Made by a program: the position numbers and the translations under genes
Source: Deltaproteobacteria bacterium
Lineage (GTDB): Bacteria; Myxococcota_A; Polyangia; Polyangiales; Houyiibacteriaceae
Direction of reading: 5' to 3'
Assembly (NCBI GenBank): GCA_034670305.1
Contig: JAXMNT010000003.1
Location: 160,001-224,000 of the forward strand
DNA length: 64,000 nucleotides
Part shown: positions 1 to 64,000 of the stretch, in pieces
Position numbering within the stretch: the stretch's first letter is position 1
Layout: each line of letters opens with the position of its first letter
Notes under the pieces: generated by a model
The model's database searches: none
The model's input: the letters and a program-made list of their open reading frames with translations, nothing else
What the model was told of the DNA's origin: nothing

Positions 1-38
1 TGACGGCCCTCGCATTCGCGAGACGGGCGGCCCTCGCT

Positions 39-1459
<1,421 letters not shown>

Positions 1460-1460
<1 letters not shown>

Positions 1461-2119
1461 CAAGGTTCTCTCAGGTCGGTCAGGTTGGTACAGATGGTCA
1501 GGGGCGAGAGCTGGGTCGCGGGGAGCGCCGGGTCGCCGTGGAGCACCCGCTCGATCGCTTCCCGCTTCGACTCCCCCATGGCGAGCAACACGTGCTGCGA
1601 AGCGGTCGCGAGAAACTTCGTGGTCAGGGTGAACCGCTCCGAAGGGGGCTTCGGGCTCTCCGGTTCGAACGCCACCCGATCGCCCTCCCGGTCGTGCCCA
1701 GGGAACAACGAAGCGATGTGTCCGTCCGGCCCCATGCCGAGCAAGGTCACATCCAGCGCGTCGTCGAACTGCGCGGACAACCTGGACCGCACCCGCGAAA
1801 GCGCATCCTCGACCGGCTCGCCATCGACGTAGAGCGGCAGCTCGAACTGGCCACGCGCGGTCGTCTGCCGGTGGGCTTCGCCGAAGTTGCTCTGAGGGTC
1901 TGCGTGCGGCACCCGGCGTTCGTCGGTCCAGGTCAACCACACATGCGGGAGATGTGACTTCAGCGCCGTGCACGCGTAGACCCACGCTCCGAGGGCAGAC
2001 CCGCCGGAGATCGCCACGCGTGCCCGGCCTCGCTCGGCACCCGCCGCCTGAACCGCGGCACAGAGTTGGTCGGCTGCCAGCGCGGTTGCGTCCCCGCTCG
2101 AAAGAACCAGAGGCTTCAT
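1460..2119 (-). CDS. pgl: 6-phosphogluconolactonase
   Basis: AISGGS, WTDERRVP..DPQSN, LLGMGPDGHIASLFPG, PKPPSERFTLT. Start is 2119 or 2146. Confidence 0.93.
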
Positions 2120-2163
2120 CGCGGCGATGCTAGCAGCCTCGTCCATGTGAGACCCTCGGCCGC

Positions 2164-3615
2164 ATGAGCGAGCCCAAACTGGAGTCCAGCGTCTTCATCA
2201 TCTTCGGCGGCACCGGCGATCTGGCGCGCCGCAAACTTCTCCCCGCGCTGGCGCGGCTGGCAGCCAAGGGATCCCTCGGAACCTGCCACGTGCTCGGCGT
2301 GGCCCGGGGCACCGACCACGACGACGCGTCGTACCGGGGGTTCGTGCGCGAAGCGTTGACGGCTGCGGGTCTGCCCGAGACCACCCGCGCGAAACTCTGC
2401 GACAGCACCCTTCACTACCACTCGATCGGCAAGGGCACCGAAGACGACTTCAAGGCGCTCGGTGCGCGCCTCGAGGCGATCGAGAAGGAACATGGCCTCG
2501 GCCAGAACCGCACGTTCTACCTCTCCCTTCCGCCGAAAGCCTTCGCCTCCACGATGAAGGGCCTCGCGCTGGTCGGTCTCGACGAGAGCAAGGGCTGGAC
2601 GCGCCTAGTCGTCGAGAAGCCGTTCGGCCGCGACCTGCAGAGCGCGCGGGAACTCAACGCGATCACCCACGAGTACTTCAGCGAGGAGCAGATCTACCGA
2701 ATCGATCACTACCTCGGCAAAGAGACCGTCCAGAACCTGATGGTCTTCCGGTTCGCCAACGCGATCTTCGAGTCGATGTGGAACCGGGAGCGGGTGCAGA
2801 GCGTGACGATCACGGTCGGCGAGAGCCTCGGGCTCGGCAGCCGCGCGGGCTATTACGATGGCATCGGGGCGCTGCGCGACATGCTGCAGAACCACCTGAC
2901 GCAGTTGCTCACACTGGTGGCGATGGAACCTCCGAGCAGCTTCGACGCGGACGCGATCCGCTACGAGAAGATCAAGGTGCTCAAATCGATGGCGCCGATC
3001 GATGCGAGTCGGGTCATCCGGGGTCAGTACGATCACGGTGAAGTGAACGGCGAGAAGGTGCTCGGCTACCTCGAAGAGGAGGGCGTGCCGATGAACTCCG
3101 CCACCGAGACCTTCGTCGCGCTCGAGCTCGAGATCGACAACTGGCGCTGGAAGGGTGTGCCCTTCTACCTGCGGACCGGCAAACGGTTGGCGGCGAAGAG
3201 CTCACGCATCCTCGTGCAGTTCCGAGATGTGCCCGTCAGCCTTTTCCGGTCGATGGGGGCCAAACTCGACACCACCGACGTGCTCGTCATCACGCTGCAA
3301 CCGAACGAAGGCTTCGAGCTGCACTTCGACGTCAAAGCCCCTGGCAACCCCTTCCGCACCAAACGCATCCCGCTCACCTTCGATTACGGCGCCGCGTTCG
3401 ACGAGATCCCGCCCGCGTACCAGACGCTTCTGCTCAACGTACTGCAAGGCGACCAGACCCTCTTCGTGCACGCGGACGAAGTGGAAGAGAGCTGGCGCGT
3501 CTACACGCCGCTGCTCGACAACCCCGGCATCATTCACCGCTACCGCTCCGGCACCTGGGGCCCACGCGAAGCCGACCACTTGGCGCTGCCCGAACCGGAG
3601 CTCTGGCAGATCTAG
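2164..3615 (+). CDS. zwf: glucose-6-phosphate 1-dehydrogenase
   Basis: IFGGTGDLA, VEKPFG, YRIDHYLGKE, RDMLQNH, WRWKGVPFYLRTGK. Confidence 0.97.
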   Translation: MSEPKLESSVFIIFGGTGDLARRKLLPALARLAAKGSLGTCHVLGVARGTDHDDASYRGFVREALTAAGLPETTRAKLCDSTLHYHSIGKGTEDDFKALGARLEAIEKEHGLGQNRTFYLSLPPKAFASTMKGLALVGLDESKGWTRLVVEKPFGRDLQSARELNAITHEYFSEEQIYRIDHYLGKETVQNLMVFRFANAIFESMWNRERVQSVTITVGESLGLGSRAGYYDGIGALRDMLQNHLTQLLTLVAMEPPSSFDADAIRYEKIKVLKSMAPIDASRVIRGQYDHGEVNGEKVLGYLEEEGVPMNSATETFVALELEIDNWRWKGVPFYLRTGKRLAAKSSRILVQFRDVPVSLFRSMGAKLDTTDVLVITLQPNEGFELHFDVKAPGNPFRTKRIPLTFDYGAAFDEIPPAYQTLLLNVLQGDQTLFVHADEVEESWRVYTPLLDNPGIIHRYRSGTWGPREADHLALPEPELWQI

Positions 3616-3710
3616 GTCGCCGATTCCGAGTCCGAAACCGGCGCGCGGGTGCGAGCGACGCATGTTGCCGACTTCCGTGCGACACTGAGGCCGTGGCTCG
3701 TGGAAGTTCC

Positions 3711-5429
3711 ATGCGTGCAGTGCTGCCGATCCTCGTCGTGCTCGGCTGTTCTTCCGGTGCGCCCACGCTCTTCGTGGATCTGCGGACCGATCTGGTCCCG
3801 GTGGTCGAGCTCGCCGAAGTCACGGTGTCGCTCGAGGCGGACGGCGCGACCCGGCTCGAAACCCACACGGTGCTCTCGAGCGACGGGTTCATCCGCGGCG
3901 TGCGGGTCGCTCGATTCGACGAGGCACCCGTCGGCGACGTGGTCGTCTCCGTCCAACTCCTCGCGGCCAACGGCGAGCGCCTGGGCATTCGCCGCACCAG
4001 CGTCTCCATCCGCGGAGAGACCGTCGCCACCATCGTCTTCTCCCGAAGCTGCCTCGACGTCGTGTGCCCGAACGGCGACGCCGCGGCCACCGAGTGTCTG
4101 AACGGCCGTTGCGTCGAACCAGACTGTGCGGTCGACGCGCTCGAGAACTGCGGCGACGTGGCGTGCACGTCCGACACCGACTGTCCAGAACCCACCGTCG
4201 CGTGCGGGGAACGCAACTGCACCGACGGCGCCTGTTTCATTCGTCCGGTCGAGGGCGCTTGTGGAGCGGGCGAAGCGTGCTCGCCCGCACTTGGTTGTGT
4301 GCTCGTCCCGGACGGCGCGGACGCCGGTGTGCTGGACGGTGGGGTCCCCGACGCGTCCATGGACGATGCGTCCACCGATGCGTCCATGGGCGATGCCTCT
4401 CTACCGGACGCGGCGGAGCCGGAGTGCACCATGGACGTGCAGTGCGACGACGGCGTGTTCTGCAACGGTGTCGAAGTCTGTGTCGAGCAGACGTGTGTTC
4501 CGGGCGCCCCGGTGGTGTGCGACGACGCGGTCGCGTGCACCGACGACACCTGCAACGAAGACGCGGGCGCGTGCGCGTTCGCGCCCAACGACGGCCGCTG
4601 CACCGCCACCGCCGGTGGCCGCTGCGACGCGGACTCCGACTGCCAGTACCCCACCTGCACCGCGGTGACGTGTGTGGCGGGGCCGTGCGAGACCGCGATG
4701 TGTTCCGGCGACACCTGCGTCCGCACGGGTCTGTGCGGCGGAGGCGAGATGTGCTGTGGCGGCAGCTGCGCACCGGCAGGCTGTGACGATGGCAACCCCT
4801 GCACCGACGACTCGTGCGGCGGCGGTGGGTGCGTGAACGCCCCGAACACGAACGCGTGCAGCGACGGGAACCTCTGCACGATCGGGGACCAATGCAGCCT
4901 TGGCGAATGCGATCCGGGCATGCCGCGCAACTGCAACGACGGGAACCTGTGCACCGACGACACCTGTGCCCCCGCGACGGGCTGTCTCCATGCCAACAAC
5001 ACCGCGGCCTGCGACGACGACAACGCGTGCACCCCCACCGACCGCTGCGCGGCGGGCGCGTGCGTCGGCAGTGGCACGATGGTCTGCGACGATGGCAACG
5101 GCTGCACCACCGACAGTTGCGTTGCCCCGGGAGGGTGTGTGTTTGCGCCCGTGGCGTCGGGCACCATGTGTGCGGCCGACGTGTGCGGCCCGTGGCAGCC
5201 GTGTCGCGGAAGTTGCGCGACCGGCGGGACCCAACGCCGGGTCTGCCGGCCCCAGGAATGCACCGACGTGGGGGCTTGCGAAGACGGAACCTCCTACATG
5301 GAATCGCAGGACTGCACGCTCAACCCGGGAGACAGCTGCACCATGTGCGGCGGAGTCGGCTGCGGCGGCATCGGCTCCCGTTGTGTTGGCACGTGCGACG
5401 GCAGCGGGTGCTGCAACCCCGATTCCTGA
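3711..5429 (+). CDS. Cys-rich repeat lipoprotein (myxobacterial type)
   Basis: Lipobox-like LVVLGC, many CDDGNxCTxDxC repeats, low-complexity DAS linker. Confidence 0.8.
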   Translation: MRAVLPILVVLGCSSGAPTLFVDLRTDLVPVVELAEVTVSLEADGATRLETHTVLSSDGFIRGVRVARFDEAPVGDVVVSVQLLAANGERLGIRRTSVSIRGETVATIVFSRSCLDVVCPNGDAAATECLNGRCVEPDCAVDALENCGDVACTSDTDCPEPTVACGERNCTDGACFIRPVEGACGAGEACSPALGCVLVPDGADAGVLDGGVPDASMDDASTDASMGDASLPDAAEPECTMDVQCDDGVFCNGVEVCVEQTCVPGAPVVCDDAVACTDDTCNEDAGACAFAPNDGRCTATAGGRCDADSDCQYPTCTAVTCVAGPCETAMCSGDTCVRTGLCGGGEMCCGGSCAPAGCDDGNPCTDDSCGGGGCVNAPNTNACSDGNLCTIGDQCSLGECDPGMPRNCNDGNLCTDDTCAPATGCLHANNTAACDDDNACTPTDRCAAGACVGSGTMVCDDGNGCTTDSCVAPGGCVFAPVASGTMCAADVCGPWQPCRGSCATGGTQRRVCRPQECTDVGACEDGTSYMESQDCTLNPGDSCTMCGGVGCGGIGSRCVGTCDGSGCCNPDS

Positions 5430-5556
5430 ATGGGTCGCGGTTCGGCGACCGCACACCGCACACCGTGTATGCTCTGGTCGTGAGGTTGAAGCCCATGAAC
5501 CACTGGAACGATCACGTCTTTCGACCGGGTTCGCCGCCCGCAGCCCAGGAGTCTCG

Positions 5557-5769
5557 ATGAAACTCGAAGGGGACGAAGACGGCATCGCCGCGCTGAAGGC
5601 GATGCACCAAGAGAGCCCGTCGGCGTTGAAGTTCTTGGTCGGCGAAGCGAAGTCGAACACCGACATGCGGACCACGTTCCGCGCGCCGGGCGGCCGCCTC
5701 TTCGAGCTCAAGGTCGACGTGCGCACCGGGAACCTCGTGGTGAGTCCGAAACCCGACGCGCCCGGCTGA
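5557..5769 (+). CDS. small hypothetical protein (70 aa, MKLEGDEDG...)
   Basis: AGGAG RBS just upstream of ATG 5557; GC3-rich codons; fills the intergenic gap. Confidence 0.65.
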   Translation: MKLEGDEDGIAALKAMHQESPSALKFLVGEAKSNTDMRTTFRAPGGRLFELKVDVRTGNLVVSPKPDAPG

Positions 5770-5794
5770 GCCAGCTCCTCGGCTGAGCCCCTCC

Positions 5795-7705
5795 TCAGCC
5801 GTCGGTGTCGAACGCGTAGAAGGCGCCGTTCACGTTGCCGCCGGTCACGTCACCAGAACCGACGATCAGTCGATCGCCCGCGCCGGCGAGGACGTCTCCG
5901 AAGCGTTCCCCGTTGACCCGAATGCTCGACGTGAAGCGCAGGGTCTCGACCCAGGTACCGAATGCATCCGGCGCGAAGACGTAGGCAGTCCCGGCGATCG
6001 GTGCCCCGTCGCCGCTCCCCCAGAAGTCCGTCGGGGCCCCAACCGCCAGCCGGCCGTCTTCGAGGATCTCCACGTCCAACGCGAACCGGTTGCCGTCGTC
6101 GATTCGGTGGTCGCGTGGCACCAAGGTCGCCCGCAGGCTCCACGAGGCGGGCGTCGCGCCCATCTCGTAGTAGAACGCGCGACCGTCGGTTCCAGTTGCC
6201 CCGAGAAATCCGAGCGCACCGACCAGCAACTTGGGTGGCGAGCCGTCCTGAAGGTCGACCGAGTATCCGAAGTCGATCCAGCCGGCGTCGAACTCGGTCC
6301 GAAAGTTCCAGGTCCCCGCGCCGGACCGGCTGAAGATCTGGACCGTCTCGCTGAAGCAGGTGACGGCGATGAGATCTCCGCTCACAGCCACGTCCACGGG
6401 GTTGCACGTCTCGCTGGACGGAGTGACCTCCATCCACGTCGTGCCTACCCGCTCGTAGAAGTGTCCCCGGCTGCCGCCCGCCGCGACGACGTAATCTCCG
6501 TCGAGGTCGATCGGACCCTCGAGCGCGTCGGCGCCCGCGGGCAGGTACTGCGCCAATTCCCAGCCGGCCGCCGCGTCTCGTTCGTAGACCGCGAACCCGC
6601 CGCGGAAGTGCGCGACGGCCCGGTCGCCGTCGATCGCGACGCCCATGCCGAAGTCGTCGTTGGCCTCTCGAGCGAGGGGTGGCGCCAGTTCGGTGTGATC
6701 GACGGCGTACACGTCAGGCGCTTCGCGGAAGACCACCACCCGGCCGGTGCGCGTCAGCCCACCAACGGTCGCTCGCGGGGTTCCCGTGATCACCCGCGAA
6801 CCGCTGGCATCAAGCCAGTCGGCGAAGTACTGGTCCACTTCGAACGGGGGGGAGATGCTGGGGCGGCGCGTGTGCGCGACCGGGTCGATCGCGCAGTACC
6901 CATCCATGATGCACATGCCCACACCACACGCGCCCGAAGCGCGGGGCGGTTCCATGCGCATGCACACCGGCGTCGCACCACTGCAGTCCACCGTGCCGCC
7001 ATAACAGGGCTCCGGCGTGCAGCTCATGCCGCAGGGGCCGCCGTCCGGCCCGCCGTCGATTCCAGCGTCGTCGGGTGCATCCGTGCCGGCGTCCATGGGC
7101 GCGTCCATCTCGGGCGCATCCATCTCGGGCGCGTCCATCTCGGGCGCGTCCATCTCGGGCGCGTCCACGGTCGGTGCGTCTGCGGTCGGGGCGTCCATCG
7201 AGGTGGCATCGTGCGCACCGGCGTCGAGGATCCCGTCCACGGGACCGTCGAAGTCCGGCAGCGCGTTGACGTCGATCATCTCCGACGTGCACGCGCCGGC
7301 ACGGCACGTCATGTCCGCGCCACAGGTGCGGTCCACACAATCGGCGGAGAGCAGCACGTCCAGTCGCTTCACCCGTTCGGACGCGAACACGCCGCGCGCG
7401 CTTCTCGAGAGTGCGCCGAGCGAACTTCCTTCCAGGGTGACTTCCACCCGCCAGAACCGCGACGCGTCCTCGTCTCGCGGCGCCACCGCGAGCACGTAGG
7501 GGTACCGCGCGGGGTCGACGACCTCGGTCGCGATGGACTCGAGCGAGGCCACGCTCGGACCCCCGAAGACTTCGATGCGCAACCGGCCACCCGAGGCGGC
7601 CACGAGCGAGTCGGCCTGCACGTTGACCATCAGCTGTGTCGGGTCGGCCGAGCACGCGGCGAGGGAGAAGGACAGTGCGAGGAGAACTGAGGTTCGAAGC
7701 ATCAT
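5795..7705 (-). CDS. lipoprotein with FG-GAP/integrin-like beta-propeller repeats
   Basis: LSFSLAAC lipobox; FG-GAP-like motifs FGMGVAIDG, FGYSVDL, LAVGAP, FGDVLAG. Confidence 0.8.
   Translation of the reverse strand: MMLRTSVLLALSFSLAACSADPTQLMVNVQADSLVAASGGRLRIEVFGGPSVASLESIATEVVDPARYPYVLAVAPRDEDASRFWRVEVTLEGSSLGALSRSARGVFASERVKRLDVLLSADCVDRTCGADMTCRAGACTSEMIDVNALPDFDGPVDGILDAGAHDATSMDAPTADAPTVDAPEMDAPEMDAPEMDAPEMDAPMDAGTDAPDDAGIDGGPDGGPCGMSCTPEPCYGGTVDCSGATPVCMRMEPPRASGACGVGMCIMDGYCAIDPVAHTRRPSISPPFEVDQYFADWLDASGSRVITGTPRATVGGLTRTGRVVVFREAPDVYAVDHTELAPPLAREANDDFGMGVAIDGDRAVAHFRGGFAVYERDAAAGWELAQYLPAGADALEGPIDLDGDYVVAAGGSRGHFYERVGTTWMEVTPSSETCNPVDVAVSGDLIAVTCFSETVQIFSRSGAGTWNFRTEFDAGWIDFGYSVDLQDGSPPKLLVGALGFLGATGTDGRAFYYEMGATPASWSLRATLVPRDHRIDDGNRFALDVEILEDGRLAVGAPTDFWGSGDGAPIAGTAYVFAPDAFGTWVETLRFTSSIRVNGERFGDVLAGAGDRLIVGSGDVTGGNVNGAFYAFDTDG
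7096..7166. repeat. 15-nt tandem repeat encoding (DAPEM)4 linker
   Basis: gggcgcgtccatctc units in tandem. Confidence 0.85.
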
Positions 7706-7709
7706 GAGA

Positions 7710-8420
7710 TCACCAACTTCCGAGCGCGAAATGCACGTTGCCACTGTCGCCTGCTTGGTGGTCGGGCGAGCGGCCGCTCAATCCGATCGCCAACCCGACA
7801 CCGAGCCCGACGACCACGACACCAACGACGATGCCGACGATGAGTCCGACGTTCGAGCGCTCAGGCGGTGGTGGTTCAGCCAAGACCGCGTCGGTGTCCA
7901 CGACCGGATCGGGCTCTGGAACGGTGGTGTCCGGCGCCGCGTCTTGCACATGACGACGCAGGATCGCCAGGCGTGCCTCGATGGCAACCCGTTCGTCCTG
8001 GGCGGGTTCGGTCTGCAGGTACCGCTCGAAGGCTTCGATGGCGTCGGCGTCCCGCCTCAGCCGGTCGAACGACTGGCCGATGTTGAAGAGCAGCTCGTTG
8101 CGACCGCTGAGCGAGTGGGCCCGCTGGAACTGAGTCAGCGCTTCTTCGTAGCGGCCGGCCTCGTAGGCTGCGCGTCCCGCCAAGAAGAGCTCGCGTGCGG
8201 CGTTGTCGAGATGTGCTTCGACGTTGACCGCCTGCGTTTCGCCGACGACGGTGGCTTCGGCACTCGCCCCGGACTCCCCCGACTCCGCGGACGCACCGGA
8301 CTCCCCGGACTCCCCGGGCGGTTCTGGGGGATCCGATTGGGCGAACGCCACACCGGCGTACGAGCAGGTCATGGCGGCGAGCAGGAGGCGACATACCAGA
8401 GGGCGCATGGCGAAGAACAT
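7710..8420 (-). CDS. tetratricopeptide-repeat protein with signal peptide and C-terminal TM helix
   Basis: ARELFLAGRAAYEAGRYEEALTQF...LLFNIGQ...AIEAFERYL; hydrophobic C-terminus; start 8420 or 8408. Confidence 0.82.
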   Translation of the reverse strand: MFFAMRPLVCRLLLAAMTCSYAGVAFAQSDPPEPPGESGESGASAESGESGASAEATVVGETQAVNVEAHLDNAARELFLAGRAAYEAGRYEEALTQFQRAHSLSGRNELLFNIGQSFDRLRRDADAIEAFERYLQTEPAQDERVAIEARLAILRRHVQDAAPDTTVPEPDPVVDTDAVLAEPPPPERSNVGLIVGIVVGVVVVGLGVGLAIGLSGRSPDHQAGDSGNVHFALGSW

Positions 8421-8551
8421 ACACCCGCTGGGGGCATCGCGCCTCTCCCCAGAAGGGTGACGGCCGAGGCTCTGCGGACCGTGCCCCCGCGCCAGAGCGA
8501 ACACTTCACAGCCGCCCAGGAGTCGTGAGATTCTGGCGCCGGAGGTAGGGG

Positions 8552-9640
8552 ATGAAAAAGTGGGGCAAACGCCTGGGGGGTGTCCTCGGGTTTCTCGTGG
8601 TGTGCGCGCTGATCTTTTACGCATGGGCGTGGTGGAAGACAGACCAGCGGCTCGCACAAGTCTGGACGATTGAAGACGTGGACATCCCGGTCCCCTTCCC
8701 GCTCACGGACACCGAGTTGCAGAGCTTGCGCGAAGAGCGACGCGCCGCCCTTCCGCCCGAGCCCGAGCTCGACGCCGACGACACCGCGGCCACCGACACC
8801 GTGGCCGATGAGACGGCATCGACCGAGAACGGGGACCCGCCCGACGAACCCGAAGTCGACGTGCTCGCCGGCGTCGACCTCGACGCGCTTGCCCTCGAGC
8901 GGGCCGTCGCCCGGGGCGAACATCTGGTGAACGCCATCTACGTCTGCGCCGAATGCCACGGCGCGGACCTCTCTGGTGGGGTGATGATCGACAGCGCCGT
9001 GATGGGGACGCTGCTGGGCCCGAACCTCACCAGCGGAGCGGGTGGCGTGACCGCTCAATACACCCCGGCGGACTGGAACCGCACGGTGCGACACGGCATC
9101 GGCCGCAGCAGCAAGGCGCTGGCGATGCCCTCGACCGACTTCATGCGGATGAGCGACCGCGAACTCTCCGACATCATCGCGTACGCAAGCTCGTTGCCCC
9201 CGGTCGACAACGTGGTGGAGCCGCCCTCGCTCGGACCGCTCGGCACCGTCCTGATCGCGACCGGCGCGCTCCCGCTCTCGGTGGATCTGATCGACCACGA
9301 CCGCGAACATCTGCGGTTCCCACCCGAAGAAGGACCAACCGCCGAATATGGGGAACACCTCGCAGCCGTCTGCACCGGATGCCACCGCGAAGACATGCGG
9401 GGTGGCCCGATCGAAGCCGGCGATCCGGACTGGCTGCCCGCAGCCAACCTCACGACGTTGCAAGACTGGAGCTACGACGACTTCGTGACTGCGATGCGGG
9501 ATCTCAAACGTCCCGATGGTTCAGACATTCGTTTGCCCATGGCGCTCATGGCGCCGTACGCCGAGCGTATGACTGAAGTCGAACTGCAGGCGCTCTGGGC
9601 CTACCTCGAGACCGCGGAACCGCTGCCCACCGGCGAGTAG
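8552..9640 (+). CDS. membrane-anchored diheme c-type cytochrome
   Basis: Two CxxCH motifs (CAECH, CTGCH), PNLT/ANLT motifs, N-terminal TM helix. Confidence 0.9.
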   Translation: MKKWGKRLGGVLGFLVVCALIFYAWAWWKTDQRLAQVWTIEDVDIPVPFPLTDTELQSLREERRAALPPEPELDADDTAATDTVADETASTENGDPPDEPEVDVLAGVDLDALALERAVARGEHLVNAIYVCAECHGADLSGGVMIDSAVMGTLLGPNLTSGAGGVTAQYTPADWNRTVRHGIGRSSKALAMPSTDFMRMSDRELSDIIAYASSLPPVDNVVEPPSLGPLGTVLIATGALPLSVDLIDHDREHLRFPPEEGPTAEYGEHLAAVCTGCHREDMRGGPIEAGDPDWLPAANLTTLQDWSYDDFVTAMRDLKRPDGSDIRLPMALMAPYAERMTEVELQALWAYLETAEPLPTGE

Positions 9641-9671
9641 TCAGGCCAGCGTTCGCCAGCGAACTGCCCCT

Positions 9672-11243
9672 CTACTGCTCGACGCAGTAGAGCCGGTAGG
9701 TGCCGTTGCAGGTGAGATCGGAGAACTGCGTCCACAAGCTGTCGGTGGCCACGATCCATCCGGCCGTGCCGTAGGCCACGGGGCTCGTGGAGGTCCACCC
9801 GTTGCAGTGGGCCGCGGTCGCCACGCCCGAGACGTCGGTTCCGGTCCACGCCGTGTCCGCCACCGGTGTCGTCCGGCCGAACTCGTCGTAGCGGATCGGA
9901 GCCTGCAACGTTCCGTCGAGCGCATCCATCCAGTCGTCGGCGACGGTGACATTCGGCATGCCCTCGCGCGCCATCACGTAGGGCGCGGGCGATGGGAAGA
10001 AGCGGTCCCGCACATCGTCGAGCGGACTGCTGAGCCAGGCGACGTAGCGCCCGGTCCGGCCCACCGCACGCGCGGTCGCCTGACAGATCGAGTCTCCGTT
10101 CCGAACGTCCCCATCGATCGCCGTGACCGGAAAGCCCATCGAGGTGACGAACACAGCTTTGCCCTCGACGCAGAGCCCATCGACACACGACGACCGCCCG
10201 TCACGGGCGCAGTCGCCGTTGTCGACGCACGTGGTCTCGCACGCCGCGCCGGAGCTGCATGCAAACGGGATGCACGCCAGCGAGTCGCTGCCCGCGAACT
10301 CATCGGCCGGACAGGAAGCTGTCGTGCCGGCACACGTCTCCTCCACATCGCAGGGCCCCGCCACCGATCGACACACTGTACCCGTCTCCGCGAACCGATC
10401 GGCCGGACACGAGGTGCTGCTCCCGGTGCACGTCTCTTGCAAGTCGCACGCGCCGGCGGCCGCGCGACACACCGTGGTCGCGGGCTGAAACCCGTTGGCC
10501 GGACACGAGCGGCTGCTGCCAGTGCAGACCTCCGCCCGGTCGCACACCCCGGACGCGCTCCGGCATTCGGTCCCCGCGGTCGCGAAACCATCCACGGGAC
10601 ACGCCCCTGCGCTGCACGACTCTGCGACGTCACACGCGCCGCCCCGCGCCCGACACACCGTGCCGTCCGGTGACGGCGCACACCCACCCGCGCCGTCGCA
10701 GAGACCGAGGTCACAGCCCGCCACGTCCGCCGTGCACTCGTCGCCCGGGTCGGTGCCTTCTTCGACCGGCCGACACAGTCCGTCGGCCGCGGCGGTGTCG
10801 ACCGTGCGGCACGAGCGGCAGAGGCCTCCGCACGCCGACTCGCAGCACACGCCATCGACGCAGAAGCCGGTGGCGCACTCGCCGCCGGCCCCGCATGCAC
10901 CGCCCAGAGAGGTCCGGGCATCCATGCCTGCATCCATCGCGCCTGCGTCGACGCCTCCGTCTTCACGCGACGCATCCGGGTCCACGAACGCATCCGTCGG
11001 CGCATCTTCGAACCGCGCGTCTTCGAGACCGCCGTCTCCGAGGCCGCCGTCTTCGACGCCGCCATCTTCGGAGCTTGCGTCGCCAGGCATCGAACCCGAG
11101 TCGGCCGCGAGCGCATCGGTCGCACCGTCGAGTGCACCGCCACCATCCAACCGGTCCTCGCCTGCGTCGACGTCCAGACCGTCGTCGCCGCATGCGGCTC
11201 CGAGCAACAGAGAAAGGAGCACACCCAAGGCACGAAATCGCAT
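9672..11243 (-). CDS. Cys-rich lipoprotein with disintegrin-like repeats and C-terminal DUF1554-like domain
   Basis: LLLGAAC lipobox; four CRxxxGxCDxxExCxxxxxxCP repeats; VFVTS...GDSICQATA...AWTGT...HCNGWTS...LYCVEQ tail. Confidence 0.78.
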   Translation of the reverse strand: MRFRALGVLLSLLLGAACGDDGLDVDAGEDRLDGGGALDGATDALAADSGSMPGDASSEDGGVEDGGLGDGGLEDARFEDAPTDAFVDPDASREDGGVDAGAMDAGMDARTSLGGACGAGGECATGFCVDGVCCESACGGLCRSCRTVDTAAADGLCRPVEEGTDPGDECTADVAGCDLGLCDGAGGCAPSPDGTVCRARGGACDVAESCSAGACPVDGFATAGTECRSASGVCDRAEVCTGSSRSCPANGFQPATTVCRAAAGACDLQETCTGSSTSCPADRFAETGTVCRSVAGPCDVEETCAGTTASCPADEFAGSDSLACIPFACSSGAACETTCVDNGDCARDGRSSCVDGLCVEGKAVFVTSMGFPVTAIDGDVRNGDSICQATARAVGRTGRYVAWLSSPLDDVRDRFFPSPAPYVMAREGMPNVTVADDWMDALDGTLQAPIRYDEFGRTTPVADTAWTGTDVSGVATAAHCNGWTSTSPVAYGTAGWIVATDSLWTQFSDLTCNGTYRLYCVEQ

Positions 11244-11326
11244 CGCTCCACTCTAGGTGGCCCGGACACCGTCCAGTCTTAGCGATCTCTTACACGCGGC
11301 GACGCGCTTCGGACGGGCGCCGAGGG

Positions 11327-14191
11327 TTAACGGGTGGAGATGGTCAGCACGCGATCCAGGTCCGTTGCCCACCGACGTCCGGCGTCTGCCGCAGAGGTCG
11401 GCGTGCGCCACACCGTGGCGTCCCAGAGCCGCGTGGTTCCATCCCACGAAGCCGAGCGCAGGCCGCCGTCCTCGAACGCCACGAACGAGACCCGCCGCCG
11501 ATGCGCGCGGAGGGTTGCGATCCGTTCCCCACCGATGCTTCGAACCTCGACGCGCCCATCCTCGAACCCGAGCGCCACCACCTCCGCGTCGCCGTCGACC
11601 GCAATGTCCAGCGGCGTGCCGTCGAGCACCGCCACCAACGTCGCCTCTCCAGACGCAACGACCCGGCGCAGCTCGAACGATGTGACGACCCACGCCTCCC
11701 GGTCACCCAAGGGCGCCACCGCAAGCGCACCGGGCTGGCTGCCCATGCGCTCGCTCGTCCCATCCGAACGCACGCGAACCAACGTGCCGTCGAGACCAAC
11801 CGCCCAGACGAACGCTCCGTTGTCGGTGGCCGCAAGATCGAGCGCGGGCGCGGCCTCGATCGCCTCGCGGGCGCCGCCCCTGGACCACAGACCGAAGTCG
11901 GGCCCGTAACCCAAGGTCAGCAAACGTCCGTCCGCGAAGTAGGCGAGACGCCGAAGCGCGCGCGATTCCTCGAATCCGGCCACCCGCTCGAACGTGTGGC
12001 GGTCGAACACCCGCAGTCCGTCGCCCGCGTTGGCCAGCGCCACCGCGATGTGGCGCCCGTCCGGCGACACCGCGACCGCCTTGAGCGCACAGCCCTCGCA
12101 GATCTGGAGGTCGCGGCGCCCGGTCGTTTCCAGGACGCTGAGGATGCCGTCGCCGCGGGCCGCGAGGGTGAGCCCTGGCGCGTCGCCAATCGCAGTCAGC
12201 CCCTCGGGCAGCTGATGCTGGCGCGCCACTCCGAACCCATCCACCGCCAGCGTCTCGACCCCGTCTCGCGAGGCCAGCGTCAGCGAGTCGTCCCCCGCGT
12301 CCAGGATGCGCACCACCCGCTGCGGAAGTCGGAAGAGCACCCCGCCCGACCGGTCGCTCACGCGCACGCTGCCGTATTCTCCCCGCGAAAGGATGGCGTC
12401 CTGAAAGAAGCGCAGCTCGCGGATGCGGCTCGCCGGTTCCGAGAACTGCAGGAGCGGCGGACCGGCGTCCCCGATCCGATGCAACGTCACCCGACCATCG
12501 AGATCTCCCACCGCGAGCCGTCCGGTCGGCAAGTCGAGCGCCAGCGCCGAGATCCGAGCGGTGCCCGGCGACCGGCACGCCACCGCCGAGACCCGTTCGA
12601 ACGATTCGTCGAGCTGCACGACCTCTCCGTTCGGACACCCCACCACGACGACGTCCGCCGCCGCCGTCAACGTCTGAACGTTGTCTTCACCACATGGCTT
12701 TCGAAGCTGCAGCTCCGACTCGCTCCAGCGGTACAGCGTGGTGGACGAAGCAAAGATCACCCGTTCGTCGGGAGCCCGGCCCACGACGAACACCGGAAGC
12801 AGCCGCGACACGACGAGCCCCTCCGCGACCGTGCGACCATCCCGCGCAGCCACGATCGTGAGCTCGTCTTCGATCGTCGACCACGCCGCCCACTGCTGGC
12901 CGAGTGCGCCCTGGGCGGCCGGCCCCTGACGTTCCCAGCCGACCGCGTCTCCGCCCCACAGCCCCACCGTTGCACCGTCTGCGCACAGCACCTGCGCGCC
13001 CTGGGTCGCGAGCGGATGCGAGCACGACGACCCACGCGCCCAGCGCAAGTCGGGGGACGGAAGCGCGGCCAACACCCCACGCGCAACCGGAGAATCCCGG
13101 CGCGAGAGCGCGTGACTCGCGAGCACCTGCGCCTCGGGCCAGGCGCCCCGCTCGTATGCAAGCACCGACTGGCTCTCGAGCAACGACGCGACCGAACGCT
13201 CCGCATCCTGAAGCGCCGCTTGCGCTTGTGCTTCGGCGTCCACCGCCCTCCCCCGCTCGCGCGAGAGCCGCACGCCCGCGACGCCGACTCCCATCGCAAG
13301 CAGCAGGAGGAAGAGCGCCGCGAGCGAAAGCGGCAAACGGAACGCGCGCAGGAAGCGGGCGGCGACCTCGCGGCCCGAGTACGCGTACGCCGCCACCCGG
13401 CGTCCCTCGAGGTACGCCTCGAGGTCGCGCGCGAGCGGTTCGGCCGTGGCGTAGCGTTCCCCGCGCGGCGAAGTGGCCTTCGCGACGACGGCACCAAGCT
13501 CCGCTGGCGGATCAGGATGCACTTCTCGCAGCACGACGCCGAGTGCGTGCACGTCGTCGTCCGGCTGCGCGCGCTGACCGGCCAGCTGCTCCGGGCTGCT
13601 GTAGCCGGGGGTCCCGTCGCCCGGGCAGCCCGCGTCGTTCACCGACACCGCGAGTCCCCAGTCGACGACCAGCACCTCACCGAAGTCGCCCACCATCAGG
13701 TTCGCGGGTTTCAGATCGCGGTGCACCACCCCGCGTGAATGGGCATAAGCGACCGCCTCGCACGCGGACAAGAACGCGCGCAGCAACGGACTTCGTTCGT
13801 GCGCCGGGGTCGACTCCAGCACCGACGCGAGCGAGCGGCCTCGAACGAGCCGCATCGCGTAGAAGGGCAGCCCCTCTTCGTCGAGACCCGCGTCGTAGAT
13901 CGGCACGATGCCGGGATGTTCGAGGCCCGCCGTGATGCGGGCTTCACGGGCGAGTCGTGCCCGAAGCGCAGGGTCGCCATGCGGGAGCACACGCTTGATC
14001 GCCACCTCCCGGTCGAGCCGTCGATCGACCGACGCATGCACCACACCCATGCCGCCTTCGCCGAGCGCAGGTCCCTCTTCGTACCGATCCGCTTCCTGCG
14101 TCCCGAAGTCCGACTTCTCGGTGTCCGCGCTCGGCGCACCGCCCGTGTCCGCGACACTGAGGCCAGCCACGGAGCGGTCGCGGCGCGCCAT
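11327..14191 (-). CDS. Ser/Thr protein kinase with TM segment and WD40-like beta-propeller
   Basis: LGEGGMGVV, VAIK, HRDLKPAN, DWGLA, GTPGY..PEQ; SASWDGTTRLWD; start overlaps the FHA gene stop (TGATG). Confidence 0.9.
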   Translation of the reverse strand: MARRDRSVAGLSVADTGGAPSADTEKSDFGTQEADRYEEGPALGEGGMGVVHASVDRRLDREVAIKRVLPHGDPALRARLAREARITAGLEHPGIVPIYDAGLDEEGLPFYAMRLVRGRSLASVLESTPAHERSPLLRAFLSACEAVAYAHSRGVVHRDLKPANLMVGDFGEVLVVDWGLAVSVNDAGCPGDGTPGYSSPEQLAGQRAQPDDDVHALGVVLREVHPDPPAELGAVVAKATSPRGERYATAEPLARDLEAYLEGRRVAAYAYSGREVAARFLRAFRLPLSLAALFLLLLAMGVGVAGVRLSRERGRAVDAEAQAQAALQDAERSVASLLESQSVLAYERGAWPEAQVLASHALSRRDSPVARGVLAALPSPDLRWARGSSCSHPLATQGAQVLCADGATVGLWGGDAVGWERQGPAAQGALGQQWAAWSTIEDELTIVAARDGRTVAEGLVVSRLLPVFVVGRAPDERVIFASSTTLYRWSESELQLRKPCGEDNVQTLTAAADVVVVGCPNGEVVQLDESFERVSAVACRSPGTARISALALDLPTGRLAVGDLDGRVTLHRIGDAGPPLLQFSEPASRIRELRFFQDAILSRGEYGSVRVSDRSGGVLFRLPQRVVRILDAGDDSLTLASRDGVETLAVDGFGVARQHQLPEGLTAIGDAPGLTLAARGDGILSVLETTGRRDLQICEGCALKAVAVSPDGRHIAVALANAGDGLRVFDRHTFERVAGFEESRALRRLAYFADGRLLTLGYGPDFGLWSRGGAREAIEAAPALDLAATDNGAFVWAVGLDGTLVRVRSDGTSERMGSQPGALAVAPLGDREAWVVTSFELRRVVASGEATLVAVLDGTPLDIAVDGDAEVVALGFEDGRVEVRSIGGERIATLRAHRRRVSFVAFEDGGLRSASWDGTTRLWDATVWRTPTSAADAGRRWATDLDRVLTISTR

Positions 14192-15099
14192 CAGGTGCGG
14201 TCCTCGACTTCGTCCGCTTCCCCGAGCGAGAGCACGACCTGACCCACGCCATCCATGGACACCAAGTCCTGGCGAATGCCCGCGGCGCGCAGCTTCTTGC
14301 GCAACCGGTTGAGCGCCACGTCCCACCGCGGCCGCAAGTCGGGTCCCGCGTCGTCCCCCTTCCAGACCTCGCCCGCGACGGTGAGCCAGTGCGCCGAGCC
14401 ACCGAGCGAGACCAGTTCGCTGACGATGCGCGCAGCGAGTCCGCCGAGCAGCACGGAGGGGTGTCCGGCGCGCACGATCTCGGCGACGTCCCACGACGCG
14501 ATGATGCGCAGCGGTTCGCCGATCGCGCCTTCCGCCCGCGTCGCCAGCACCGGCCCCGTCGTCGGGAGTGCCACCAGTGTGAACGAGACGTCGTCCACGC
14601 GGAACGCGTGCCCTGCCTCGACCACCACCGCGTCCGCCTCGGCGACCCGCAACTTCCAAACGTCCCCCGACCACCACAGATGCGCAGCCGCTTCGGGCAC
14701 GAACCGCGAGAGCACGCGCGGCCCCGTCGGATGACGGACCACGCTCGCCACAGCGGCGAGCAAGCGCACCCCGAGTCCCTCCGCCTGAAGTCCGAGGACC
14801 CGTTCGGGCACGTCGACCCGCACGACCTTGACGATCAGACCGTCCGCGAACCCGAGCTCGAGCCCTGCGCAGAGCGGCACCTCCCGCATCGGCTGCCCGT
14901 TCACTGCGACCAATCGCCGAAGCGACAAGAGCACGAGCTGGCCGCCCCGCAGGCTGACCATCGCATGCGCCTCGCTCACCCGCGGGTCGTCTAGAAACAC
15001 CGCCGCCTTGTCGAGCCGCCCGATGAGATCGCCATGGACGACCACGACCCGCTCGCCACCCGGCAGCTCCAACTCAGCGCTCGCCCGCACACCGCACAC
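14191..15099 (-). CDS. FHA-domain protein with C-terminal winged-HTH-like region
   Basis: LIGR...DPRVSEAHA FHA motif; C-terminal EVW...WDVALNRLRKKL resembles OmpR-type wHTH. Confidence 0.8.
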   Translation of the reverse strand: MCGVRASAELELPGGERVVVVHGDLIGRLDKAAVFLDDPRVSEAHAMVSLRGGQLVLLSLRRLVAVNGQPMREVPLCAGLELGFADGLIVKVVRVDVPERVLGLQAEGLGVRLLAAVASVVRHPTGPRVLSRFVPEAAAHLWWSGDVWKLRVAEADAVVVEAGHAFRVDDVSFTLVALPTTGPVLATRAEGAIGEPLRIIASWDVAEIVRAGHPSVLLGGLAARIVSELVSLGGSAHWLTVAGEVWKGDDAGPDLRPRWDVALNRLRKKLRAAGIRQDLVSMDGVGQVVLSLGEADEVEDRT

Positions 15100-15259
15100 T
15101 AGAACGCATCCCCGGTACGACCGCCAGCGATGTCGGGTGTCTCCCGCCGGCGCCCTTCCCTCCAGGTCCGACGCGCACCGTGGATCTAGGGGTGGCTGCC
15201 TCGCCGTGGGTCACTAGAGTGCGCTTGGTGCCTCCTCCCCAGACAGAAACCCGAGACGC

Positions 15260-16075
15260 GTGACCTACGTCTACTGGTTGGCGGGGCTCTCGGTGATCTT
15301 CGTCGTGATCGAACGGCTGAAGCCGCGCCAACCGGACCCCGGGATCCTGCGACCGCAGATCCTGACCGACCTCTTCTACCTGGTCTTCAACGGACACTTC
15401 CTCGGCGTGCTGATCGCCACGCTTGCCGCCCCGCTCCTCGTGCGACTCGACGCCAGCTTGACCAGCTGGGACCTGTACGGTTGGTTTTACTTCGGGCTCG
15501 CCGAGGACTGGCCGCTCTGGGCGCAGATCCCCGTCGCGCTGGTTGGCATCGACTTCCTGCACTGGAACATCCACCGGATGCTGCACGCGGTGCCGTGGCT
15601 CTGGAACCTGCACAAGGTCCACCACAGCGCGCCGCACCTCGACTTCATCGTCAGCCTGCGTTTTCACTGGGCCGAGATCGTCGTCTACAAATCGTTGACC
15701 TACCCGCTGCTCGCGCTGCTCGGATTCAGCGGCGAAGCCCTCTTCGCGCTCGCGGTCATCAACACCGCCGTCGGTCACTTCAACCACGCCAACCTCGACG
15801 TGCACATCGGCCCGTTGAAGTACGTGCTCAACAACCCCGCGATGCACGTCTGGCACCACGTCCACCCAGACCACGGCCCGCTGCACTGCAACTTCGGCAT
15901 CACGCTCAGCCTGTGGGACTGGATCTTCGGCACCGCCCACATGCCGGACCACCACCCGGCCCGGCTCGGCTTCGAACACATCGAAGACTTCCCGACCACC
16001 CCGCCTGGGCAACTGCTGCTCCCACTCCCGATCGAAGCCGCGATCCGCAAGCGCCGCCAACCGGAAACGCCCTAG
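15260..16075 (+). CDS. sterol desaturase / fatty acid hydroxylase family protein
   Basis: His boxes HRMLH, HKVHHS, HFNHAN, HVWHH; NFG..LSLWDWIFGT. Confidence 0.92.
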   Translation: MTYVYWLAGLSVIFVVIERLKPRQPDPGILRPQILTDLFYLVFNGHFLGVLIATLAAPLLVRLDASLTSWDLYGWFYFGLAEDWPLWAQIPVALVGIDFLHWNIHRMLHAVPWLWNLHKVHHSAPHLDFIVSLRFHWAEIVVYKSLTYPLLALLGFSGEALFALAVINTAVGHFNHANLDVHIGPLKYVLNNPAMHVWHHVHPDHGPLHCNFGITLSLWDWIFGTAHMPDHHPARLGFEHIEDFPTTPPGQLLLPLPIEAAIRKRRQPETP

Positions 16076-16587
16076 ACGTCCTTTGTGAAGAGCATCCAGA
16101 TGGCGACGCCGCCGAAGCAGAGCGCGACCATCGGACGATCGAGCAGGAAGAAGAAGGCGACGCCGAACAGCCCGAACATCGCGGCGATCGGGAGGCGGTG
16201 TTTCAACTCAAGCGGCTCCCGCATCGCCCTTCGGCCCGCGAGGTCGTCCGCGTGGGCGTGGTCGCGGGGGTGCGAGAGCTTCAGGAGGAACGGCACGTCG
16301 TCGTCGGTGAAGAGCGGCGTGACCGTGGCGCCTTGGGCCAAGTGGTCGACCACCATGCCGTCGACGTGGAGCCGGTGGTCCAGTTCGCCCACGCTTCGCC
16401 CGCGCCCGCCTTTGAGCTTGAGCGCGCAACGAAGCGTGTCTCCCTCACGGGTGGTGACGGTGAACGGGAGTTCGTCGCCCGAGGTGAGCGCGCGCAGGTC
16501 CCCCCGGTCGAGCCGGAGCGCGACGTGCGACATGCCTTCTCCGTGTTCGACTTCGAGCTGCACGACGCCGAGAATGACACGACCCAC
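16072..16587 (-). CDS. hypothetical membrane protein (two C-terminal TM helices)
   Basis: 3' part of the 16072..17937 ORF has coding-like composition and a hydrophobic hairpin; start uncertain (16587 GTG or 16533 ATG). Confidence 0.6.
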   Translation of the reverse strand: MGRVILGVVQLEVEHGEGMSHVALRLDRGDLRALTSGDELPFTVTTREGDTLRCALKLKGGRGRSVGELDHRLHVDGMVVDHLAQGATVTPLFTDDDVPFLLKLSHPRDHAHADDLAGRRAMREPLELKHRLPIAAMFGLFGVAFFFLLDRPMVALCFGGVAIWMLFTKDV

Positions 16588-16607
16588 GCCGGGTCTGCAT
16601 CCCAGCG

Positions 16608-17537
16608 TCAGTCGTTGACGACGTGGGGGCGTTCGCCCTTTTCGAAGAACGCGATGATCTGACGCGCGGCCGCCGTCGCAGCGTTGGTGTTCGCCTCTTC
16701 GGTCTGGGCGCCCATCTTCTTCGGGGTGCGGAAGAACCGCGGGCCGAAGGCATCGAACGCAGCGAGGTGTTCGTCGCTTGGGCTGATGTCGGTGAGGTAG
16801 GCGAGGTCGTCCCGCTCCGCCAGGGCTTCGAGCAGGCCGGGCTCGTCGATGACTTCCGCGCGGGCCGTGTTGATGAGCACGCCGCCCACCGGCATCGAGA
16901 GCATGAGCGCCTTGCCGATCGACTTCACCGTCTGCTGGGTCGCGGGAATGTGCAGCGAGAGGTAGTGGGAGCGCGCGTAGAGATCTTCGGCGCTCGTGGT
17001 CGGGGTCGCACCGAGCGCTTCGATGTCCTCCGGCGAGACGAACGGGTCGAACGCGAGCACGTCCATGCCGAAGCCATTCGCGACGCGCAGCACGTTCTTG
17101 CCCACGTTGCCGATCGCATGGATGCCGAGGGTCTTGCCCTTGAGCTCCGTGCCCGACTTGCCGTCGAAACGGCCGCGCGCCTGCATCACCATCAAACCGA
17201 ACACGAGCTCCGCGACCGCGTTCGAGTTCTGGCCCGGTGTGTTCATCACCGCGACGCCCCGTTCTTTGGCGGCGGCACAGTCGACGTTGTCGTAGCCGGC
17301 GCCGGCCCGCACCACGAGCTTCAGCGAGGCGCCCGCTTCGAGCACGCCTCGGTGGATCTTGTCGCTGCGAATGATGATCGCGTCCGCCTCGGCGACCGCG
17401 CCGAGCAAGTCCGATTCGGAACCGTACGACTCGAGCACCCGGACGGTGTAGCCAGCGTTCTCGAGGATGGCGGTGGCCTGGTCCTTGGCGTCGGGGGAGA
17501 AGGGCTTTTCGGTGGCGATGAAGATGGTCTTGGACAC
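16608..17537 (-). CDS. serA: D-3-phosphoglycerate dehydrogenase-like 2-hydroxyacid dehydrogenase (short form, no ACT domain)
   Basis: VRAGAGYDNVD, MNTPGQNSNAVAE, INTARAEVIDE, GAQTEEA. Confidence 0.82.
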   Translation of the reverse strand: MSKTIFIATEKPFSPDAKDQATAILENAGYTVRVLESYGSESDLLGAVAEADAIIIRSDKIHRGVLEAGASLKLVVRAGAGYDNVDCAAAKERGVAVMNTPGQNSNAVAELVFGLMVMQARGRFDGKSGTELKGKTLGIHAIGNVGKNVLRVANGFGMDVLAFDPFVSPEDIEALGATPTTSAEDLYARSHYLSLHIPATQQTVKSIGKALMLSMPVGGVLINTARAEVIDEPGLLEALAERDDLAYLTDISPSDEHLAAFDAFGPRFFRTPKKMGAQTEEANTNAATAAARQIIAFFEKGERPHVVND

Positions 17538-17686
17538 GTAGAACTCCGTGGGTGAGCCGGAGGTCTAGCAGGCTCGCGCCAAAGTCCCAGGATCCGATCC
17601 ACGCATCCGAACCGATGGTTGCGGGCCCCGCAGCAACCATTCCAATGCAAACGGCAGATGGTCGGTCAGCTGTCGTACAAGGGGGC

Positions 17687-18457
17687 ATGGCATCGAAGAA
17701 GCGGGCTCGGCGGGTCGAGGCACACGGCGACAGCCACCTGGTCTCGTTGGACATGGACGCACTCACCGAAGACGAACGGGATGCGCTGCCACCTGCGCTC
17801 GCGGAGGCGTTCGCGTGGTGGACGGACGCGCACGCGTCGCGCTTCGACACACTCCCGGAGACGCTCGCGTGGGCACGAGACGCGCTGCGCGGTCGCCGAG
17901 TCGCGATCGAGCGTCTCTGCTTCAACGGTGACCGCATCTACTGGGCGCTGCGTCTGGTCCCGCACGGAGACCTGGCTGCGTTCTTCGAACTTCCGGTGGC
18001 CGGTTCGATCGGGCGGTCGTGCATTGGCGGCACCGGGTTGTGTCTCCCGGACGATGACGCGTTGGGCAAGATGCCACCCGCACTCGCGTGGCTCGCGAAG
18101 GCGTTCGGCACCGCCAACCTCACCAGCGAGACCAGTGGCACCGCACCGTGGGGATGGTCGCTCGGGGACGCGGTCGATCAACGTTTCGGGCTCTTCGGCA
18201 TCGACGACGACATCGTGTCGCAGCTGCCTTCGGGGCACCGCGACTGGAAGCTCGTCTACGAGATCGACGGCGACGCGGTCGCGATCGACCCAGAGGGCCA
18301 AGCGCACTGGCTCGGTTGGGAATGGACGGGACAACTCGTGACGCCGCTCGGACTGGACGCCACCGCCGTCACCCACTTCGTGTTCTGGCGGCTGCTGGAA
18401 GGCGGCTGCGTGCGGCCATCTGACCTGGCGATGCTGCGCGCCGCGACCACGCGCTGA
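17687..18457 (+). CDS. hypothetical protein, possibly SMI1/KNR4-like immunity fold
   Basis: ATG 17687 after GGGGG; C-terminal WKLVYEIDGDAVAIDPEGQAHWLGWE is reminiscent of SUKH-family strands. Confidence 0.5.
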   Translation: MASKKRARRVEAHGDSHLVSLDMDALTEDERDALPPALAEAFAWWTDAHASRFDTLPETLAWARDALRGRRVAIERLCFNGDRIYWALRLVPHGDLAAFFELPVAGSIGRSCIGGTGLCLPDDDALGKMPPALAWLAKAFGTANLTSETSGTAPWGWSLGDAVDQRFGLFGIDDDIVSQLPSGHRDWKLVYEIDGDAVAIDPEGQAHWLGWEWTGQLVTPLGLDATAVTHFVFWRLLEGGCVRPSDLAMLRAATTR

Positions 18458-18561
18458 GCGACCTCCTCAGAAGACGCGGTACTCGCGCAGGCCGAGCAAC
18501 CAGCGGTGCCCGGACCATTCGCCGTCGTGGAGTGCCGTGATCGGGTGGTACGATTTGCTCG

Positions 18562-20703
18562 ATGAAACGGTCGTTCTGCTTGGTCCTCATGTGTTTGCTG
18601 TTCGCGTGTGGGGACGACCCCGCTGGAGGAGACGACGGGGGAACGGGCATGTGCGCGTCGAACCTCGAGTGCAGCGACGGGCTCTTCTGCAATGGCATCG
18701 AGCGGTGTGCGCCCACCGACGACAGCGCCGACGTGCGTGGCTGCATCCCGGGCCCGCCGCCCTGCGCGGCTGGACAGACCTGCGACGCCGTGGAGTCGCG
18801 CTGTGTCACGACCTGCACGACGACCGAAGACGCGGATGGCGACGGGGTCGATGCGATGGAGTGTGGGGGCGCGGATTGCGACGACTCCGACGCGAACCGG
18901 TTCCCGGGCAACGAAGAAGTCTGCGATGCGGAGGGCCACGACGAAGACTGCGATGCGTCGACGCTGGGCGACCGAGATGCCGATGAAGACGGTGTGCTGG
19001 ATGCGATGTGCTGCAATGGGGCGGCCTGCGGCGGCGATTGCGACGATTCGGACCCGTCCGTAGGCCCGACTTCGATCGAGGTCTGCAACGGCACCGACGA
19101 CGACTGCGACGGGCGCTCCGACGAAGGTGTGCTGCGCGCGTTCCGGCCTGACAGCGACGGCGACGGATTCGGTGACCGCGAGGGCGACGTTCGGCTGCTG
19201 TGCGCCGCGGAGGAGGGCTTCGTGGAGAACGCGCTCGACTGCGACGACGGCGATCGCGCGGTGAACCCGACCCGCGCCGAAGTCTGCAACGGAACCGACG
19301 ACAACTGCGACGGCGAGACGGACGAAGAGCCGGCGGTCGCGGTGGCGTGTGCCGCCACGTTCGGATCCCCGCCGAACACACGCTTTGGCTGCGAGGCCGA
19401 CGCCTGCGTCGCCCAGTGCGAGGGCATGCACTTCGACTGCAACGACGAACTCAGCGACGGATGCGAGACCGACGTCACCACCGACGTCGAGTCCTGTGGC
19501 AGCTGTGGCAACTCCTGCGGCGTCGGCGGAGTCTGCACCGACGGAGTCTGCGATCAGATCGTCTCGATCGCGGGCGGCGCCCGGCACACGTGCGCGATCC
19601 GAAGCACCGGCGTGGCGGTGTGTTGGGGACGCAACGACCAGGGGCAGCTCGGAGACGGCACGACGGTCGAGCGGACGACACCGGTCCAGGTCGTGGGTTT
19701 GGTGGGCGCGCTGGAGATCGACACCTCGTTCGGAAACTTCCCAGGGGCGCAGCGGTTCAGTTGCGCGCGCACCGACTCGGTCGTGTGGTGCTGGGGTGGC
19801 AACGAACAAGGACAGCTTGGCAACGGCGACACCATCGGGTTCTCCCCACGCCCGGAAGTCGTGGTGGACTTGCCGGGCATCGGGTTCATCGACCGAACCC
19901 TCCTGCAACCGTCGCTCTCGGTCGGCTCGGCGCATACCTGCGCGAACGAGTTCGACGTCGAAGGCATGCCGCCGCTCCGGGACACCCGCTGCTGGGGTCG
20001 GAACTTCGCCAACGCGATCGCGAGCTTTGGCAGCGAGTTCACGAGCCCGCAGAACGCCCTTGGCTACCCGAACGCCACGTTCGACGTTTCCGTCGCTGCG
20101 GGGGAGGGCCACACCTGCGCCGCGTTCACCAACGGTGGGGCGCGCAGGGTGCGCTGCCGGGGTTCGAACGCCGGGCTGGCCCAAGGCACCGGAGGCGACA
20201 TGACGGTCGGTCTCGACGTGCTCGACGCTGGTGTCAACTTCACCTGCGGCATCGAGCGTCCGAGCGGCGCGGCCGTGCCCTCACCGGGACCGGTCCGGTG
20301 CTGGGGAGAGAACGGCAGCGGCAACCTCGGCAGCGGAAACACCACCGACCGAGCCTCGCCCGAGCGGGTGCTGGGCGTGCTCGGGGACGGACCGCTCGAC
20401 GACGTCGTCGACCTCGCCACCGGCAGTTCGTTCGCATGCGCCGTCCGCGCGACCGGTCAGGTCGTCTGCTGGGGCAACAACTCGTTCGGACAAATGGCCG
20501 ATGGCACCACCACCACCGCGCGCCGACCGGTCGTGATCCCCGGCATCGACGACGCGATCGCGGTGGGCGCCGGGTTCTCCCACGCATGCGCGGCGCGGGC
20601 CTCCGGCCGGGTGACCTGCTGGGGATCCAACCGCCACGGAGAACTCGGTCGCGGCACCACCGGCGGAGCCCGCGAACTCCCCGCGAACGTCGTGGGGCTC
20701 TGA
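18562..20703 (+). CDS. lipoprotein with Cys/Asp metal-binding repeats and RCC1 repeats
   Basis: LLFAC lipobox; DCDD...PG..EVCNGxDDxCDG repeats; HTCA...CWGxNxxGQLG RCC1 repeats. Confidence 0.88.
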   Translation: MKRSFCLVLMCLLFACGDDPAGGDDGGTGMCASNLECSDGLFCNGIERCAPTDDSADVRGCIPGPPPCAAGQTCDAVESRCVTTCTTTEDADGDGVDAMECGGADCDDSDANRFPGNEEVCDAEGHDEDCDASTLGDRDADEDGVLDAMCCNGAACGGDCDDSDPSVGPTSIEVCNGTDDDCDGRSDEGVLRAFRPDSDGDGFGDREGDVRLLCAAEEGFVENALDCDDGDRAVNPTRAEVCNGTDDNCDGETDEEPAVAVACAATFGSPPNTRFGCEADACVAQCEGMHFDCNDELSDGCETDVTTDVESCGSCGNSCGVGGVCTDGVCDQIVSIAGGARHTCAIRSTGVAVCWGRNDQGQLGDGTTVERTTPVQVVGLVGALEIDTSFGNFPGAQRFSCARTDSVVWCWGGNEQGQLGNGDTIGFSPRPEVVVDLPGIGFIDRTLLQPSLSVGSAHTCANEFDVEGMPPLRDTRCWGRNFANAIASFGSEFTSPQNALGYPNATFDVSVAAGEGHTCAAFTNGGARRVRCRGSNAGLAQGTGGDMTVGLDVLDAGVNFTCGIERPSGAAVPSPGPVRCWGENGSGNLGSGNTTDRASPERVLGVLGDGPLDDVVDLATGSSFACAVRATGQVVCWGNNSFGQMADGTTTTARRPVVIPGIDDAIAVGAGFSHACAARASGRVTCWGSNRHGELGRGTTGGARELPANVVGL

Positions 20704-20733
20704 GCGACCACAGCGCGCACGTGGCTCAGGAGT

Positions 20734-21298
20734 TCATTCGCTGGAAGGACCAATGGTCCAGCTCGACTCGCGCGTGCGCAGCAGTCGCTGGCTGAGCTCG
20801 TAGGCGAGGTCGATCGATGGGAGCGCGTCCAGCTCGAGGCCATCGAACGCGCGGGCGGGGAACATGGTCAGCACGACCTCGGCTGTGTCCGAATCGAGCG
20901 CCTCGTCAAAGGCGCCCCCCGCGAGAGGAGCCACGTCGGTGACGCCGAACGGATGCTCGGCGGCGAAGGCGACCACTTCGATCGAACCCGGCGCGCGGTA
21001 CCAGCCGACGACCGAGGCGACGACTTGGTCCCGCCCGGTCCCGTGCACGCTGAACACCTCGCAATAGAGGCTGCCGCTGGTGGCGGAGACGCCGTGCGAC
21101 ACGTCGTCCTCGACCATCAGGTCGTCGAAGCTGCCCGGCTCGACCACCGAGAGGTCGTGTTCGTAGCTGGCACCGTGCGCCTGCGCGTGCCCTGGCCCGA
21201 GGTCGAACAGTCGGCCCCCATCGAATCGCCGCGCATAGGGCTGCGCCGAACCAGGCGATGCGCCTCGCAGAGCCGCGCCTCTTCGTCGGACCGGACAT
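20734..21298 (-). pseudogene. probable frameshifted secreted protein
   Basis: ATG 21298 opens a signal-peptide-like MSGPTKRRGSARRIAWFGAALCAA; the coding-like body (FDLGPGH...VVEPGSFDD...) continues in another frame. Confidence 0.4.
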
Positions 21299-21300
21299 GT

Positions 21301-21676
21301 CTACGGGCGCGGCGGCGGGCCCATGCCCATGTCCAGCCGGGTGTAGGTATCGTCGGTCGCCATCGCGGTCGGCGCGTCGCGGTAGCAGCCGTTGACGTAG
21401 GGGAACGTCGGCGTGCCGACGTAGGTGTAGCCGTCGGCGGTCTCCACGCCGTTGCAACGGTCGAGGTAGACGTAGCCGTCGTCCTCGAGTGTGTCGCCGT
21501 GTTCGCGGTAGGCGTGCGAACACCACGCGTAGTCGGGGGACACGCAGCGGTTCTGGAGCGCGACGGAGTCGCCGTCTTCCACGAGCAGGGGGTGGCAGTG
21601 GAGTCGACAGAGACCACCACCGGGACAGCAGTCGGCGGCGCTGTCGCACGCCATCAGCTCCCGGCTGAAGTAACTC
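21301..21676 (-). pseudogene. 3' remnant of a YHYH-domain protein
   Basis: SY...YLDRCNG..TADGYTYVGTPTFPYVNGCYR matches YHYH C-terminal motifs; sequence upstream of ~21676 is the antisense of the sigma gene. Confidence 0.65.
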
Positions 21677-22117
21677 GCTGTCGCGCTCTCGATCGTTCGG
21701 CGGCCAACCGACGCCGAAGACGTCGCGCAGGACGCCCTGATCAAGGCGCTCGCGAAGATCGATACCTGCCACTCTCCCGAGAAGTTCGAGGCCTGGCTGA
21801 TGCAGATCGTGCGCAACCACGCGCGCAACTGGCTCGACCGGCGCCGGCTCCGGGACGTCCCACGTTTCGAAGCACACGAAGCCGCCGAAGCAGGTGGCGG
21901 GCACCGCGCGACCGACCGACTGGCGACCCGCCGGCAGCTCGCCGACGCGCTCACCCAGCTGACCGAGACCCAGCGCGCCGTGGTCTTGCTGCACGACCTC
22001 GAGGGATACACCCACCCGGAGATCGCGCATGCGCTCGATCTGACGGTGGTCAACTCCCGTCAGCATTTGTTCGTCGCGCGTGGAAAGCTGCGCGCACACC
22101 TCGGAGACCCAGCGTGA
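21674..22117 (+). pseudogene. 5'-truncated ECF RNA polymerase sigma factor
   Basis: LAVALSIVRRPTDAEDVAQDAL...FEAWLMQIVRN (region 2) and LTETQRAVVLLHDLEGYTHPEIA (region 4); in-frame TAA at 21671 and no start codon for region 2. Confidence 0.8.
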
Positions 22118-22515
22118 CCGACCCGATCGACTTCTCAGCACTGGACCCAGCCCTCGACGAAGAGCGCTGGGAGGCGCGCATCGCCGAGACTGCGGAGCAG
22201 GCGGAGTTCGTGCAAGCGCTGGACCTCTCCGCGCTCGACCCCTTCGCAGGGGAGGCGGGCGCGGCGAAGAAGCGCGAGGCCGTCCGGCGGATTGTCGAAG
22301 CCTCCTCGACGCCCCCCATGCTTCGCATCGCACCGCGTGCGCTCTCGGTGGCGGCGCTGCTGGCCGCGGCCGCCTGGATGCTGGTGTGGTCCTCGCCCCC
22401 ACAGCTCCCCACGAACATGGACCCAGCGCTCGCGCTGATGGGCTGGGCGGACAGCGGCGCGCCGCTGACGATCGACCAGATGGGTGCACTCACCGGGAGC
22501 GCAAACGATGAGTGA
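22114..22515 (+). CDS. putative anti-sigma membrane protein
   Basis: GTGA overlap with the sigma stop; single TM helix; position directly after an ECF sigma gene. Confidence 0.65.
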   Translation: MTDPIDFSALDPALDEERWEARIAETAEQAEFVQALDLSALDPFAGEAGAAKKREAVRRIVEASSTPPMLRIAPRALSVAALLAAAAWMLVWSSPPQLPTNMDPALALMGWADSGAPLTIDQMGALTGSANDE

Positions 22516-23095
22516 AGGGCGGCGACGAACCCTTCAGGCCGTGCTCGTGCTCGTGGGCACGTTCTTGCTCGGCGCGGTGGCCGGTGCAGGCATCTGGGAC
22601 TGGAGCCACCGAACCCCTGCTGGGCCTCCGCGTGGTGGACCCATTCCGGTCCACGAGCTGGACCTCACTCCGGCTCAAGACGAACAGGTGCGCGCGATCC
22701 TCGACCGACACCGCCCTGCGGTGGAGGCTCTGCTCGACACACAGCGGCCGCGCATCGAAGCGATCAACGCGCAGGTGATCGCGGAGGTGCGGGAGGTCCT
22801 GACCGAAACGCAGCGGGCCCGGCTGGACGAGATCCGGTCCCGACCCAGGCGCCCGCCGGGACACGGCGGGCCGCCGCACGAGCCACCCGGTGATCGGCCG
22901 CACGATCGGCCTGCGCATGATCAACCCCCGCACGATCGGCCTGCGCATGATCAACCCCCGCACGATCGGCCTGCGCATGATCGACCGCCGCACGATCGGC
23001 CTGCGCATGGTCAACCCCCGCACGATCGACCCACGCACGATCGACCCACGCACGATCGACCCCCGCACGATCGACCCCCGCATCCGCCCGAGTGA
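22508..23095 (+). CDS. Spy/CpxP-like (periplasmic heavy-metal-sensor-like) protein with His-rich repeat tail
   Basis: N-terminal TM; ELDLTPAQ and VLTETQ LTxxQ motifs; HxxPx repeat tail. Confidence 0.75.
   Translation: MSEGRRRTLQAVLVLVGTFLLGAVAGAGIWDWSHRTPAGPPRGGPIPVHELDLTPAQDEQVRAILDRHRPAVEALLDTQRPRIEAINAQVIAEVREVLTETQRARLDEIRSRPRRPPGHGGPPHEPPGDRPHDRPAHDQPPHDRPAHDQPPHDRPAHDRPPHDRPAHGQPPHDRPTHDRPTHDRPPHDRPPHPPE
22901..23083 (+). repeat. 15-nt tandem repeat, 12 units, encoding H-D/G-R/Q-P-P/A/T
   Basis: cacgatcggcctgcg / catgatcaacccccg / cacgatcgacccacg units. Confidence 0.9.
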
Positions 23096-23272
23096 GTACG
23101 GGCTGAGCGCATGGGCGGTACGAGCTCGACTGGTCAGCGGCCTCGAACACCGCGGTCATCCACAACCGCGTCGTGCATGGCCTCGATTCACTCCGCCAAT
23201 CGTCCGCCAATCGTGCACAGATGGCTAACGGGATGGTCGCGGCCGCTGTCAGGGAGGAGAAAGGAACCCGCC

Positions 23273-23548
23273 ATGAAATCCACCCTCCTCGTCCCCATCC
23301 TGCTTTCGTTCGCCGCGCTCCTCGTCGGTGTCGCCTCGGCCCAGCCCCCCGGAGGCGGGGGAGGCCGAGGCGGACGACAAGGCCCGCCCCCCGAAGCCTT
23401 CGCGGCCTGCGACGCTCAGGAAGACGGAACCTTGTGCGAGTTCACGTCTCGCCAAGGCACGATCGAAGGCACCTGCCGGATGCCGCGCGGAGACCGCCTC
23501 GTGTGCGTGCCCAACGATCACCCGCCTCCCCGCGACGACGAACGCTGA
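23273..23548 (+). CDS. small secreted four-Cys protein (GPPPEAxxAC type)
   Basis: GGAGG/AAGGA RBS, signal peptide ending ASA-Q, GPPPEAFAAC...CEF...GTC...LVCVP. Confidence 0.78.
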   Translation: MKSTLLVPILLSFAALLVGVASAQPPGGGGGRGGRQGPPPEAFAACDAQEDGTLCEFTSRQGTIEGTCRMPRGDRLVCVPNDHPPPRDDER

Positions 23549-23669
23549 CAGCGGCGTTCGACCTGCGACGGTTGCCGTCGGGTCTGAGGATGCAGACGAC
23601 GTGACCGCTCGGTCCCGTCGATGGGCGAGCAATCCGTGTGCAGAGAATCGAGTGCGGATCACCAGTCCG

Positions 23670-26195
23670 TCAGGCAAAGAGGAGGGCGCACGTTGGACAC
23701 AGCCCGAAGGTTGTCTTCTCGGGAGGGCGATCGATGTACTTCGGGACGTAGCACCACTGGTTCTCGTCGATGCGCAACACATGACGGCAACTGGCACACT
23801 GGCGCACGTAGCCGTCCTTACGAAACTGCGCTGAGTTGGGAGAGACCGACGGCGGATGCGGACCCACCCAGAAGAGGGTGTGCACCGCAACGAGGGCACG
23901 CCCGAACGGCAGAGGCACGAGACGCATCCTGAACCGCTGCTGTTGCCGAGGGGTGGGGCATCGATACTCGTGCGACCACGCCTGACGGCTTTCGAGCGTC
24001 TTGTGGTGCGCGTCCTGGTAGAACTGACGGAGGGGGGGGGAGATCGCGTCGAACACGCTCCGTCCAATCCCCCACGTGTCTCCGAACTGCGTCCCGCCGC
24101 CGTTCTGCGTGGCGAACCGCGCGTACCGCGGGTTGGTGTAGGCAATCTTCCCATCCGCCCAGAGTCCAATCGTCACGTCGCCGCTGCGTTCGAACGCATC
24201 GAGGGACTCGGGCGTCAGCAGTTCTCGAAACTTCTGGTCGGCGCGGGCCATGCTTGTTGCACCCAGCCGTTCGCGAATGGCGGAGACGAGATCCTCACCC
24301 GAGAAGGGTTTGTGCAGCACGCCCTCGCCCGAGACCCCGAGCGGGCCGAGCGCCTGACGCGGATGGCCGGACATGTAGATGACCGGCAGCGAGGGCTGCA
24401 GGCGGCGGAGTGCCGCAACGAGCTCGGGACCGCTCAGCTTCGGCATCACCACGTCCGCGAGCACCAGGTCGATCGGCACTGCACCCGCTTGAAAGAGTTG
24501 GAGCGCCGCTTCCGGGTCGCCTTCAAGCAAGACTTCGTAGCCTTCCCGCTCGAGCGCACGCTGGGCGATCGAACGAACTTGCTCGTCGGCCTCGACCACG
24601 AGGATCGTTTCCCCCGCCGTCGACTTGGCCTGCCGCACCTCCGGCCGCGAGGTCACTTCGTGGCGGGGAAGGTGGATCCGAAACGTCGAACCTGCTCCTG
24701 GCATGGACTCGACCTCGATGGTCCCCTTGGACTGCTGGACACTCCCGTAACACATCGCCAGGCCGAGCCCCGTACCTTGGCCATGGCCCCACTCCTTGGT
24801 GGTGAAGAACGGCTCGAACACTTTGGCAGCGGTGGCCGAGTCCATCCCCACGCCATCGTCCGAGACCGAGAGCTCCACGTAGTCCCCCGGTTCGATCCAA
24901 CCGACGTCCCCCTCCGTCGCCGCTTGAATGGTGACGTTCCGCGTGCGCAACGAAAGCGTGCCGCCATGGGGCATCGCGTCTCGTGCGTTCAAGACGAGGT
25001 TCACCACGACCTGTTCGAACACGTGAGGATCGATGCGAACCTGCCACAGGTCGTCTGCCAGTTCGGTCTCGATGCGGACGTGCGCGCCCAGCCTCTCACC
25101 CATCCTGAGCAGCACAGTCCTGACCAGCTCGGTGAGGTCGGTGGAAGCTGGCCGCACCGGATGCTGCCGCGAGAACGCGAGAAGCCCCCGAGCGAGCCTG
25201 CTGGCCCGGTCGGCGGCCTGGAGCACTTCCTTCAGGTCGTTCTGCGCAGGGTCCGCGGCGGGCAGCGCGTCTCGCGCGAATCCCCCAAAGCTCAGAATCG
25301 CCGTCAGCAGGTTGTTCAAGTCGTGTGCGACGCCGCCCGCGAGTTGCCCAACGACCTCCATCTGTTGAGCCGCGTGCTGACCCGCCGCCAACGTGGCCTC
25401 CCGGGTAAAGTCTTCGAACGCTGCGATCGCGTACTCGACCTCACCAGTCGGGCCGAGGATCGGCGTCGCCGTGACCGCGATTCGAATCCGTCCGTCCGGA
25501 CGGGCGACTTCCATGTCGCTGATCGTGCTCGTCTCCCCGGCCAGGGCACGGACGATTGGGAGCTTCTCGATCGGATAGAGTTCGTCGGTCCCGACCACAT
25601 AGGCTGGGTAGAGATGGGCCAACGCCGCGATCTCCAGACCAGGTTGGATCGGACCCAGCAACTCCACCGCCGTTTGGTTGGCGAAGTACCCGACGCCGAA
25701 CCGGTCGAGTACGTAAATCCCCACCGGTACGGCATTGAGAAACATGAAGAGCTCCGCCTCGAGCCCCTCGAGTTGTTTCGCTTGGCGACCGAGGGTCGAA
25801 TGCAGCGCGCGCTTCTCGAGCACATGGGTGACCGCGCGACGAAGGGTGTTCGGCGTGAGCCTGTCTTTCGCCAGGTAGTCGGACGCGCCGGCTTTGAGGG
25901 CGGCCACCGCCATCTCCTCATCGCCATGGCCGGTGAGCAGGATCACCGGCAGGTCCAGTTCGAGAAATCCACCGATCGCGTCGATGCCATCCTGACCCGG
26001 CATGTGGTGGTCCAGCAGTACGCACGCGGGGAGGATGCGACGGGCGATACGCAGCCCTTCCTTCGCGCTCGTCGCAAGTACGACCCGGTGGTCTGGCGCC
26101 AGCAAACGCTCCACTAAGGAACCGTCGTACTCATCGTCGTCCACGCAGAGCAGGAGGGGCGCTTCGACCGGCTTCGTGGCGGGCGGATCAGCCAC
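23670..26195 (-). CDS. hybrid sensor histidine kinase (REC-PAS-HisKA-HATPase-REC, PAS-like and CxxC...CxxC tail)
   Basis: GGVAHDLNNLL, NLVLNARDAM, FEPFFTTK, GTGLGL; tail CASCRH...FGLCPTC. Confidence 0.92.
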   Translation of the reverse strand: MADPPATKPVEAPLLLCVDDDEYDGSLVERLLAPDHRVVLATSAKEGLRIARRILPACVLLDHHMPGQDGIDAIGGFLELDLPVILLTGHGDEEMAVAALKAGASDYLAKDRLTPNTLRRAVTHVLEKRALHSTLGRQAKQLEGLEAELFMFLNAVPVGIYVLDRFGVGYFANQTAVELLGPIQPGLEIAALAHLYPAYVVGTDELYPIEKLPIVRALAGETSTISDMEVARPDGRIRIAVTATPILGPTGEVEYAIAAFEDFTREATLAAGQHAAQQMEVVGQLAGGVAHDLNNLLTAILSFGGFARDALPAADPAQNDLKEVLQAADRASRLARGLLAFSRQHPVRPASTDLTELVRTVLLRMGERLGAHVRIETELADDLWQVRIDPHVFEQVVVNLVLNARDAMPHGGTLSLRTRNVTIQAATEGDVGWIEPGDYVELSVSDDGVGMDSATAAKVFEPFFTTKEWGHGQGTGLGLAMCYGSVQQSKGTIEVESMPGAGSTFRIHLPRHEVTSRPEVRQAKSTAGETILVVEADEQVRSIAQRALEREGYEVLLEGDPEAALQLFQAGAVPIDLVLADVVMPKLSGPELVAALRRLQPSLPVIYMSGHPRQALGPLGVSGEGVLHKPFSGEDLVSAIRERLGATSMARADQKFRELLTPESLDAFERSGDVTIGLWADGKIAYTNPRYARFATQNGGGTQFGDTWGIGRSVFDAISPPLRQFYQDAHHKTLESRQAWSHEYRCPTPRQQQRFRMRLVPLPFGRALVAVHTLFWVGPHPPSVSPNSAQFRKDGYVRQCASCRHVLRIDENQWCYVPKYIDRPPEKTTFGLCPTCALLFA

Positions 26196-26400
26196 TCAAC
26201 CGGTCCGATGTCCCGGCGCAGCCTGTGGCTCGTTCTCGCACTTCACGGCCTGGTCCTGGGCCACCATGCACCTCCTCTGTCACGCGCTGGTGCGGCAGAA
26301 ACCGTCATACCTCCACGGGTGTGCAGGCTGCAAGTTGGGGGGGTGGAACCTCCCATGGGGCAACCGGTCCAGACCTCGCTTCGCGCAACGACGCGCGTCA

Positions 26401-27921
26401 TCAGCGTTCGTGCCGCGGTAGGCAGATCCGAAACGTGGTGCCCACGCCAAGGGACGACTCCACCTCGATGAACCCGCCCGCTTGTCGCACCGTCCCATCA
26501 CAGATCGCGAGACCGAGGCCGGTGCCCACGACCGGAACCTTCGTGGTGAAGAAGGGCTCGAAGACCTGAGCCATGGTCGCCGGGTCCATGCCTGCGCCAT
26601 TGTCTGAGACCGTTAGCCACACGCAATCTCCAATTGGCAACTCCGGCTCGAGCCCCATCTCCACCACCTCGGAGATCGGCCCGTTGCACGTCGCGAGCAC
26701 GAGCGTGCCCCCACGTGGCATCGCGTCCCGCGCGTTGACCGCGAGGTTGACGATCACCTGTTCGAACGCCCCCGCGTCAATCCACACCGGCCACAGTGCG
26801 TCGCTGAGCCGGGTCTCGATGTCAATGTGGGCACCGAGGGTTCGGCGAAGCGTCGAGAGCAGTCTCGACACCAGGGCGTTCAGGTCGGTCGACTCCGGAA
26901 GCACCGGCTGCTTCTGCGAGAACGCCAAGAGCTGCCGGGTGAGCTTGGCCGCGCGACCCGCCGCACGCAGCACTTCTGTCAGGTCGTCGTGGGCCGGGTC
27001 ACCTGGACTGAGTGCATCTCGCGCAAAGTTCCCGAAGCTCACGATGGCGGTCAGGAGGTTGTTGAAGTCGTGCGCGACACCGCCCGCGAGCCGACCGATG
27101 CCCTCCATCTTCTGAGCTTGCCAGTATTCCTCCGCCAGCTGCGCCTCCCGGGTGCGGTCCTGGAATGCGGCGATCGCATACCGAACCTCACCCTCGGGAC
27201 CGAAGACTGGTTTCGCTGTCACGGCGATCAGGGTGCGACCCTCGGGACGTACGATCTCCATGTTGCCGACCGAGCTCGTCTCGCCCTCCAACGCGCGGAC
27301 GATCGGCAGAGACTCTGCCGGATAGAGATCGTCGCTGCCCGCCACATAAGCCTGGTAGACCTCGGCGAGGTTGTTCGCGTCGGCCCCCGGCACGATGCCG
27401 CGCCCCAGGATCTCGACCGCCTTCCGGTTCGCGAAGCATGGGGTGCCGGACCCGTCGAGCACGTAGATTCCGATCGGCACCGCCTCGAGGAAGGTGAAAA
27501 GCAGCGCCCGGTGTGCGTGCAACTTGGCCGCTTGCCGCTGTACCTCGGTGCGCAGTCGGGACGTCTCGAACGCGTAGGCGATCGCGCGCGTGAGCACGTC
27601 GCGGGTCAGGCGCTCCTTCATCAGGTAGTCCGACGCACCCGCCTTCAGCGCAGCCACCGCGACCTCCTCCGCCCCCGCACCGGTCAGCATGATCACCGGG
27701 ATCGAGAGCCCAAGGATCTCCGGGATGAGGTCGAGGCCGTTAGCGTCCGGCAATCGGTGGTCGACGAGCACGAGGGCAGGTTGCTCGGCCCGTGCCTGTC
27801 GAAGCCCATCGCGCCCGGTTCTGGCGTCGAGCACGTCGAAGTCGGACTCCAGGATCGCATGCACCAAATCGAGATCGACCGGGCTGTCGTCGATCACCAG
27901 AACCGTCGGGCGACCGGTCAC
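26401..27921 (-). CDS. hybrid sensor histidine kinase (REC-PAS-HisKA-HATPase)
   Basis: VLVIDD, GGVAHDFNNLL, NLAVNARDAM, FEPFFTTK; GTG start overlaps the EAL gene stop. Confidence 0.92.
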   Translation of the reverse strand: MTGRPTVLVIDDSPVDLDLVHAILESDFDVLDARTGRDGLRQARAEQPALVLVDHRLPDANGLDLIPEILGLSIPVIMLTGAGAEEVAVAALKAGASDYLMKERLTRDVLTRAIAYAFETSRLRTEVQRQAAKLHAHRALLFTFLEAVPIGIYVLDGSGTPCFANRKAVEILGRGIVPGADANNLAEVYQAYVAGSDDLYPAESLPIVRALEGETSSVGNMEIVRPEGRTLIAVTAKPVFGPEGEVRYAIAAFQDRTREAQLAEEYWQAQKMEGIGRLAGGVAHDFNNLLTAIVSFGNFARDALSPGDPAHDDLTEVLRAAGRAAKLTRQLLAFSQKQPVLPESTDLNALVSRLLSTLRRTLGAHIDIETRLSDALWPVWIDAGAFEQVIVNLAVNARDAMPRGGTLVLATCNGPISEVVEMGLEPELPIGDCVWLTVSDNGAGMDPATMAQVFEPFFTTKVPVVGTGLGLAICDGTVRQAGGFIEVESSLGVGTTFRICLPRHER

Positions 27922-30140
27922 CGCGCGTCTGTGGCCGCCGGCCAGACAGGTTCGGGAAAGGGGAGTCCCGGTCTCGCGAAGTAGTATCCCTGAAAGAGGC
28001 GACAGCCGATCTTCTCGAGCGCGAGGAGCTCCCCGGCCGTCTCTACCCCCTCCGCGATCACTTGCATCTCCAGATCGCCACACGCGTCGACCACCGATTG
28101 CACGAGGCGCTGTTTGGTCGGAGACTCGTGGATGTCGCGCACGAGGGACATGTCTAGCTTTACCACGTCCGGCTGAAGCGCGACGAATGCCGAGAGCCCG
28201 GCGTAGCCCGCGCCGAGATCATCCACGGCGATGCGGAATCCGAGCGCGCGCAGACGATCGATCCGCTCCCGCAGCTCGCCAATGCCGCTGAGGCTCGCAC
28301 GCTCAGTGATTTCCAAGACCACCTTCGACGCGATGCACCCAAGCGGGGTGGACGGGTCGAATAGGTCCTCGTCGAGCAGGTCGCTCGGATGCAGGTTGAT
28401 GAAGAGCAATGGTGTGCCCCCGTCCTTGAACGGCTCGGGCGCCACGAGCCTCATCTGGCGCCCCACGTCCTGGACACGCTGAAGCGTCTCGGCCGCGTCG
28501 AAGAGCACACCCGGATGGGGAATCGAAGGTTCCTTGGTGCGGACCAAAGCTTCGTACGCGAAGATCTCTCGCTCCGGCCAAACGACGATGGGCTGGTAGT
28601 GCGCGAAGAGCAGCTCGACCGCCCGGGTGAGCCGCTGGTCGAGCTCCTCGAGCTCGTTGTCCTCGGTCGTCGCGGCAGCGACATGCTGTGCCGCCTCCCG
28701 CCGATACTTCGCCAGGCGGGCCATGCGCACCGCGCTCACCATGGCGTTGCGCACCTCGGCTGGGTCGACCGGCTTCTGGATGTACCGGAACGCACCGAAC
28801 TCCAGCGCGGCGATCGCGGTGTCCATCGACGGCGCACCCGTGGTCACGATCACCGGAACATCGACGTCGTCTGCCTTGATCGCCTTGAGCAAGTCGAGGC
28901 CATTGAGCCCGGGCATGTTGATGTCCGTCAGGACCGCGTCGGGACGACGCTGGCGAAAGAGCTCCACCGCCTGCTTGCCATCCTTCGCGGTGATGATCTC
29001 GAAATCCATGTCGCGGAAGATCCGCCGCATGGCCCGCAAGACCACCTCCTCGTCGTCAGCGATCAGAAGACAGGGGGAGTCCGGCGCACGGGCCACGTTC
29101 TTGGACTCGAGGACCCGGGGCTGCTCGAGCAACCGGCGGTAGTGTTCTCGGTAGCGCTCCAAGTCCTCTTCCGGGCACCGGTGCGGAACCAGCTGGATCG
29201 CGAAGCCGGCTGGCGTCGCGCCGGGCGAAGTGCGTCGCCACGCGACGACCCCGCGCACGTGCACGCACACCTCGCTGTGCGGAGGGCGGAACTCGAGCCA
29301 CACCACGGCGTCCTCGTCCACCGGCTCCAGCGTCTGGACGAAGATGCCATCGCGGCTGATGTTGTAGGTCAGCCCGTACGACGGAAGCACCTCACCAGCA
29401 GGGCGAAACGAGCAGAGGGTGCTGAACAGAAGGCGCTGCGACGCACGCAGTTCGGCGGCGCCGTGAAGCAGCTCGTGCAGCATGAACACCAGGTGGTCCG
29501 CTGGCGCGTCGGCGGGCACCACCGCCGTCGTCGGGCTGCTCCGTCCGCCGAAATCATCGGCGTCCGAGCCCCCCATCACCACGATTGGCAACCCATGAAA
29601 GTCGAGTTTCCAGCGCAGGTCGTGATGCAAGCTCCCAAGGGGGTCGGCCGCACGATGCACCACCGCCGCGGCCGGCCGCAGCCCCCGATCGACCTCGTCG
29701 AGCGATGCCGCGAACACGGTGGAGAGGCCTGACCGCCGGAGCGCGCCTCCGATGCGACCTCGACGCACCTCGTCCTCGTCGACCACGAGCACCACCTGGG
29801 CCTCGCCAAGCTCCGGTCGCTCCGCACCGCGCAGAACATTCACACGGCGCAGGAGTCCCTCGACGTCGGACACCAGGATCACGTCGTCTGCACCCATCGC
29901 GAGCGCTTCTCGCAACACCCCCGTGTCGAGACGCTCGACCAACACCAGAAGCGGCACCAGATGGGCACGCGGGTCCGCGCGCCAGCTGGCAAGATCCGGG
30001 TCGCCGGTACCCGCGATGGTACAGACGGGCAGCATCGACGGCTTCCATGTCCGTGCCACCGCGTATCCGAGCGCGGCGAGCGCGTCTTCGAAACGGGAGG
30101 GTACGGCCCCCCGCACCACCACGAGCGGTCGGTCGGTCAC
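27918..30140 (-). CDS. c-di-GMP phosphodiesterase (degenerate REC-like, PilZ, REC, EAL)
   Basis: PilZ RASQR and NISRDG; REC LIADDE...TDINMP; EAL YQPIV, YEALVR, DDLGAGYAGL, IAEGVE. Confidence 0.9.
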   Translation of the reverse strand: MTDRPLVVVRGAVPSRFEDALAALGYAVARTWKPSMLPVCTIAGTGDPDLASWRADPRAHLVPLLVLVERLDTGVLREALAMGADDVILVSDVEGLLRRVNVLRGAERPELGEAQVVLVVDEDEVRRGRIGGALRRSGLSTVFAASLDEVDRGLRPAAAVVHRAADPLGSLHHDLRWKLDFHGLPIVVMGGSDADDFGGRSSPTTAVVPADAPADHLVFMLHELLHGAAELRASQRLLFSTLCSFRPAGEVLPSYGLTYNISRDGIFVQTLEPVDEDAVVWLEFRPPHSEVCVHVRGVVAWRRTSPGATPAGFAIQLVPHRCPEEDLERYREHYRRLLEQPRVLESKNVARAPDSPCLLIADDEEVVLRAMRRIFRDMDFEIITAKDGKQAVELFRQRRPDAVLTDINMPGLNGLDLLKAIKADDVDVPVIVTTGAPSMDTAIAALEFGAFRYIQKPVDPAEVRNAMVSAVRMARLAKYRREAAQHVAAATTEDNELEELDQRLTRAVELLFAHYQPIVVWPEREIFAYEALVRTKEPSIPHPGVLFDAAETLQRVQDVGRQMRLVAPEPFKDGGTPLLFINLHPSDLLDEDLFDPSTPLGCIASKVVLEITERASLSGIGELRERIDRLRALGFRIAVDDLGAGYAGLSAFVALQPDVVKLDMSLVRDIHESPTKQRLVQSVVDACGDLEMQVIAEGVETAGELLALEKIGCRLFQGYYFARPGLPFPEPVWPAATDAR

Positions 30141-30167
30141 TCGGCTGCCACGGAGCCCAAGTGAGTC

Positions 30168-31484
30168 TCAGGCACGGTGACCACCCATGTCGCCTGACAT
30201 AAGCGACACGTACTTGCGTATGGATTGTCTGATCTCGTCCGGCACGTTCATGAACTCCACGCCGATCGCGCGCGCGCTTCGACTGCTGCGCACCCAGCGC
30301 GTGGTGCCTTCGATCGTGGCGACGACGCCCGACTCCGGGAGCGGAATGCGGATCTTCACGGACTGATCCGAGTCGCATGCTGCGTCGACGACCACGAGCA
30401 CCCCACCCTCCGAGATGTCCTCACACCTTCCGTCGACGGCCCGGTCTCCGATCTGGATCCGAACCGGCGTCACGTACGGTGCGCGTTCGTGTCGCCGCGC
30501 GCCTGGGCGCTTGGCACCCGTACCCGAGCTCGCTGGCCGCTCCATCACGGTGGGCTTGAGCGCGGGCTTCGGAGAGGGATCCGAACGGGCCCCGTCGAGG
30601 ACCCGCAACCCGGGCACCGATGGGTACACCCGCACAAGCGCGGCGGCGAGCTCGAGCGGCGACTGAAAACGATCCGCAGGATCGATCGCGAGCGCTTGGG
30701 CGACGACCGCGTCGAGTTCTGTCGAGACCTCGGGTCGCAGCGTGGACACCGGCTCGGGCGCCTTGCCCGACAAGTGAGCCGTGACCACCGCGATCGCTGC
30801 GCCAGCCACCGGGACCGAACCGGTGAGGGCCTCGTACAACATCACGCCAGTCGCGTAGACATCCGCTCGACCGTCGACGTCGGCACCGGAGGTCAGCTGC
30901 TCGGGCGCCATGTACTCCGATGTTCCGAGCAGGGCACCCATTTGGGTGAGCTTTTCTTCGTCCGGATCGGCCATGCCGTCGGCCTTCGCGATACCGAAGT
31001 CGATGATCTCGACTTGTTCCCCGATTGGAGTCCTCGAGATCATGGTGTTTGCCGGTTTGACATCCCGATGCACCACCCCTTTGGAGTGCACGTACTGGAG
31101 CGCGTCACACACCTGCATTGTCAATGCAATGGCCTGAGGCACCTCGAGCACGGTCCGGGTCAGCAGGATGCTGCCTACCGAGCGACCTTCGATCATCTCC
31201 AGCGCAACAAACGGGCCGTGGGTGTCGCAGGTCCCCGCATCGTACACGGCCACGATGTGGGGATGACGCAGCGTCCCAAGCACGCTCGCTTCGCGCAGAA
31301 GCCGCACATGGGCCTCTTTTCGCCGCAAAGTCGAGGAGTTCAGCGTCTTGAGCGCCACCCTCTGTCCGGTCAGCACGTGGGTCCCCTCGTAGACCGATCC
31401 GACACCACCCTCGGCGATCAATCGCCCGACCTGATACCGCCCCCCGACGACGTCGGAATGGGCCGGAGCCCGCAAGTCTTGCAC
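30168..31484 (-). CDS. Ser/Thr protein kinase with C-terminal PilZ domain
   Basis: VALK, HRDVKPAN, DFGIA, YMAPEQ; PilZ RRHER and DISEGG. Confidence 0.9.
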   Translation of the reverse strand: MQDLRAPAHSDVVGGRYQVGRLIAEGGVGSVYEGTHVLTGQRVALKTLNSSTLRRKEAHVRLLREASVLGTLRHPHIVAVYDAGTCDTHGPFVALEMIEGRSVGSILLTRTVLEVPQAIALTMQVCDALQYVHSKGVVHRDVKPANTMISRTPIGEQVEIIDFGIAKADGMADPDEEKLTQMGALLGTSEYMAPEQLTSGADVDGRADVYATGVMLYEALTGSVPVAGAAIAVVTAHLSGKAPEPVSTLRPEVSTELDAVVAQALAIDPADRFQSPLELAAALVRVYPSVPGLRVLDGARSDPSPKPALKPTVMERPASSGTGAKRPGARRHERAPYVTPVRIQIGDRAVDGRCEDISEGGVLVVVDAACDSDQSVKIRIPLPESGVVATIEGTTRWVRSSRSARAIGVEFMNVPDEIRQSIRKYVSLMSGDMGGHRA

Positions 31485-31709
31485 TCAATCCCCCTCTGAA
31501 AACGTGGGCGCGGCTCGGGTTGCCCGGCGTCAGTGCCCACTGATGTTGAGGTTAGGTATCGACCTCGCCCGAATCGTACGTGCTCTTCTCGAAACGAGTC
31601 AATAGGATGATCTGGCGCTCTTGGTGCAATGTTTCGTCCACTGTTTGCGAACTTTCGAGTCGCTGATCACCCGTTTTGGGGGCGCCGAAGGCTGTCGTTC
31701 CGTTTTCAA

Positions 31710-32639
31710 TCAGTCCCCAATGCCGGCCGCGTGGTCCAGCGCATGCCGTTCGTCGTCGTCGAGCGTCAGACGCGCAAACGGCAAAAGCTGTTCGAGTTGA
31801 CCGACCGTGCGCGCGCTGGCGATCACCGAGTCGATGCGCGGATGTATGCAGCACCAGGCCAGCGCCACCGCGCTCATCTCGACGTCGCGGTGGCGTGCGA
31901 TTCGCTCGAGTGCCGCCAAGACCGCCGAGGTCTGAGGACGATCGGCGAAGCGCGACATGCCCTCGGCCCTTGGAGAATCGACCTTGGCGGCGTGCTGGTA
32001 CTTGCCGGTCAGAAACCCACTCGCGAGCGCCCAATAGGGAAAGACCCGCGTGCCTTCCGGCAGAGAGGGTTCGAGCGCCGCCAGCTCTTCCGTCTCCAAC
32101 AGACTGTACTGAGGTTGAACGGCCACCGGCTGCGCGAGCGTGTGTTCGGCACACAGCCGAAACGTTTCGCGGGTGGCGTCCGGCGAGAAGTTGGACAGTC
32201 CGATCGCGCGCACGCGTCCCGACTGCACCAGCGTGTCGAACGCCGCCATGGACTCGGCGAGCGGCGTCTCGGGATCTTCTTCATGCGCGTAGTAGAGATC
32301 GACCGCATCGGTCTGCAGCCGCGCCAGCGACTCGTCACATGCCCGTTCCAAGTTGGCGGGCGACAGACCGCGGCGACCCGGAAGTTTGGCGACCTTCGTG
32401 GCGAGGAAGACTTGCTCGCGGCAACCGCGCGACGTCATCCAGCGGCCGAGGATCGTCTCGGACTCGCCACCGACATGGCCCGGCGCCCACGACGAGTACA
32501 TGTCCGCCGTGTCGATGGCGTTGCCGCCGGCCTCCACATACCGGTCGAGGATCCGGAACGACGTCTCCTCGTCCGCCGTCCACCCGAACACATTGCCGCC
32601 AAGGCAGAGATGAAAGAGCTCCGCAAAAGTTAGGGTCAT
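31710..32639 (-). CDS. aldo/keto reductase
   Basis: LCLGGNVFGW, IDTADMYS, SLARLQTD.VDLYYAH, IGLSNF, ALASGFLTGKY. Confidence 0.93.
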   Translation of the reverse strand: MTLTFAELFHLCLGGNVFGWTADEETSFRILDRYVEAGGNAIDTADMYSSWAPGHVGGESETILGRWMTSRGCREQVFLATKVAKLPGRRGLSPANLERACDESLARLQTDAVDLYYAHEEDPETPLAESMAAFDTLVQSGRVRAIGLSNFSPDATRETFRLCAEHTLAQPVAVQPQYSLLETEELAALEPSLPEGTRVFPYWALASGFLTGKYQHAAKVDSPRAEGMSRFADRPQTSAVLAALERIARHRDVEMSAVALAWCCIHPRIDSVIASARTVGQLEQLLPFARLTLDDDERHALDHAAGIGD

Positions 32640-32667
32640 CCGCCCACCCTACCCCGACTTCGAAACC

Positions 32668-32736
32668 GGCATCGGCATCGGCACCAGCATCGGCATCGGC
32701 ACCAGCATCGGCATCGGCGTCGGCTTCGGCTTCAGG
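32668..32736. repeat. intergenic hexamer microsatellite (ggcatc/ggcttc)n
   Basis: Read directly from the sequence. Confidence 0.85.
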
Positions 32737-32776
32737 CTCGCGTCGAATAGAATGCCCACGGACAGGAGTTGTGACG

Positions 32777-33464
32777 TGATCCCTCAACTGGTCGTAAAGC
32801 TCACCAAGACGTTCGGTCATCCCCCACCGTTCGGCGCGGACGAACTCGCCAAGGTCGAGTTCCTCGCCCTCAACGAGGTGACCGCCCTCGAAGGCATCGA
32901 GCGATGCACGGGGCTGCTCGGGCTCAGCCTCGCCAACGCGCATCTGGAATCCCTCGACGGCCTGGTGGGCGTCCCGACCCTCGAGGGCCTCGACGTCATG
33001 GGCTCGCGCCTGGGCTCCATCGACGCCCTGCGGAAGCTGCCCACCCTCCGAAGTTTCGAACTCGGGAACGTCGGTATCACCGACGTGAGCCCCTTGCTCG
33101 ACATGCCCAAGCTGGGGGCCGCCAAACTGCGCAGCGTGCCGCTGGACGAGGCGTCGCTGCGCGAAGTGATTCCGGCCTGTGCGCACGCGGCCATCGGGTT
33201 CGCGTGAAGGTCGATCCCGAAGAGCTGGTGCTCCTAAACCGCAAGGTCCACGCGCGCGGATGGCACGCCGGATTGTCCGTCGACAACCTCGACCCCGCCG
33301 GATTCGCGTTGATTCGACGCGGCCGCTGGAACGCCGAAGCCTGGCTACACCACGACCTGCGCCTCAGCGCCGCGCAGCTCGAGACCGTGCTCGCCGAGTC
33401 GACCTGGACCCTCGACGACGTCTTCGCCCGCCGCGATTCCGAGGGCCATTACCAGCCGGGCTGA
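32777..33464 (+). pseudogene. leucine-rich-repeat protein with a one-base frameshift near 33177
   Basis: LxxLxL repeats; adding one C at gcctg joins EVIPA to LCARGHRVRVKVDP... through the stop at 33464; may be a sequencing error. Confidence 0.7.
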
Positions 33465-33469
33465 ACGCC

Positions 33470-34513
33470 ATGGACCGCGCGACCAAGAAGCTCCTGTTCG
33501 CGTGCCGAAACGGAAACGCAGCCTGGGCCACCGAAGCGATCTCCGCCGGGGCGGACGTGTGCGCGACGGACGAAGCGGATCGACCGCTGATGGCGCTGGC
33601 GGCCGCGAACGGTCACGCCGCGATCGCGATCGCCTTGCTCGAGGCCGGCGCCGCCCCGGCAGGCGCCGCGGCCGAAGCAGAGCGCGCGGGACACGACGTA
33701 CTCGCGCGCACCATCCGGGACTGGAAGCCTGCGTCCGAAAAGGTGGGCGACCACATCTGGGATCTGGAGTGGGCCCTCTGCAAAGCCGTCGACCAAGGCG
33801 ACCTCCGCGCCGCGACGACGCTGCTCGCGATGGCCATCGATCCGAGCGCCCAGACCCAGCCGCTGTTCCCGATGGCGTGCGCTGCGCGCGACGGGAACCT
33901 CGAGATGATGCGGCTGCTGCACGCGCACTTCAGCCTGCTCCAGCGGCCGAAGTCGAAGTCGCCCCTCTCGTGGGCGATTTGGACCGGCAAGGTCGCGGCG
34001 ATCGAGCTCTTGCTCGAGTGGGGCGCCGACCCAGACGCAGCGGATGGCAATGGCTGGACCCCGATGCACGACGCGGCCGGCCAGACGCGCGTGGACATCG
34101 CGGCCCTCTTGCTCGCCGCGGGCGCCTCACCGCACCTCAGCGACTCGTTCGGCAACACGCCGCTCTCCGTGGCCACCCTTCGTCGGCGAAACACCGCCAT
34201 GGCGAAGTTCTTGCTCGCGCGGGGCGCGCCGGTTCCGCCGGGTCTCGTGACTCGACTCTGCCGCTTCGCGGAAACAGAAGACGCCGACTTGATCCGCGTC
34301 TTGCTCGAAGCCGGCGCCGACCCCGCCGAACGCGTGGACGGCCGAAGTGCGCTGGAACATCTGCGCGCCCGTGGTCAGCACGTTCTTCTGAAGCTGCTCG
34401 ACGCCGCGCTGCACCCGCCACGACAGCCGAACCCTGAGCCTCCGCCCGCTGCGCAGGGGACAGGACGTCCGCAGTCCGCTGGCTTCGACGACCACGACCT
34501 CGATTTCGACTGA
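33470..34513 (+). CDS. ankyrin-repeat protein
   Basis: LLEAGA, GWTPMHDAA, GNTPLSVA, LLEWGADPD. Confidence 0.9.
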   Translation: MDRATKKLLFACRNGNAAWATEAISAGADVCATDEADRPLMALAAANGHAAIAIALLEAGAAPAGAAAEAERAGHDVLARTIRDWKPASEKVGDHIWDLEWALCKAVDQGDLRAATTLLAMAIDPSAQTQPLFPMACAARDGNLEMMRLLHAHFSLLQRPKSKSPLSWAIWTGKVAAIELLLEWGADPDAADGNGWTPMHDAAGQTRVDIAALLLAAGASPHLSDSFGNTPLSVATLRRRNTAMAKFLLARGAPVPPGLVTRLCRFAETEDADLIRVLLEAGADPAERVDGRSALEHLRARGQHVLLKLLDAALHPPRQPNPEPPPAAQGTGRPQSAGFDDHDLDFD

Positions 34514-34535
34514 CCTGCGCAGGTACTCTCCGCGC

Positions 34536-35606
34536 ATGTCGATTCGATGCGTTCTCGCGTTCGCGCTCACCGCGTGTGCGTCCTCGCCCACCCCCGACCC
34601 GGTGACGCCTGCGCCGACCCCCGTCGAGCCAGCCCCTACGGAAGTCCTCCAGCCGACCGTGGCGCACGTTCCGGAGGTCCCGATCCTGGTCTGGCGTCGC
34701 AGCCCGGAGGACTCGGCGGTCGGCACCATCGGACCGCTCACGGGTCCGCCGCTCGTCGATGCCGCCACGGCGCCGGGCTCCGGTTCTCTCGGCCAAGGAG
34801 CCTCCGCGCCGGTCCTCTCGCCGGACGGGCGCTGGGTCGCCTACCTCGACCCGCGCCAGGTACCGCACATGACCCAGACCGCAACCCGCTCGACCCGGAG
34901 TGCACCGCTCCCCGAACCGTGCATCGGGGCGTTTGATGTGTGGCTCTCAGCGTGGTCCAGCGACGGCGCAGGGATCGTCTTCTACGTCGCACCCACCATG
35001 TGCGAGGACTGCGATGCGCCACCGCCCGAGTGCGACGCCGCGGAGGGGTTCCGCTATTGGCCTGTCGACGGCGAAGCACGCCGGGTCGATCTGACCGCCG
35101 TCGACGCGGCCTCCAACCGGGCGGGGTGTTTTCTGTCGGCGCGCGAGCACACGATCGTCGAGGCGTGCGTGGAGGACACCGACGCCCAGCCGGTGCGCAG
35201 CGGCAGCCGCCGGGTGGGTCAGATCTCCACCAGTGGAACAGCGATCGCGTGGATGGAGGGCGACTCCGCCGGGACCGCAATGCTCTCGGGCGACCTCGCG
35301 GTGGGGGAGAACGGCGACGAGGTCGTGGTCGAAGGTGCATGGGCCGAGATCCAATGGCCGATGGCCACCGACGACGCGCGGACGTGGATGCGCCGCGTAG
35401 AGGGCGAGACGCAGTGCGTGATCCGGGTCGGCGACGCCGAACACGAAGTCCCGCTGAGCGGCCACTGGTCGCGCCGCTGGGGCCATGCCGGAACGTTGCT
35501 CTTGGCAGACGGGAGCGGCCTCCGGTCCGTCTCGCTCGCCGACGGGGCGGTCACCGTTCTCTCCGAGGATCCGGTGCATGTCGTCGAGGTCGGAACGGCG
35601 CGGTGA
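34536..35606 (+). CDS. lipoprotein with PD40/TolB-like beta-propeller motifs
   Basis: FALTAC lipobox; PVLSPDGRWVAY, AWSSDGAGIVF. Confidence 0.75.
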   Translation: MSIRCVLAFALTACASSPTPDPVTPAPTPVEPAPTEVLQPTVAHVPEVPILVWRRSPEDSAVGTIGPLTGPPLVDAATAPGSGSLGQGASAPVLSPDGRWVAYLDPRQVPHMTQTATRSTRSAPLPEPCIGAFDVWLSAWSSDGAGIVFYVAPTMCEDCDAPPPECDAAEGFRYWPVDGEARRVDLTAVDAASNRAGCFLSAREHTIVEACVEDTDAQPVRSGSRRVGQISTSGTAIAWMEGDSAGTAMLSGDLAVGENGDEVVVEGAWAEIQWPMATDDARTWMRRVEGETQCVIRVGDAEHEVPLSGHWSRRWGHAGTLLLADGSGLRSVSLADGAVTVLSEDPVHVVEVGTAR

Positions 35607-36451
35607 GCGTGCGCATCAACGACACGCAGATCCCGCACCTCGAACAGTTGATCGAGGCCATCCGCGGCCGAGCCCCCGAGCCGCGGGACCAACTGAACCT
35701 GCTCGAGACCGAGGTCGAGTACGCGCAGCGTCTCGTCCAGACCGATGCGAAGCCCGAGACGTTCATGGCTGCGATCGCCAGGGCCTCCGGTGCAGGGCAC
35801 GCGGCGGCCCGCTGCTGGTTCGATGCGGACCAGGGAATCGAAAAGGAACTCTGGATCCAGGTGCCTGGTTGGCCGCGACGGCGCGTCCCGTCGTGGCGCT
35901 CGACGTTTCTCTCGACCCATTGGCTGACGACGTGGGGGTGCGCGGTCCTCGCGGGCGACGATGCCGCGCGCCGCACCCTCGAGCTGCAAGCGACGCTCGA
36001 GGCGCTTCGGGTCGCGCCGCAGGTCGTGCCCACGGGCTGGCACACCGCCGCCGTCGCACTGAGCCGTCTGGACCAGATGACGACACCCCCGGACCACGCC
36101 GAGCTGCGCCGCTCCCTCAACGCGACGCGACACGCCAGCGCAGTCTATGCGCGGTTGGTCCCGCTCCTCGAGTGCGTCCACGGGTACGTGTTTGCACGCG
36201 TGCACGCCGCGCCCCACCGCTTGGGCAACGCACTCGAGAATGCCTTCCGGGTGCATCGCCAAGCGTTCCGCAACGAACAGCACCTCCCCACCCCGGCCTG
36301 GCCCGTCGAAGCCGCGGCGATCGCCGCCCACGCCGTCCGCACCGAGCTCGTGAAGAAAGAAGACCTCGCGGACCACGACACGATACGCAGCTCCATGGCC
36401 CTGATCACCGCAGATCCCTGCGACGAACCGACGACCGTCTCCTACAAGTAG
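35603..36451 (+). CDS. Imm49-like immunity protein
   Basis: GTGA overlap with the upstream stop; helical pattern WLTTWGCAVLAGD...NALENAFRVHRQAF...AAAIAAHA resembles Imm49. Confidence 0.55.
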   Translation: MSVRINDTQIPHLEQLIEAIRGRAPEPRDQLNLLETEVEYAQRLVQTDAKPETFMAAIARASGAGHAAARCWFDADQGIEKELWIQVPGWPRRRVPSWRSTFLSTHWLTTWGCAVLAGDDAARRTLELQATLEALRVAPQVVPTGWHTAAVALSRLDQMTTPPDHAELRRSLNATRHASAVYARLVPLLECVHGYVFARVHAAPHRLGNALENAFRVHRQAFRNEQHLPTPAWPVEAAAIAAHAVRTELVKKEDLADHDTIRSSMALITADPCDEPTTVSYK

Positions 36452-36600
36452 CCGAGCTTCGGCTCTCGCTTTCGCGTTCGGCGAACTTGAAAGGGAGGGT
36501 GCGTTTCAATCTAATGAACAAGCGGGTGCGTGGCTTCGTACAAATGTGGGTGATGGCAATGCCTCGGTCCAGGGCGACATCGACTATCCTGGGCCCGGTG

Positions 36601-37013
36601 ATGACGCGAAATTGCCTCTCCATCGTTGTTCGAGGCTTGTTGTTGCTGAGCTCACTGGCAACGCTGCCGGCGTGCGACGATTCTGTTTGTGACCGCATTA
36701 TTGACGTGGAAAACAGGACCCGTGGCGGAGTGTGTATACGGGCGAGTGGAACCGAAATCGTCGCAGCACCCGGCTCAGAGGTGCGAGTGAAAGCGGAGCA
36801 AACGCTGACCATTTGGTTGGGTCATTGTTCAGAACCTGGGGGCTTGAAGTAGATATGTGCTCATGGGACGGTAGCTCACGCACGAGACAATGCGGCCTCG
36901 AAGTTGAGGCTGAGATGGTAGAATTGTCGTGTGGTGGTGCGTGGCGGTCATACGACCTAGTTAACGGACAGTGGTCATTGGCAACGGATGCCCCTGCTTA
37001 CGGTCTCCACTAG
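36601..37013 (+). pseudogene. small Cys-rich lipoprotein, frameshifted in a G run (36838-36842)
   Basis: LATLPAC lipobox; lower GC than neighbours; one extra G joins PGG to LEVDMC...YGLH. Confidence 0.5.
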
Positions 37014-37110
37014 AACATGATCCGAATGTGCGGGGCGCTGCTCCGTCCCCGGCGCGCTCCGTCGAAATCATCAACCATCTGCGCAGGCAGCGTGAGAAGA
37101 TTCATTTTCG

Positions 37111-37758
37111 ATGATCAGCGAGTTCTGGTTCCCCGACGCGGGTCGTCCCGATCCGTCGAAGTTGGATGGTACGTGGGATGTTGTGGTCAGTTCCGGGCGC
37201 AAAGTCCTCCTCGTCAGTGCGACGCGTTCGACCGAGTACTGCATTCTGACCGGAACCGACCTCGAAGTTCGCTCGGCCCTCACAGACGGGTTGGTCCGCG
37301 ACGGGGTCTTGGAGGCACAGTCCGCCGGCGCCGTGTGTCGAGTTCAACTCACCGAGCTGGAGCGCTTCGTTTCGAAGAGGACACCAGTGGTGATCCTCCA
37401 CCCGCTCTTGACCTACATCGACGGCGGGCCGGATGTTGTTTCTATCGAACGACGGCTCCAGACGCTTCTCGGGGGCTGGCACGATGGCCTTGTTGGATCG
37501 CTGACGATGTTGGAGCAGTGCGAGGTTATGGAAGCGCAGCTGGAGAACCGGGAGGGGGCCCTGGCGACGGCTGTTGGGGAGCTCGCGTTACTGCACGTGC
37601 ACCCCTACTTTCCGCAGGATGCGCCTGTCTTCTTGGAGCTGATTCGAAGCAACGGTCCAGAGGAAGACCGGCTGGCCAAGTTCGAAGCATGGAACAAGAG
37701 CGTGGACTTCAAGAAGCGCATGTCGTCCTTTATCGGAACAGGGATTTTCGGCGCCTGA
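37111..37758 (+). CDS. hypothetical protein (possible orphan immunity protein)
   Basis: 215-aa ORF with atypical codon usage next to the toxin island. Confidence 0.6.
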   Translation: MISEFWFPDAGRPDPSKLDGTWDVVVSSGRKVLLVSATRSTEYCILTGTDLEVRSALTDGLVRDGVLEAQSAGAVCRVQLTELERFVSKRTPVVILHPLLTYIDGGPDVVSIERRLQTLLGGWHDGLVGSLTMLEQCEVMEAQLENREGALATAVGELALLHVHPYFPQDAPVFLELIRSNGPEEDRLAKFEAWNKSVDFKKRMSSFIGTGIFGA

Positions 37759-37927
37759 GCACCCAGCATTCGGAAGCGATGGCCGTCGCGACTGCTGACC
37801 TTCCGGAGAGTGAGCGCCTCCACGAGCCTGCTGGCCGGTTGTCGCGGGCGATGGAGACGACTGGCCTCGGCGGACGGTGACTCGGTCGGTGTCGCTCAGG
37901 CCGGCGCGCTTCCCGCAGATCCCAGCA

Positions 37928-39603
37928 GATCCGTCCCAGGTGCTCGCAATCAGGTTGGTCTCGTAAGGACCATTTTCGCTGGTGGGCATGTTTCGAAGCA
38001 GGGAGAGCTGCTCTGCGCCGGTCACCGGCGGCCCCGAAAGTCGTGAACGAGACCCAGTTCTGCTCGGCCTGCGCTCGATCTGGGACTGCGGACGCAGCGA
38101 TGCGCCGCGTGGGACTCACGCGGCGTGTTCGCAAACGCGGATGTGGTTACTGGGGTGGGTCGGAAGTCCGGGGTGGTCGGCCGGCAGGTTCGGTCGCGTC
38201 GCCTGACGCGCGTGGTCGACCGCGGCGGGCGTCTCGCATGACGACCACGCGGCGGGCTTCGCTTGGCTGATTCTTGTCGAAGCGATGTCGGACGACCGCT
38301 TCGGGTCGGTCGCTTGTCTCGAGCAGCTCCGCCGGGACCCGCGGGGGCTCCGACACGAACTCCATCGCTTCGGCTCGCACGACAGCCGCGGCCTCGTCCC
38401 TGAACGCGGTGCCGACTTCGGCGAGTACGCGGGCGACTTGTTCGTCGTCGGCTGTGACGGGGTTGAGCCGGAGTTCGGCCTTCACCTCGTCGAGGGTGGG
38501 CTCGGGACCAGTGATGAGCAGGGCCGGATCGGCGGGCTCGACGTCGATCGGGAAGAGCTTCCGCATCTTGTACGTGCCGTACGGAAACGGGATCGGATCG
38601 CCCGCGCGGAGCGCTTTCACGCCAGCGCGGTGGGTGCGCCGAAACGTGGTGACCTCCGTCTTGGCTTGAATGTGCACGCGGCGTCCGTTGATCCCGGAAG
38701 CACCTTGCTTGTAGCTCGGCACGACTTCGCCGCCGGCCGTCCGCCGGGTGCGGGGCTCGCTGTACGGGTGGATGCGCTTGGTGCGTTGCACACCCATCAC
38801 CGGCCACTTGCGGGCCGCGTTCAGAGCTCGGATCGCTTCTCTCTGCAGCCGGCGCATGTAGTAGATCAGCTGGTCGAGATCGCCGTTGAACTTGCGGTAC
38901 AACCGGGCGGGCGGATTGAACCACACGTTGACGTACTCGTCGCGCAGCCTCGGATCGAAGTAGAACTCTGGACGCCGCACGCGGATGGGGATCCCCTTCC
39001 ACAACGAGAAGTCGAACACGAAGCCCGGCATGTCTTCGGGCCGCCTCACGAGACCAGCGGCGACGCATTGCACGGACTCGTAGACGAGGTGGGCGGCCTG
39101 CGCTTCGGCATCGAGCAGCCGCATGTGGTGGGTCGCGCGGTCGTCGAAGATCTGACCCGGCTGGTCGTACCGCTCCCGGCCGAACAGCGTATTGAGCGCG
39201 CAACTCAGCTCGCCATGAAACAGCCGAAGGAACTCCGGGCGCTTCTCCTCGTTGTCGGTGAGGTCGAGGTGGTGGTGGTTGATGACCTTGGTCGCGCAGT
39301 GGAGGGAGACCCCCGTCTGCTGCTGCGCATGCCCCAGCGCGTACAGCCACGCCTGGTCCACACCCGGATGCCAAGGCGCCAGGAACGCCTTCCGAAAGTT
39401 CGTACGACGCGTCAGCGCATAGCTCGCACCGCGTACGACTGGCCGTGCATCAGACACGCTTCGCACAGAGCACACCCCATGCCGTCTCCGTTTCTCGGAC
39501 GTTTCAACGATTTCGGCTGGCGCCCGCCACCCAACCGCCGGCGGCCCGCCACCACCAACGGCTGCGACCCAGGCAACAGACTCTCGAGCACCTGGGACTG
39601 ATC
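37928..39603 (-). mobile_element. HUH (RAYT-like) transposase unit, copy 1, 1676 bp, 19-bp inverted ends
   Basis: Left gatccgtcccaggtgctcg (37928-37946) and right cgagcacctgggactgatc (39585-39603) are 18/19 inverted; same length as copy 2. Confidence 0.85.
38147..39457 (-). CDS. RAYT/TnpA-like HUH tyrosine transposase with long C-terminal extension (436 aa)
   Basis: YALTRRT, INHHHL (HUH), ALN, LVY....VAAGLV..PEDMPG. Confidence 0.85.
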   Translation of the reverse strand: MSDARPVVRGASYALTRRTNFRKAFLAPWHPGVDQAWLYALGHAQQQTGVSLHCATKVINHHHLDLTDNEEKRPEFLRLFHGELSCALNTLFGRERYDQPGQIFDDRATHHMRLLDAEAQAAHLVYESVQCVAAGLVRRPEDMPGFVFDFSLWKGIPIRVRRPEFYFDPRLRDEYVNVWFNPPARLYRKFNGDLDQLIYYMRRLQREAIRALNAARKWPVMGVQRTKRIHPYSEPRTRRTAGGEVVPSYKQGASGINGRRVHIQAKTEVTTFRRTHRAGVKALRAGDPIPFPYGTYKMRKLFPIDVEPADPALLITGPEPTLDEVKAELRLNPVTADDEQVARVLAEVGTAFRDEAAAVVRAEAMEFVSEPPRVPAELLETSDRPEAVVRHRFDKNQPSEARRVVVMRDARRGRPRASGDATEPAGRPPRTSDPPQ

Positions 39604-40741
39604 AGCGCGGTCGCGTGGAGAGGGGTACGCGCTCGGGGTCGACGGCGGCGGGTTTCTGGCCATCGGGTACATCACCAACTTCTCAGACGACGACGGCGGT
39701 TTCGTGCAGCTCGCCAACCCAGGCGGCGCGTTCTTGGGACCGCCGATTCGGGTTGGCGATTCTGTGCCGGGCGTGCTTGGGCTGGTCAGCCCCAGCGGAG
39801 CCGAAGACGGACCGGGCTGGCTCCTCTTTCGATACGACCGGCTGACCACGTTCATCATGATCCGGCACCTGGCGCGCGACGGCACGCTCGGTCCCGAACG
39901 GCGGCTCGGCGACCAAACGACGCGAGAGGTACGGATCTCCATCGACGCGATGGCGGACGGGGGCTTCGTCGCTGCGTGGGAGCAGGCTGTCGGCGGACGC
40001 GACACCGTCCGCGCGCGACGGTTCGATGCGTCGCTTGCCCCCATGGGCCCGTCGCTTCTCGTGCCCACCGTGGAGGACCGCGGTGAGAACTGGCCCGCGG
40101 TGGCAGGCGATGGGGACGACTGGATCGTGGTCTTCGAGAAGGAGATGCGCCGGGAAGTCGTCACGCGGGCAGTCGAGGAGATGCGCATCCGGCGCTACCG
40201 CGGAATCACCCCGCTCGGCCCGCCGACGACCATCGGCGACGCGGTCGAGATCACTCGATGGTTCGTGAGCGGTCTGACGCCCATGAACTCTGCTGCGCCC
40301 GTCGGCGGATTTTCGCTTCGCTTCATGATGGACACGCCCGAGGGCGACTTCGCCCTGCACGAACGCATCGTCACCGCGACCGACATCACGGACCCGACAC
40401 CCATCTACACCGACGCGGGCTACCTCGACATCCAGCTCGTCCCCCGCGCGCCCGCCGATGGCCGCACGATCACCACCGACACCCCGTCGCTCTTCCAGTT
40501 CAGCCTCGCGGCCTACCCCGACGAGTCCGTTCGGTTCGGCGCATACCGAAGCACGGAGCCGCTCCCGATGCGGGAGTCGATGCTGCTCGACGCGGTGTTG
40601 TTCAATGTGCGCCGATCGTTCTCGGTCGGTGAGTCTCCGCGCGGCACGTGGGTCCTTTGGGAGGCCCTACGCTCGCACCCCTCTCCGTCGATCTCGCTCT
40701 TCCTCATGCCGCACGTGACGACGGTGGAGTCCGCAGAATGA
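39604..40741 (+). pseudogene. 5'-truncated beta-rich protein, translationally coupled to the Rhs toxin
   Basis: Open frame runs back to the TGA inside the element's right end; its stop overlaps the toxin ATG (ATGA). Confidence 0.65.
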
Positions 40742-43700
40742 CCGCGAACCAGACATCGGCCGGGCGTCCACACCGGCGCGCCCATTCTCACAGCCACACC
40801 CGTCGTCGCCGCAACCAAGCCGTCGCCGTTCTACTCTCCGTCACGACGTTCCTCAGCGCCGGCGCCCCGCTCGCGGCCAAGGCGCAAGACCACCGCGACA
40901 GCCGCGCGAGCACCCCGTCCTACAACCTGCCGTCGTCCGTCGAGACCCAACGCACCGGCGAAGAGATGCTCCTCGGCGACGACGTCGAAGGCCGCCTCGA
41001 GCACGAGTACATCGACCCGGACGCCACGTCGTTCGGCCCAGGCGGCGAACCCATCCCCCACGAAGGCCTCGATCCCGAAGCCATCGCCCGCATGGAAGAA
41101 GCGGCCGACCTTCCCGATCCCGCCGACCTGCCCGACGGCGCGACCGCCGCCGCACTCCCGACTGGCGAAGCCAAGTCCGCCGTCACCCCCTCGCGCATCT
41201 CCGTCCCGAACGCGGAAGGCTCCATCGAAGGCATGGGCGAGTCGTTCGCGCCCGTGCTCTCGAGCGGCACCGCGACCTTCAGCGTACCCATCGCACTCCC
41301 GGCCGGCCGCGCCGGGGTGCAGCCGAGCCTCGGCCTCTCCTATGCAAGCACGGGCGGCAACTCGTGCGTCGGCATCGGCTGGAACCTCTCCACCCCGATG
41401 ATCCTCCGCCAGTCCGACCGCGGCCTGCCACGCTACAACGACCGCGACCAGTGGCACGTCGAAGAAGACCGCTTCTTCTACAACGGCGGCCAGGAGCTCG
41501 TGCCGGTCGACAACACGGCCGCCTCCATCGTCGACGCGAGCCACGACGGAAGCGGCCCCCGCTACCAGGACACCCACTTCGTCCCAGGCGAGGTCAGCGA
41601 CTGGCAGCAGTACCGCGCGCGCGTCGAGGGCGGCTTCATGCGCTTTTTCCGCAGTCCCGAATCCGACCGCTGGATCGTCCAAGGCAAAGACGGCACCCGC
41701 TTCGATTTCGGCCTCGTCGACACCCATCCCTCGGATCTCGATCCCGAGAACGCGCTCCAAGCCGACCCGGCCGACCCCGCCCGCATCTACGCCTGGCGCC
41801 TCACCCGCATGAGCGATCCGCACGGGTCGACGGTCTACTACCGCTACCTGCAGGACGCGGGCGAGATCTACCCCGAGGACATCTTCTACCTCTCGCCGAA
41901 CAGCTGCGCCGGCGAGCCGGACAGCGCGCGCACCTGCACCGAGCCACTCGCCAACTACGGCGTGCGTGTGCACTTCGACTACGAGACGCGCGCCGACGTC
42001 ACGAGCCGCTACACCGCCGGCCACCGCATCGAGACCGGCCTGCGCCTGAGCCGCCTCGTCGTCACCGCCGCGGACCAAGCCGGCACCGGGCGCTCGCTCG
42101 TACGCCGCTACCACCTCGCCTACGACCCGAGCAGCCACCACTCGTTGCTCGCGTCCGTGCAGGTTGAAGGCCGCCCCGCCGACACTCAGTACGTCGGCAC
42201 CTACTTCGAGCACGACGTCTTCTCGAACGTCTCCGAAGCCGACGCGCTCTCGAGCGGCGCCGTCGGACAGATGCTTCCGGCGATGACCTTCGCGTACACC
42301 GAGCCCCCGTCGCTCGCCTCAGGGATCCCAGGTTTCGGCAGCGTGGACGCCACCGTGCACGCGATCACGAACAGCCCAGACGTCAGCTTCGACGCGGCGC
42401 GCGCGGATCTCTTCGACGTCAACACCGACGGGCTGCCGGATCTCATCGTCACCGACCCGGCCCGGTACCGCACCGCGGGCGGCGAGCCCGCGGTCGGCGT
42501 CTTCTTCAACGGCTTCTCTGGCACCGACGCAAGCCCGGCCGGAGTCGCCGGCACCTTCAGCGCGCCCATCGCCGTGCCGATGCCGAGCCACCTCAGCGGC
42601 ACCCTCAACCTCGGCTCGCAGAACCTGCTCCCGATGGACGTCGACGGCGACGGCAGGAGCGACTTGATGCACCTGCCGCGGCGCGACCGCTACGGCTACT
42701 TCGTCGTCACGCGCGAGAGCGAAGACGTCACCGGTCCGGTCACGAGCCCCGCCGACCAGGGCTGGCGCTTCACCTACGCGCAGGTCGACACCGGCGGCGT
42801 CGATCCCCGCGTCGATCTCGTGCGCGACGGCGCGCGCTACCGCACCTGGGACGTCAACGGCGACCACCTCATCGACATCTCGCGCACCACCGGCACCGTG
42901 ATGCAGACCTGGCTCAACCTCGGCTTCGTGCGGGACCAGGAAACCGGCGAAGGCGCCGAAGGCCGGTTCGGCCGAGCGACGGCCAACGACGACGGCACCT
43001 TCGCCATCGACGCCAGCCCCTACGAGACGTGTCTCCTCCACGACGGCCTGCCCGTCGACTTCTCGGATCCCGAACTCCGCACCGCCGACATGAACGGCGA
43101 CGGTCTCGTAGACATCGTGAAGATCCGCCGCGGCCACGTCGTGTACTGGCCCGGCCGCGGCGTCACCGAGACGGGCGCGCCCGTCTTCGGCGACGGCCCC
43201 CGTCACTGCGCCCGCGGCGAAGGCGACAACCGCGAACGTGTCATGGCGACGCCCCCGGCCGAGCTCAACGTGGATCTCAGCGGCGTGATGCTCGCCGACG
43301 TCAACATGGACGGTGCCACCGACGTGCTCCAGGTGCGTTTCCGGGAGCTCGATGTCTGGTTCAACCAGTCCGGCGAAGGGTTCACCGAACGCGTCACGAT
43401 CGACTCGCCCATGGCCCCAGACTTCGCGCCGCGGATCCGGATGGCGGACATCGACGGCTCCGGCACCACCGACCTCGTCTACGGCTCCTCGTCGCGCTGG
43501 GAGTACCTCGACTTGATGGGCGGCCAGCGCCCACGTCTCTTGCGCGAGGTACACAACGGCCTCGGCGCCGTCACCACCCTCGGCTACGGCTCGAGCGCCG
43601 ACGACTACGTCGCGGACCTGGAGGAAGCGGCCACCTGCTCGGACTGCGAGCCCTTCACGTGGAGCCGCGTTTCCGGCGACTGCGACTCGCGCCTCGAAGA

Positions 43701-46700
43701 ACTCAGCGGCGAGTGTGTCTACCGCAGCGGCGGCAGCCCGGTGGTTTCGACCGTCGTGCGCAGCGTTACCACCACCGACCAGTTCGATCGCCTCGGCCGC
43801 GAAGAGAACATCAGCACGACGCAGTTCGCGTACCACGACGGCTACTACGAAGGCATCGAGCAGGAGTTCCGCGGCTTCGGGACCGCGGACGCCGTTGCAG
43901 TGGGCGACATGAGCCACCCGACCGCTGTCTCGCGCACCTGGTTCCATCAAGGCCGCCGCCCGACTTCCATCGCCACGGACCGCCTCGCCGAGAACCCGTA
44001 CGAGTCGCTCAAAGGCCGCCAGTGGTTCTCGGAGACGTTCGACGAAGAAGGCACCTTCCTCTCGAGCGCCCACGCCACCGTCACCGTGCGCCGCCTGATG
44101 ACCGGACTCGACGGCCGCGACATCGCCTACGCGTACGTCAGCCAGTCCGACGAGCTCCGCTACTCGACGGACTTCGCCAGCGCCCCCGGCACAGATCTCA
44201 GCGTCGACTGGCTCGTCACCGAGCACGTGGACGACACCGGCGCGCTCGTGGCCGACGAGACCTACCCCGGAAGCCTCCCGCTACGGAACAGCAGCTACGC
44301 CCACGTTCGGAGCCGCACGCCAGAGGTCGACAACCTCGGCCAGGTCCTCACACAGGTTTCCGACGGCCGCATCACCGACACCGAGGGCTACACCCCGTCC
44401 GGCGGTTTCGACGAAGCCATCGAAAGCTACGCGGTGCCCGTGCTGGTCAACGGGAGCGCTTGGATCTGGCGCACCGCCGAGACGTGGGTCGACGGGCACG
44501 GCACCAGCGACCGGCTCGGATACGCCGTCAACACGTTCGATCCCGACACCGGCGATCTTTGGCACGCTGCCCAAGAGGCGAAGCTCCCATCTGGCGCAAG
44601 CTACGCATTCGCAGGAGACGCGGATGGGGCAGAAGCGTTCACGCTCGCTGGCGCCTACCCCACGAGCGGCGTGCAGACCCTCGAGGCGTCCACCGCCTAC
44701 GACGCCTGGGGCAACCCGACCGCCTCGTGCGCCGGCGCCGATCTCCACGGCTCGGGCGTCGGTGCCGACGACTGCCTCCGCTACGCAGAGGTCACCTACG
44801 ACGCTGCGTTCGCCCAGCTCCCCGTGACCGAAGCCATCGCCATCCACGAGGACGGCGCCGCGACCTACTGCGACGACACCGCGGAAGGCCTGTGCCTCGT
44901 CGAGACCACGGCGGCGTGGGATCGCGGGCTCGGCGTTCTGCTCTCCGCGACCGATCCCAACGCAGACACCACCACCGTGACGTACGACGGACTCGGTCGG
45001 CTGACCGCTGTCGAGCCACCGGACGCACCGAACGAGGACGCCTCCTGCGCGACCGACCGCCCATCGACCACCTTCCAGTACGAGCTCGTGAGCGAGGGCC
45101 TGCCGGTCAGCCGGGTGACGAGCACGCAGCTCTTCCAGTGCAACGTCCGCTACATGCAGAGCCGGTCCTACGTAGACGGGCTCGGTCGAGCGCGCGCTTC
45201 GCTCGCGTACACCGTCCGCAACACTGGCGGCCAGCGTCACTGGCAACAGTCTGGCATCGGCACCTTCAGCGCGCGCGGCACGCCCGTTCGTGGCTACAAC
45301 AGCCGCTACGTCGCCTCGAACGACCCACACCCCACCGACGCGGTGGGGCTCGACCCAAGCGTGCCGAGCACGCAAGCAACGTACGACGCGTTCGGGCGGG
45401 TCACCGAAGCGCACGAGCGCGATGGCTCGGAGAGCACCATGCAGTACGGCGCGCTCTGCAGCCGCAGCTGCGACCCGCTCGATCTTGGCGACACTGGCTC
45501 GGGCGACTCGGAGGCTCCACACGACGACACTGCGCTGGGCACCTGCGCGTGGGCATATGTGGATGGCCACGGTCGCGGGGTCGACCAAGTACTCCACAAC
45601 GCCATGCCCGATGGCATGTCCGTCGCCGACGAGTACTACCGGCTCTGGACGACCTACCGTGCAGACGGCTCGGTGCTCTCGGTCACCCGCGCGGAGACCG
45701 CGACGCTGTCGGTCGCCGACCGCACCGCCATCACCGGGAGCGACGGCGAGCTGCACTCCCTCACCCGCACGTTCGTGTACGACTCGCTTGGTCGGCGGAT
45801 CTCTGGCACCGACCCGGACAGCGACGGACGGAGCGGTGAGCGCTGGCGCTACCTTTACAGCCGGATCGGTGATCTCGTCGCCGTCCGCGATCCGCGCGAC
45901 TGCGGCGCCAACTTCTACTACGACCGCGCCGGCCGGTTGGTTGGCGAAGACTACGTCGGCTGCAGCGAGGCCCAGCACAGCTTCGAAGAGCCAGACCAGG
46001 ACACGCTCCCAGACAGTGGCGCCATCGCGCTCGAGCCGGTCTCGATGCCGACGCTTCGCCAAGTGGACGCCCGCTACCTCTTCGACGAAGCCCCCGACTT
46101 CGCGACCGGCGACATGGCCCCGCCCTCGGGCAGCAACTACGTCGGCCGCCTCAGTGGCACGAGCGACCGCGGTCAGCGAAGCGTGGTCGACTACGACGAC
46201 CGAGGCAGGCCAACCTGGTCCGCACGCCAGATGGTCCTGCTCCCAGACGCACCGACCATCCCCGCGACGTTGAGCGGTGACGACCCGGTCCTGTACGACG
46301 AGGGCGATCTCACCACGGTCCCGTTCCGCGAGTGGGACGAGGTCAACACGTACATCTCGACCACGCTCTACAACCGCGCCGACATGGTCTCGGACCGGTA
46401 CTACCCGACCGACCCCGATTGGAGCGGCGGTGGCTCGGCGCCCGTCGTACGCGGTGACATGCGCTACACCTTCCGCGGCATGCCGCAGGCCGGAGAGGTG
46501 TACATCGACTCGTTCTCGCAGGAGATCTTCGAGACCCACTACAACGAGCACAACCTCGCGTACCGCGTGTACCACGGGGAACAGACGGGTCTCTCCGGGC
46601 AGGTCATCAAGTACGTCTACTTCGACGAACGTTTGAGGCCCGACAGGCTCCGGCACGTCCGGACGGGCGCTGTACGCGCGGGGACCCTCCCCGAACTCTC

Positions 46701-48846
46701 CGCGTATGCCGAGGTGCTCGACCACCTCTACGGCTGGGACGCGGCCAACAACCTCGTGTCGGTTCACAACTCAGCCCCCAACGACGCCACGACCGAGCTC
46801 GAGATCAGAAAGTACGACATCTACCACGACGCCCTCTACCGGGTGAACATGGTCGAGTACGAGTACGCCGGACCGACGGGAGGCTGGAGCCCCGACGCCC
46901 CCATCTCCGATTGGCGCGACACCCAGGCCACCAACATCGGCGCCGACCCGATGCGGCGCCAGCCCGCGCCGATGCTCCCGCAGATGGCGTCGGACCGTGT
47001 CAAGACGCTCGAGTACCGCCACGACTGGCTCGCGAACCAAGTCAGCTGGATCGACGACACCCTGGGCAGCAACGGAGAAGGCACGTCGTTCTACGAGCGC
47101 AGCATCGGCCAAGAAGGCCAGCTGGTGAACGGCGCTGACGAGGACATCGACGCGCTCCGTCCGGCGGCACTCTACTTCTCCGCCCAGCTCCCAACCGCCG
47201 CGCCGAGCTTCGACGCTGGAATCGACCGAGGCGGCTGGGTCGACCTCGAGTACGGCGAGAGCGGCAACGTCGAAGAGATGACCGTCCGCGCCCAGTGCTA
47301 CGACGCAAGCGCGATGGACGTCTGCTACGACGACACCGCCCTCGCGCTGAGCAGCCGTACAGCCCACGCCATCGCCCACTGTCGCTGCGACCGAGAGCAG
47401 CACTACCAGTACCGCTGGGACGAACTCAACCGCTTGGCCGAAGCCCGCCGCTACGACCGCGAGGGCAGCGGCGTCTGGACCCTAGAGACGAGGCAGCGCT
47501 ACCGCTACGACGCTGGCAACGTACGTACCGTGAAGCTGACATCGTCAGGCGGCATCGACCGAGCCTCGCTGTACGTGTTGCCCGGTGACTTCGAGCGTCG
47601 CGGCGTCGCGGTGGACATCGACGCGATGAACGGCGATGCGTGGAGGGCGGTCGCGGGCGTGAACACCGAGACGCAGTACCTCGTCGCTGGGGCGCGTGTG
47701 GTGTGGAAGAAGGTTCCAGAGATGGATGCGGGCGGCGGAGAGAACTTCGAGACCGACGTCCGGATCACCGTGCCGCTCGCGGACCTATTGCAGTCGACCG
47801 TCGCAAGCATGGACCTTGTTTCAGGTGAGCTGCTTGAGGTCGGCACGTACTATCCGTCGGGCAACCGCGAGATGCTGGTCGCGCGGGACAGCTCGGTGGA
47901 CGGGCAGACGTTCCAGCTCGAGCCGATCGGGTTCACCGGGAAGGAAGGGGACGACGACGTAGGGGTCGTCTACTTCGGGGAGCGGTACCTGCTGCCGCAT
48001 CTCGGGCGGTGGGCGAGTGCGGACCCGTTGCAGGTGCATGCCGGTGGTGGCGGGGAGTTTGGGAACTCTTATCACTATGTGTCGGGGAACCTGCTGCAAG
48101 CTCGGGACCCGTTGGGTTTGCAAGACCCGGCTACGAACGCGGGTCGAGCCGCTGCTCAGGCCGGAGCAGCCGCCAACGCCGTTCACAGACAAGCCGCGCA
48201 GCAAATGGCGGAGCAAACGGCCCGGCGTGGGACTGAGCGCGCGCTCCAGCGGCAGGCTGTACAACGTGCGGCAGCGGCGGGAGGCTCGGGCGCTGGCTGG
48301 GGCGCGGCCCGGTTGTTGGGGGGGTGGCTATCCGTGCTCATCATGGTGTTGACTCCCACCAACACCACCGTCAAGGATGGAAGGACTCCATCCCAGTCCG
48401 AGGCATGCTTCCAGAACGCCGACGCCGGAGCGTGTACGCAACTAGCCAGGGACCGGCCCGAGGCGCGCGAACAGGCTGAAGCCCGTCGCGAGCTTCTGGA
48501 GCGACATGCTGGTGGTCCAGAAGACGACGAACCTGGAGCTACGGATGAGCCGGAGATCGACAGTGTGGACATGGAGGATATGATCGACCACATTATCGAA
48601 CACCACATTGATGACTTCATTGATCCGGATGAGTTGACTCCCGAGCAAATTCGAGAAGAGATCAAAGGCACAATTCTAGACATTCTTCGTGATAACGACG
48701 CTCGGGAAGCGGACCGGGGCCGGACTTGGTGGCGCGACAGCCAGCGAGAAATCGTGATTATTCATGACCCTAGCACTGGTGGGACTGGATTCAGACCAAC
48801 ACACGAAGGCACCGACGACTACAATGAAGACTATACACCAGACTGA
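40738..48846 (+). CDS. secreted SpvB/TcdB-midN/YD-Rhs polymorphic toxin (2702 aa)
   Basis: Signal peptide ending AKA-Q; SGTATFSVPIALPAGRAGVQPSLGLSY...GIGW (SpvB-like); DxNGDG repeats; EFRGFG; YD repeats; YFGERY...GRWASADPL...DPLG; variable C-terminus. Confidence 0.92.
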   Translation: MTANQTSAGRPHRRAHSHSHTRRRRNQAVAVLLSVTTFLSAGAPLAAKAQDHRDSRASTPSYNLPSSVETQRTGEEMLLGDDVEGRLEHEYIDPDATSFGPGGEPIPHEGLDPEAIARMEEAADLPDPADLPDGATAAALPTGEAKSAVTPSRISVPNAEGSIEGMGESFAPVLSSGTATFSVPIALPAGRAGVQPSLGLSYASTGGNSCVGIGWNLSTPMILRQSDRGLPRYNDRDQWHVEEDRFFYNGGQELVPVDNTAASIVDASHDGSGPRYQDTHFVPGEVSDWQQYRARVEGGFMRFFRSPESDRWIVQGKDGTRFDFGLVDTHPSDLDPENALQADPADPARIYAWRLTRMSDPHGSTVYYRYLQDAGEIYPEDIFYLSPNSCAGEPDSARTCTEPLANYGVRVHFDYETRADVTSRYTAGHRIETGLRLSRLVVTAADQAGTGRSLVRRYHLAYDPSSHHSLLASVQVEGRPADTQYVGTYFEHDVFSNVSEADALSSGAVGQMLPAMTFAYTEPPSLASGIPGFGSVDATVHAITNSPDVSFDAARADLFDVNTDGLPDLIVTDPARYRTAGGEPAVGVFFNGFSGTDASPAGVAGTFSAPIAVPMPSHLSGTLNLGSQNLLPMDVDGDGRSDLMHLPRRDRYGYFVVTRESEDVTGPVTSPADQGWRFTYAQVDTGGVDPRVDLVRDGARYRTWDVNGDHLIDISRTTGTVMQTWLNLGFVRDQETGEGAEGRFGRATANDDGTFAIDASPYETCLLHDGLPVDFSDPELRTADMNGDGLVDIVKIRRGHVVYWPGRGVTETGAPVFGDGPRHCARGEGDNRERVMATPPAELNVDLSGVMLADVNMDGATDVLQVRFRELDVWFNQSGEGFTERVTIDSPMAPDFAPRIRMADIDGSGTTDLVYGSSSRWEYLDLMGGQRPRLLREVHNGLGAVTTLGYGSSADDYVADLEEAATCSDCEPFTWSRVSGDCDSRLEELSGECVYRSGGSPVVSTVVRSVTTTDQFDRLGREENISTTQFAYHDGYYEGIEQEFRGFGTADAVAVGDMSHPTAVSRTWFHQGRRPTSIATDRLAENPYESLKGRQWFSETFDEEGTFLSSAHATVTVRRLMTGLDGRDIAYAYVSQSDELRYSTDFASAPGTDLSVDWLVTEHVDDTGALVADETYPGSLPLRNSSYAHVRSRTPEVDNLGQVLTQVSDGRITDTEGYTPSGGFDEAIESYAVPVLVNGSAWIWRTAETWVDGHGTSDRLGYAVNTFDPDTGDLWHAAQEAKLPSGASYAFAGDADGAEAFTLAGAYPTSGVQTLEASTAYDAWGNPTASCAGADLHGSGVGADDCLRYAEVTYDAAFAQLPVTEAIAIHEDGAATYCDDTAEGLCLVETTAAWDRGLGVLLSATDPNADTTTVTYDGLGRLTAVEPPDAPNEDASCATDRPSTTFQYELVSEGLPVSRVTSTQLFQCNVRYMQSRSYVDGLGRARASLAYTVRNTGGQRHWQQSGIGTFSARGTPVRGYNSRYVASNDPHPTDAVGLDPSVPSTQATYDAFGRVTEAHERDGSESTMQYGALCSRSCDPLDLGDTGSGDSEAPHDDTALGTCAWAYVDGHGRGVDQVLHNAMPDGMSVADEYYRLWTTYRADGSVLSVTRAETATLSVADRTAITGSDGELHSLTRTFVYDSLGRRISGTDPDSDGRSGERWRYLYSRIGDLVAVRDPRDCGANFYYDRAGRLVGEDYVGCSEAQHSFEEPDQDTLPDSGAIALEPVSMPTLRQVDARYLFDEAPDFATGDMAPPSGSNYVGRLSGTSDRGQRSVVDYDDRGRPTWSARQMVLLPDAPTIPATLSGDDPVLYDEGDLTTVPFREWDEVNTYISTTLYNRADMVSDRYYPTDPDWSGGGSAPVVRGDMRYTFRGMPQAGEVYIDSFSQEIFETHYNEHNLAYRVYHGEQTGLSGQVIKYVYFDERLRPDRLRHVRTGAVRAGTLPELSAYAEVLDHLYGWDAANNLVSVHNSAPNDATTELEIRKYDIYHDALYRVNMVEYEYAGPTGGWSPDAPISDWRDTQATNIGADPMRRQPAPMLPQMASDRVKTLEYRHDWLANQVSWIDDTLGSNGEGTSFYERSIGQEGQLVNGADEDIDALRPAALYFSAQLPTAAPSFDAGIDRGGWVDLEYGESGNVEEMTVRAQCYDASAMDVCYDDTALALSSRTAHAIAHCRCDREQHYQYRWDELNRLAEARRYDREGSGVWTLETRQRYRYDAGNVRTVKLTSSGGIDRASLYVLPGDFERRGVAVDIDAMNGDAWRAVAGVNTETQYLVAGARVVWKKVPEMDAGGGENFETDVRITVPLADLLQSTVASMDLVSGELLEVGTYYPSGNREMLVARDSSVDGQTFQLEPIGFTGKEGDDDVGVVYFGERYLLPHLGRWASADPLQVHAGGGGEFGNSYHYVSGNLLQARDPLGLQDPATNAGRAAAQAGAAANAVHRQAAQQMAEQTARRGTERALQRQAVQRAAAAGGSGAGWGAARLLGGWLSVLIMVLTPTNTTVKDGRTPSQSEACFQNADAGACTQLARDRPEAREQAEARRELLERHAGGPEDDEPGATDEPEIDSVDMEDMIDHIIEHHIDDFIDPDELTPEQIREEIKGTILDILRDNDAREADRGRTWWRDSQREIVIIHDPSTGGTGFRPTHEGTDDYNEDYTPD

Positions 48847-49375
48847 TAAGGTGCCTGTGCTTCTGGGAGCCGCCGCTCTTGAAGGCGCAAGAGGTGGACC
48901 AACATTCTTGATTCGATACCGAGGAGATCTGGCGGTCAATCCACAGGATTGGATTCGAGCGTCGGGAGGGTCCGGTCCGCTAGAGGTGACCTTCAAGACA
49001 TATGGAACCGCGGAGTTTTTTGCGATTCCATGGGGTGAGAACTCGAGAATGGTTGTGCTGCACAGTAGCCGATTCTGCCAGTTCTCGATCTACTGGGATG
49101 TCCGCTTTGATGTGGGACTGCCCAAACTGCCATTTCCAAGGCACCCCGACCAGGAATGCCTCGTGGAAGATGCTGTACACCAGTCGGTCTTGGACTCCAT
49201 TCGACGACTTCGATCGGCCCAAGAGGGCTTGGCGATGGCGGTATGCGATGAAGGCTGGGGCACAATTCGGATTCCAGACAACCTCTCCGTCTACCTTCCC
49301 GCATCCATGGTACCTGAGGCGCGACGGGAATCGAGAGACTGGGTCGAAGGGTTCTACGTTTTTGATCCCTCGTGA
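48824..49375 (+). CDS. cognate immunity protein candidate for toxin tip 1
   Basis: Lower-GC ORF overlapping the toxin stop; no signal peptide or TM visible. Confidence 0.72.
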   Translation: MKTIHQTDKVPVLLGAAALEGARGGPTFLIRYRGDLAVNPQDWIRASGGSGPLEVTFKTYGTAEFFAIPWGENSRMVVLHSSRFCQFSIYWDVRFDVGLPKLPFPRHPDQECLVEDAVHQSVLDSIRRLRSAQEGLAMAVCDEGWGTIRIPDNLSVYLPASMVPEARRESRDWVEGFYVFDPS

Positions 49376-49494
49376 CTAGAGATCCTCACCCGCAACCCCG
49401 GCGGTTACACCCGTCCTGGATCACGATCGAGTGGGGTATGACTGGTCACCTCTCGCAAGATCTCAAGGAGCGTATCGTCCGCCGCAGCCGCGCT
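49376..49494 (+). mobile_element. IS630-family 5' remnant
   Basis: Begins at a TA (cTAga); ATG 49438 encodes MTGHLSQDLKERIV, like the IS630 SxDLRERV N-terminus; cut by an element-end motif. Confidence 0.5.
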
Positions 49495-49660
49495 GCGCTG
49501 ATCCGTCCCAGGTGCTCCATCGTCGCAGCAGATCCGTCCCAGGTGCTCGCACTCAGGTTGGTCTCCTAAGGACCATTTTCACTGGTCGTCTGCAGCAGAT
49601 CCTGGTCGTCTGCAGCAGATCCGTCCCAGGTGCCAGGCTCCGGCAGATCCGTCCCAGGTG
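49495..49660. repeat. cluster of four gatccgtcccaggtg element-end motifs
   Basis: Copies at about 49500, 49531, 49618 and 49646, with a short internal duplication ctggtcgtctgcagcagatcc. Confidence 0.88.
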
Positions 49661-50391
49661 TTGGCGGCCGATTTGACGTCGTAGTGCGCGACCGTTTTGG
49701 CGTCGTAGGTTCTTGGGCGGATGGCCGGATTGCGGTCGTATCTGTGGGCCGTTTCCGTCGTAGCGACGGGGCGGTCTACGACCGGCGCGGCCGCTCGACG
49801 GCCTGATCTCGCTCGCCGCTTGCGATGACAGTGCGGTCGCGATCTCCGGACGCGTCTGCGCCCCGCGCGGCGTTGGCGGCGCGGGGCGCGGACGCGCGGA
49901 GCGCTGTCTCAGAAGATGGTTTCGCGGGTCCAGTGGGGCTGGAGTAGGACGCGGTTGACGTGCTTGAGGTCGACGGTGCGGGTGCTGCCGCGGACGGCTT
50001 CGAGCAGGGTTGCGACGCAGAGGTTGCGTGCGTGTCGGAGGATGCCTTCGCTTGAGCGGACGACGAGCGCGAGCGCGTCGGGGGTGAAGACGTTGTGCGC
50101 GAGGGCGACGCGATCGAGCTCCCGGAGGATGAAGGCTTCCATGTCGTCGGGCGCGAGCTTTCGGACGAGGACGGAGTAGGTGACGCGGCTTCGGATGTCG
50201 TCGTTGATGGTCAGCGAGAGCCGGTGCAGGAGCGACGGCTGCGCGACGAGGACGAGGTTGTGGTTCTTGGGGAAGTCCTCGAAGAGGAGACGCAATCGAC
50301 GGAGCGAGTGCATGTCGAGCAGGTGCGCGTCGTCGATGATCGGGACGAGCATTTTGCCGAGGTGGTTGATGCTCGTAATGGATGCCTTCGA
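49659..50391 (-). mobile_element. remnant of a TGT-ended transposon carrying an ExeA/GspA-type AAA ATPase
   Basis: End begins tgttggcggccgatttgacgtcgtag with repeated cgtcgtag boxes; homologous end at 54825. Confidence 0.6.
49909..50391 (-). pseudogene. 5'-truncated ExeA/GspA-like AAA ATPase
   Basis: Walker B IIDDAHLL, LVLVAQPSL, SEGILRHARNLC; Walker A missing. Confidence 0.75.
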
Positions 50392-50844
50392 GATCAGTGC
50401 CAGGTGCGGCGATCTCTGTGCTTGAGGGTGTGGCCTTCGTCGGGTGGCGGACCGCCGGCGGTTGGGTGGCGGCCGCCACCCCATCCTCCACATTTTCTCC
50501 GACACTGCGGCTCGGCACGACCAGTTGTCCGGGGTGGGTGTTATGCGCTGACCCGCCGGACCAGTTTCCGAAAAGCGTTCCTCGCTCCGTGGCATCCGGG
50601 CGTGGACGAGGCCTGGCTGTACGCGCTCGGGCATGCGCAGCAGCAGACGGGCGTCTCACTCCACTGCGCGGCCAAGGTCATCAACCATCACCACATCGAC
50701 ATCACGGACAACGAGGAGAAGCGGCCCGAGTTTCTCCGCCTGTTTCACGGCGACCTGAGTTGCGCCCTCAACACGCTCCTCGGGCGAGAGCGGTACGACC
50801 AGCCGGGCCAGCTCCTCGACGATCGCCCGACGCACTGCATGCGG
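50392..50844 (+). pseudogene. diverged 5' half of the HUH transposase unit, opposite orientation
   Basis: Starts gatcagtgccaggtgc; encodes YALTRRTSFRKAFLAPWHPG...INHHHI...THCMR, then stops at the end of copy 2. Confidence 0.85.
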
Positions 50845-50849
50845 ACGCA

Positions 50850-52525
50850 GATCCGTCCCAGGTGCTCGCGCTCAGGTTGGTCTCCTATGGACCATTTCAC
50901 CCGTGGGCATGTTTCGAAGCAGGGAGAGCTGCTCTGCGCCGGTCACCTGCGGCCCCGAATGTCGTGAACGAGGACCCAGTTCTGCTCGGCCCGTGCTCGA
51001 TCTGGGACTGGGGACGCAACGATGCGCCGCGCGGGATTCACGCAGCGTGTTCGCAAACGCGGATGTGGTTACTGGGGTGGGTCGGAAGTCCGGGGTGGTC
51101 GGCCGGCAGGTTCGGTCGCGTCGCCTGACGCGCGTGGTCGACCGCGGCGGGCGTCTCGCATGACGACCACGCGGCGGGCTTCGCTTGGCTGATTCTTGTC
51201 GAAGCGATGTCGGACGACCGCTTCGGGTCGGTCGCTTGTCTCGAGCAGCTCCGCCGGGACCCGCGGGGGCTCCGACACGAACTCCATCGCTTCGGCTCGC
51301 ACGACAGCCGCGGCCTCGTCCCTGAACGCGGTGCCGACTTCGGCGAGTACGCGGGCGACTTGTTCGTCGTCGGCTGTGACGGGGTTGAGCCGGAGTTCGG
51401 CCTTCACCTCGTCGAGGGTGGGCTCGGGACCAGTGATGAGCAGGGCCGGATCGGCGGGCTCGACGTCGATCGGGAAGAGCTTCCGCATCTTGTACGTGCC
51501 GTACGGAAACGGGATCGGATCGCCCGCGCGGAGCGCTTTCACGCCAGCGCGGTGGGTGCGCCGAAACGTGGTGACCTCCGTCTTGGCTTGAATGTGCACG
51601 CGGCGTCCGTTGATCCCGGAAGCACCTTGCTTGTAGCTCGGCACGACTTCGCCGCCGGCCGTCCGCCGGGTGCGGGGCTCGCTGTACGGGTGGATGCGCT
51701 TGGTGCGTTGCACACCCATCACCGGCCACTTGCGGGCCGCGTTCAGAGCTCGGATCGCTTCTCTCTGCAGCCGGCGCATGTAGTAGATCAGCTGGTCGAG
51801 ATCGCCGTTGAACTTGCGGTACAACCGGGCGGGCGGATTGAACCACACGTTGACGTACTCGTCGCGCAGCCTCGGATCGAAGTAGAACTCTGGACGCCGC
51901 ACGCGGATGGGAAGCCCCTTCCACAACGAGAAGTCGAACACGAAGCCCGGCATGTCTTCGGGCCGCCTCACGAGACCAGCGGCCACGCATTGCACGGACT
52001 CGTAGACGAGGTGGGCGGCCTGCGCTTCGGCATCGAGCAGCCGCATGTGGTGCGTCGCGCGGTCGTCGAAGATCTGACCCGGCTGGTCGTACCGCTCCCG
52101 GCCGAGCAGCGTATTGAGCGCGCAACTCAGCTCGCCATGAAACAGCCGAAGGAACTCCGGCCGCTTCTCTTCGTTGTCGGTGAGATCGAGGTGGTGGTGG
52201 TTGATGACCTTGGTCGCGCAGTGGAGGGAGACCCCGGTCTGCTGTTGCGCATGCCCCAGCGCGTACAGCCACGCCTGGTCCACGCCCGGATGCCAAGGAG
52301 CCAGGAACGCCTTCCGAAAGTTCGTACGACGCGTCAGCGCATAGCTCGCACCGCGCACGACTGGCCGTGCATCAGACATGCTTCGCACAGAGCACACCCC
52401 ATGCCGTCTCCGTTTCTCGGACGTTTCAACAATGTCGGCTGGCGCCCGCCACCCAACCGCCAGCGGCCCGCCACCCCGAACGGCTGCGACCAAGGCAACA
52501 GACTTTCGAGCACCTGGGACTGATC
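50850..52525 (-). mobile_element. HUH (RAYT-like) transposase unit, copy 2, 1676 bp
   Basis: Inverted ends 50850-50868 and 52507-52525; right end repeated again at 52554-52572. Confidence 0.85.
51069..52379 (-). CDS. RAYT/TnpA-like HUH tyrosine transposase (436 aa), near-identical to 38147-39457
   Basis: Same motifs; only two visible amino-acid differences (F/L, I/L). Confidence 0.85.
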   Translation of the reverse strand: MSDARPVVRGASYALTRRTNFRKAFLAPWHPGVDQAWLYALGHAQQQTGVSLHCATKVINHHHLDLTDNEEKRPEFLRLFHGELSCALNTLLGRERYDQPGQIFDDRATHHMRLLDAEAQAAHLVYESVQCVAAGLVRRPEDMPGFVFDFSLWKGLPIRVRRPEFYFDPRLRDEYVNVWFNPPARLYRKFNGDLDQLIYYMRRLQREAIRALNAARKWPVMGVQRTKRIHPYSEPRTRRTAGGEVVPSYKQGASGINGRRVHIQAKTEVTTFRRTHRAGVKALRAGDPIPFPYGTYKMRKLFPIDVEPADPALLITGPEPTLDEVKAELRLNPVTADDEQVARVLAEVGTAFRDEAAAVVRAEAMEFVSEPPRVPAELLETSDRPEAVVRHRFDKNQPSEARRVVVMRDARRGRPRASGDATEPAGRPPRTSDPPQ

Positions 52526-52588
52526 AGCGCGACTAGATAAGGCAACAGACTTTCGAGCACCTGGGACTGATCAGCGCGACTCGCGCGG

Positions 52589-54217
52589 CACTGCCGCTGC
52601 GACCGAGAGCAGCACTACCAGTACCGCTGGGACGAGCTGAACCGGTTGGCAGAGGCCCGCCGCTACGATCGCGAGGGGACCGGCGTCTGGACCCTAGAGA
52701 CGAGGCAGCGCTACCGGTACGACGCTGGTAACGTACGTACCGTGAAGCTGACATCGTCAGGCGGCATCGACCGTGCCTCGCTGTATGTGTTGCCTGGTGA
52801 CTTCGAGCGTCGCGGCGTCGCGGTGGACATCGACGCGATGAACGGCGATGCGTGGAGGGCGGTCGCGGGCGTGAACACCGAGACGCAGTACCTCGTCGCT
52901 GGGGCCCGCGTGGTCTGGAAGAAGTCTCCAGAGATGGACGCCGGCGGCGGAGAGAACTTCGAGACCGACGTCCGGATCACCGTGCCTCTCGCGGACCTAT
53001 TGCAATCGACCGTTGCAAGCATGGACCTGGTGTCTGGCGAGCTGCTTGAGGTGGGTACGTACTACCCGTCGGGCAACCGCGAGATGTTGGTCGCGCGCGA
53101 CAGCTCGGTGGATGGGCAGACGTTCCAGCTGGAGCCGATCGGGTTCACCGGGAAGGAAGGCGACGACGATGTTGGGTTGGTCTACTTCGGGGAGCGGTAT
53201 TTGATGCCGCATCTTGGGCGGTGGGCCAGTGCGGATCCGCTGCAGGTGCATGCCGGGGGTGGTGGGGAGTTTGGGAACTCTTACCACTATGTAAGTGGGA
53301 ACCTGTTGCAGGCGCGGGACCCGTTGGGGCTGAGCGGCCCGGTCAAGAAGAACCCGGGTGTACAACTGGAGGCATCCACTGACTACACTGAGCGAGTGCA
53401 CTCGCAGACCGAACAGTTCCAGGTTGGTGAGTGGGAGGCGTTCCAGCGGCAGGCACGGGAACACGTTGGCTGGACAGCCATGCGCGAGCGCGCCGCAGCA
53501 CTAGTAGAAGGGAGCGCGACACTCCACGAGGCATGGTCGGCTGCCCGTGAGGCTGGCGGGGATCACGCGGAGGTATCGATTCGATATGTATGGGAGCGTC
53601 GGGCCGAAGGCGCACCAGAAACCATCGCCAGAATAGAGTTCGCTCTGATTGACGCCGCCCCAGCCCCCCCCCCTCCTCCCCCTCCCCCCGACGATGACCC
53701 CGTTAGTTATGTCGAAGAACGCGATCCGTCCGTGACGATCGAGGCACCTCGCGCTATCGATGTTCCGTACGGTGTGACACTTGGCCTCGGGGGTTTCGCA
53801 ATGATCGCTGGAGATCGGGAGCGACGGGTTCACGTCGGAGTCTATCTACAAATTGGGTTCGATGGCACCGCAAAAGTAAGCGATTTCGGTGCCTATGTGG
53901 GCGCTCAGGTCGCGATGACAAACAACCGAGGGATCGAATTTGGAGCCCAGATAGATGCGTCCTTGCAACCGGTCATAGGTGCGTTGTCCGGCGCAGAGTA
54001 CACGTTGGAGGCTGGTAACTCTGGATGGGGAGAGCGGAACATCGCCATGCAAGGAGCCCTGAGCGAAGACGGGATGGAATCACCGGATTCTCTTACGATC
54101 GGCCAGACGCACCATGCGAGCTTCAATCTGGCTCCAGTAACGATTGAAACCCACGGCGGGGTTGGGCAAGAGGCCTATCTATCTCTGCCAGCACTGGTAG
54201 AGTCATTGCTCGAGTAG
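52589..54217 (+). pseudogene. orphan Rhs module: distal core plus a different C-terminal toxin tip
   Basis: 52589-53332 is homologous to 47377-48120 (HCRCDREQHYQY...DPLGL); unrelated after DPLGL; no N-terminal region. Confidence 0.9.
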
Positions 54218-54251
54218 CAATGGCAACTAGCCGGACTGAGTTTGGTCATTC

Positions 54252-54812
54252 ATGCGACTGCATAGCCTATACCGTCTCCTCACAGAACCAGATGGCGGCG
54301 CGTTCCGCGCCGTGTTCGGCGCGACATCCGTGTTTGTAAATATGCCGATCGGATTGCGCGAACAGCTCTTGAGTCAAGGTGTACAGATTTCGAACGTTCG
54401 CGGTTCTTCCGCAATTGACCTGCGTCGGGTGCCCGCGGATCAACACGATCATCAGGGGCCAGTCGGAGTGAGAGTTTGTCCGCAGTCAGGAGGAACTGCG
54501 CGGCTGTGTCCCGTTTGGGATGAATCCAGCTCGATGCGCGATCTTAGGGACTTGAGTGCCCTGATAACGGTGGGAACGGTGCTAATTAGCCCGCCGGCGA
54601 TAGCGATCATCATTGCGCTACAGGTTGTTGGTGACCAAGCGTCGGTTGGAACAGTTGTCGCGCTGCCCATCGCTTGCGCCTGTTTGGTGCTTCTCGTCGC
54701 ACTCATGAAGCGGGTTCGAGCGAAGGCGATCGGTCAATACAAGTGGCTACGAGTGGCCTTGAACAGTGCGGGTGTGTCCGAGTTACCGTCCCCCGAAGCG
54801 ACGCCAAACTGA
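54252..54812 (+). CDS. immunity protein candidate for the orphan tip (two TM helices)
   Basis: Low-GC ORF 34 bp after the orphan tip; two hydrophobic segments. Confidence 0.65.
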   Translation: MRLHSLYRLLTEPDGGAFRAVFGATSVFVNMPIGLREQLLSQGVQISNVRGSSAIDLRRVPADQHDHQGPVGVRVCPQSGGTARLCPVWDESSSMRDLRDLSALITVGTVLISPPAIAIIIALQVVGDQASVGTVVALPIACACLVLLVALMKRVRAKAIGQYKWLRVALNSAGVSELPSPEATPN

Positions 54813-54824
54813 CGCTGGGCTTGA

Positions 54825-54935
54825 TGTTAGCGGCCGATTTGATGGCTGATTTGACGTCGTAGGGATTGGGGCGGACGGCCGGGTTGTGGTTTGTGGGCCG
54901 GGTCCGTCGTAGCGAGGCGCGCTTCTACGACGATG
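54825..54935. mobile_element. second copy of the TGT-ended transposon terminus
   Basis: tgttagcggccgatttg...gatttgacgtcgtag...tccgtcgtagcga...ctacgac matches 49659-49785. Confidence 0.6.
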
Positions 54936-54944
54936 CGCAGAGCA

Positions 54945-55596
54945 GGTCCGTCCCAGGTGCTCGCACTCAGGTTGGTCTCAGAAGGACCAGTTCGGCTGGC
55001 GGGGGTGTTCTGAAGCAGGGCGAGCTGCGCTGCACGGTCACCGGCGGTCCAAAAATTGGGTGAACGAGACCCAGTTCTGCTCGGCCTGCGCTCGATCTGG
55101 GACTGCGGACGCAACGATGCGCCGCGCGGGACTCACGCAGCGTGTTCGCAAACGCGGATGTGGCTACTGGGGTGGGTCGGAAGTCCGAGGTGGTCGCTCG
55201 GCAAGTTCGGCCGCGTCGCCTGACGCTCGTGGTCGACCGCGGCGGGCGTCTCGCATGACGACGACGCGGCGGGCCTCGCTGGGCTGATTCTTGTCGAAGC
55301 TTCCTCTTGGGGGCACGGCCCCCAAACCCCGTCCGGTGACACCGCTGGCTCGCTTCGCGAGGCTGCGCGCTGTCGAGTGCTCGACCTGCGCTTCGGGTCG
55401 GTCGCTCGTCTCGAGCAACTCGGCCGGGACGCGCGGGGGCTCCGATACGAACTCCATCGCTTCGCCTCGGACGACAGCCGCGGCCTCGTCCTTGAACGCG
55501 GTGCCGACTTCGGCGAGCACGCGCGCGACTTGTTCGTCGTCGGCGATGACGGGGTAGCCGGAGCTCGGCCTTCACCTCGTCGAGGGTGGGCTCGGG
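54945..55596 (-). pseudogene. 3' fragment of the HUH transposase unit with end motif and trailer
   Basis: ggtccgtcccaggtgctcg end; encodes VLAEVGTAFKDEAAAVVR...RPPRTSDPPQ; small deletion plus an insert at ~55300-55388. Confidence 0.85.
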
Positions 55597-55599
55597 AGC

Positions 55600-56472
55600 T
55601 CAGGCAGCCGCGGAAGCGGTTGTTGCGACCTCGTCGCCGTGGAGCCAGTCCGCGGCTTTCTGGGCGGCAGACGCGGTCCTGAGTAGGACTCGTGGGTCGG
55701 CGCGAAGGACTCGAACCCAGTGGTCGAGGTAGGCCACATGCTGCAGCTCGCCTGGGAGTCCGAACTCCGCACAGAGGAACGCGGCGCCCATCTCGGCGAT
55801 GAGTTCCTCCCGCGCATACACATCGTCTCCGAAGCGTCCCTGCTTCCGGTCGAGTCGGCTGGGGTGCGCGGTCGCGTGCACCAGCTCATGCATCAGCGTG
55901 GCGTAGTAGTTGCCGTGGTCCGAGAAGGACGTTCGATCTGGCAGCTGGATCGCGTCTTCCGTGGGGGTGTAGTGCGCTTGGTCCCCTCCGTGCCGGATGT
56001 CGATCCCGGTCGCTTCCACCCACTTGTCGACGCGCTCATCGGTGACGACATCGGCATCTTCTTTGTGAACATCTGGGAGTCCATCGCACTGCTCCAAGTT
56101 GAACACGGCAGCGCTTCCCGATACCCAACGCGGGCGGGCGCCGGGCTCCTCATCCGGCGCTGGGTCCCTCGGGCGCCAGAACACGACGCGGGTCGCGCGC
56201 TCTCCCTTTCGGACGTGGCCGCCAAGTGCGATGGCTTGCCGGTAGGTACACCACCAGCGTTCTTGGAACCCACGACTTCGCATTGCGGACCAGAGGATCA
56301 GGATGTTGATGCCCCGATAGACGCGGTTCGTCGTGAGGTTGGCGGGTCTTCCGCCATCGGTTGACCAGGGGGCAATCCAGGGAGGAACGCCACCCTCCTC
56401 AAGATCTCGAACCAGCTCCATCGCTACGGTCTCGTGCAGCGCGGCGCGCGCTGCATTCTTCTTCTTTCGCAT
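55600..56472 (-). CDS. ardC: ArdC-family antirestriction / ssDNA-binding protein
   Basis: PPWIAPW, YRGINILIL, TYRQA..LGGHVRKGE, VFNLEQ, HELVHAT, YAREELIAEMGAAFLC; GGAGG RBS. Confidence 0.9.
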   Translation of the reverse strand: MRKKKNAARAALHETVAMELVRDLEEGGVPPWIAPWSTDGGRPANLTTNRVYRGINILILWSAMRSRGFQERWWCTYRQAIALGGHVRKGERATRVVFWRPRDPAPDEEPGARPRWVSGSAAVFNLEQCDGLPDVHKEDADVVTDERVDKWVEATGIDIRHGGDQAHYTPTEDAIQLPDRTSFSDHGNYYATLMHELVHATAHPSRLDRKQGRFGDDVYAREELIAEMGAAFLCAEFGLPGELQHVAYLDHWVRVLRADPRVLLRTASAAQKAADWLHGDEVATTASAAA

Positions 56473-56574
56473 CGTGGTCCTCCTGGGAGAACCAACCACT
56501 CGGGCTCTTCCCGACTACTTAGAAGGGGTCCCCGAATCTGAGTTTGCAAGATTGGATCGACGCTTGGACGGATC

Positions 56575-56830
56575 CCGCCCCCAGCGCTGTCGGCTCCTCA
56601 CGTCTGCGATGTAGACCGTGGTGGATCGGGAGGCGGCCTGGTCGGTCGCCCGCGTGGTCGAGGGCTGTGGCTGTCGAAGCGATGTTGGACAAGCGGCTCG
56701 GGTCGGTCGCTTGTCTCAAAGCAACTCGGCGGGTACGCGCTGGGGCTCCGACACGAACTCGAGCGCTTCGGCTCGCACGACAGCCGCGGACTCTTCCTTG
56801 AACGCTGTGGCGACTTCGGAGAGGACGCGC
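56575..56830 (-). pseudogene. degenerate internal fragment of the HUH transposase C-terminal region
   Basis: gtcgaagcgatgttggac...ggctccgacacgaactc...cggctcgcacgacagccgcgg aligns with 38276-38432. Confidence 0.75.
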
Positions 56831-57586
56831 ATGGTAGGGAGGGTGGATGAAGGGAACGATCGAAGCGCATCTCGCGGTGGTCAGGAATGGGCAGGTGCGA
56901 TTCGACGGGAACTCGCCGGGGTCCTGAAGGTGCGGGGTGGCCAGGTGCATTTTCGACCCTCGTCGTCCGGCGTCACGATGGTCGGCCTGCACCCCGAACG
57001 ACCGCAACGCGGCAAGGGTGGCTACCGCGATCTCGCGAAGCTGGCGTCTGACTTCGACGCCGAGTTTCGGAAGCACTGCGTGGACATCGACCAAGGCCGA
57101 CCCACGGAAGAGAAGGAACTCCAAAGTTGGCTCGTCGCCCACGCCCAGACGCACGACGGAGCGCTCACGCCACTCTTCCCGAATGGCGAAGTCGTCTTCG
57201 TCACCGACGAGATCCCGGTCCCCCACGACAGCGGCCGCATCGTGTGCGACTTGCTCGCCGCAAGGATCATCGGACCAGGTCGCATTCGACCCGTGTTGAT
57301 CGAGCTCAAGAGCGAGCGCGCCATGAAACGTCTCGTCGAACAAGTCACCTCCTACGCCGCCATCATTGACGCACACCCCAAGCTCTTCGAAGACCTCTAC
57401 GGCGCCCTGCTCGGCAAACCGGTGCTGTCTGATCGAACCGCAGTCCGCTTCGAAGGGGGCGTCGAGAAACACATCGTCTGGCCAGCCCCACCATCCGGAG
57501 GCGAACCCCGCCGAGCGAAGCTCGCCACCCTCGACATCGCAGTCCACACCTACACCCGCACAGCCAACGGCTTCGCCTTCGGCTGA
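56831..57586 (+). CDS. PD-(D/E)XK-like nuclease
   Basis: EKELQSWL, CDLLA, LIELK, EQVTSYA: the E...D...ExK...QxxxY pattern. Confidence 0.65.
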   Translation: MVGRVDEGNDRSASRGGQEWAGAIRRELAGVLKVRGGQVHFRPSSSGVTMVGLHPERPQRGKGGYRDLAKLASDFDAEFRKHCVDIDQGRPTEEKELQSWLVAHAQTHDGALTPLFPNGEVVFVTDEIPVPHDSGRIVCDLLAARIIGPGRIRPVLIELKSERAMKRLVEQVTSYAAIIDAHPKLFEDLYGALLGKPVLSDRTAVRFEGGVEKHIVWPAPPSGGEPRRAKLATLDIAVHTYTRTANGFAFG

Positions 57587-57735
57587 CCTCGAGCCGAAAC
57601 CGAAAGACCCGCGGAGGATCAGGGACATCGAAGTTCTCAACCCAGACAGGTGGTTGACGTTTTTGACGTTGGTCGACGTTCGGCCACACCGCCAGAGTCG
57701 TTGTCAGATCCGCCAGGCTTGGTCGTCTTGGGAAT

Positions 57736-59583
57736 ATGACAACGAGCCACGAACAAGCGGGTGCGCGGGCCGGAGAGAGTTCCTCCCTCGCCGACCTCCG
57801 TCCCGTTTGCGACGCGAGCTTTGTGCAGAAGCTGCGCGCGATTCGCGACACCCTCACGGAAGGCCTGGTGGAACGCGAGGTGGCGGTGCGGCTGAGTCTT
57901 CTCGCTGCGCTGGCCGGTGAGCACTTGTTGATGCTCGGTCCGCCGGGAACGGCCAAGAGTCTGATCGCCCGTCGCCTTCATCTCGCCTTCAGCGAGTCCA
58001 CGTACTTCGAGAGACTGCTGACCCGGTTCACGGTTCCTGAGGAACTCTTCGGGCCGCTGTCGATCAAGGGCCTCGAAGAGGACCGCTATGAACGACTGAC
58101 CGACGCTTACCTGCCCAAGGCCTCGATCGCCTTTCTCGATGAGATATTCAAGGCGAACAGCGCCATCCTCAACTCCCTGCTGACCCTCCTCAACGAACGG
58201 GAGTTCGACAACGGCGTCTCGCGCGACGAGACACCACTCGTCGCTGTCATCGGTGCGAGCAACGAACTTCCGGAAGGGGAGGAACTCGACGCGCTCTTCG
58301 ATCGGTTCTTGCTGCGGCTCCATGTAGGTCCTGTGACCAAGGACGCTTTCCCGACACTTCTGGCTCTCCGCGATCGGGCTGTGCCCGAGGTCGCGCACGA
58401 GCTGAAGCTCGATGCCCAGGAACTGCTGGCGGTGCAGAACGCGGCGGCCGCGGTAGAGGTCCCCCCGGATGTCACTGCGCTGCTGTGCGACCTACGAGAT
58501 TGGTGCACGGCCGAGGACGTTCAGGTCTCGGACCGCCGGTGGCGCAAGGTCGTCAAGTTGCTCCAGGTCTCGGCTGCGACGCATGGACGTACTCAGGTCT
58601 CCATCTGGGACTGTTGGCTGCTCCAGCACTGTGTTTGGAACACGCCGGAGGCACGGGAGAAGGTCTTTGAGTGGTATGCCGCGCGCGTGGGAGCGTCGGC
58701 GGTCATGAACCCTGAACGTCTCACGAGAATCGTGGTCTCGTTTGAGGCCCGGCTGAAGGCGAACCGTGAGAGTCGGTCGCAGACCCGTGACGACCAGGGA
58801 CGGCTCGTGTTCAAGGATGCGCACGGTAAACGCACTTTCGAAGTGACGGGCCCGGCACAGAAGCGGCGCGGAGAGGATGTCTTGTTTCTCGCGCCGGCCA
58901 ACGGCCTGCTCGGCTGCGATAGACTTCATGACCGGACGAACGGCGGCGCGGGCTACACGCGGGACGAGCTGAACAACATTCAGGTCGGTGGGAGTCACTA
59001 TGATCGGCAACGCTTCGGCAGATGGTCGGGCAGGGACGCGTACTTGGCCGACCCGAACAACTGGCTCATGGAGGACGTCGCGTTCGCGCCGGTCTTGGAG
59101 CCGACCCGATTCAGCGGGTTCTACGTCGAAGGAGTCCGCGGCGAACTCGGGAAGCTGAAGGAAGAGGTCGGCGGGTACCTCGAAGGGCTCCTGCAGCACC
59201 TCGATTCGTTGAAGGCCGACATCTGCGATCACCTCTGGGTCTTGCCTGAGTTCGCGGAGCTCGCAGCACAGAATCTGGAGCAGACCCGAAGGGACGTCGA
59301 CGCCCTGCTGATGCGGGTGGATGAGCTGCACGCGGGTTTCGAGGCCCTACCACGCGAAGTGGCCGTGCGCTCCGTCCGGGGGACTCGCTCCTGGCACGCT
59401 TTTGAACGTGGTCTGAGGGTGTCGTTGGGTCGCTCGCGTCCTTGCTCGGCTCGTCGCTCAGTCCGCTCGGGCCAGCGAAGCGGGTCCCGAACCTCTGTTT
59501 CGCTGGTTCTGCGTTCTTGCGTCTTGCTTCGGACGCAGGTGTGCGCGGCTCGGGCTGTTGCCGGGCCGCGCTTTGGCTCTTGA
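57736..59583 (+). CDS. RavA/MoxR-family AAA+ ATPase; 3' end replaced by element sequence from ~59366
   Basis: GPPGTAKS, TRFTVPEELFGPLSI, FLDEIFKANSAILNSLL, ASNELP, SDRRW. Confidence 0.88.
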   Translation: MTTSHEQAGARAGESSSLADLRPVCDASFVQKLRAIRDTLTEGLVEREVAVRLSLLAALAGEHLLMLGPPGTAKSLIARRLHLAFSESTYFERLLTRFTVPEELFGPLSIKGLEEDRYERLTDAYLPKASIAFLDEIFKANSAILNSLLTLLNEREFDNGVSRDETPLVAVIGASNELPEGEELDALFDRFLLRLHVGPVTKDAFPTLLALRDRAVPEVAHELKLDAQELLAVQNAAAAVEVPPDVTALLCDLRDWCTAEDVQVSDRRWRKVVKLLQVSAATHGRTQVSIWDCWLLQHCVWNTPEAREKVFEWYAARVGASAVMNPERLTRIVVSFEARLKANRESRSQTRDDQGRLVFKDAHGKRTFEVTGPAQKRRGEDVLFLAPANGLLGCDRLHDRTNGGAGYTRDELNNIQVGGSHYDRQRFGRWSGRDAYLADPNNWLMEDVAFAPVLEPTRFSGFYVEGVRGELGKLKEEVGGYLEGLLQHLDSLKADICDHLWVLPEFAELAAQNLEQTRRDVDALLMRVDELHAGFEALPREVAVRSVRGTRSWHAFERGLRVSLGRSRPCSARRSVRSGQRSGSRTSVSLVLRSCVLLRTQVCAARAVAGPRFGS

Positions 59584-59783
59584 AGCCCGCTGAGGTAGTT
59601 CAGTCGGGGTCTTTGTCGGCTCGAGGAGTTCCGCCTGGTCTGAGGAGGTCTCGGCGGACGGTGACTCGGTCGGTGTCGCTCAGGCCGGGACGGCTTCCGT
59701 AGCGGTCGCGGACGGGGTGGGGCGCCATCGGAGGTTGGATGCTCGGTCGCTTGGTGGCGCTCTTCTGCTCGTTCCGGTCCGTG
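59367..59783. repeat. direct repeat A: 3' end and trailer of the diverged HUH transposase
   Basis: Highly similar to 61265-61611. Confidence 0.88.
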
Positions 59784-61189
59784 GTGGCCGTGGGTGGTTC
59801 GTCGCCAAGGGGTCGTGAGCTCGACTCCTTCGCGCTTCGTTCGCGAAGCTTCTCGTACATGGTGCCGTAGAAGTCGGACATGTCGTCCGCCGACTCTTCT
59901 CGTTCGGCGAGTCGTTCATCATCACCGACGGCGCACCCAGCCACGACGACCACTTGCTTCGGCACCTCGCACTCCACGAACCGAGCGGCCCAGCCTGCAT
60001 CGAAGACACCCGGCGCCAGGAAGTACGCCTCCCCACCCGGCGGCTCCGCTTCGTTGCGCCGCTCGCGCACCGCCTTGTACGTGCCGTACGGATAGACGAT
60101 GTCGGGCTGCTCCCTCGGTGACTCGGCGTCGGGTTCGTCACCTTGAGAGTCGTCCGGCGGCCGTTCTACTGCGCGAGCAGTGGTGTCCGGTGCCGGCTCT
60201 TGCTCCTGAGCGCCGCAGTCCGGTTCCCGCGCTTCGGCGAGCTCTCGTTCCCGCGCCTTGGCGAGTCTCCGCTTCCGTGCCTGCTTCACTCGCCGCCGCG
60301 CGATCTGCGCGTTCTCTTCCAGCCGCACCTTTTCGTGCACTGCGCAGAACTGGTCGACCTCGGCCGTCACGAGCTCCCGCAGCCGCTTGCGCTCCCCGAC
60401 GTCACCCGCGCCAATCATGACGAGCGGCTTGTTCGGACTCCACCGCTCCACGAGCGTGTTCGGCTCGTCCCACGGATGCATCTTCTGATCGCCCAGCACC
60501 GGAAACGGTCGCATCGCAGCCAGCGCACGCTCCTGTGTGCGCGCATCGCTCCGCAGGTCCGCGACCATGCGTTTCGTGTCGCCGCCGTACGCGATGTACG
60601 CCGCCGGCGTCGGCCCGAACACGAGAATGACCTCCGCCGGAAACGACGGGTCGAAGAACACGTCCGGCCGCTTCACCCGCAACCGGTACCCACCGATCCA
60701 CTCGAGCGGCGTACACACCCCGTCGTAGTCCGCCGCCTTCTCACACAGCCCAGCCGCGACGGGGTTCAAGTACTGGTAGAGCACCTGCTTCAACTCCGCC
60801 GACCAATCCATCGTCCGCATGAACGAGATCTGCCGACCGTCGAAGACCTGACCAAGCCGCTGATAGCCACGCTTGGCCAGCAGCACGTTGATCGCCTTTG
60901 CGGTCCACGAATGCGCCCTGCAGAAGATCCTCGGCGCCCTCCCTCTCACATCGGTGAAGAACACATGCGGATGCGTGCCCATCAAACAGATCTGATGGAA
61001 CACCGCCTCTGAATCCCGGTCTCCCATGCCATCGTCCGCACCGAGCGCCGCCACCCCAAGCGCGTACAGATAGATCTGCGAAACCTGAGGGTCCCAGTTG
61101 CCGAGCGCGAACTTCCGCAAGTTCGTCCGCCGCGTCATCGCCAGCGTCTCCCCATGCACCCTCGCCCGCGGCCTCACGAACACCCTCAT
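59600..61189 (-). CDS. diverged RAYT-like HUH tyrosine transposase (529 aa)
   Basis: AMTRRTNLRK, MGTHPH (HUH), YQYLNPVAAGL, KMHPWDEP, YPYGTYK shared with copies 1 and 2. Confidence 0.85.
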   Translation of the reverse strand: MRVFVRPRARVHGETLAMTRRTNLRKFALGNWDPQVSQIYLYALGVAALGADDGMGDRDSEAVFHQICLMGTHPHVFFTDVRGRAPRIFCRAHSWTAKAINVLLAKRGYQRLGQVFDGRQISFMRTMDWSAELKQVLYQYLNPVAAGLCEKAADYDGVCTPLEWIGGYRLRVKRPDVFFDPSFPAEVILVFGPTPAAYIAYGGDTKRMVADLRSDARTQERALAAMRPFPVLGDQKMHPWDEPNTLVERWSPNKPLVMIGAGDVGERKRLRELVTAEVDQFCAVHEKVRLEENAQIARRRVKQARKRRLAKARERELAEAREPDCGAQEQEPAPDTTARAVERPPDDSQGDEPDAESPREQPDIVYPYGTYKAVRERRNEAEPPGGEAYFLAPGVFDAGWAARFVECEVPKQVVVVAGCAVGDDERLAEREESADDMSDFYGTMYEKLRERSAKESSSRPLGDEPPTATTDRNEQKSATKRPSIQPPMAPHPVRDRYGSRPGLSDTDRVTVRRDLLRPGGTPRADKDPD

Positions 61190-61264
61190 CGGCACTGCCC
61201 ACCGGCGGTTGCCATTGGCGGACTCGACGGACCCCATGGACGGGCTCCAACCGGAGCGCTTCGC

Positions 61265-61611
61265 GCGCTCGGTCCGGGGGACTCGCTCCTGGCACGCTAT
61301 TGAACGTGACCTGACGGGTGTCGTTGGCTGGCGCGCGCCCTTGCTCGGCTCGTCGCTCAGTCCGCTCGGGCCCGGGAATCGACTCCCGAACCTCTGTTTC
61401 GCTGGTTCTGCGTTCTTGCGTCTTCCTTCGGACGCAGGTGTGCGCGGCTCGGGCTGTTGCCGGGCCGCGCTTTGGCTCTTGAAGCCCGCTGAGGTGGTTC
61501 AGTCGGGGTCTTCGTCGGCTCGAGGAGTTCCGCCTGGTCTGAGGAGGTCTCGGCGCGGAGGTTGGATCCTCGGTCGCTTGGTGGCGCTCTTCTGCTCGTT
61601 GCGGTCCGTGG
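61265..61611. repeat. direct repeat B (repeat A with an internal ~70-bp deletion)
   Basis: Aligns with 59367-59783. Confidence 0.88.
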
Positions 61612-61723
61612 CAGTTGTCCCGGCGACACGAGTCCAACGTCTCGACCACCGTCGTTCCCCAGACGCAGCGACGCCCGGCTGAGCGGGGGCTCGAACCGGG
61701 CGTGATCGCTTTCGTTTCTGCGG

Positions 61724-61796
<73 letters not shown>

Positions 61797-61900
61797 AACC
61801 TCCGAAGAGACGGTCGATGTAGGTGGCTTTGGGCTGGGCGTCAAGAGGCGCGGCGGACGCTCCGAACCCAATTGCAGACGGGGCGGGGTTTCAGTCCGTC

Positions 61901-63532
61901 ATGGCGTCGAGACAGCGGGTGGTTGGGGCGGGTGGGACGGGGCGACCAGGCGTGGCGCCTTCGTGCGAGGCGTGTCTCGACGGACGGCGCGACGCCAAGA
62001 AGCGAGACAAGAGGGGAGGCGCCGCCCACCCGCAGCGCAGCTTCGTCGGAGCGCTCGGCACGGGGTGCGCGCTGCTCGGTCTGCTTGCGTTCGGGCTCTT
62101 CGTGGCGCCGGCGGGACGAACCGGTTCGGCGCAGCCGGCAGTCGACTCGGCGGGCGTGGTGGGGTGGCACGTTCGGCTTGCCCGAGGGTGGTTGCGGACA
62201 CCGGCTGTGGCGGACGGACGAGTCTTCGTAGGCGGCGGGATCGGGAGCCGGTCGTTCTTTGCATTCGATGCGCGCACGGGCGCACGGCTGTGGGAGGCGA
62301 CCGTCAGCGACGTGGGCCCAACGGCGGCGCTGGTCCACGGCGGGCGCGTGGTGTTCGGCTCGGAGAGTTGCCACGTGCATGTGCTCGACGCGGAGACGGG
62401 AGAGGTGCTGTGGGAGCGGGTGCTCGGGGATCCGATCACCGCTGCGCCGGCGATCGCGGACGGACGCATCTTCGAGGTCTATCCCGGCCCGCGAGGCTGG
62501 GCGGTGGCGGCGCTGGCGCTCGACGACGGCACGCCGCTCTGGTCGACGACGATCGGGCACAACGCGATCGACGCACCGGTCGTGAAGGGCGGCGTGGTCT
62601 ACCTGACGCTGACGCAGGGCGATGTGGTGGCGCTCGACGCGCGCACGGGCCGGGTGCGGTGGCGGGCGGCGGCCGACGCGATCGGGGCGCCGTCGATCGG
62701 CGACAACGAGGTGCGGGTGGTGCGGTGGAAACGCGAGGGCGGCGTCTTCTACAGCCGCGAGGTGCAGGTGTTCGGTCAGGAGTTGGGACGCCGGGTGCTT
62801 TTCGAGGCACTGAGCGCGCGGTTGGCCGAGCTGACGGGGTGTGGCTGGAACGAACCGGTGCGGACCGAAGTGCGCGTCGATCCGGATGGCACGCTGCACG
62901 CGGACCTCGAACATTTGAACGATGCGGTGCGCGCCTGTCTGGCGCCGGTGTTCTCGGCAGCGAAGATCGACCCCATCGGCGCGCACGCGATGTTCCAGGT
63001 GGACCTCAGTCGCGGGCACCAGGAGGTGGTGCGACTCGACCGGGCGACCGGCGCGATGCGTGGTTCGCTCGGCGCGCTGGCGCTCGGCACCGTGCCGACG
63101 ATCGCGGCGCGGAGCGGAGGCAACTGGTTCTGGCACTACGAGGGGCCGCGGGTGGTGCGCGATGGCGCCGCGCAGTTCGAACTGCTCGGCGACACGCTCC
63201 GTGTGCGGGAGGACGTCTCGGTGCTGGGCGCCGATCGGGTCCGGTGGGCACACCGAGAACGCGGTGGCGCGTCGTTGCCGGCGCTGACCGGCGAGCACGT
63301 GGTGTTCGGGACGGGAGGCGGCGAGCTCGTGGTGCGGGAGCGCGGCTCCGGGAGAGAGGTGCGCCGGGTTCGGGTGGGACACGCGATCGGGTCGCAGCCG
63401 GTGATCGACAAGGGCTGGGTCTACGCGACCACCCGGGACGGCTTGCTGGTGGCGCGCGCAATGCGCGACCTGCTCGACCCCTCGGAGCGCTACCCGATGT
63501 GGGGCGGTTCGGTCTCCCGCAACGGACGCTGA
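61901..63532 (+). CDS. PQQ-like beta-propeller repeat protein
   Basis: [33 protein letters not shown] repeats; start uncertain. Confidence 0.82.
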
Positions 63533-63541
63533 AATGGCGTC

Positions 63542-63782
63542 CGATTCGGGGTCGGCATCGGCATCGGCGTCGGCTTCGGATTCGGCTTCGGATTCGGCAT
63601 CGGCATCGACCTCGGCATCGGCTTCGGATTCGGCATCGGCTTCGGCATCGACATCAGATTCGGATTCGGATTCGGCTTCGGGGTCGGCATCGGCTTCGGC
63701 ATCGGCTTCGGCATCGGCATCGGATTCGGGGTCGGCTTTGGATTCGGCATCGGCTTCGGGGTCGGCTTCGGCTTCGGCTTCG
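63542..63782. repeat. intergenic hexamer microsatellite (tcggca/tcggct/tcggat)n, about 40 units
   Basis: Read directly from the sequence; lies between convergent genes. Confidence 0.92.
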
Positions 63783-63792
63783 TCGCAGTCCG

Positions 63793-63999
63793 CTACCAGG
63801 GCACGCCCACGGTGAGCGACCCCCAGTGGTGGCTGCGCGGATGAAACGGCGCGTCGGGCGCGTCGAACGTGCGGGTCTGGCGGACGTGGCTGTAGCGGAC
63901 CCACGCACGTCGGCGGTGGAGCACGAACCCGAAGCGGAACGCGGCGACCCAGGCGCGCCGTTCGAGGTTCGGGACGACTTCGGCACCGTCGGCTTCGAC
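63793..63999 (-). CDS. 3' end of an LpxR-like (lipid A deacylase family) outer-membrane beta-barrel, partial
   Basis: Own translation, absent from the ORF track: ...WVAAFRFGFVLHRRRAWVRYSHVRQTRTFD...HHWGSLTVGVPW*; alternating strands and terminal aromatic residue. Confidence 0.6.
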   Translation of the reverse strand, partial: VEADGAEVVPNLERRAWVAAFRFGFVLHRRRAWVRYSHVRQTRTFDAPDAPFHPRSHHWGSLTVGVPW

Positions 64000-64000
64000 G

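Follow-up and report, generated by a model that had tools for sequence, protein, structure and literature searches.

The window analysed here, a stretch of 64,000 nucleotides, contains what is probably an IS-like element of the Y1 HUH (IS200/RAYT) superfamily and of the TIRYT/TIRtron type, in which one gene lies between short inverted end motifs. Y1 HUH transposases are the reference case for 'peel and paste' transposition of single-stranded DNA and for the processing of REPs by domesticated enzymes. Transposition of the 1.7-kb unit described below, and catalysis by the protein that it encodes, are predicted.

Two full elements were found on the minus strand of the window. Unit A (37925..39609, 1685 bp) and unit B (50847..52531, about 1.69 kb) share 97.7% identity over 1686 columns, as measured in a BLASTN search of the window with unit A, and unit B was identified by this similarity together with protein comparison. 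Both analyses confirm the two near-identical units with 436-aa ORFs proposed in the initial annotation, whose positions 37928-39603 and 50850-52525 designate the same two units measured from the repeat cores. The gene of unit A (38147..39457, minus strand) encodes a 436-aa Y1 HUH protein, as judged by GC3, translation, family alignment and fold; it starts with a GTG codon, and a longer reading of the ORF begins at 39475 (P0001). The gene of unit B (51069..52379, minus strand, 436 aa) starts with ATG, and the two proteins are 99.3% identical. GC3 is 0.81 on the minus strand vs 0.71 for the plus-strand mirror ORF, and the 438-aa ORFs of the plus strand were dismissed as mirror ORFs on that basis.

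A third full A-type copy, 96% identical to unit A, is located on another contig (C6), bringing the full A-type copies to three (96-98% identity), and the similarity among them stops sharply at the repeats. Inspection of their flanks revealed no target duplication at any of the three, as had been noted earlier for the units of the window. Units A and B differ at 39 positions and have unlike flanks; counted by region, 14 of 1311 positions differ in the coding sequence and 7 of 152 and 16 of 221 in the non-coding ends. The codon changes are mostly synonymous, both between A and B (10 synonymous, 3 non-synonymous) and between A and the C6 copy (36 and 18, respectively), and the A-type coding sequence is under purifying selection. 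The genome is a draft of 105 contigs, in which one element might have been written twice, an assembly duplication that the initial annotation had itself raised. We consider this extremely improbable given the 39 differences between the copies, their unlike flanks and the third copy on another contig. Logan contigs from four runs of one study, possibly the source sample, also argue against it: the left junction of copy A is bridged by a 134-nt contig in three of the four runs and its right junction by a 7595-nt contig in all four, and the expected places show the variant letters found in the other copies.

The A and B units are bounded by terminal inverted repeats of 19-22 bp, and the C6 copy likewise lies between inverted repeats. 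The 18/19 inverted repeat reported initially at both units (GATCCGTCCCAGGTGCTCG and GATCAGTCCCAGGTGCTCG) was recovered in our repeat searches and extends to 20/22. In unit A, it occupies 37925..37946 (plus strand) at the gene-downstream end and 39585..39606 (minus strand) at the gene-upstream end, the latter being followed inward by CGAGAGTCTGTTGCC; in unit B, it occupies 50846..50868 (plus strand) downstream and 52507..52529 (minus strand) upstream. Inward of the downstream repeat of unit A, a small stem TGGTC-N7-GACCA (37956-37972) is retained in four copies with four different loops; at the other end, the interval from the upstream repeat to the start codon contains a conserved GC-rich palindrome (GGCGGGCCGCC-like). 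The end motif itself lacks self-complementarity, and the 90-nt ends fold as ssDNA into small stems of -10 to -19.5 kcal/mol, values calculated without a shuffle control. Allowing up to two mismatches, the end-motif pattern occurs 10 times in the window vs 0 times in 100 shuffles. Its 14-mer core, searched with at most one mismatch, has about 18 true copies in the 7.9 Mb of the genome, nearly all of them beside family genes, and the other matches of this core are devoid of the flanking GATC context; the end motif is not dispersed through the genome in high copy.

End motifs are also present outside the full units. Four solo or partial downstream-end motifs form a cluster with 'stuttered' partial copies (49494..49665, plus strand; motifs at 49500-49664), and a tandem second copy of the upstream end of unit B, with a spacing of 47 bp, was detected by repeat search at 52539..52581 (minus strand), where it takes in three flank bases, the end motif itself being at 52554-52572. 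Since the array units contain a few flank bases, slippage instead of the enzyme could have produced the arrays. Partial duplicates suggested a nick site after GATCC, which stays speculative because other breakpoints also occur.

The window also carries a diverged paralog, unit D (59364..61245, minus strand), recognized by protein comparison, whose gene (59600-61189, minus strand) encodes 529 aa from an internal ATG with about 32% identity to the 436-aa protein. Two more D copies on contigs C34 and C44 (protein identity 77-93%) bring the D total to three, on three contigs, and all break off sharply at the unit borders. A related motif (CCGTCC...CTCGC) is present at the downstream end of unit D, and no significant inverted repeat was found in this unit, the alignment scores being 20-22 vs a shuffle mean of 17.2 and a maximum of 28. 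An incomplete 3' end from a further D-type unit (61262..61611, minus strand) lies directly upstream of unit D and forms a direct repeat with 59364-59784, and a 56-bp D-type C-terminal coding fragment (37863..37918, minus strand) adjoins unit A, both detected by repeat search. A-type fragments comprise an inverted one with the upstream end and the first ~116 codons (50443..50844, plus strand, 85% identity), a 3' one with the downstream end and the C-terminal coding part (54941..55597, minus strand, 90-93% identity), and a short one found by BLASTN (56672..56829, minus strand, 86% identity); BLASTN also returned a short match to unit A at 49523-49586. The 529-aa paralog and the at least four fragments within 24 kb listed in the initial annotation were thus all found. 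A D-type C-terminal fragment similar to that beside unit A adjoins the C6 copy.

By its modelled fold and its catalytic residues, the 436-aa protein is a Y1 HUH enzyme of the IS200/RAYT superfamily with predicted catalytic activity. In the AF2 model (pLDDT 84.5), the N-terminal ~150 aa best match E. coli TnpA-REP (PDB 4ER8; Z 12.5, rmsd 3.0, 156/165 residues), IS608 being the second structural match (Z 8.7; both from VIA-align), and Foldseek retrieved ISDra2/IS608 TnpA at E ~2e-4 and 4ER8 over 147 columns. In an alignment of 35 family sequences, H67 and Y132 show no variation and H69 is conserved to at least 90%, the middle residue of the HUH motif being H, Y, E, N or P and not hydrophobic. 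Tyr132 sits in a helix Y-x3-[NQ]-x-V-A-A-G-L, with Y-x3-Q in the A subgroup. Sequence models recognize these proteins weakly: the NCBIfam model NF047646 REP_Tyr_transpos matches 18 of the 35 members (E<=0.1, best E 1.2e-10), all under the 80-bit cut-off. The 4ER8 fold match, the conserved HxH and Tyr, and these weak matches uphold the RAYT-like HUH assignment made from the first inspection. Pfam PF01797 Y1_Tnp matches none of the 35 members at E<=1, and these genes were also unmatched in the scan of their own genome; among ~300-aa relatives, 7/12 match Y1_Tnp at E<=0.01, and 2/12 are above the cut-off. Neither the protein nor the 35-sequence profile retrieved a TnpA chain in sequence searches of the PDB, and the A and D proteins had no match in PHROGs. 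Alignment by hhalign to the canonical 232-aa Y1 family of the same genome gives a probability of only 1.75%; HxH, FxDR..H and Y-x3-N are in register, but we do not take this alignment as support.

The conserved C-terminal extension of about 290 residues is predicted to form a family-specific, mostly helical part of ~220 aa lying on the core, plus a basic disordered tail. A fold search with this extension alone against 48,161 chains gave a best Z of 4.4, so no fold was assigned, and in the ESM Atlas residues 150-442 matched only unnamed Myxococcota clusters at 0.84-0.87, under the 0.9 level. Searches for a C-terminal HTH (Bac_DnaA_C, HTH_23 or HTH_28) gave no Pfam match, and HTH_20 was detected in one of the 35 members (E 0.073). 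Such a long extension without known fold, the conserved GC-rich palindrome, and the ArdC-like and MoxR genes nearby could also fit an HUH nuclease with another role, either one that initiates replication or transfer of an integrated element or a defence-related nuclease, for which the inverted motifs would be origin or operator sites. This explanation seems quite improbable to us, as the closest folds are those of Y1 transposases and not of relaxases or Rep proteins, the gene has no conserved partner, and the single-gene unit recurs in other genomes amid unrelated neighbours, among them ISL3, rve, DDE_3 and integrase genes.

The family comprises 3266 clusters (50% identity) at E<=1e-3. It is patchily distributed, and many Polyangiales carry several copies, with matches at E<=1e-10 in 54 of the 121 genomes of this order and up to 15 matches per genome; in a single-protein scan, MAGs assigned to Polyangiales, Myxococcota and Polyangia gave four loci. 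Units of 1.5-1.9 kb, 72-97% identical within a genome, were seen in four genomes (G012, G019, G053 and G039), and many homologs lie on contigs of 1.4-2 kb, which is repeat-length. For 13 loci with the end motif on one side, we looked for its inverted copy on the other, counted at up to 5/19 mismatches, a level attained by at most 1% of shuffles. The inverted copy was clear at seven loci, marginal at the three from G053, and absent at the three of the G019 subfamily, which have no upstream inverted motif. End motifs of a related kind thus extend to other genera, where they frequently form arrays; those of 6-15 motifs are located beside family genes at three loci (L009, L010 and L016). A conserved tie to Rhs toxin loci was dismissed, the neighbours in G012, G019 and G053 being other transposases, an integrase, TPR proteins and others.

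Copies of the family cluster locally, within 24 kb here, 16 kb in G019 and 12 kb in G053, so part of the spread could be local duplication. This clustering would suit a domesticated or non-autonomous REPtron/TIRtron-like system, whose protein would act only on the short end motifs, by amplification or processing of their local arrays, while the gene copies would arise by ordinary duplication or recombination in an island rich in mobile DNA. The conservation of local arrays of solo end motifs, RAYTs as the closest structural relatives, and a search that found neither target duplication nor empty site also speak for such a system. We nevertheless judge it unlikely: the ~18 exact or near-exact motif copies in 7.9 Mb, nearly all beside family copies, are not a dispersed population, the C3 and C6 copies and the three D copies, each of the latter on a contig of its own, have sharp ends at the unit borders, and neither the patchy multi-copy distribution nor the many homologs on repeat-length contigs is in keeping with it.

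We thus favour an IS-like element, for which the following mechanism can be proposed. The protein would recognize the 19-22-nt end motif, with the core GA[TA]C-N-GTCC-N-[AG][GT]GT, and would nick the DNA there through a 5'-phosphotyrosine link, His67-x-His69 being the putative metal site and Tyr132 the putative nucleophile. The strands would be rejoined without target duplication, the 1.7-kb unit being moved or copied, and end motifs, complete or partial, would be left behind in local arrays as by-products. The self-mobility put forward initially is supported indirectly by the three sharp-ended full copies, by multi-copy occurrence in other genera and by purifying selection, but not by an empty site or a circle. 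A DNA search of 31 related genomes, none from the same genus, gave only element-internal and Rhs matches, and the contigs of the four runs, which drop rare forms, contained no excision joint or circle junction. The one joint listed connects 39446 to 39572 through 33 other letters and corresponds to a variant copy, not to an excision. No target motif was defined at the copies.

RAYT-like genes between terminal inverted repeats, with repeats also found solo or clustered, have been called TIRYT/TIRtrons (Di Nocera et al. 2013; PMC3733652), and Quentin et al. (2018; PMC6006769) place them mostly in TnpA-Y1 subclass 2.1. The end architecture is therefore not new in kind, so that the initial interpretation stands for the RAYT-like HUH protein and not for a distinct type of ends. 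TIRYT/TIRtrons resemble the present units in that a RAYT-like Y1 HUH gene lies between terminal inverted repeats and not between REP hairpins, in that these repeats are also found singly, as dimers or clustered (here 49494-49665 and 52539-52581, with arrays elsewhere), and by a class-2-like Y motif (Y-x3-N). They differ by their length (median 238 aa vs 436-545 aa here) and by their repeat core (GGGGWSAS vs GATCNGTCCNAGGT); in addition, our searches found the ~290-aa extension without fold match instead of an HTH/DnaA-C-like C-terminus, and here the whole unit exists in several near-identical copies.

The RAYT/TnpA-REP proteins, represented by E. coli YafM (4ER8), provide the best match to the catalytic core, share the HUH and Tyr motifs, and have a gene bracketed by inverted copies of the presumed recognition sequence. 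However, RAYT/REPtrons are typically single-copy and vertically inherited, whereas we found 3 + 3 full copies and a patchy distribution, the protein is about three times longer, and the end motif is neither a palindromic hairpin nor dispersed in high copy. With the TnpA of IS200/IS605 elements (IS608, ISDra2), the units share the Y1 HUH fold, the absence of target duplication, multi-copy IS behaviour and, in the A subgroup, even Y-x3-Q; those elements, in contrast, lack inverted repeats (here 20/22) and carry asymmetric subterminal hairpins, a TnpA of ~130-150 aa (here 436 aa) and often a tnpB gene (here none). Median lengths in the TnpA-Y1 comparison classes are 238-325 aa. According to PMC6006769, subclass 2.3 is similarly long (median 325 aa) and multi-copy (mean 3.9), with no REPs and a subclass-specific C-terminal domain, but its description sets it apart by its occurrence in Chromatiales and Alteromonadales, a 55-aa insertion inside the core, and NHYH / YVDLNP motifs. 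We found no description of the 436-545-aa family in the literature searched. New here are the length of the protein, the sequence of the repeat, copy behaviour like that of an IS and the arrays of end motifs, and the element adds to a kind that is known but has been little studied.

A bolder and rather doubtful possibility is that the long Y1 proteins constitute a separate IS family, in which the HUH/Tyr enzyme would process both inverted ends with the help of the extension, either each on a different strand or joined in a panhandle or duplex, unlike 'peel and paste'; the stuttered arrays would be the footprint of this process, and the machinery may also have seeded REP-like repeat families of Myxococcota. 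Large (3266 clusters; 54 of 121 sampled Polyangiales genomes), multi-copy and equipped with a defined 19-22-nt end motif, the family offers a testable case for a Y1 HUH enzyme serving inverted ends. It also matters for annotation, since the family is invisible to Pfam and labelled 'hypothetical', and since the units break assemblies and lie at sites of rearrangement, here for instance the array of Rhs toxin cassettes.

BLASTN of unit A against the window returned two full units, A (37925-39609) and B (50847-52531), which are 97.7% identical over 1686 columns, as well as at least four A-type fragments (49523-49586, 50443-50844, which is inverted, 54941-55597 and 56672-56829). The initial annotation had described such fragments together with near-identical 436-aa ORFs in the two units and a diverged 529-aa paralog, and all of these were recovered: the proteins of A and B share 99.3% identity, and that of the paralog, unit D (59364-61245, minus strand; gene 59600-61189), is about 32% identical to the A protein. 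The paralog is immediately preceded, on its upstream side, by a partial D 3' end. The host genome (G000; 7.93 Mb, 105 contigs, 68% GC, the window being G000:C3:160001-224000) holds in total three full A units and three D units (window, contigs C34 and C44), plus fragments. The third A copy (C6:108821-110615; 96% identity) carries in-frame insertions of 75 and 30 nt, both in the variable C-terminal region, and its frame stays open. The alternative of an assembly duplication is contradicted by the 39 positions at which A and B differ, their distinct flanks, the copy on C6, and Logan contigs bridging both junctions of unit A. These contigs belong to four runs of one study that contain 87-89% of the sampled words and may be the source sample, hence not independent; a 134-nt contig bridges the left junction without any difference in runs X2-X4, and a 7595-nt contig spans the right junction in 4/4 runs. 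Contig depth summed within unit A is 2-5 times that of the flanks, which indicates repeated sequence and not copy number.

Each unit contains several overlapping ORFs. Codon-position GC designates the minus-strand frame as coding (GC1/2/3 0.71/0.47/0.81), and a plus-strand 438-aa ORF (0.80/0.48/0.71) was rejected as the mirror of this frame; the 436-aa and 529-aa lengths are those of minus-strand ORFs counted from internal starts. Units A and B differ at 14/1311 coding positions, 7/152 positions of the 5' non-coding end and 16/221 of the 3' non-coding end. Most codon changes are synonymous (synonymous to non-synonymous 10:3 for A versus B, 36:18 for A versus C6 and 45:17 for B versus C6), so the A-type genes were kept under purifying selection after being copied.

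The terminal inverted repeat proposed initially was borne out and reaches 20/22 positions, the units ending in GATCCGTCCCAGGTGCTCG and, inverted, GATCAGTCCCAGGTGCTCG. This end pattern occurs 10 times in the window at ≤2 mismatches versus none in 100 shuffles. No direct repeat is common to the flanks of the three full copies, in agreement with the reported absence of target duplication. Other sampled genomes of the order carry lineage-specific versions of the motif: GATCGGTCCCAGGTG in G012, GATCCGTCCGAGGTAC in G053 and G039, and GGAACCGTCCG[AT][TG]GTGCG in G019. The motif was present on one side in 13 of 14 fetched loci; on the opposite side, an inverted copy (≤5/19 mismatches, matched by ≤1% of 200 shuffles) was found in 7 of these 13, three were marginal (6 mismatches, 8.5-14% of shuffles), and three had none. 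Outside the shared 19 bp the ends diverge, the upstream end continuing into CGAAAGTC in three genera and the downstream end into CGCAC. After the downstream repeat there is a small stem, TGGTC-N7-GACCA, preserved across four different loops; other single-strand folds of the ends, folded without shuffle control, are weak. Paralog D has a related downstream motif (CCGTCC...CTCGC), and testing its ends for an inverted repeat gave nothing significant. Separately, a GC-rich palindromic tract (GGCGGGCCGCC / GGCGGCCGCC) lies between the upstream repeat and the start codon at 39520-39560, with equivalents at loci L016, L020 and L021; it is conserved across genera and may serve as an operator or form a subterminal structure.

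The units are adjoined by piles of whole and partial end motifs, always oriented inward. Four motifs lie at 49494-49665, three at C6:108267-108379, and 6, 11 and 15, irregularly spaced by 29-104 bp, at loci L009, L010 and L016, respectively; the upstream end of unit B also has a 47-bp tandem copy. Since the array units take in a few bases beyond the repeat, the arrays could have been made either by the enzyme or by replication slippage. In G000 the end motif lacks the genome-wide dispersal of a REP.

Profile and structure searches upheld the HUH (RAYT-like) nature of the protein. No frame of the units matched Pfam, and NCBIfam NF047646 (REP-associated tyrosine transposase) matched residues 11-149 of the A protein far below its cut-off (E 7e-4). 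Among 35 aligned members, 18 matched NF047646 at E≤0.1 (best 1.2e-10) and none matched Pfam Y1_Tnp at E≤1. In this alignment H67 and Y132 are invariant and H69 nearly so, the tyrosine lies within Y-x3-[NQ]-x-V-A-A-G-L, a motif of the class-2 (RAYT) type, the extension holds more invariant residues (HPWxEPRT, FPxGT), and the basic tail terminates in SDPP. With the AF2 model of the A protein (pLDDT 84.5), Foldseek retrieved ISDra2/IS608 TnpA (E about 2e-4, ~105 columns) and the E. coli TnpA-REP structure 4ER8 over 147 columns. The top VIA-align match was E. coli TnpA-REP (Z 12.5, rmsd 3.0, 156/165 residues), followed by IS608 chains (Z 8.7). Residues 150-380, modelled separately (pLDDT 79), matched none of 48,161 chains convincingly (best Z 4.4), and the family profile found no TnpA among PDB sequences. 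Aligned by hhalign with the 232-aa canonical Y1 family of the same genome, the family reached 1.75% probability; HxH, FxDR..H and Y-x3-N were nonetheless in register. The element is a Y1 HUH element.

That second family of G000 has canonical Y1_Tnp matches (PF01797, 36-40 bits), 11 on 11 contigs (loci L028-L037; C20:45721-46002, C31:83470-83760, C38:23649-23939 and 8 more). Its ORFs of 230-245 aa contain NH[VI]H and Y-x3-N, with 69-92% identity to the first sequence among 7 aligned, and it is probably another multi-copy element of the TIRYT type.

The long family matched at E≤1e-10 in 54/121 sampled genomes of the order (39/92 among the high-quality ones), with up to 15 matches per genome, which do not equal copy numbers. 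Scanning with one protein alone yielded 4 loci, in MAGs recorded as Polyangiales, Polyangia and Myxococcota. Four genomes (G012, G019, G053 and G039) contain 1.5-1.9 kb units with 72-97% within-genome identity. Among 5.8 billion proteins searched, 128 clusters matched; most of them are unnamed or labelled 'hypothetical' in Myxococcota/Sandaracinaceae MAGs, and many of these homologs lie on 1.4-2-kb contigs. When 1.84 billion representatives were scanned in full with HMMER, 3266 clusters matched at E≤1e-3, of which 1632 reach ≤1e-10 and 504 reach ≤1e-30; among them is a ~300-aa branch with the first two-thirds of the long protein in common. In a sample of this branch, 7/12 matched Pfam Y1_Tnp at E≤0.01 and 2/12 exceeded the cut-off; through this branch the long family is therefore connected with the recognised superfamily. 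The branch (P0215-P0264) is large, covers profile positions 1-310, including the FPxGT motif, without the last ~125 positions, and is widespread within the same order, where six-frame matches often have one in-frame stop.

In the window, other coding sequences alternate with the units: a 2732-aa Rhs/TcdB-like polymorphic toxin gene (40648-48846, plus strand; SpvB, TcdB_toxin_midN, RHS repeat), an orphan Rhs tip downstream of it (52646-54217, plus strand; Rhs_assc_core), an ArdC-like antirestriction/zincin gene (55600-56499, minus strand) and a MoxR AAA+ gene of the MoxR-vWA-beta-propeller type (57736-59583, plus strand). A 95% repeat links the main Rhs gene (47377-47676) and the orphan tip (52589-52888); the duplicated end of unit B lies 8 bp from its start, which places the element at the cassette junction. 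The ArdC-like and MoxR genes, both between element fragments, hint at an integrated mobile island here. In the other genomes, the long family is found next to ISL3, rve and DDE_3 transposases and an integrase instead of Rhs genes; islands rich in mobile DNA are the shared theme. Two further ORFs were noted in the window. One, of 241 aa (49909-50634, minus strand), overlaps the inverted A-type fragment, matches AAA_22/transposition ATPases weakly (phrog_296 6.8e-5; AAA_22 1.8e-4) and may be what remains of another transposon. The other, with a GGCTTCGGCATCG-like unit, contains a 12-nt-period array (63492-63830; 19 overlapping copies, 60-84% identity) and probably encodes a low-complexity repeat protein.

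Quentin et al. 2018 (PMC6006769) distinguish 12 subclasses of TnpA-Y1 proteins, with IS behaviour only in the IS200-type subclass 1.1; the longest, 2.3, has a median of 325 aa, and the TIRYTs are equivalent to subclass 2.1, whose proteins have a median of 238 aa and an HTH C-terminus. RAYTs are mostly single-copy, according to Bertels et al. 2017 (PMC5581495). The definition of TIRYT/TIRtrons by Di Nocera et al. 2013 (PMC3733652) covers RAYT-like genes with inverted repeats on either side; GGGGWSAS is common to many of them, and the repeats are also met singly, as dimers and in clusters. A gene of RAYT type enclosed by inverted repeats, together with clusters of those repeats, is an already published architecture, and the initial suggestion of a distinct one, judged against these papers, does not hold in general terms. 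A full-text literature search found no description of the long family, nor of Y1 elements in Myxococcota. The finding is real; we infer the mobility and mechanism of the element, and what is new is a long protein, invisible to Pfam, whose extension is uncharacterised, together with a repeat sequence of its own, a clear multiplicity of the IS kind, and the end arrays.

Follow-up and report, generated by a model that had tools for sequence, protein, structure and literature searches.

The window, a stretch of 64,000 nucleotides from a Deltaproteobacteria bacterium (GCA_034670305.1), carries a full-length Rhs gene, an orphan Rhs fragment further downstream and candidate immunity ORFs after each of them (Table 1). 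Interspersed with these genes are whole and partial copies of a mobile element that had not been described before, a 1.69-kb insertion sequence (IS) with a gene for a RAYT-like HUH/Y1 protein.

Table 1. Features of the Rhs locus and its insertion sequences, in window coordinates
Feature	Coordinates	Strand	Basis
Copy A, complete, 1.69 kb	37922..39612	-	Repeat families D1-D8, inverted pair I16, blastn
Gene of 442-aa RAYT-like HUH/Y1 protein (P0001)	38147..39475	-	Translation, alignment, structure
346-aa ORF between copy A and Rhs start	39704..40741	+	ORF list; no Pfam family
Full-length Rhs, 2732 aa	40648..48846	+	Pfam
Low-GC region with two overlapping candidate immunity ORFs (48764-49375, 49002-49379)	48764..49379	+	ORF list
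Left-end array (four motifs, some of them truncated)	49494..49665	+	Repeat families D4-D6
AAA ATPase fragment, 5'-truncated (AAA_22 / TIGR03015-like)	49909..50370	-	Pfam, NCBIfam
Fragment E': related element, right end plus ~115 initial codons	50385..50844	+	Inverted repeats I1-I4
Copy B, complete	50844..52534	-	Repeat comparison, blastn
Second, tandem right end	52539..52581	-	Family D8, 100% identical
Orphan Rhs: 5'-truncated core and a different tip	52589..54217	+	Repeat D3, tblastn, TIGR03696
Putative immunity gene of orphan tip, 186 aa	54252..54812	+	Position only
Copy C, partial: left end and last third of gene, 79-93% identical	54939..55597	-	

The full-length Rhs protein has SpvB, TcdB_toxin_midN, FG-GAP and RHS repeat domains, followed from ~48133 by a variable tip that matches no family. 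Its start is overlapped over 94 nt by the 346-aa ORF, whose GC3 of 0.84 is native-like. The low-GC region after the gene has a GC content of 0.54-0.57, and neither of its two candidate immunity ORFs belongs to a Pfam or NCBIfam family.

The core of the orphan (52589-53341) is 95% identical to the main gene in nucleotides and 97% in amino acids. The nucleotide match pairs 47377-47676 of the main core with 52589-52888 (95%), and in tblastn the proteins agree at 97% across 232 residues, after which similarity ends. Residues 157-229 of the orphan ORF match Rhs_assc_core (TIGR03696, E 1.1e-14), and the 291-aa tip (53342-54217) matches no family. The putative immunity ORF starts 35 bp 3' of the orphan; it has no Pfam or NCBIfam family, and the genome contigs searched contain no relatives of it.

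We set the boundaries of the element by pairwise comparison of its copies. The genome has three full copies (A, B and D), with blastn identities of 100%, 97.7% and 96%, as well as fragments. Copy A has the left end GCAGATCCGTCCCAGGTGCTCG at 37925 and a right end at 39585-39609, and the gene of copy B (51069-52397) is 99% identical to that of copy A. Copy C breaks off at an ArdC-like gene, and a 72-bp high-copy repeat is inserted within it (55305-55376), at which position read depth spikes. All of copies A, B and C are in direct orientation on the same strand. The terminal inverted repeats are imperfect and ~20 bp long (pair I16 is 22 bp with 91% complementarity), and comparable ends occur in three other genomes (G120, G037 and G022).

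An 18-nt end motif, GATCCGTCCCAGGTGCTC, has 10 matches in the window at up to 3 mismatches: on the + strand at 37928, 49500, 49531, 49618, 49646, 50850 and 54945, and on the - strand at 39586, 52508 and 52555. Shuffled windows have a mean of 0.11 matches, and 10 matches were reached in 0 of 100 shuffles. Genome-wide there are 20 matches in 7.9 Mb, most of which, by their coordinates, coincide with or adjoin copies or fragments of the element; the motif is not dispersed over the genome. A first-pass annotation of this DNA had described element ends bracketing the Rhs cassettes. Such ends are present, but they terminate element copies, complete (A, B) or truncated (C), and are not loose motifs.

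Several ends are duplicated. The right end of copy B recurs in tandem with a 47-bp period (52492-52534 and 52539-52581), and the second motif of the left-end array downstream of the full-length Rhs gene runs 60 bp into element-interior sequence. Tandem "stutter" arrays of truncated end tips border elements in five genomes (this one, G000, and G001, G120, G022 and G037), with many units terminating in ..CC. Copy B is also a nested insertion into the gene of a related copy, of which fragment E' is a part: this fragment is 84-85% identical to the element, lies in inverted orientation and is cut by the left end of copy B. In tblastn, it matches residues 5-120 at 84% (C3:210500-210847). Contigs from 4 metagenome runs bridge 50074-50932. 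The neighboring AAA ATPase ORF has Pfam and NCBIfam matches confined to residues 88-230, and the fragment stops where E' starts. We found no target-site duplication or common target sequence at the junctions. A shared left-flank sequence, comparable to the conserved tetra- or pentanucleotide 3' of which IS200/IS605 elements insert, was not found in the ~15 copies compared, in which stutter arrays mask the true tips.

The N-terminal part of P0001 has, according to its predicted structure (AlphaFold, pLDDT 84), the HUH/Y1 tyrosine-transposase fold. In an alignment of 32 homologs, H59, H67 and Y132 are invariant, and H69, within N-H-H-H, is near-invariant (at least 90% conserved). Y132 is part of Y-E-x-x-N-x-V-A-A-G-L-V and sits in the helix at 123-134 of the model. 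The closest solved structure in VIA-align is the E. coli RAYT 4er8 (Z 12.8, rmsd 3.0, 156 of 165 residues aligned), while 2vhg gives a Z of 8.1. Foldseek retrieves the ISDra2, IS608 and IS200 TnpA proteins and RAYT with probability 1.00, and TM-scores for the IS200/IS605 type are 0.59-0.69 on the target. The NCBIfam RAYT model (NF047646) matches residues 11-149 (19.4 bits, E 7e-4), below its equivalog cut-off of 80 bits; 19 of the 32 members match it at E <=0.1, with a best E of 1.2e-10. No relevant Pfam family, including Y1_Tnp (PF01797), matches any of the 32 at E <=1. Thus fold, conserved residues and RAYT matches all bear out the earlier proposal of a RAYT-like enzyme. The ~290 C-terminal residues have no clear structural relative. 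Homologs are mainly located on contigs of 1.5-2 kb, which is typical of repeats, and short contigs and contig ends carry element copies in many genomes. The element family is apparently active.

The element shares properties with two groups of known systems. Like P0001, RAYT (TnpA_REP), its best structural match, has the HUH histidines and the catalytic tyrosine, the latter in a helix with the pattern Y-x-x-x-N-x-V-x-A-G-L-V. In both cases, the gene has a short motif on either side in inverted orientation, and this motif also occurs in tandem clusters. However, P0001 exceeds RAYT by its C-terminal extension, and RAYT genes are single-copy and vertically inherited, whereas the element is mobile and present in multiple copies. 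Unlike REP or REPIN sequences, its motif has about 20 copies, mostly at or beside the element. With IS200/IS605 elements such as IS608 and ISDra2, it shares the Y1 HUH fold of the TnpA proteins, a small size with one enzyme gene and the lack of an observed target-site duplication. IS200/IS605 elements have no terminal inverted repeats, in contrast to the element, which also lacks tnpB and whose protein is ~3 times longer. Subterminal hairpins, a feature of IS200/IS605, were not convincing at the element ends: folding gave nothing beyond shuffled sequences (z -0.11 to 0.81). The element is notable in itself. It encodes a long RAYT-like HUH enzyme without a Pfam family, and its ends, which are inverted repeats with stutter arrays of their tips, fit neither IS200/IS605 nor classical RAYT/REPIN behaviour.

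The element ends adjoin the Rhs cassettes closely. The orphan becomes homologous to the main gene at 52589, which is 16 bp past the motif end at 52572, as the first-pass annotation had noted, and 10 bp past the second right end (..GATCAGCGCG at 52578), whose position follows from the comparison of copies A and B. Also as noted there, a left-end motif (54945-54962) follows the putative immunity ORF of the orphan, 130 bp past its stop (54812), and the full-length Rhs gene with its candidate immunity ORFs is bracketed likewise, by the right end of copy A (39586-39603) and the four left-end motifs (49500-49663). A 5'-truncated Rhs core within ~15 bp of an element terminus occurs in three genomes: this one, L027, where the core begins at a left-end stutter, and L040, where it begins at a left-end tip. 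At five loci, end motifs lie 10-130 bp past the stop of ORFs in the immunity position, and these ORFs are non-homologous. Arrays of direct copies interleaved with cargo are found in this genome (copies A, B and C) and in G001, which has three copies, two Rhs orphans and a Barstar gene after one orphan. In both genomes, cargo lies between directly repeated IS copies; here this cargo includes the cassette of core fragment, tip and putative immunity gene. We conclude that the element probably helps to form the boundary of the orphan.

The element family was found in 91 of 201 genomes searched from the same order, and named relatives are Polyangiales and Sandaracinaceae MAGs. Enrichment of the transposase near Rhs genes had been proposed as a check. 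In the 11 fully scanned genomes, 12 of 37 close-family copies are within 10 kb of an Rhs_assc_core end, against 0.42 expected (Poisson P ~5e-14, although copies in one cluster and genomes of one order are not independent), and 10 of the 37 are within 5 kb. Counted by loci, 9 of 32 are near Rhs. G001 and G120 were known positives before the first five genomes were picked; five genomes picked blind to outcome have 4 of 14 copies near Rhs. Further positive genomes are L040 and L068. G037, G160, G013, G135 and G060 together have 0 of 17. The first-pass annotation would have been refuted had the elements been no more enriched near toxin loci than other accessory DNA. This was not the outcome for rve-type transposases: of the 64 in these 11 genomes, none comes within 10 kb of an Rhs core end. 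The remaining 25 of the 37 element copies lie away from Rhs, with housekeeping genes, defence genes and other IS genes as neighbors. The direction of the element with respect to the Rhs gene differs, being convergent here and co-directional in G120. Given the enrichment and the truncated cores at element termini in three genomes, the association of the element family with Rhs loci is real.

For Rhs and other polymorphic toxin loci, the acquisition of tips and the building of orphan arrays are explained mainly by homologous recombination with donors of unspecified form. A specific and widespread mobile element family is now tied to exact cassette boundaries in several genomes, with a control comparison. 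It is thus a concrete molecular candidate for tip acquisition and the building of orphan arrays, and may help to shuffle Rhs toxin cassettes.

Our main reading, to which we assign a probability of roughly one half, is that the IS copies make junctions and serve as portable direct repeats that enable the exchange of Rhs cassettes. The family is strongly biased to the 3' region of Rhs loci, landing just past tip-immunity pairs, and its termini also become fused to 5'-truncated Rhs cores. With the junctions and direct repeats thus supplied, "core fragment - tip - immunity" could become an exchangeable unit. An IS-cassette-IS array might give up a cassette together with one IS copy, through recombination between the copies or through the action of the enzyme, and the freed unit might then integrate via a single crossover in the conserved core of a resident Rhs gene. 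The resident gene would gain a new tip, and the old tip would be left as an orphan with its truncated core against an IS end. Such a single crossover would yield the order seen here, in which the main Rhs gene, its tip, its immunity region and left ends precede copy B and its right end, and these are followed by the core fragment, the second tip, its putative immunity gene and the left end of copy C. The element with its ends and arrays, the fold of its enzyme, the enrichment next to Rhs and the abutting junctions are observed, whereas we infer the sequence of events, the circularity of the unit and whatever part the enzyme plays in catalysing cassette movement. Circles or alternative junctions, which the first-pass annotation had suggested looking for, did not appear in assembled contigs from 4 metagenome runs of one study, in which rare forms are invisible.

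Passive co-location is a possible but rather doubtful alternative. Insertion-tolerant DNA past Rhs genes and in redundant orphan cores would gather active IS, and ordinary deletions would yield the truncated junctions, with the element uninvolved in cassette acquisition or exchange. Other IS types do share these loci (IS630-type DDE_3 and DDE_Tnp_1 in the G001 cluster, ISL3 and rve in G037), and element ends also abut the truncated AAA ATPase fragment and the ArdC-side breakpoint. The majority of copies located elsewhere and the lack of circles in contigs fit this explanation as well. However, it does not predict the difference between the element and rve-type transposases in proximity to Rhs core ends. 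Moreover, at the three junctions Rhs retains just its 3', tip-bearing part beside the element, the 5' part never being found across it, and the end motif follows unrelated immunity-position ORFs at a similar position in five loci.

It is unlikely that the HUH enzyme itself moves the cassettes by nicking and rejoining single-stranded DNA at end motifs, thereby excising and inserting tip-immunity pairs. In this reading, the motif arrays downstream of immunity genes would act as recombination sites, like integron attC or in rolling-circle read-through. The stutter arrays with their ..CC units look as if they arose from repeated nicking and rejoining, and right-end arrays stand on both sides of small genes in G120. 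The closest structure, RAYT 4er8, also belongs to an enzyme that cuts and joins REP hairpin DNA. Against this, the cassette lies between elements whose ends face outward, a geometry different from that of the element as a substrate; the contigs lack the corresponding junctions, folding gave no hairpin signal at the ends and nested insertions and deletions could just as well have left the arrays behind. The bracket has the geometry of DNA between direct IS copies, for which ordinary homologous recombination between these copies would account equally well. Of the proposal that HUH ends mobilise tip-immunity cassettes, the association with Rhs and the abutting junctions stand, but we found no evidence of the enzyme moving cassettes. 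An extended form, in which the arrays after immunity genes are recombination sites of the RAYT-like enzyme within an integron-like or Helitron-like tip platform, seems quite improbable to us. Here, units of "core fragment - tip - immunity" would be captured, cut out and inserted again by an HUH single-strand nickase, which, if true, would account for the acquisition of Rhs orphans in Polyangiales.

A domesticated, immobile RAYT-like gene with REP-like arrays acting in cis on the Rhs operon, as terminators or in mRNA stability, would account for the fold and for the inverted motif copies and local arrays that flank the gene as REPs flank RAYT genes, but it is very hard to reconcile with near-identical multiple copies, one nested in another and so in effect already attesting recent transposition, with their placement on short contigs and contig ends in many genomes and with a motif mostly confined to elements.

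Exchange through IS copies as junction makers and direct repeats, our main reading, has partial precedents. Sequential tip displacement by homologous recombination is a known model for Rhs/CDI orphans and V. cholerae T6SS arrays. The orphan here likewise consists of a nearly identical core piece followed by a different tip and a putative immunity gene. By contrast, its 5' edge coincides with an IS terminus, as in the two other genomes, and we know of no version of the sequential displacement model in which a mobile element defines this edge. IS26-type translocatable units and pseudo-compound transposons form direct IS arrays with cargo, without target duplications and with one IS end fused to truncated neighboring genes. 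A pattern of this kind is seen here, in G001 and in G037. IS26 has a DDE transposase and a documented circular unit, whereas the element has an HUH/Y1 enzyme and its circular unit is one that we postulate.

In E. coli, the IS-like H-rpt sequence (ISAs1-type) recurs among C-terminal tips 3' of rhs genes, and no transposition is reported to have been observed for it (PMC3032704). H-rpt resembles the element in that an IS-like sequence is recurrently located among tips downstream of rhs. However, the transposase types are unrelated, and copies of the element are intact, nested and present in many genomes.

The first-pass annotation of this locus described an orphan Rhs cassette and a full-length toxin-immunity pair as bracketed by ends of an HUH element. 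The end motifs are real: with up to 3 mismatches, GATCCGTCCCAGGTGCTC matches the window 10 times against 0.11 expected, a number reached in 0 of 100 shuffles. All are termini of one repeated element, a 1.69-kb insertion sequence (IS) whose copies in the source genome (G000; 7.9 Mb in 105 contigs) are listed in the table. The named relatives of this genome are Polyangiales, Sandaracinaceae and Myxococcales MAGs. The bracketing itself is confirmed. The main Rhs gene has the right end of copy A on one side and four arrayed left-end motifs on the other, and the orphan, a 5'-truncated Rhs core with a different tip, lies between copies B and C. Homology to the main Rhs core begins at 52589 (95% identity; its counterpart in the main gene is 47377), 10 bp past the duplicated right end of copy B. 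A small ORF that follows the orphan tip is taken to be a putative immunity gene.

Between the left-end array and copy B are a 5'-truncated AAA ATPase fragment and an inverted fragment, E', a piece of a related element, its gene interrupted by the left end of copy B. Contigs from four metagenome runs span 50074-50932 and thus support the E'/copy B junction. The tips and putative immunity proteins remained without a Pfam match at thresholds up to E 1, and no relative of the putative immunity protein of the orphan turned up among the genome contigs searched. The two GTCGTAG-containing regions downstream of both cassettes have only short repeats in common, with no homology at the level of blastn.

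Positions of element copies, end arrays and Rhs features (bare coordinates are window positions; G, genomes; C, contigs; L, fetched loci)
Feature	Position	Strand	Remarks
Element copy A	37922-39612		full
HUH enzyme gene, copy A	38147-39475	-	442 aa, translation
Full-length Rhs gene	40648-48846		SpvB, TcdB_toxin_midN, FG-GAP and RHS domains
Array of four left-end motifs	49494-49665
Element copy B	50844-52534		full; 97.7% identical to copy A
Tandem duplicate right end, copy B	52492-52534 and 52539-52581
Orphan Rhs (core and tip)	52589-54217		5'-truncated core
Putative immunity ORF of orphan	54252-54812
Element copy C	54939-55597		truncated
Element copy D	C6:108818-110611		third full copy, separate contig
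Stutter arrays, G000	37910-37925, 49494-49665, 52492-52581
Stutter array, G001	L005:9740-10050
Stutter arrays, G120			left- and right-end; up to ~8 right-end units
Stutter arrays, G022 and G037			present

We scanned 11 genomes completely with a profile of the element family and the Rhs-associated core model (TIGR03696), counting element matches of at least 400 bits. In these genomes, all from one order, the distance to an Rhs core end is at most 10 kb for 12 of 37 element matches and at most 5 kb for 10 of them. The number expected within 10 kb, given the core number and size of each genome, is 0.42 (Poisson P ~5e-14), although clustered copies are not independent and 9 of 32 are near Rhs when counted by locus. 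Enrichment near toxin loci had been named beforehand as the check, and a comparison with other accessory DNA as its possible refutation. The comparison did not refute it: these 11 genomes contain 64 rve-type transposases (PF00665), and none comes within 10 kb of a core end (Fisher P ~1e-6). Against this control, the enrichment of the element beside Rhs is confirmed. Copies within 10 kb numbered 3/3 in G000, 2/3 in the complete genome G120, 3/6 in G001, 1/2 in G023, 1/1 in G163 and 2/5 in G022, with 0/4 in G037, 0/5 in G160, 0/2 in G013, 0/2 in G135 and 0/4 in G060. The first five genomes were picked with G001 and G120 already known to be positive; in the second five, which were picked blind, 4 of 14 copies are near Rhs.

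Two further positive genomes (L040 and L068) emerged from 47 separately fetched loci, a lower bound because at least one HMM-detected Rhs gene (L036) escaped tblastn. From the Rhs side, a hand tally gave 11 of 56 cores with an element copy within 10 kb, at similar rates for long frames (5/26) and short, orphan-like frames (6/30). In the first five genomes, judged by coordinates, no Rhs core has a member of a distant ~300-aa paralog subfamily within 10 kb; the closest approach is a weak match in G037, 9 kb from its Rhs core. In G163, two distant paralog copies (27% identity) are side by side between two opposite-strand Rhs genes (L028, G163:C5:76000-95999), so the Rhs link may extend beyond the close family of the element.

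The element has two recurrent positions: just 3' of a full-length Rhs gene and the ORF in the immunity position, or fused to a 5'-truncated Rhs core. At the first position, the end motif follows the stop of the immunity-position ORF by 115 bp (main gene, G000), 130 bp (orphan, G000, to the left end of copy C), ~10 and ~75 bp (two G120 loci) or ~10 bp (G022:C39), and these ORFs are unrelated to one another. At the second, the truncated cores read away from the element in three cases, meeting a right end plus 10 bp in G000, a left-end stutter directly in G022:C146 and a left-end tip in L040. These three abutting junctions are not simple insertions, since at none of them is the 5' part of Rhs found on the opposite side of the element. 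Their Rhs-side sequences have no common target sequence. G001 has three copies in direct orientation, in alternation with two Rhs orphans; a Barstar-family gene follows one orphan, and an IS630-type element interrupts the other. The element converges on the Rhs gene in G000 and is co-directional with it in G120; given its near-symmetrical termini, this variation in orientation may matter little. It is likely that the element helps to shape the boundaries of orphans.

The encoded protein had been called a RAYT-like HUH enzyme, and we can confirm this assignment. H59, H67 and Y132 do not vary in an alignment of 32 homologs (32-70% identity), in which H69 reaches at least 90% conservation. Y132 lies within Y-E-x-x-N-x-V-A-A-G-L-V, a tyrosine context that is the RAYT/IS200 signature. 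The NCBIfam RAYT model gives a weak, full-length match to the protein (E 7e-4, residues 11-149) and matches 19 of the 32 family members, at best with E 1.2e-10. No Pfam family was found for the protein or for any of the 32 homologs, and a PDB sequence profile search returned nothing significant (best E 0.031, an unrelated repressor). With a confident AlphaFold model built from the same alignment (pLDDT 84, pTM 0.80), Foldseek retrieved the ISDra2, IS608, S. tokodaii and IS200 transposases and the E. coli RAYT, all with probability 1.00. VIA-align, which effectively covered only model residues 12-244 and 260-285, gave its top rank by a clear margin to the RAYT-REP complex 4er8 (Z 12.8, rmsd 3.0, 156/165 residues aligned), followed by IS608 TnpA (Z 8.1); within this coverage, the ~200 residues past the RAYT-like part had no clear match. 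The 438-aa ORFs on the + strand and several other - strand ORFs were rejected as the element gene; they are blank in Pfam.

The termini in G000 are 22-bp imperfect inverted repeats (GCAGATCCGTCCCAGGTGCTCG versus GCTGATCAGTCCCAGGTGCTCG), and within-genome comparison of copies revealed similar inverted termini in G120, G037 and G022. Judged by eye, the common core is approximately GGA(T/A)C(C/G)GTCC..GT. G001 keeps the left-end core, and its right end has a weak inverted match only. The copy comparisons revealed neither a target-site duplication nor a common flanking sequence, and folding of both DNA strands of both ends (z -0.11 to 0.81 versus shuffles) did not support hairpins. Truncated end tips in tandem (stutter arrays) adjoin the element ends, a feature that recurs across genomes; many of these units end in ..CC. 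The end motif has 20 matches in the 7.9 Mb of G000, none dispersed; by coordinates, most are at or beside element copies or fragments.

The HUH protein has 128 database relatives, mostly on contigs of 1.5-2 kb, and a few carry the label "putative transposase", which comes from one source. Of 201 sampled genomes of the same order, 91 contain the family by profile search, usually in multiple copies and often at contig ends; the unpublished G123 is counted in this tally and underlies no other result. Given these properties and the nested insertion into E', the sequences indicate that the element behaves as an active IS rather than as a domesticated single-copy RAYT.

The order in G000 is main Rhs, tip 1, immunity gene 1 and left ends, and then copy B, a right end against a core fragment, tip 2, immunity gene 2 and the left end of copy C. 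As the most likely mechanism, we propose that a circular unit consisting of a core fragment, tip 1, immunity gene 1 and the IS would enter the resident Rhs core by a single crossover. Tip 1 on the incoming unit would take over the full-length Rhs gene, and the displaced old tip would become the orphan, with its truncated core abutting an IS terminus, the former circle junction. Circular units could be released from IS-cassette-IS arrays by direct-repeat recombination or by the enzyme, and the first IS/core junction would require one insertion into a core. We infer this scheme from its fit to the junctions, to the direct-repeat arrays and to a core identity of 95% rather than 100%. Over 46800-56200, metagenome contigs (four runs, one study) contain no circle or deletion junction, but contigs cannot reveal rare forms, so this result is neutral on mobilisation. 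Their joints in this region are all explained by repeated copies, namely the copy A flank, the solo left end and a paralogous stretch. Passive accumulation of the element near Rhs is an unlikely explanation. Somewhat less likely still is true HUH-catalysed recombination of cassettes, in which the stutter arrays would be footprints or sites; enzymatic mobilisation of cassettes by the HUH protein, as the first-pass annotation suggested, is unproven.

At T6SS loci, effector or immunity modules are reportedly displaced by recombination (PMC5361080). IS-like H-repeats have long been known among the Rhs tips of E. coli (PMC3032704). Thus, the presence of an IS close to Rhs tips has precedents in kind. 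In the accessible parts of the literature searched, we found no link of RAYT/HUH enzymes to Rhs or polymorphic toxins, and a search for RAYT with Myxococc gave unrelated matches only. The element departs from both IS200/IS605 and classical RAYTs: inverted repeats form its termini, a long extra domain (the C-terminal ~290 residues) extends its protein, tnpB is absent, the element is multi-copy and its motif is not dispersed.

Some additional observations concern the element and its neighbors. A solo motif copy is beside a putative tRNA gene (read by eye) on C60. In G120, small genes with right-end motif arrays on both sides (L012:10959-11330 and, in reverse complement, L013:11082-11321) are positioned between the immunity-position ORF and the HUH gene. 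They comprise a Cys-rich ORF of 124 aa and a gene of 80 aa that resembles by eye the N terminus of an IS110-type transposase. Away from any detected Rhs core, a SUKH-1/SMI1_KNR4 family gene (L014:11295-11981, G023:C6) adjoins an HUH copy. This family often provides the immunity proteins of polymorphic toxins. The Rhs gene beside copy D (L001:2580-11204) is split into overlapping frames 2580-4715, 4169-7954 and 7278-11204, which could be due to frameshifts or assembly errors.

Towards the 3' end of the HUH gene, copies C and D share the insertion site of a GC-rich repeat of ~72 bp (55305-55376 in copy C, C6:109200-109301 in copy D). Blastn gave at least 89 matches to this repeat over 47 G000 contigs, and metagenome contigs display a 30-40-fold depth spike there; the repeat looks like a MITE- or REP-like element. 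Two - strand ORFs lie at 56519-57640 and 55600-56499. An ArdC-like antirestriction/metallopeptidase gene directly abuts the copy C breakpoint. The next ORF (373 aa, no family) has a stretch 56% identical to residues 347-409 in the C-terminal tail of the HUH protein, so this tail segment is common to another gene. Distant HUH paralogs (32-34% identity over residues ~8-282) occur at 59600-61237 (-) in the window, C44:11588-12430 and C34:55526-56305, in open frames of 545-915 aa; in other genomes, matches to the ~300-aa paralog subfamily often contain one in-frame TAG or TGA. The paralogous gene in the window adjoins a MoxR-type AAA ATPase (57736-59583, +) of the MoxR-vWA-beta-propeller ternary-system family (bpMoxR, E 2.4e-60).
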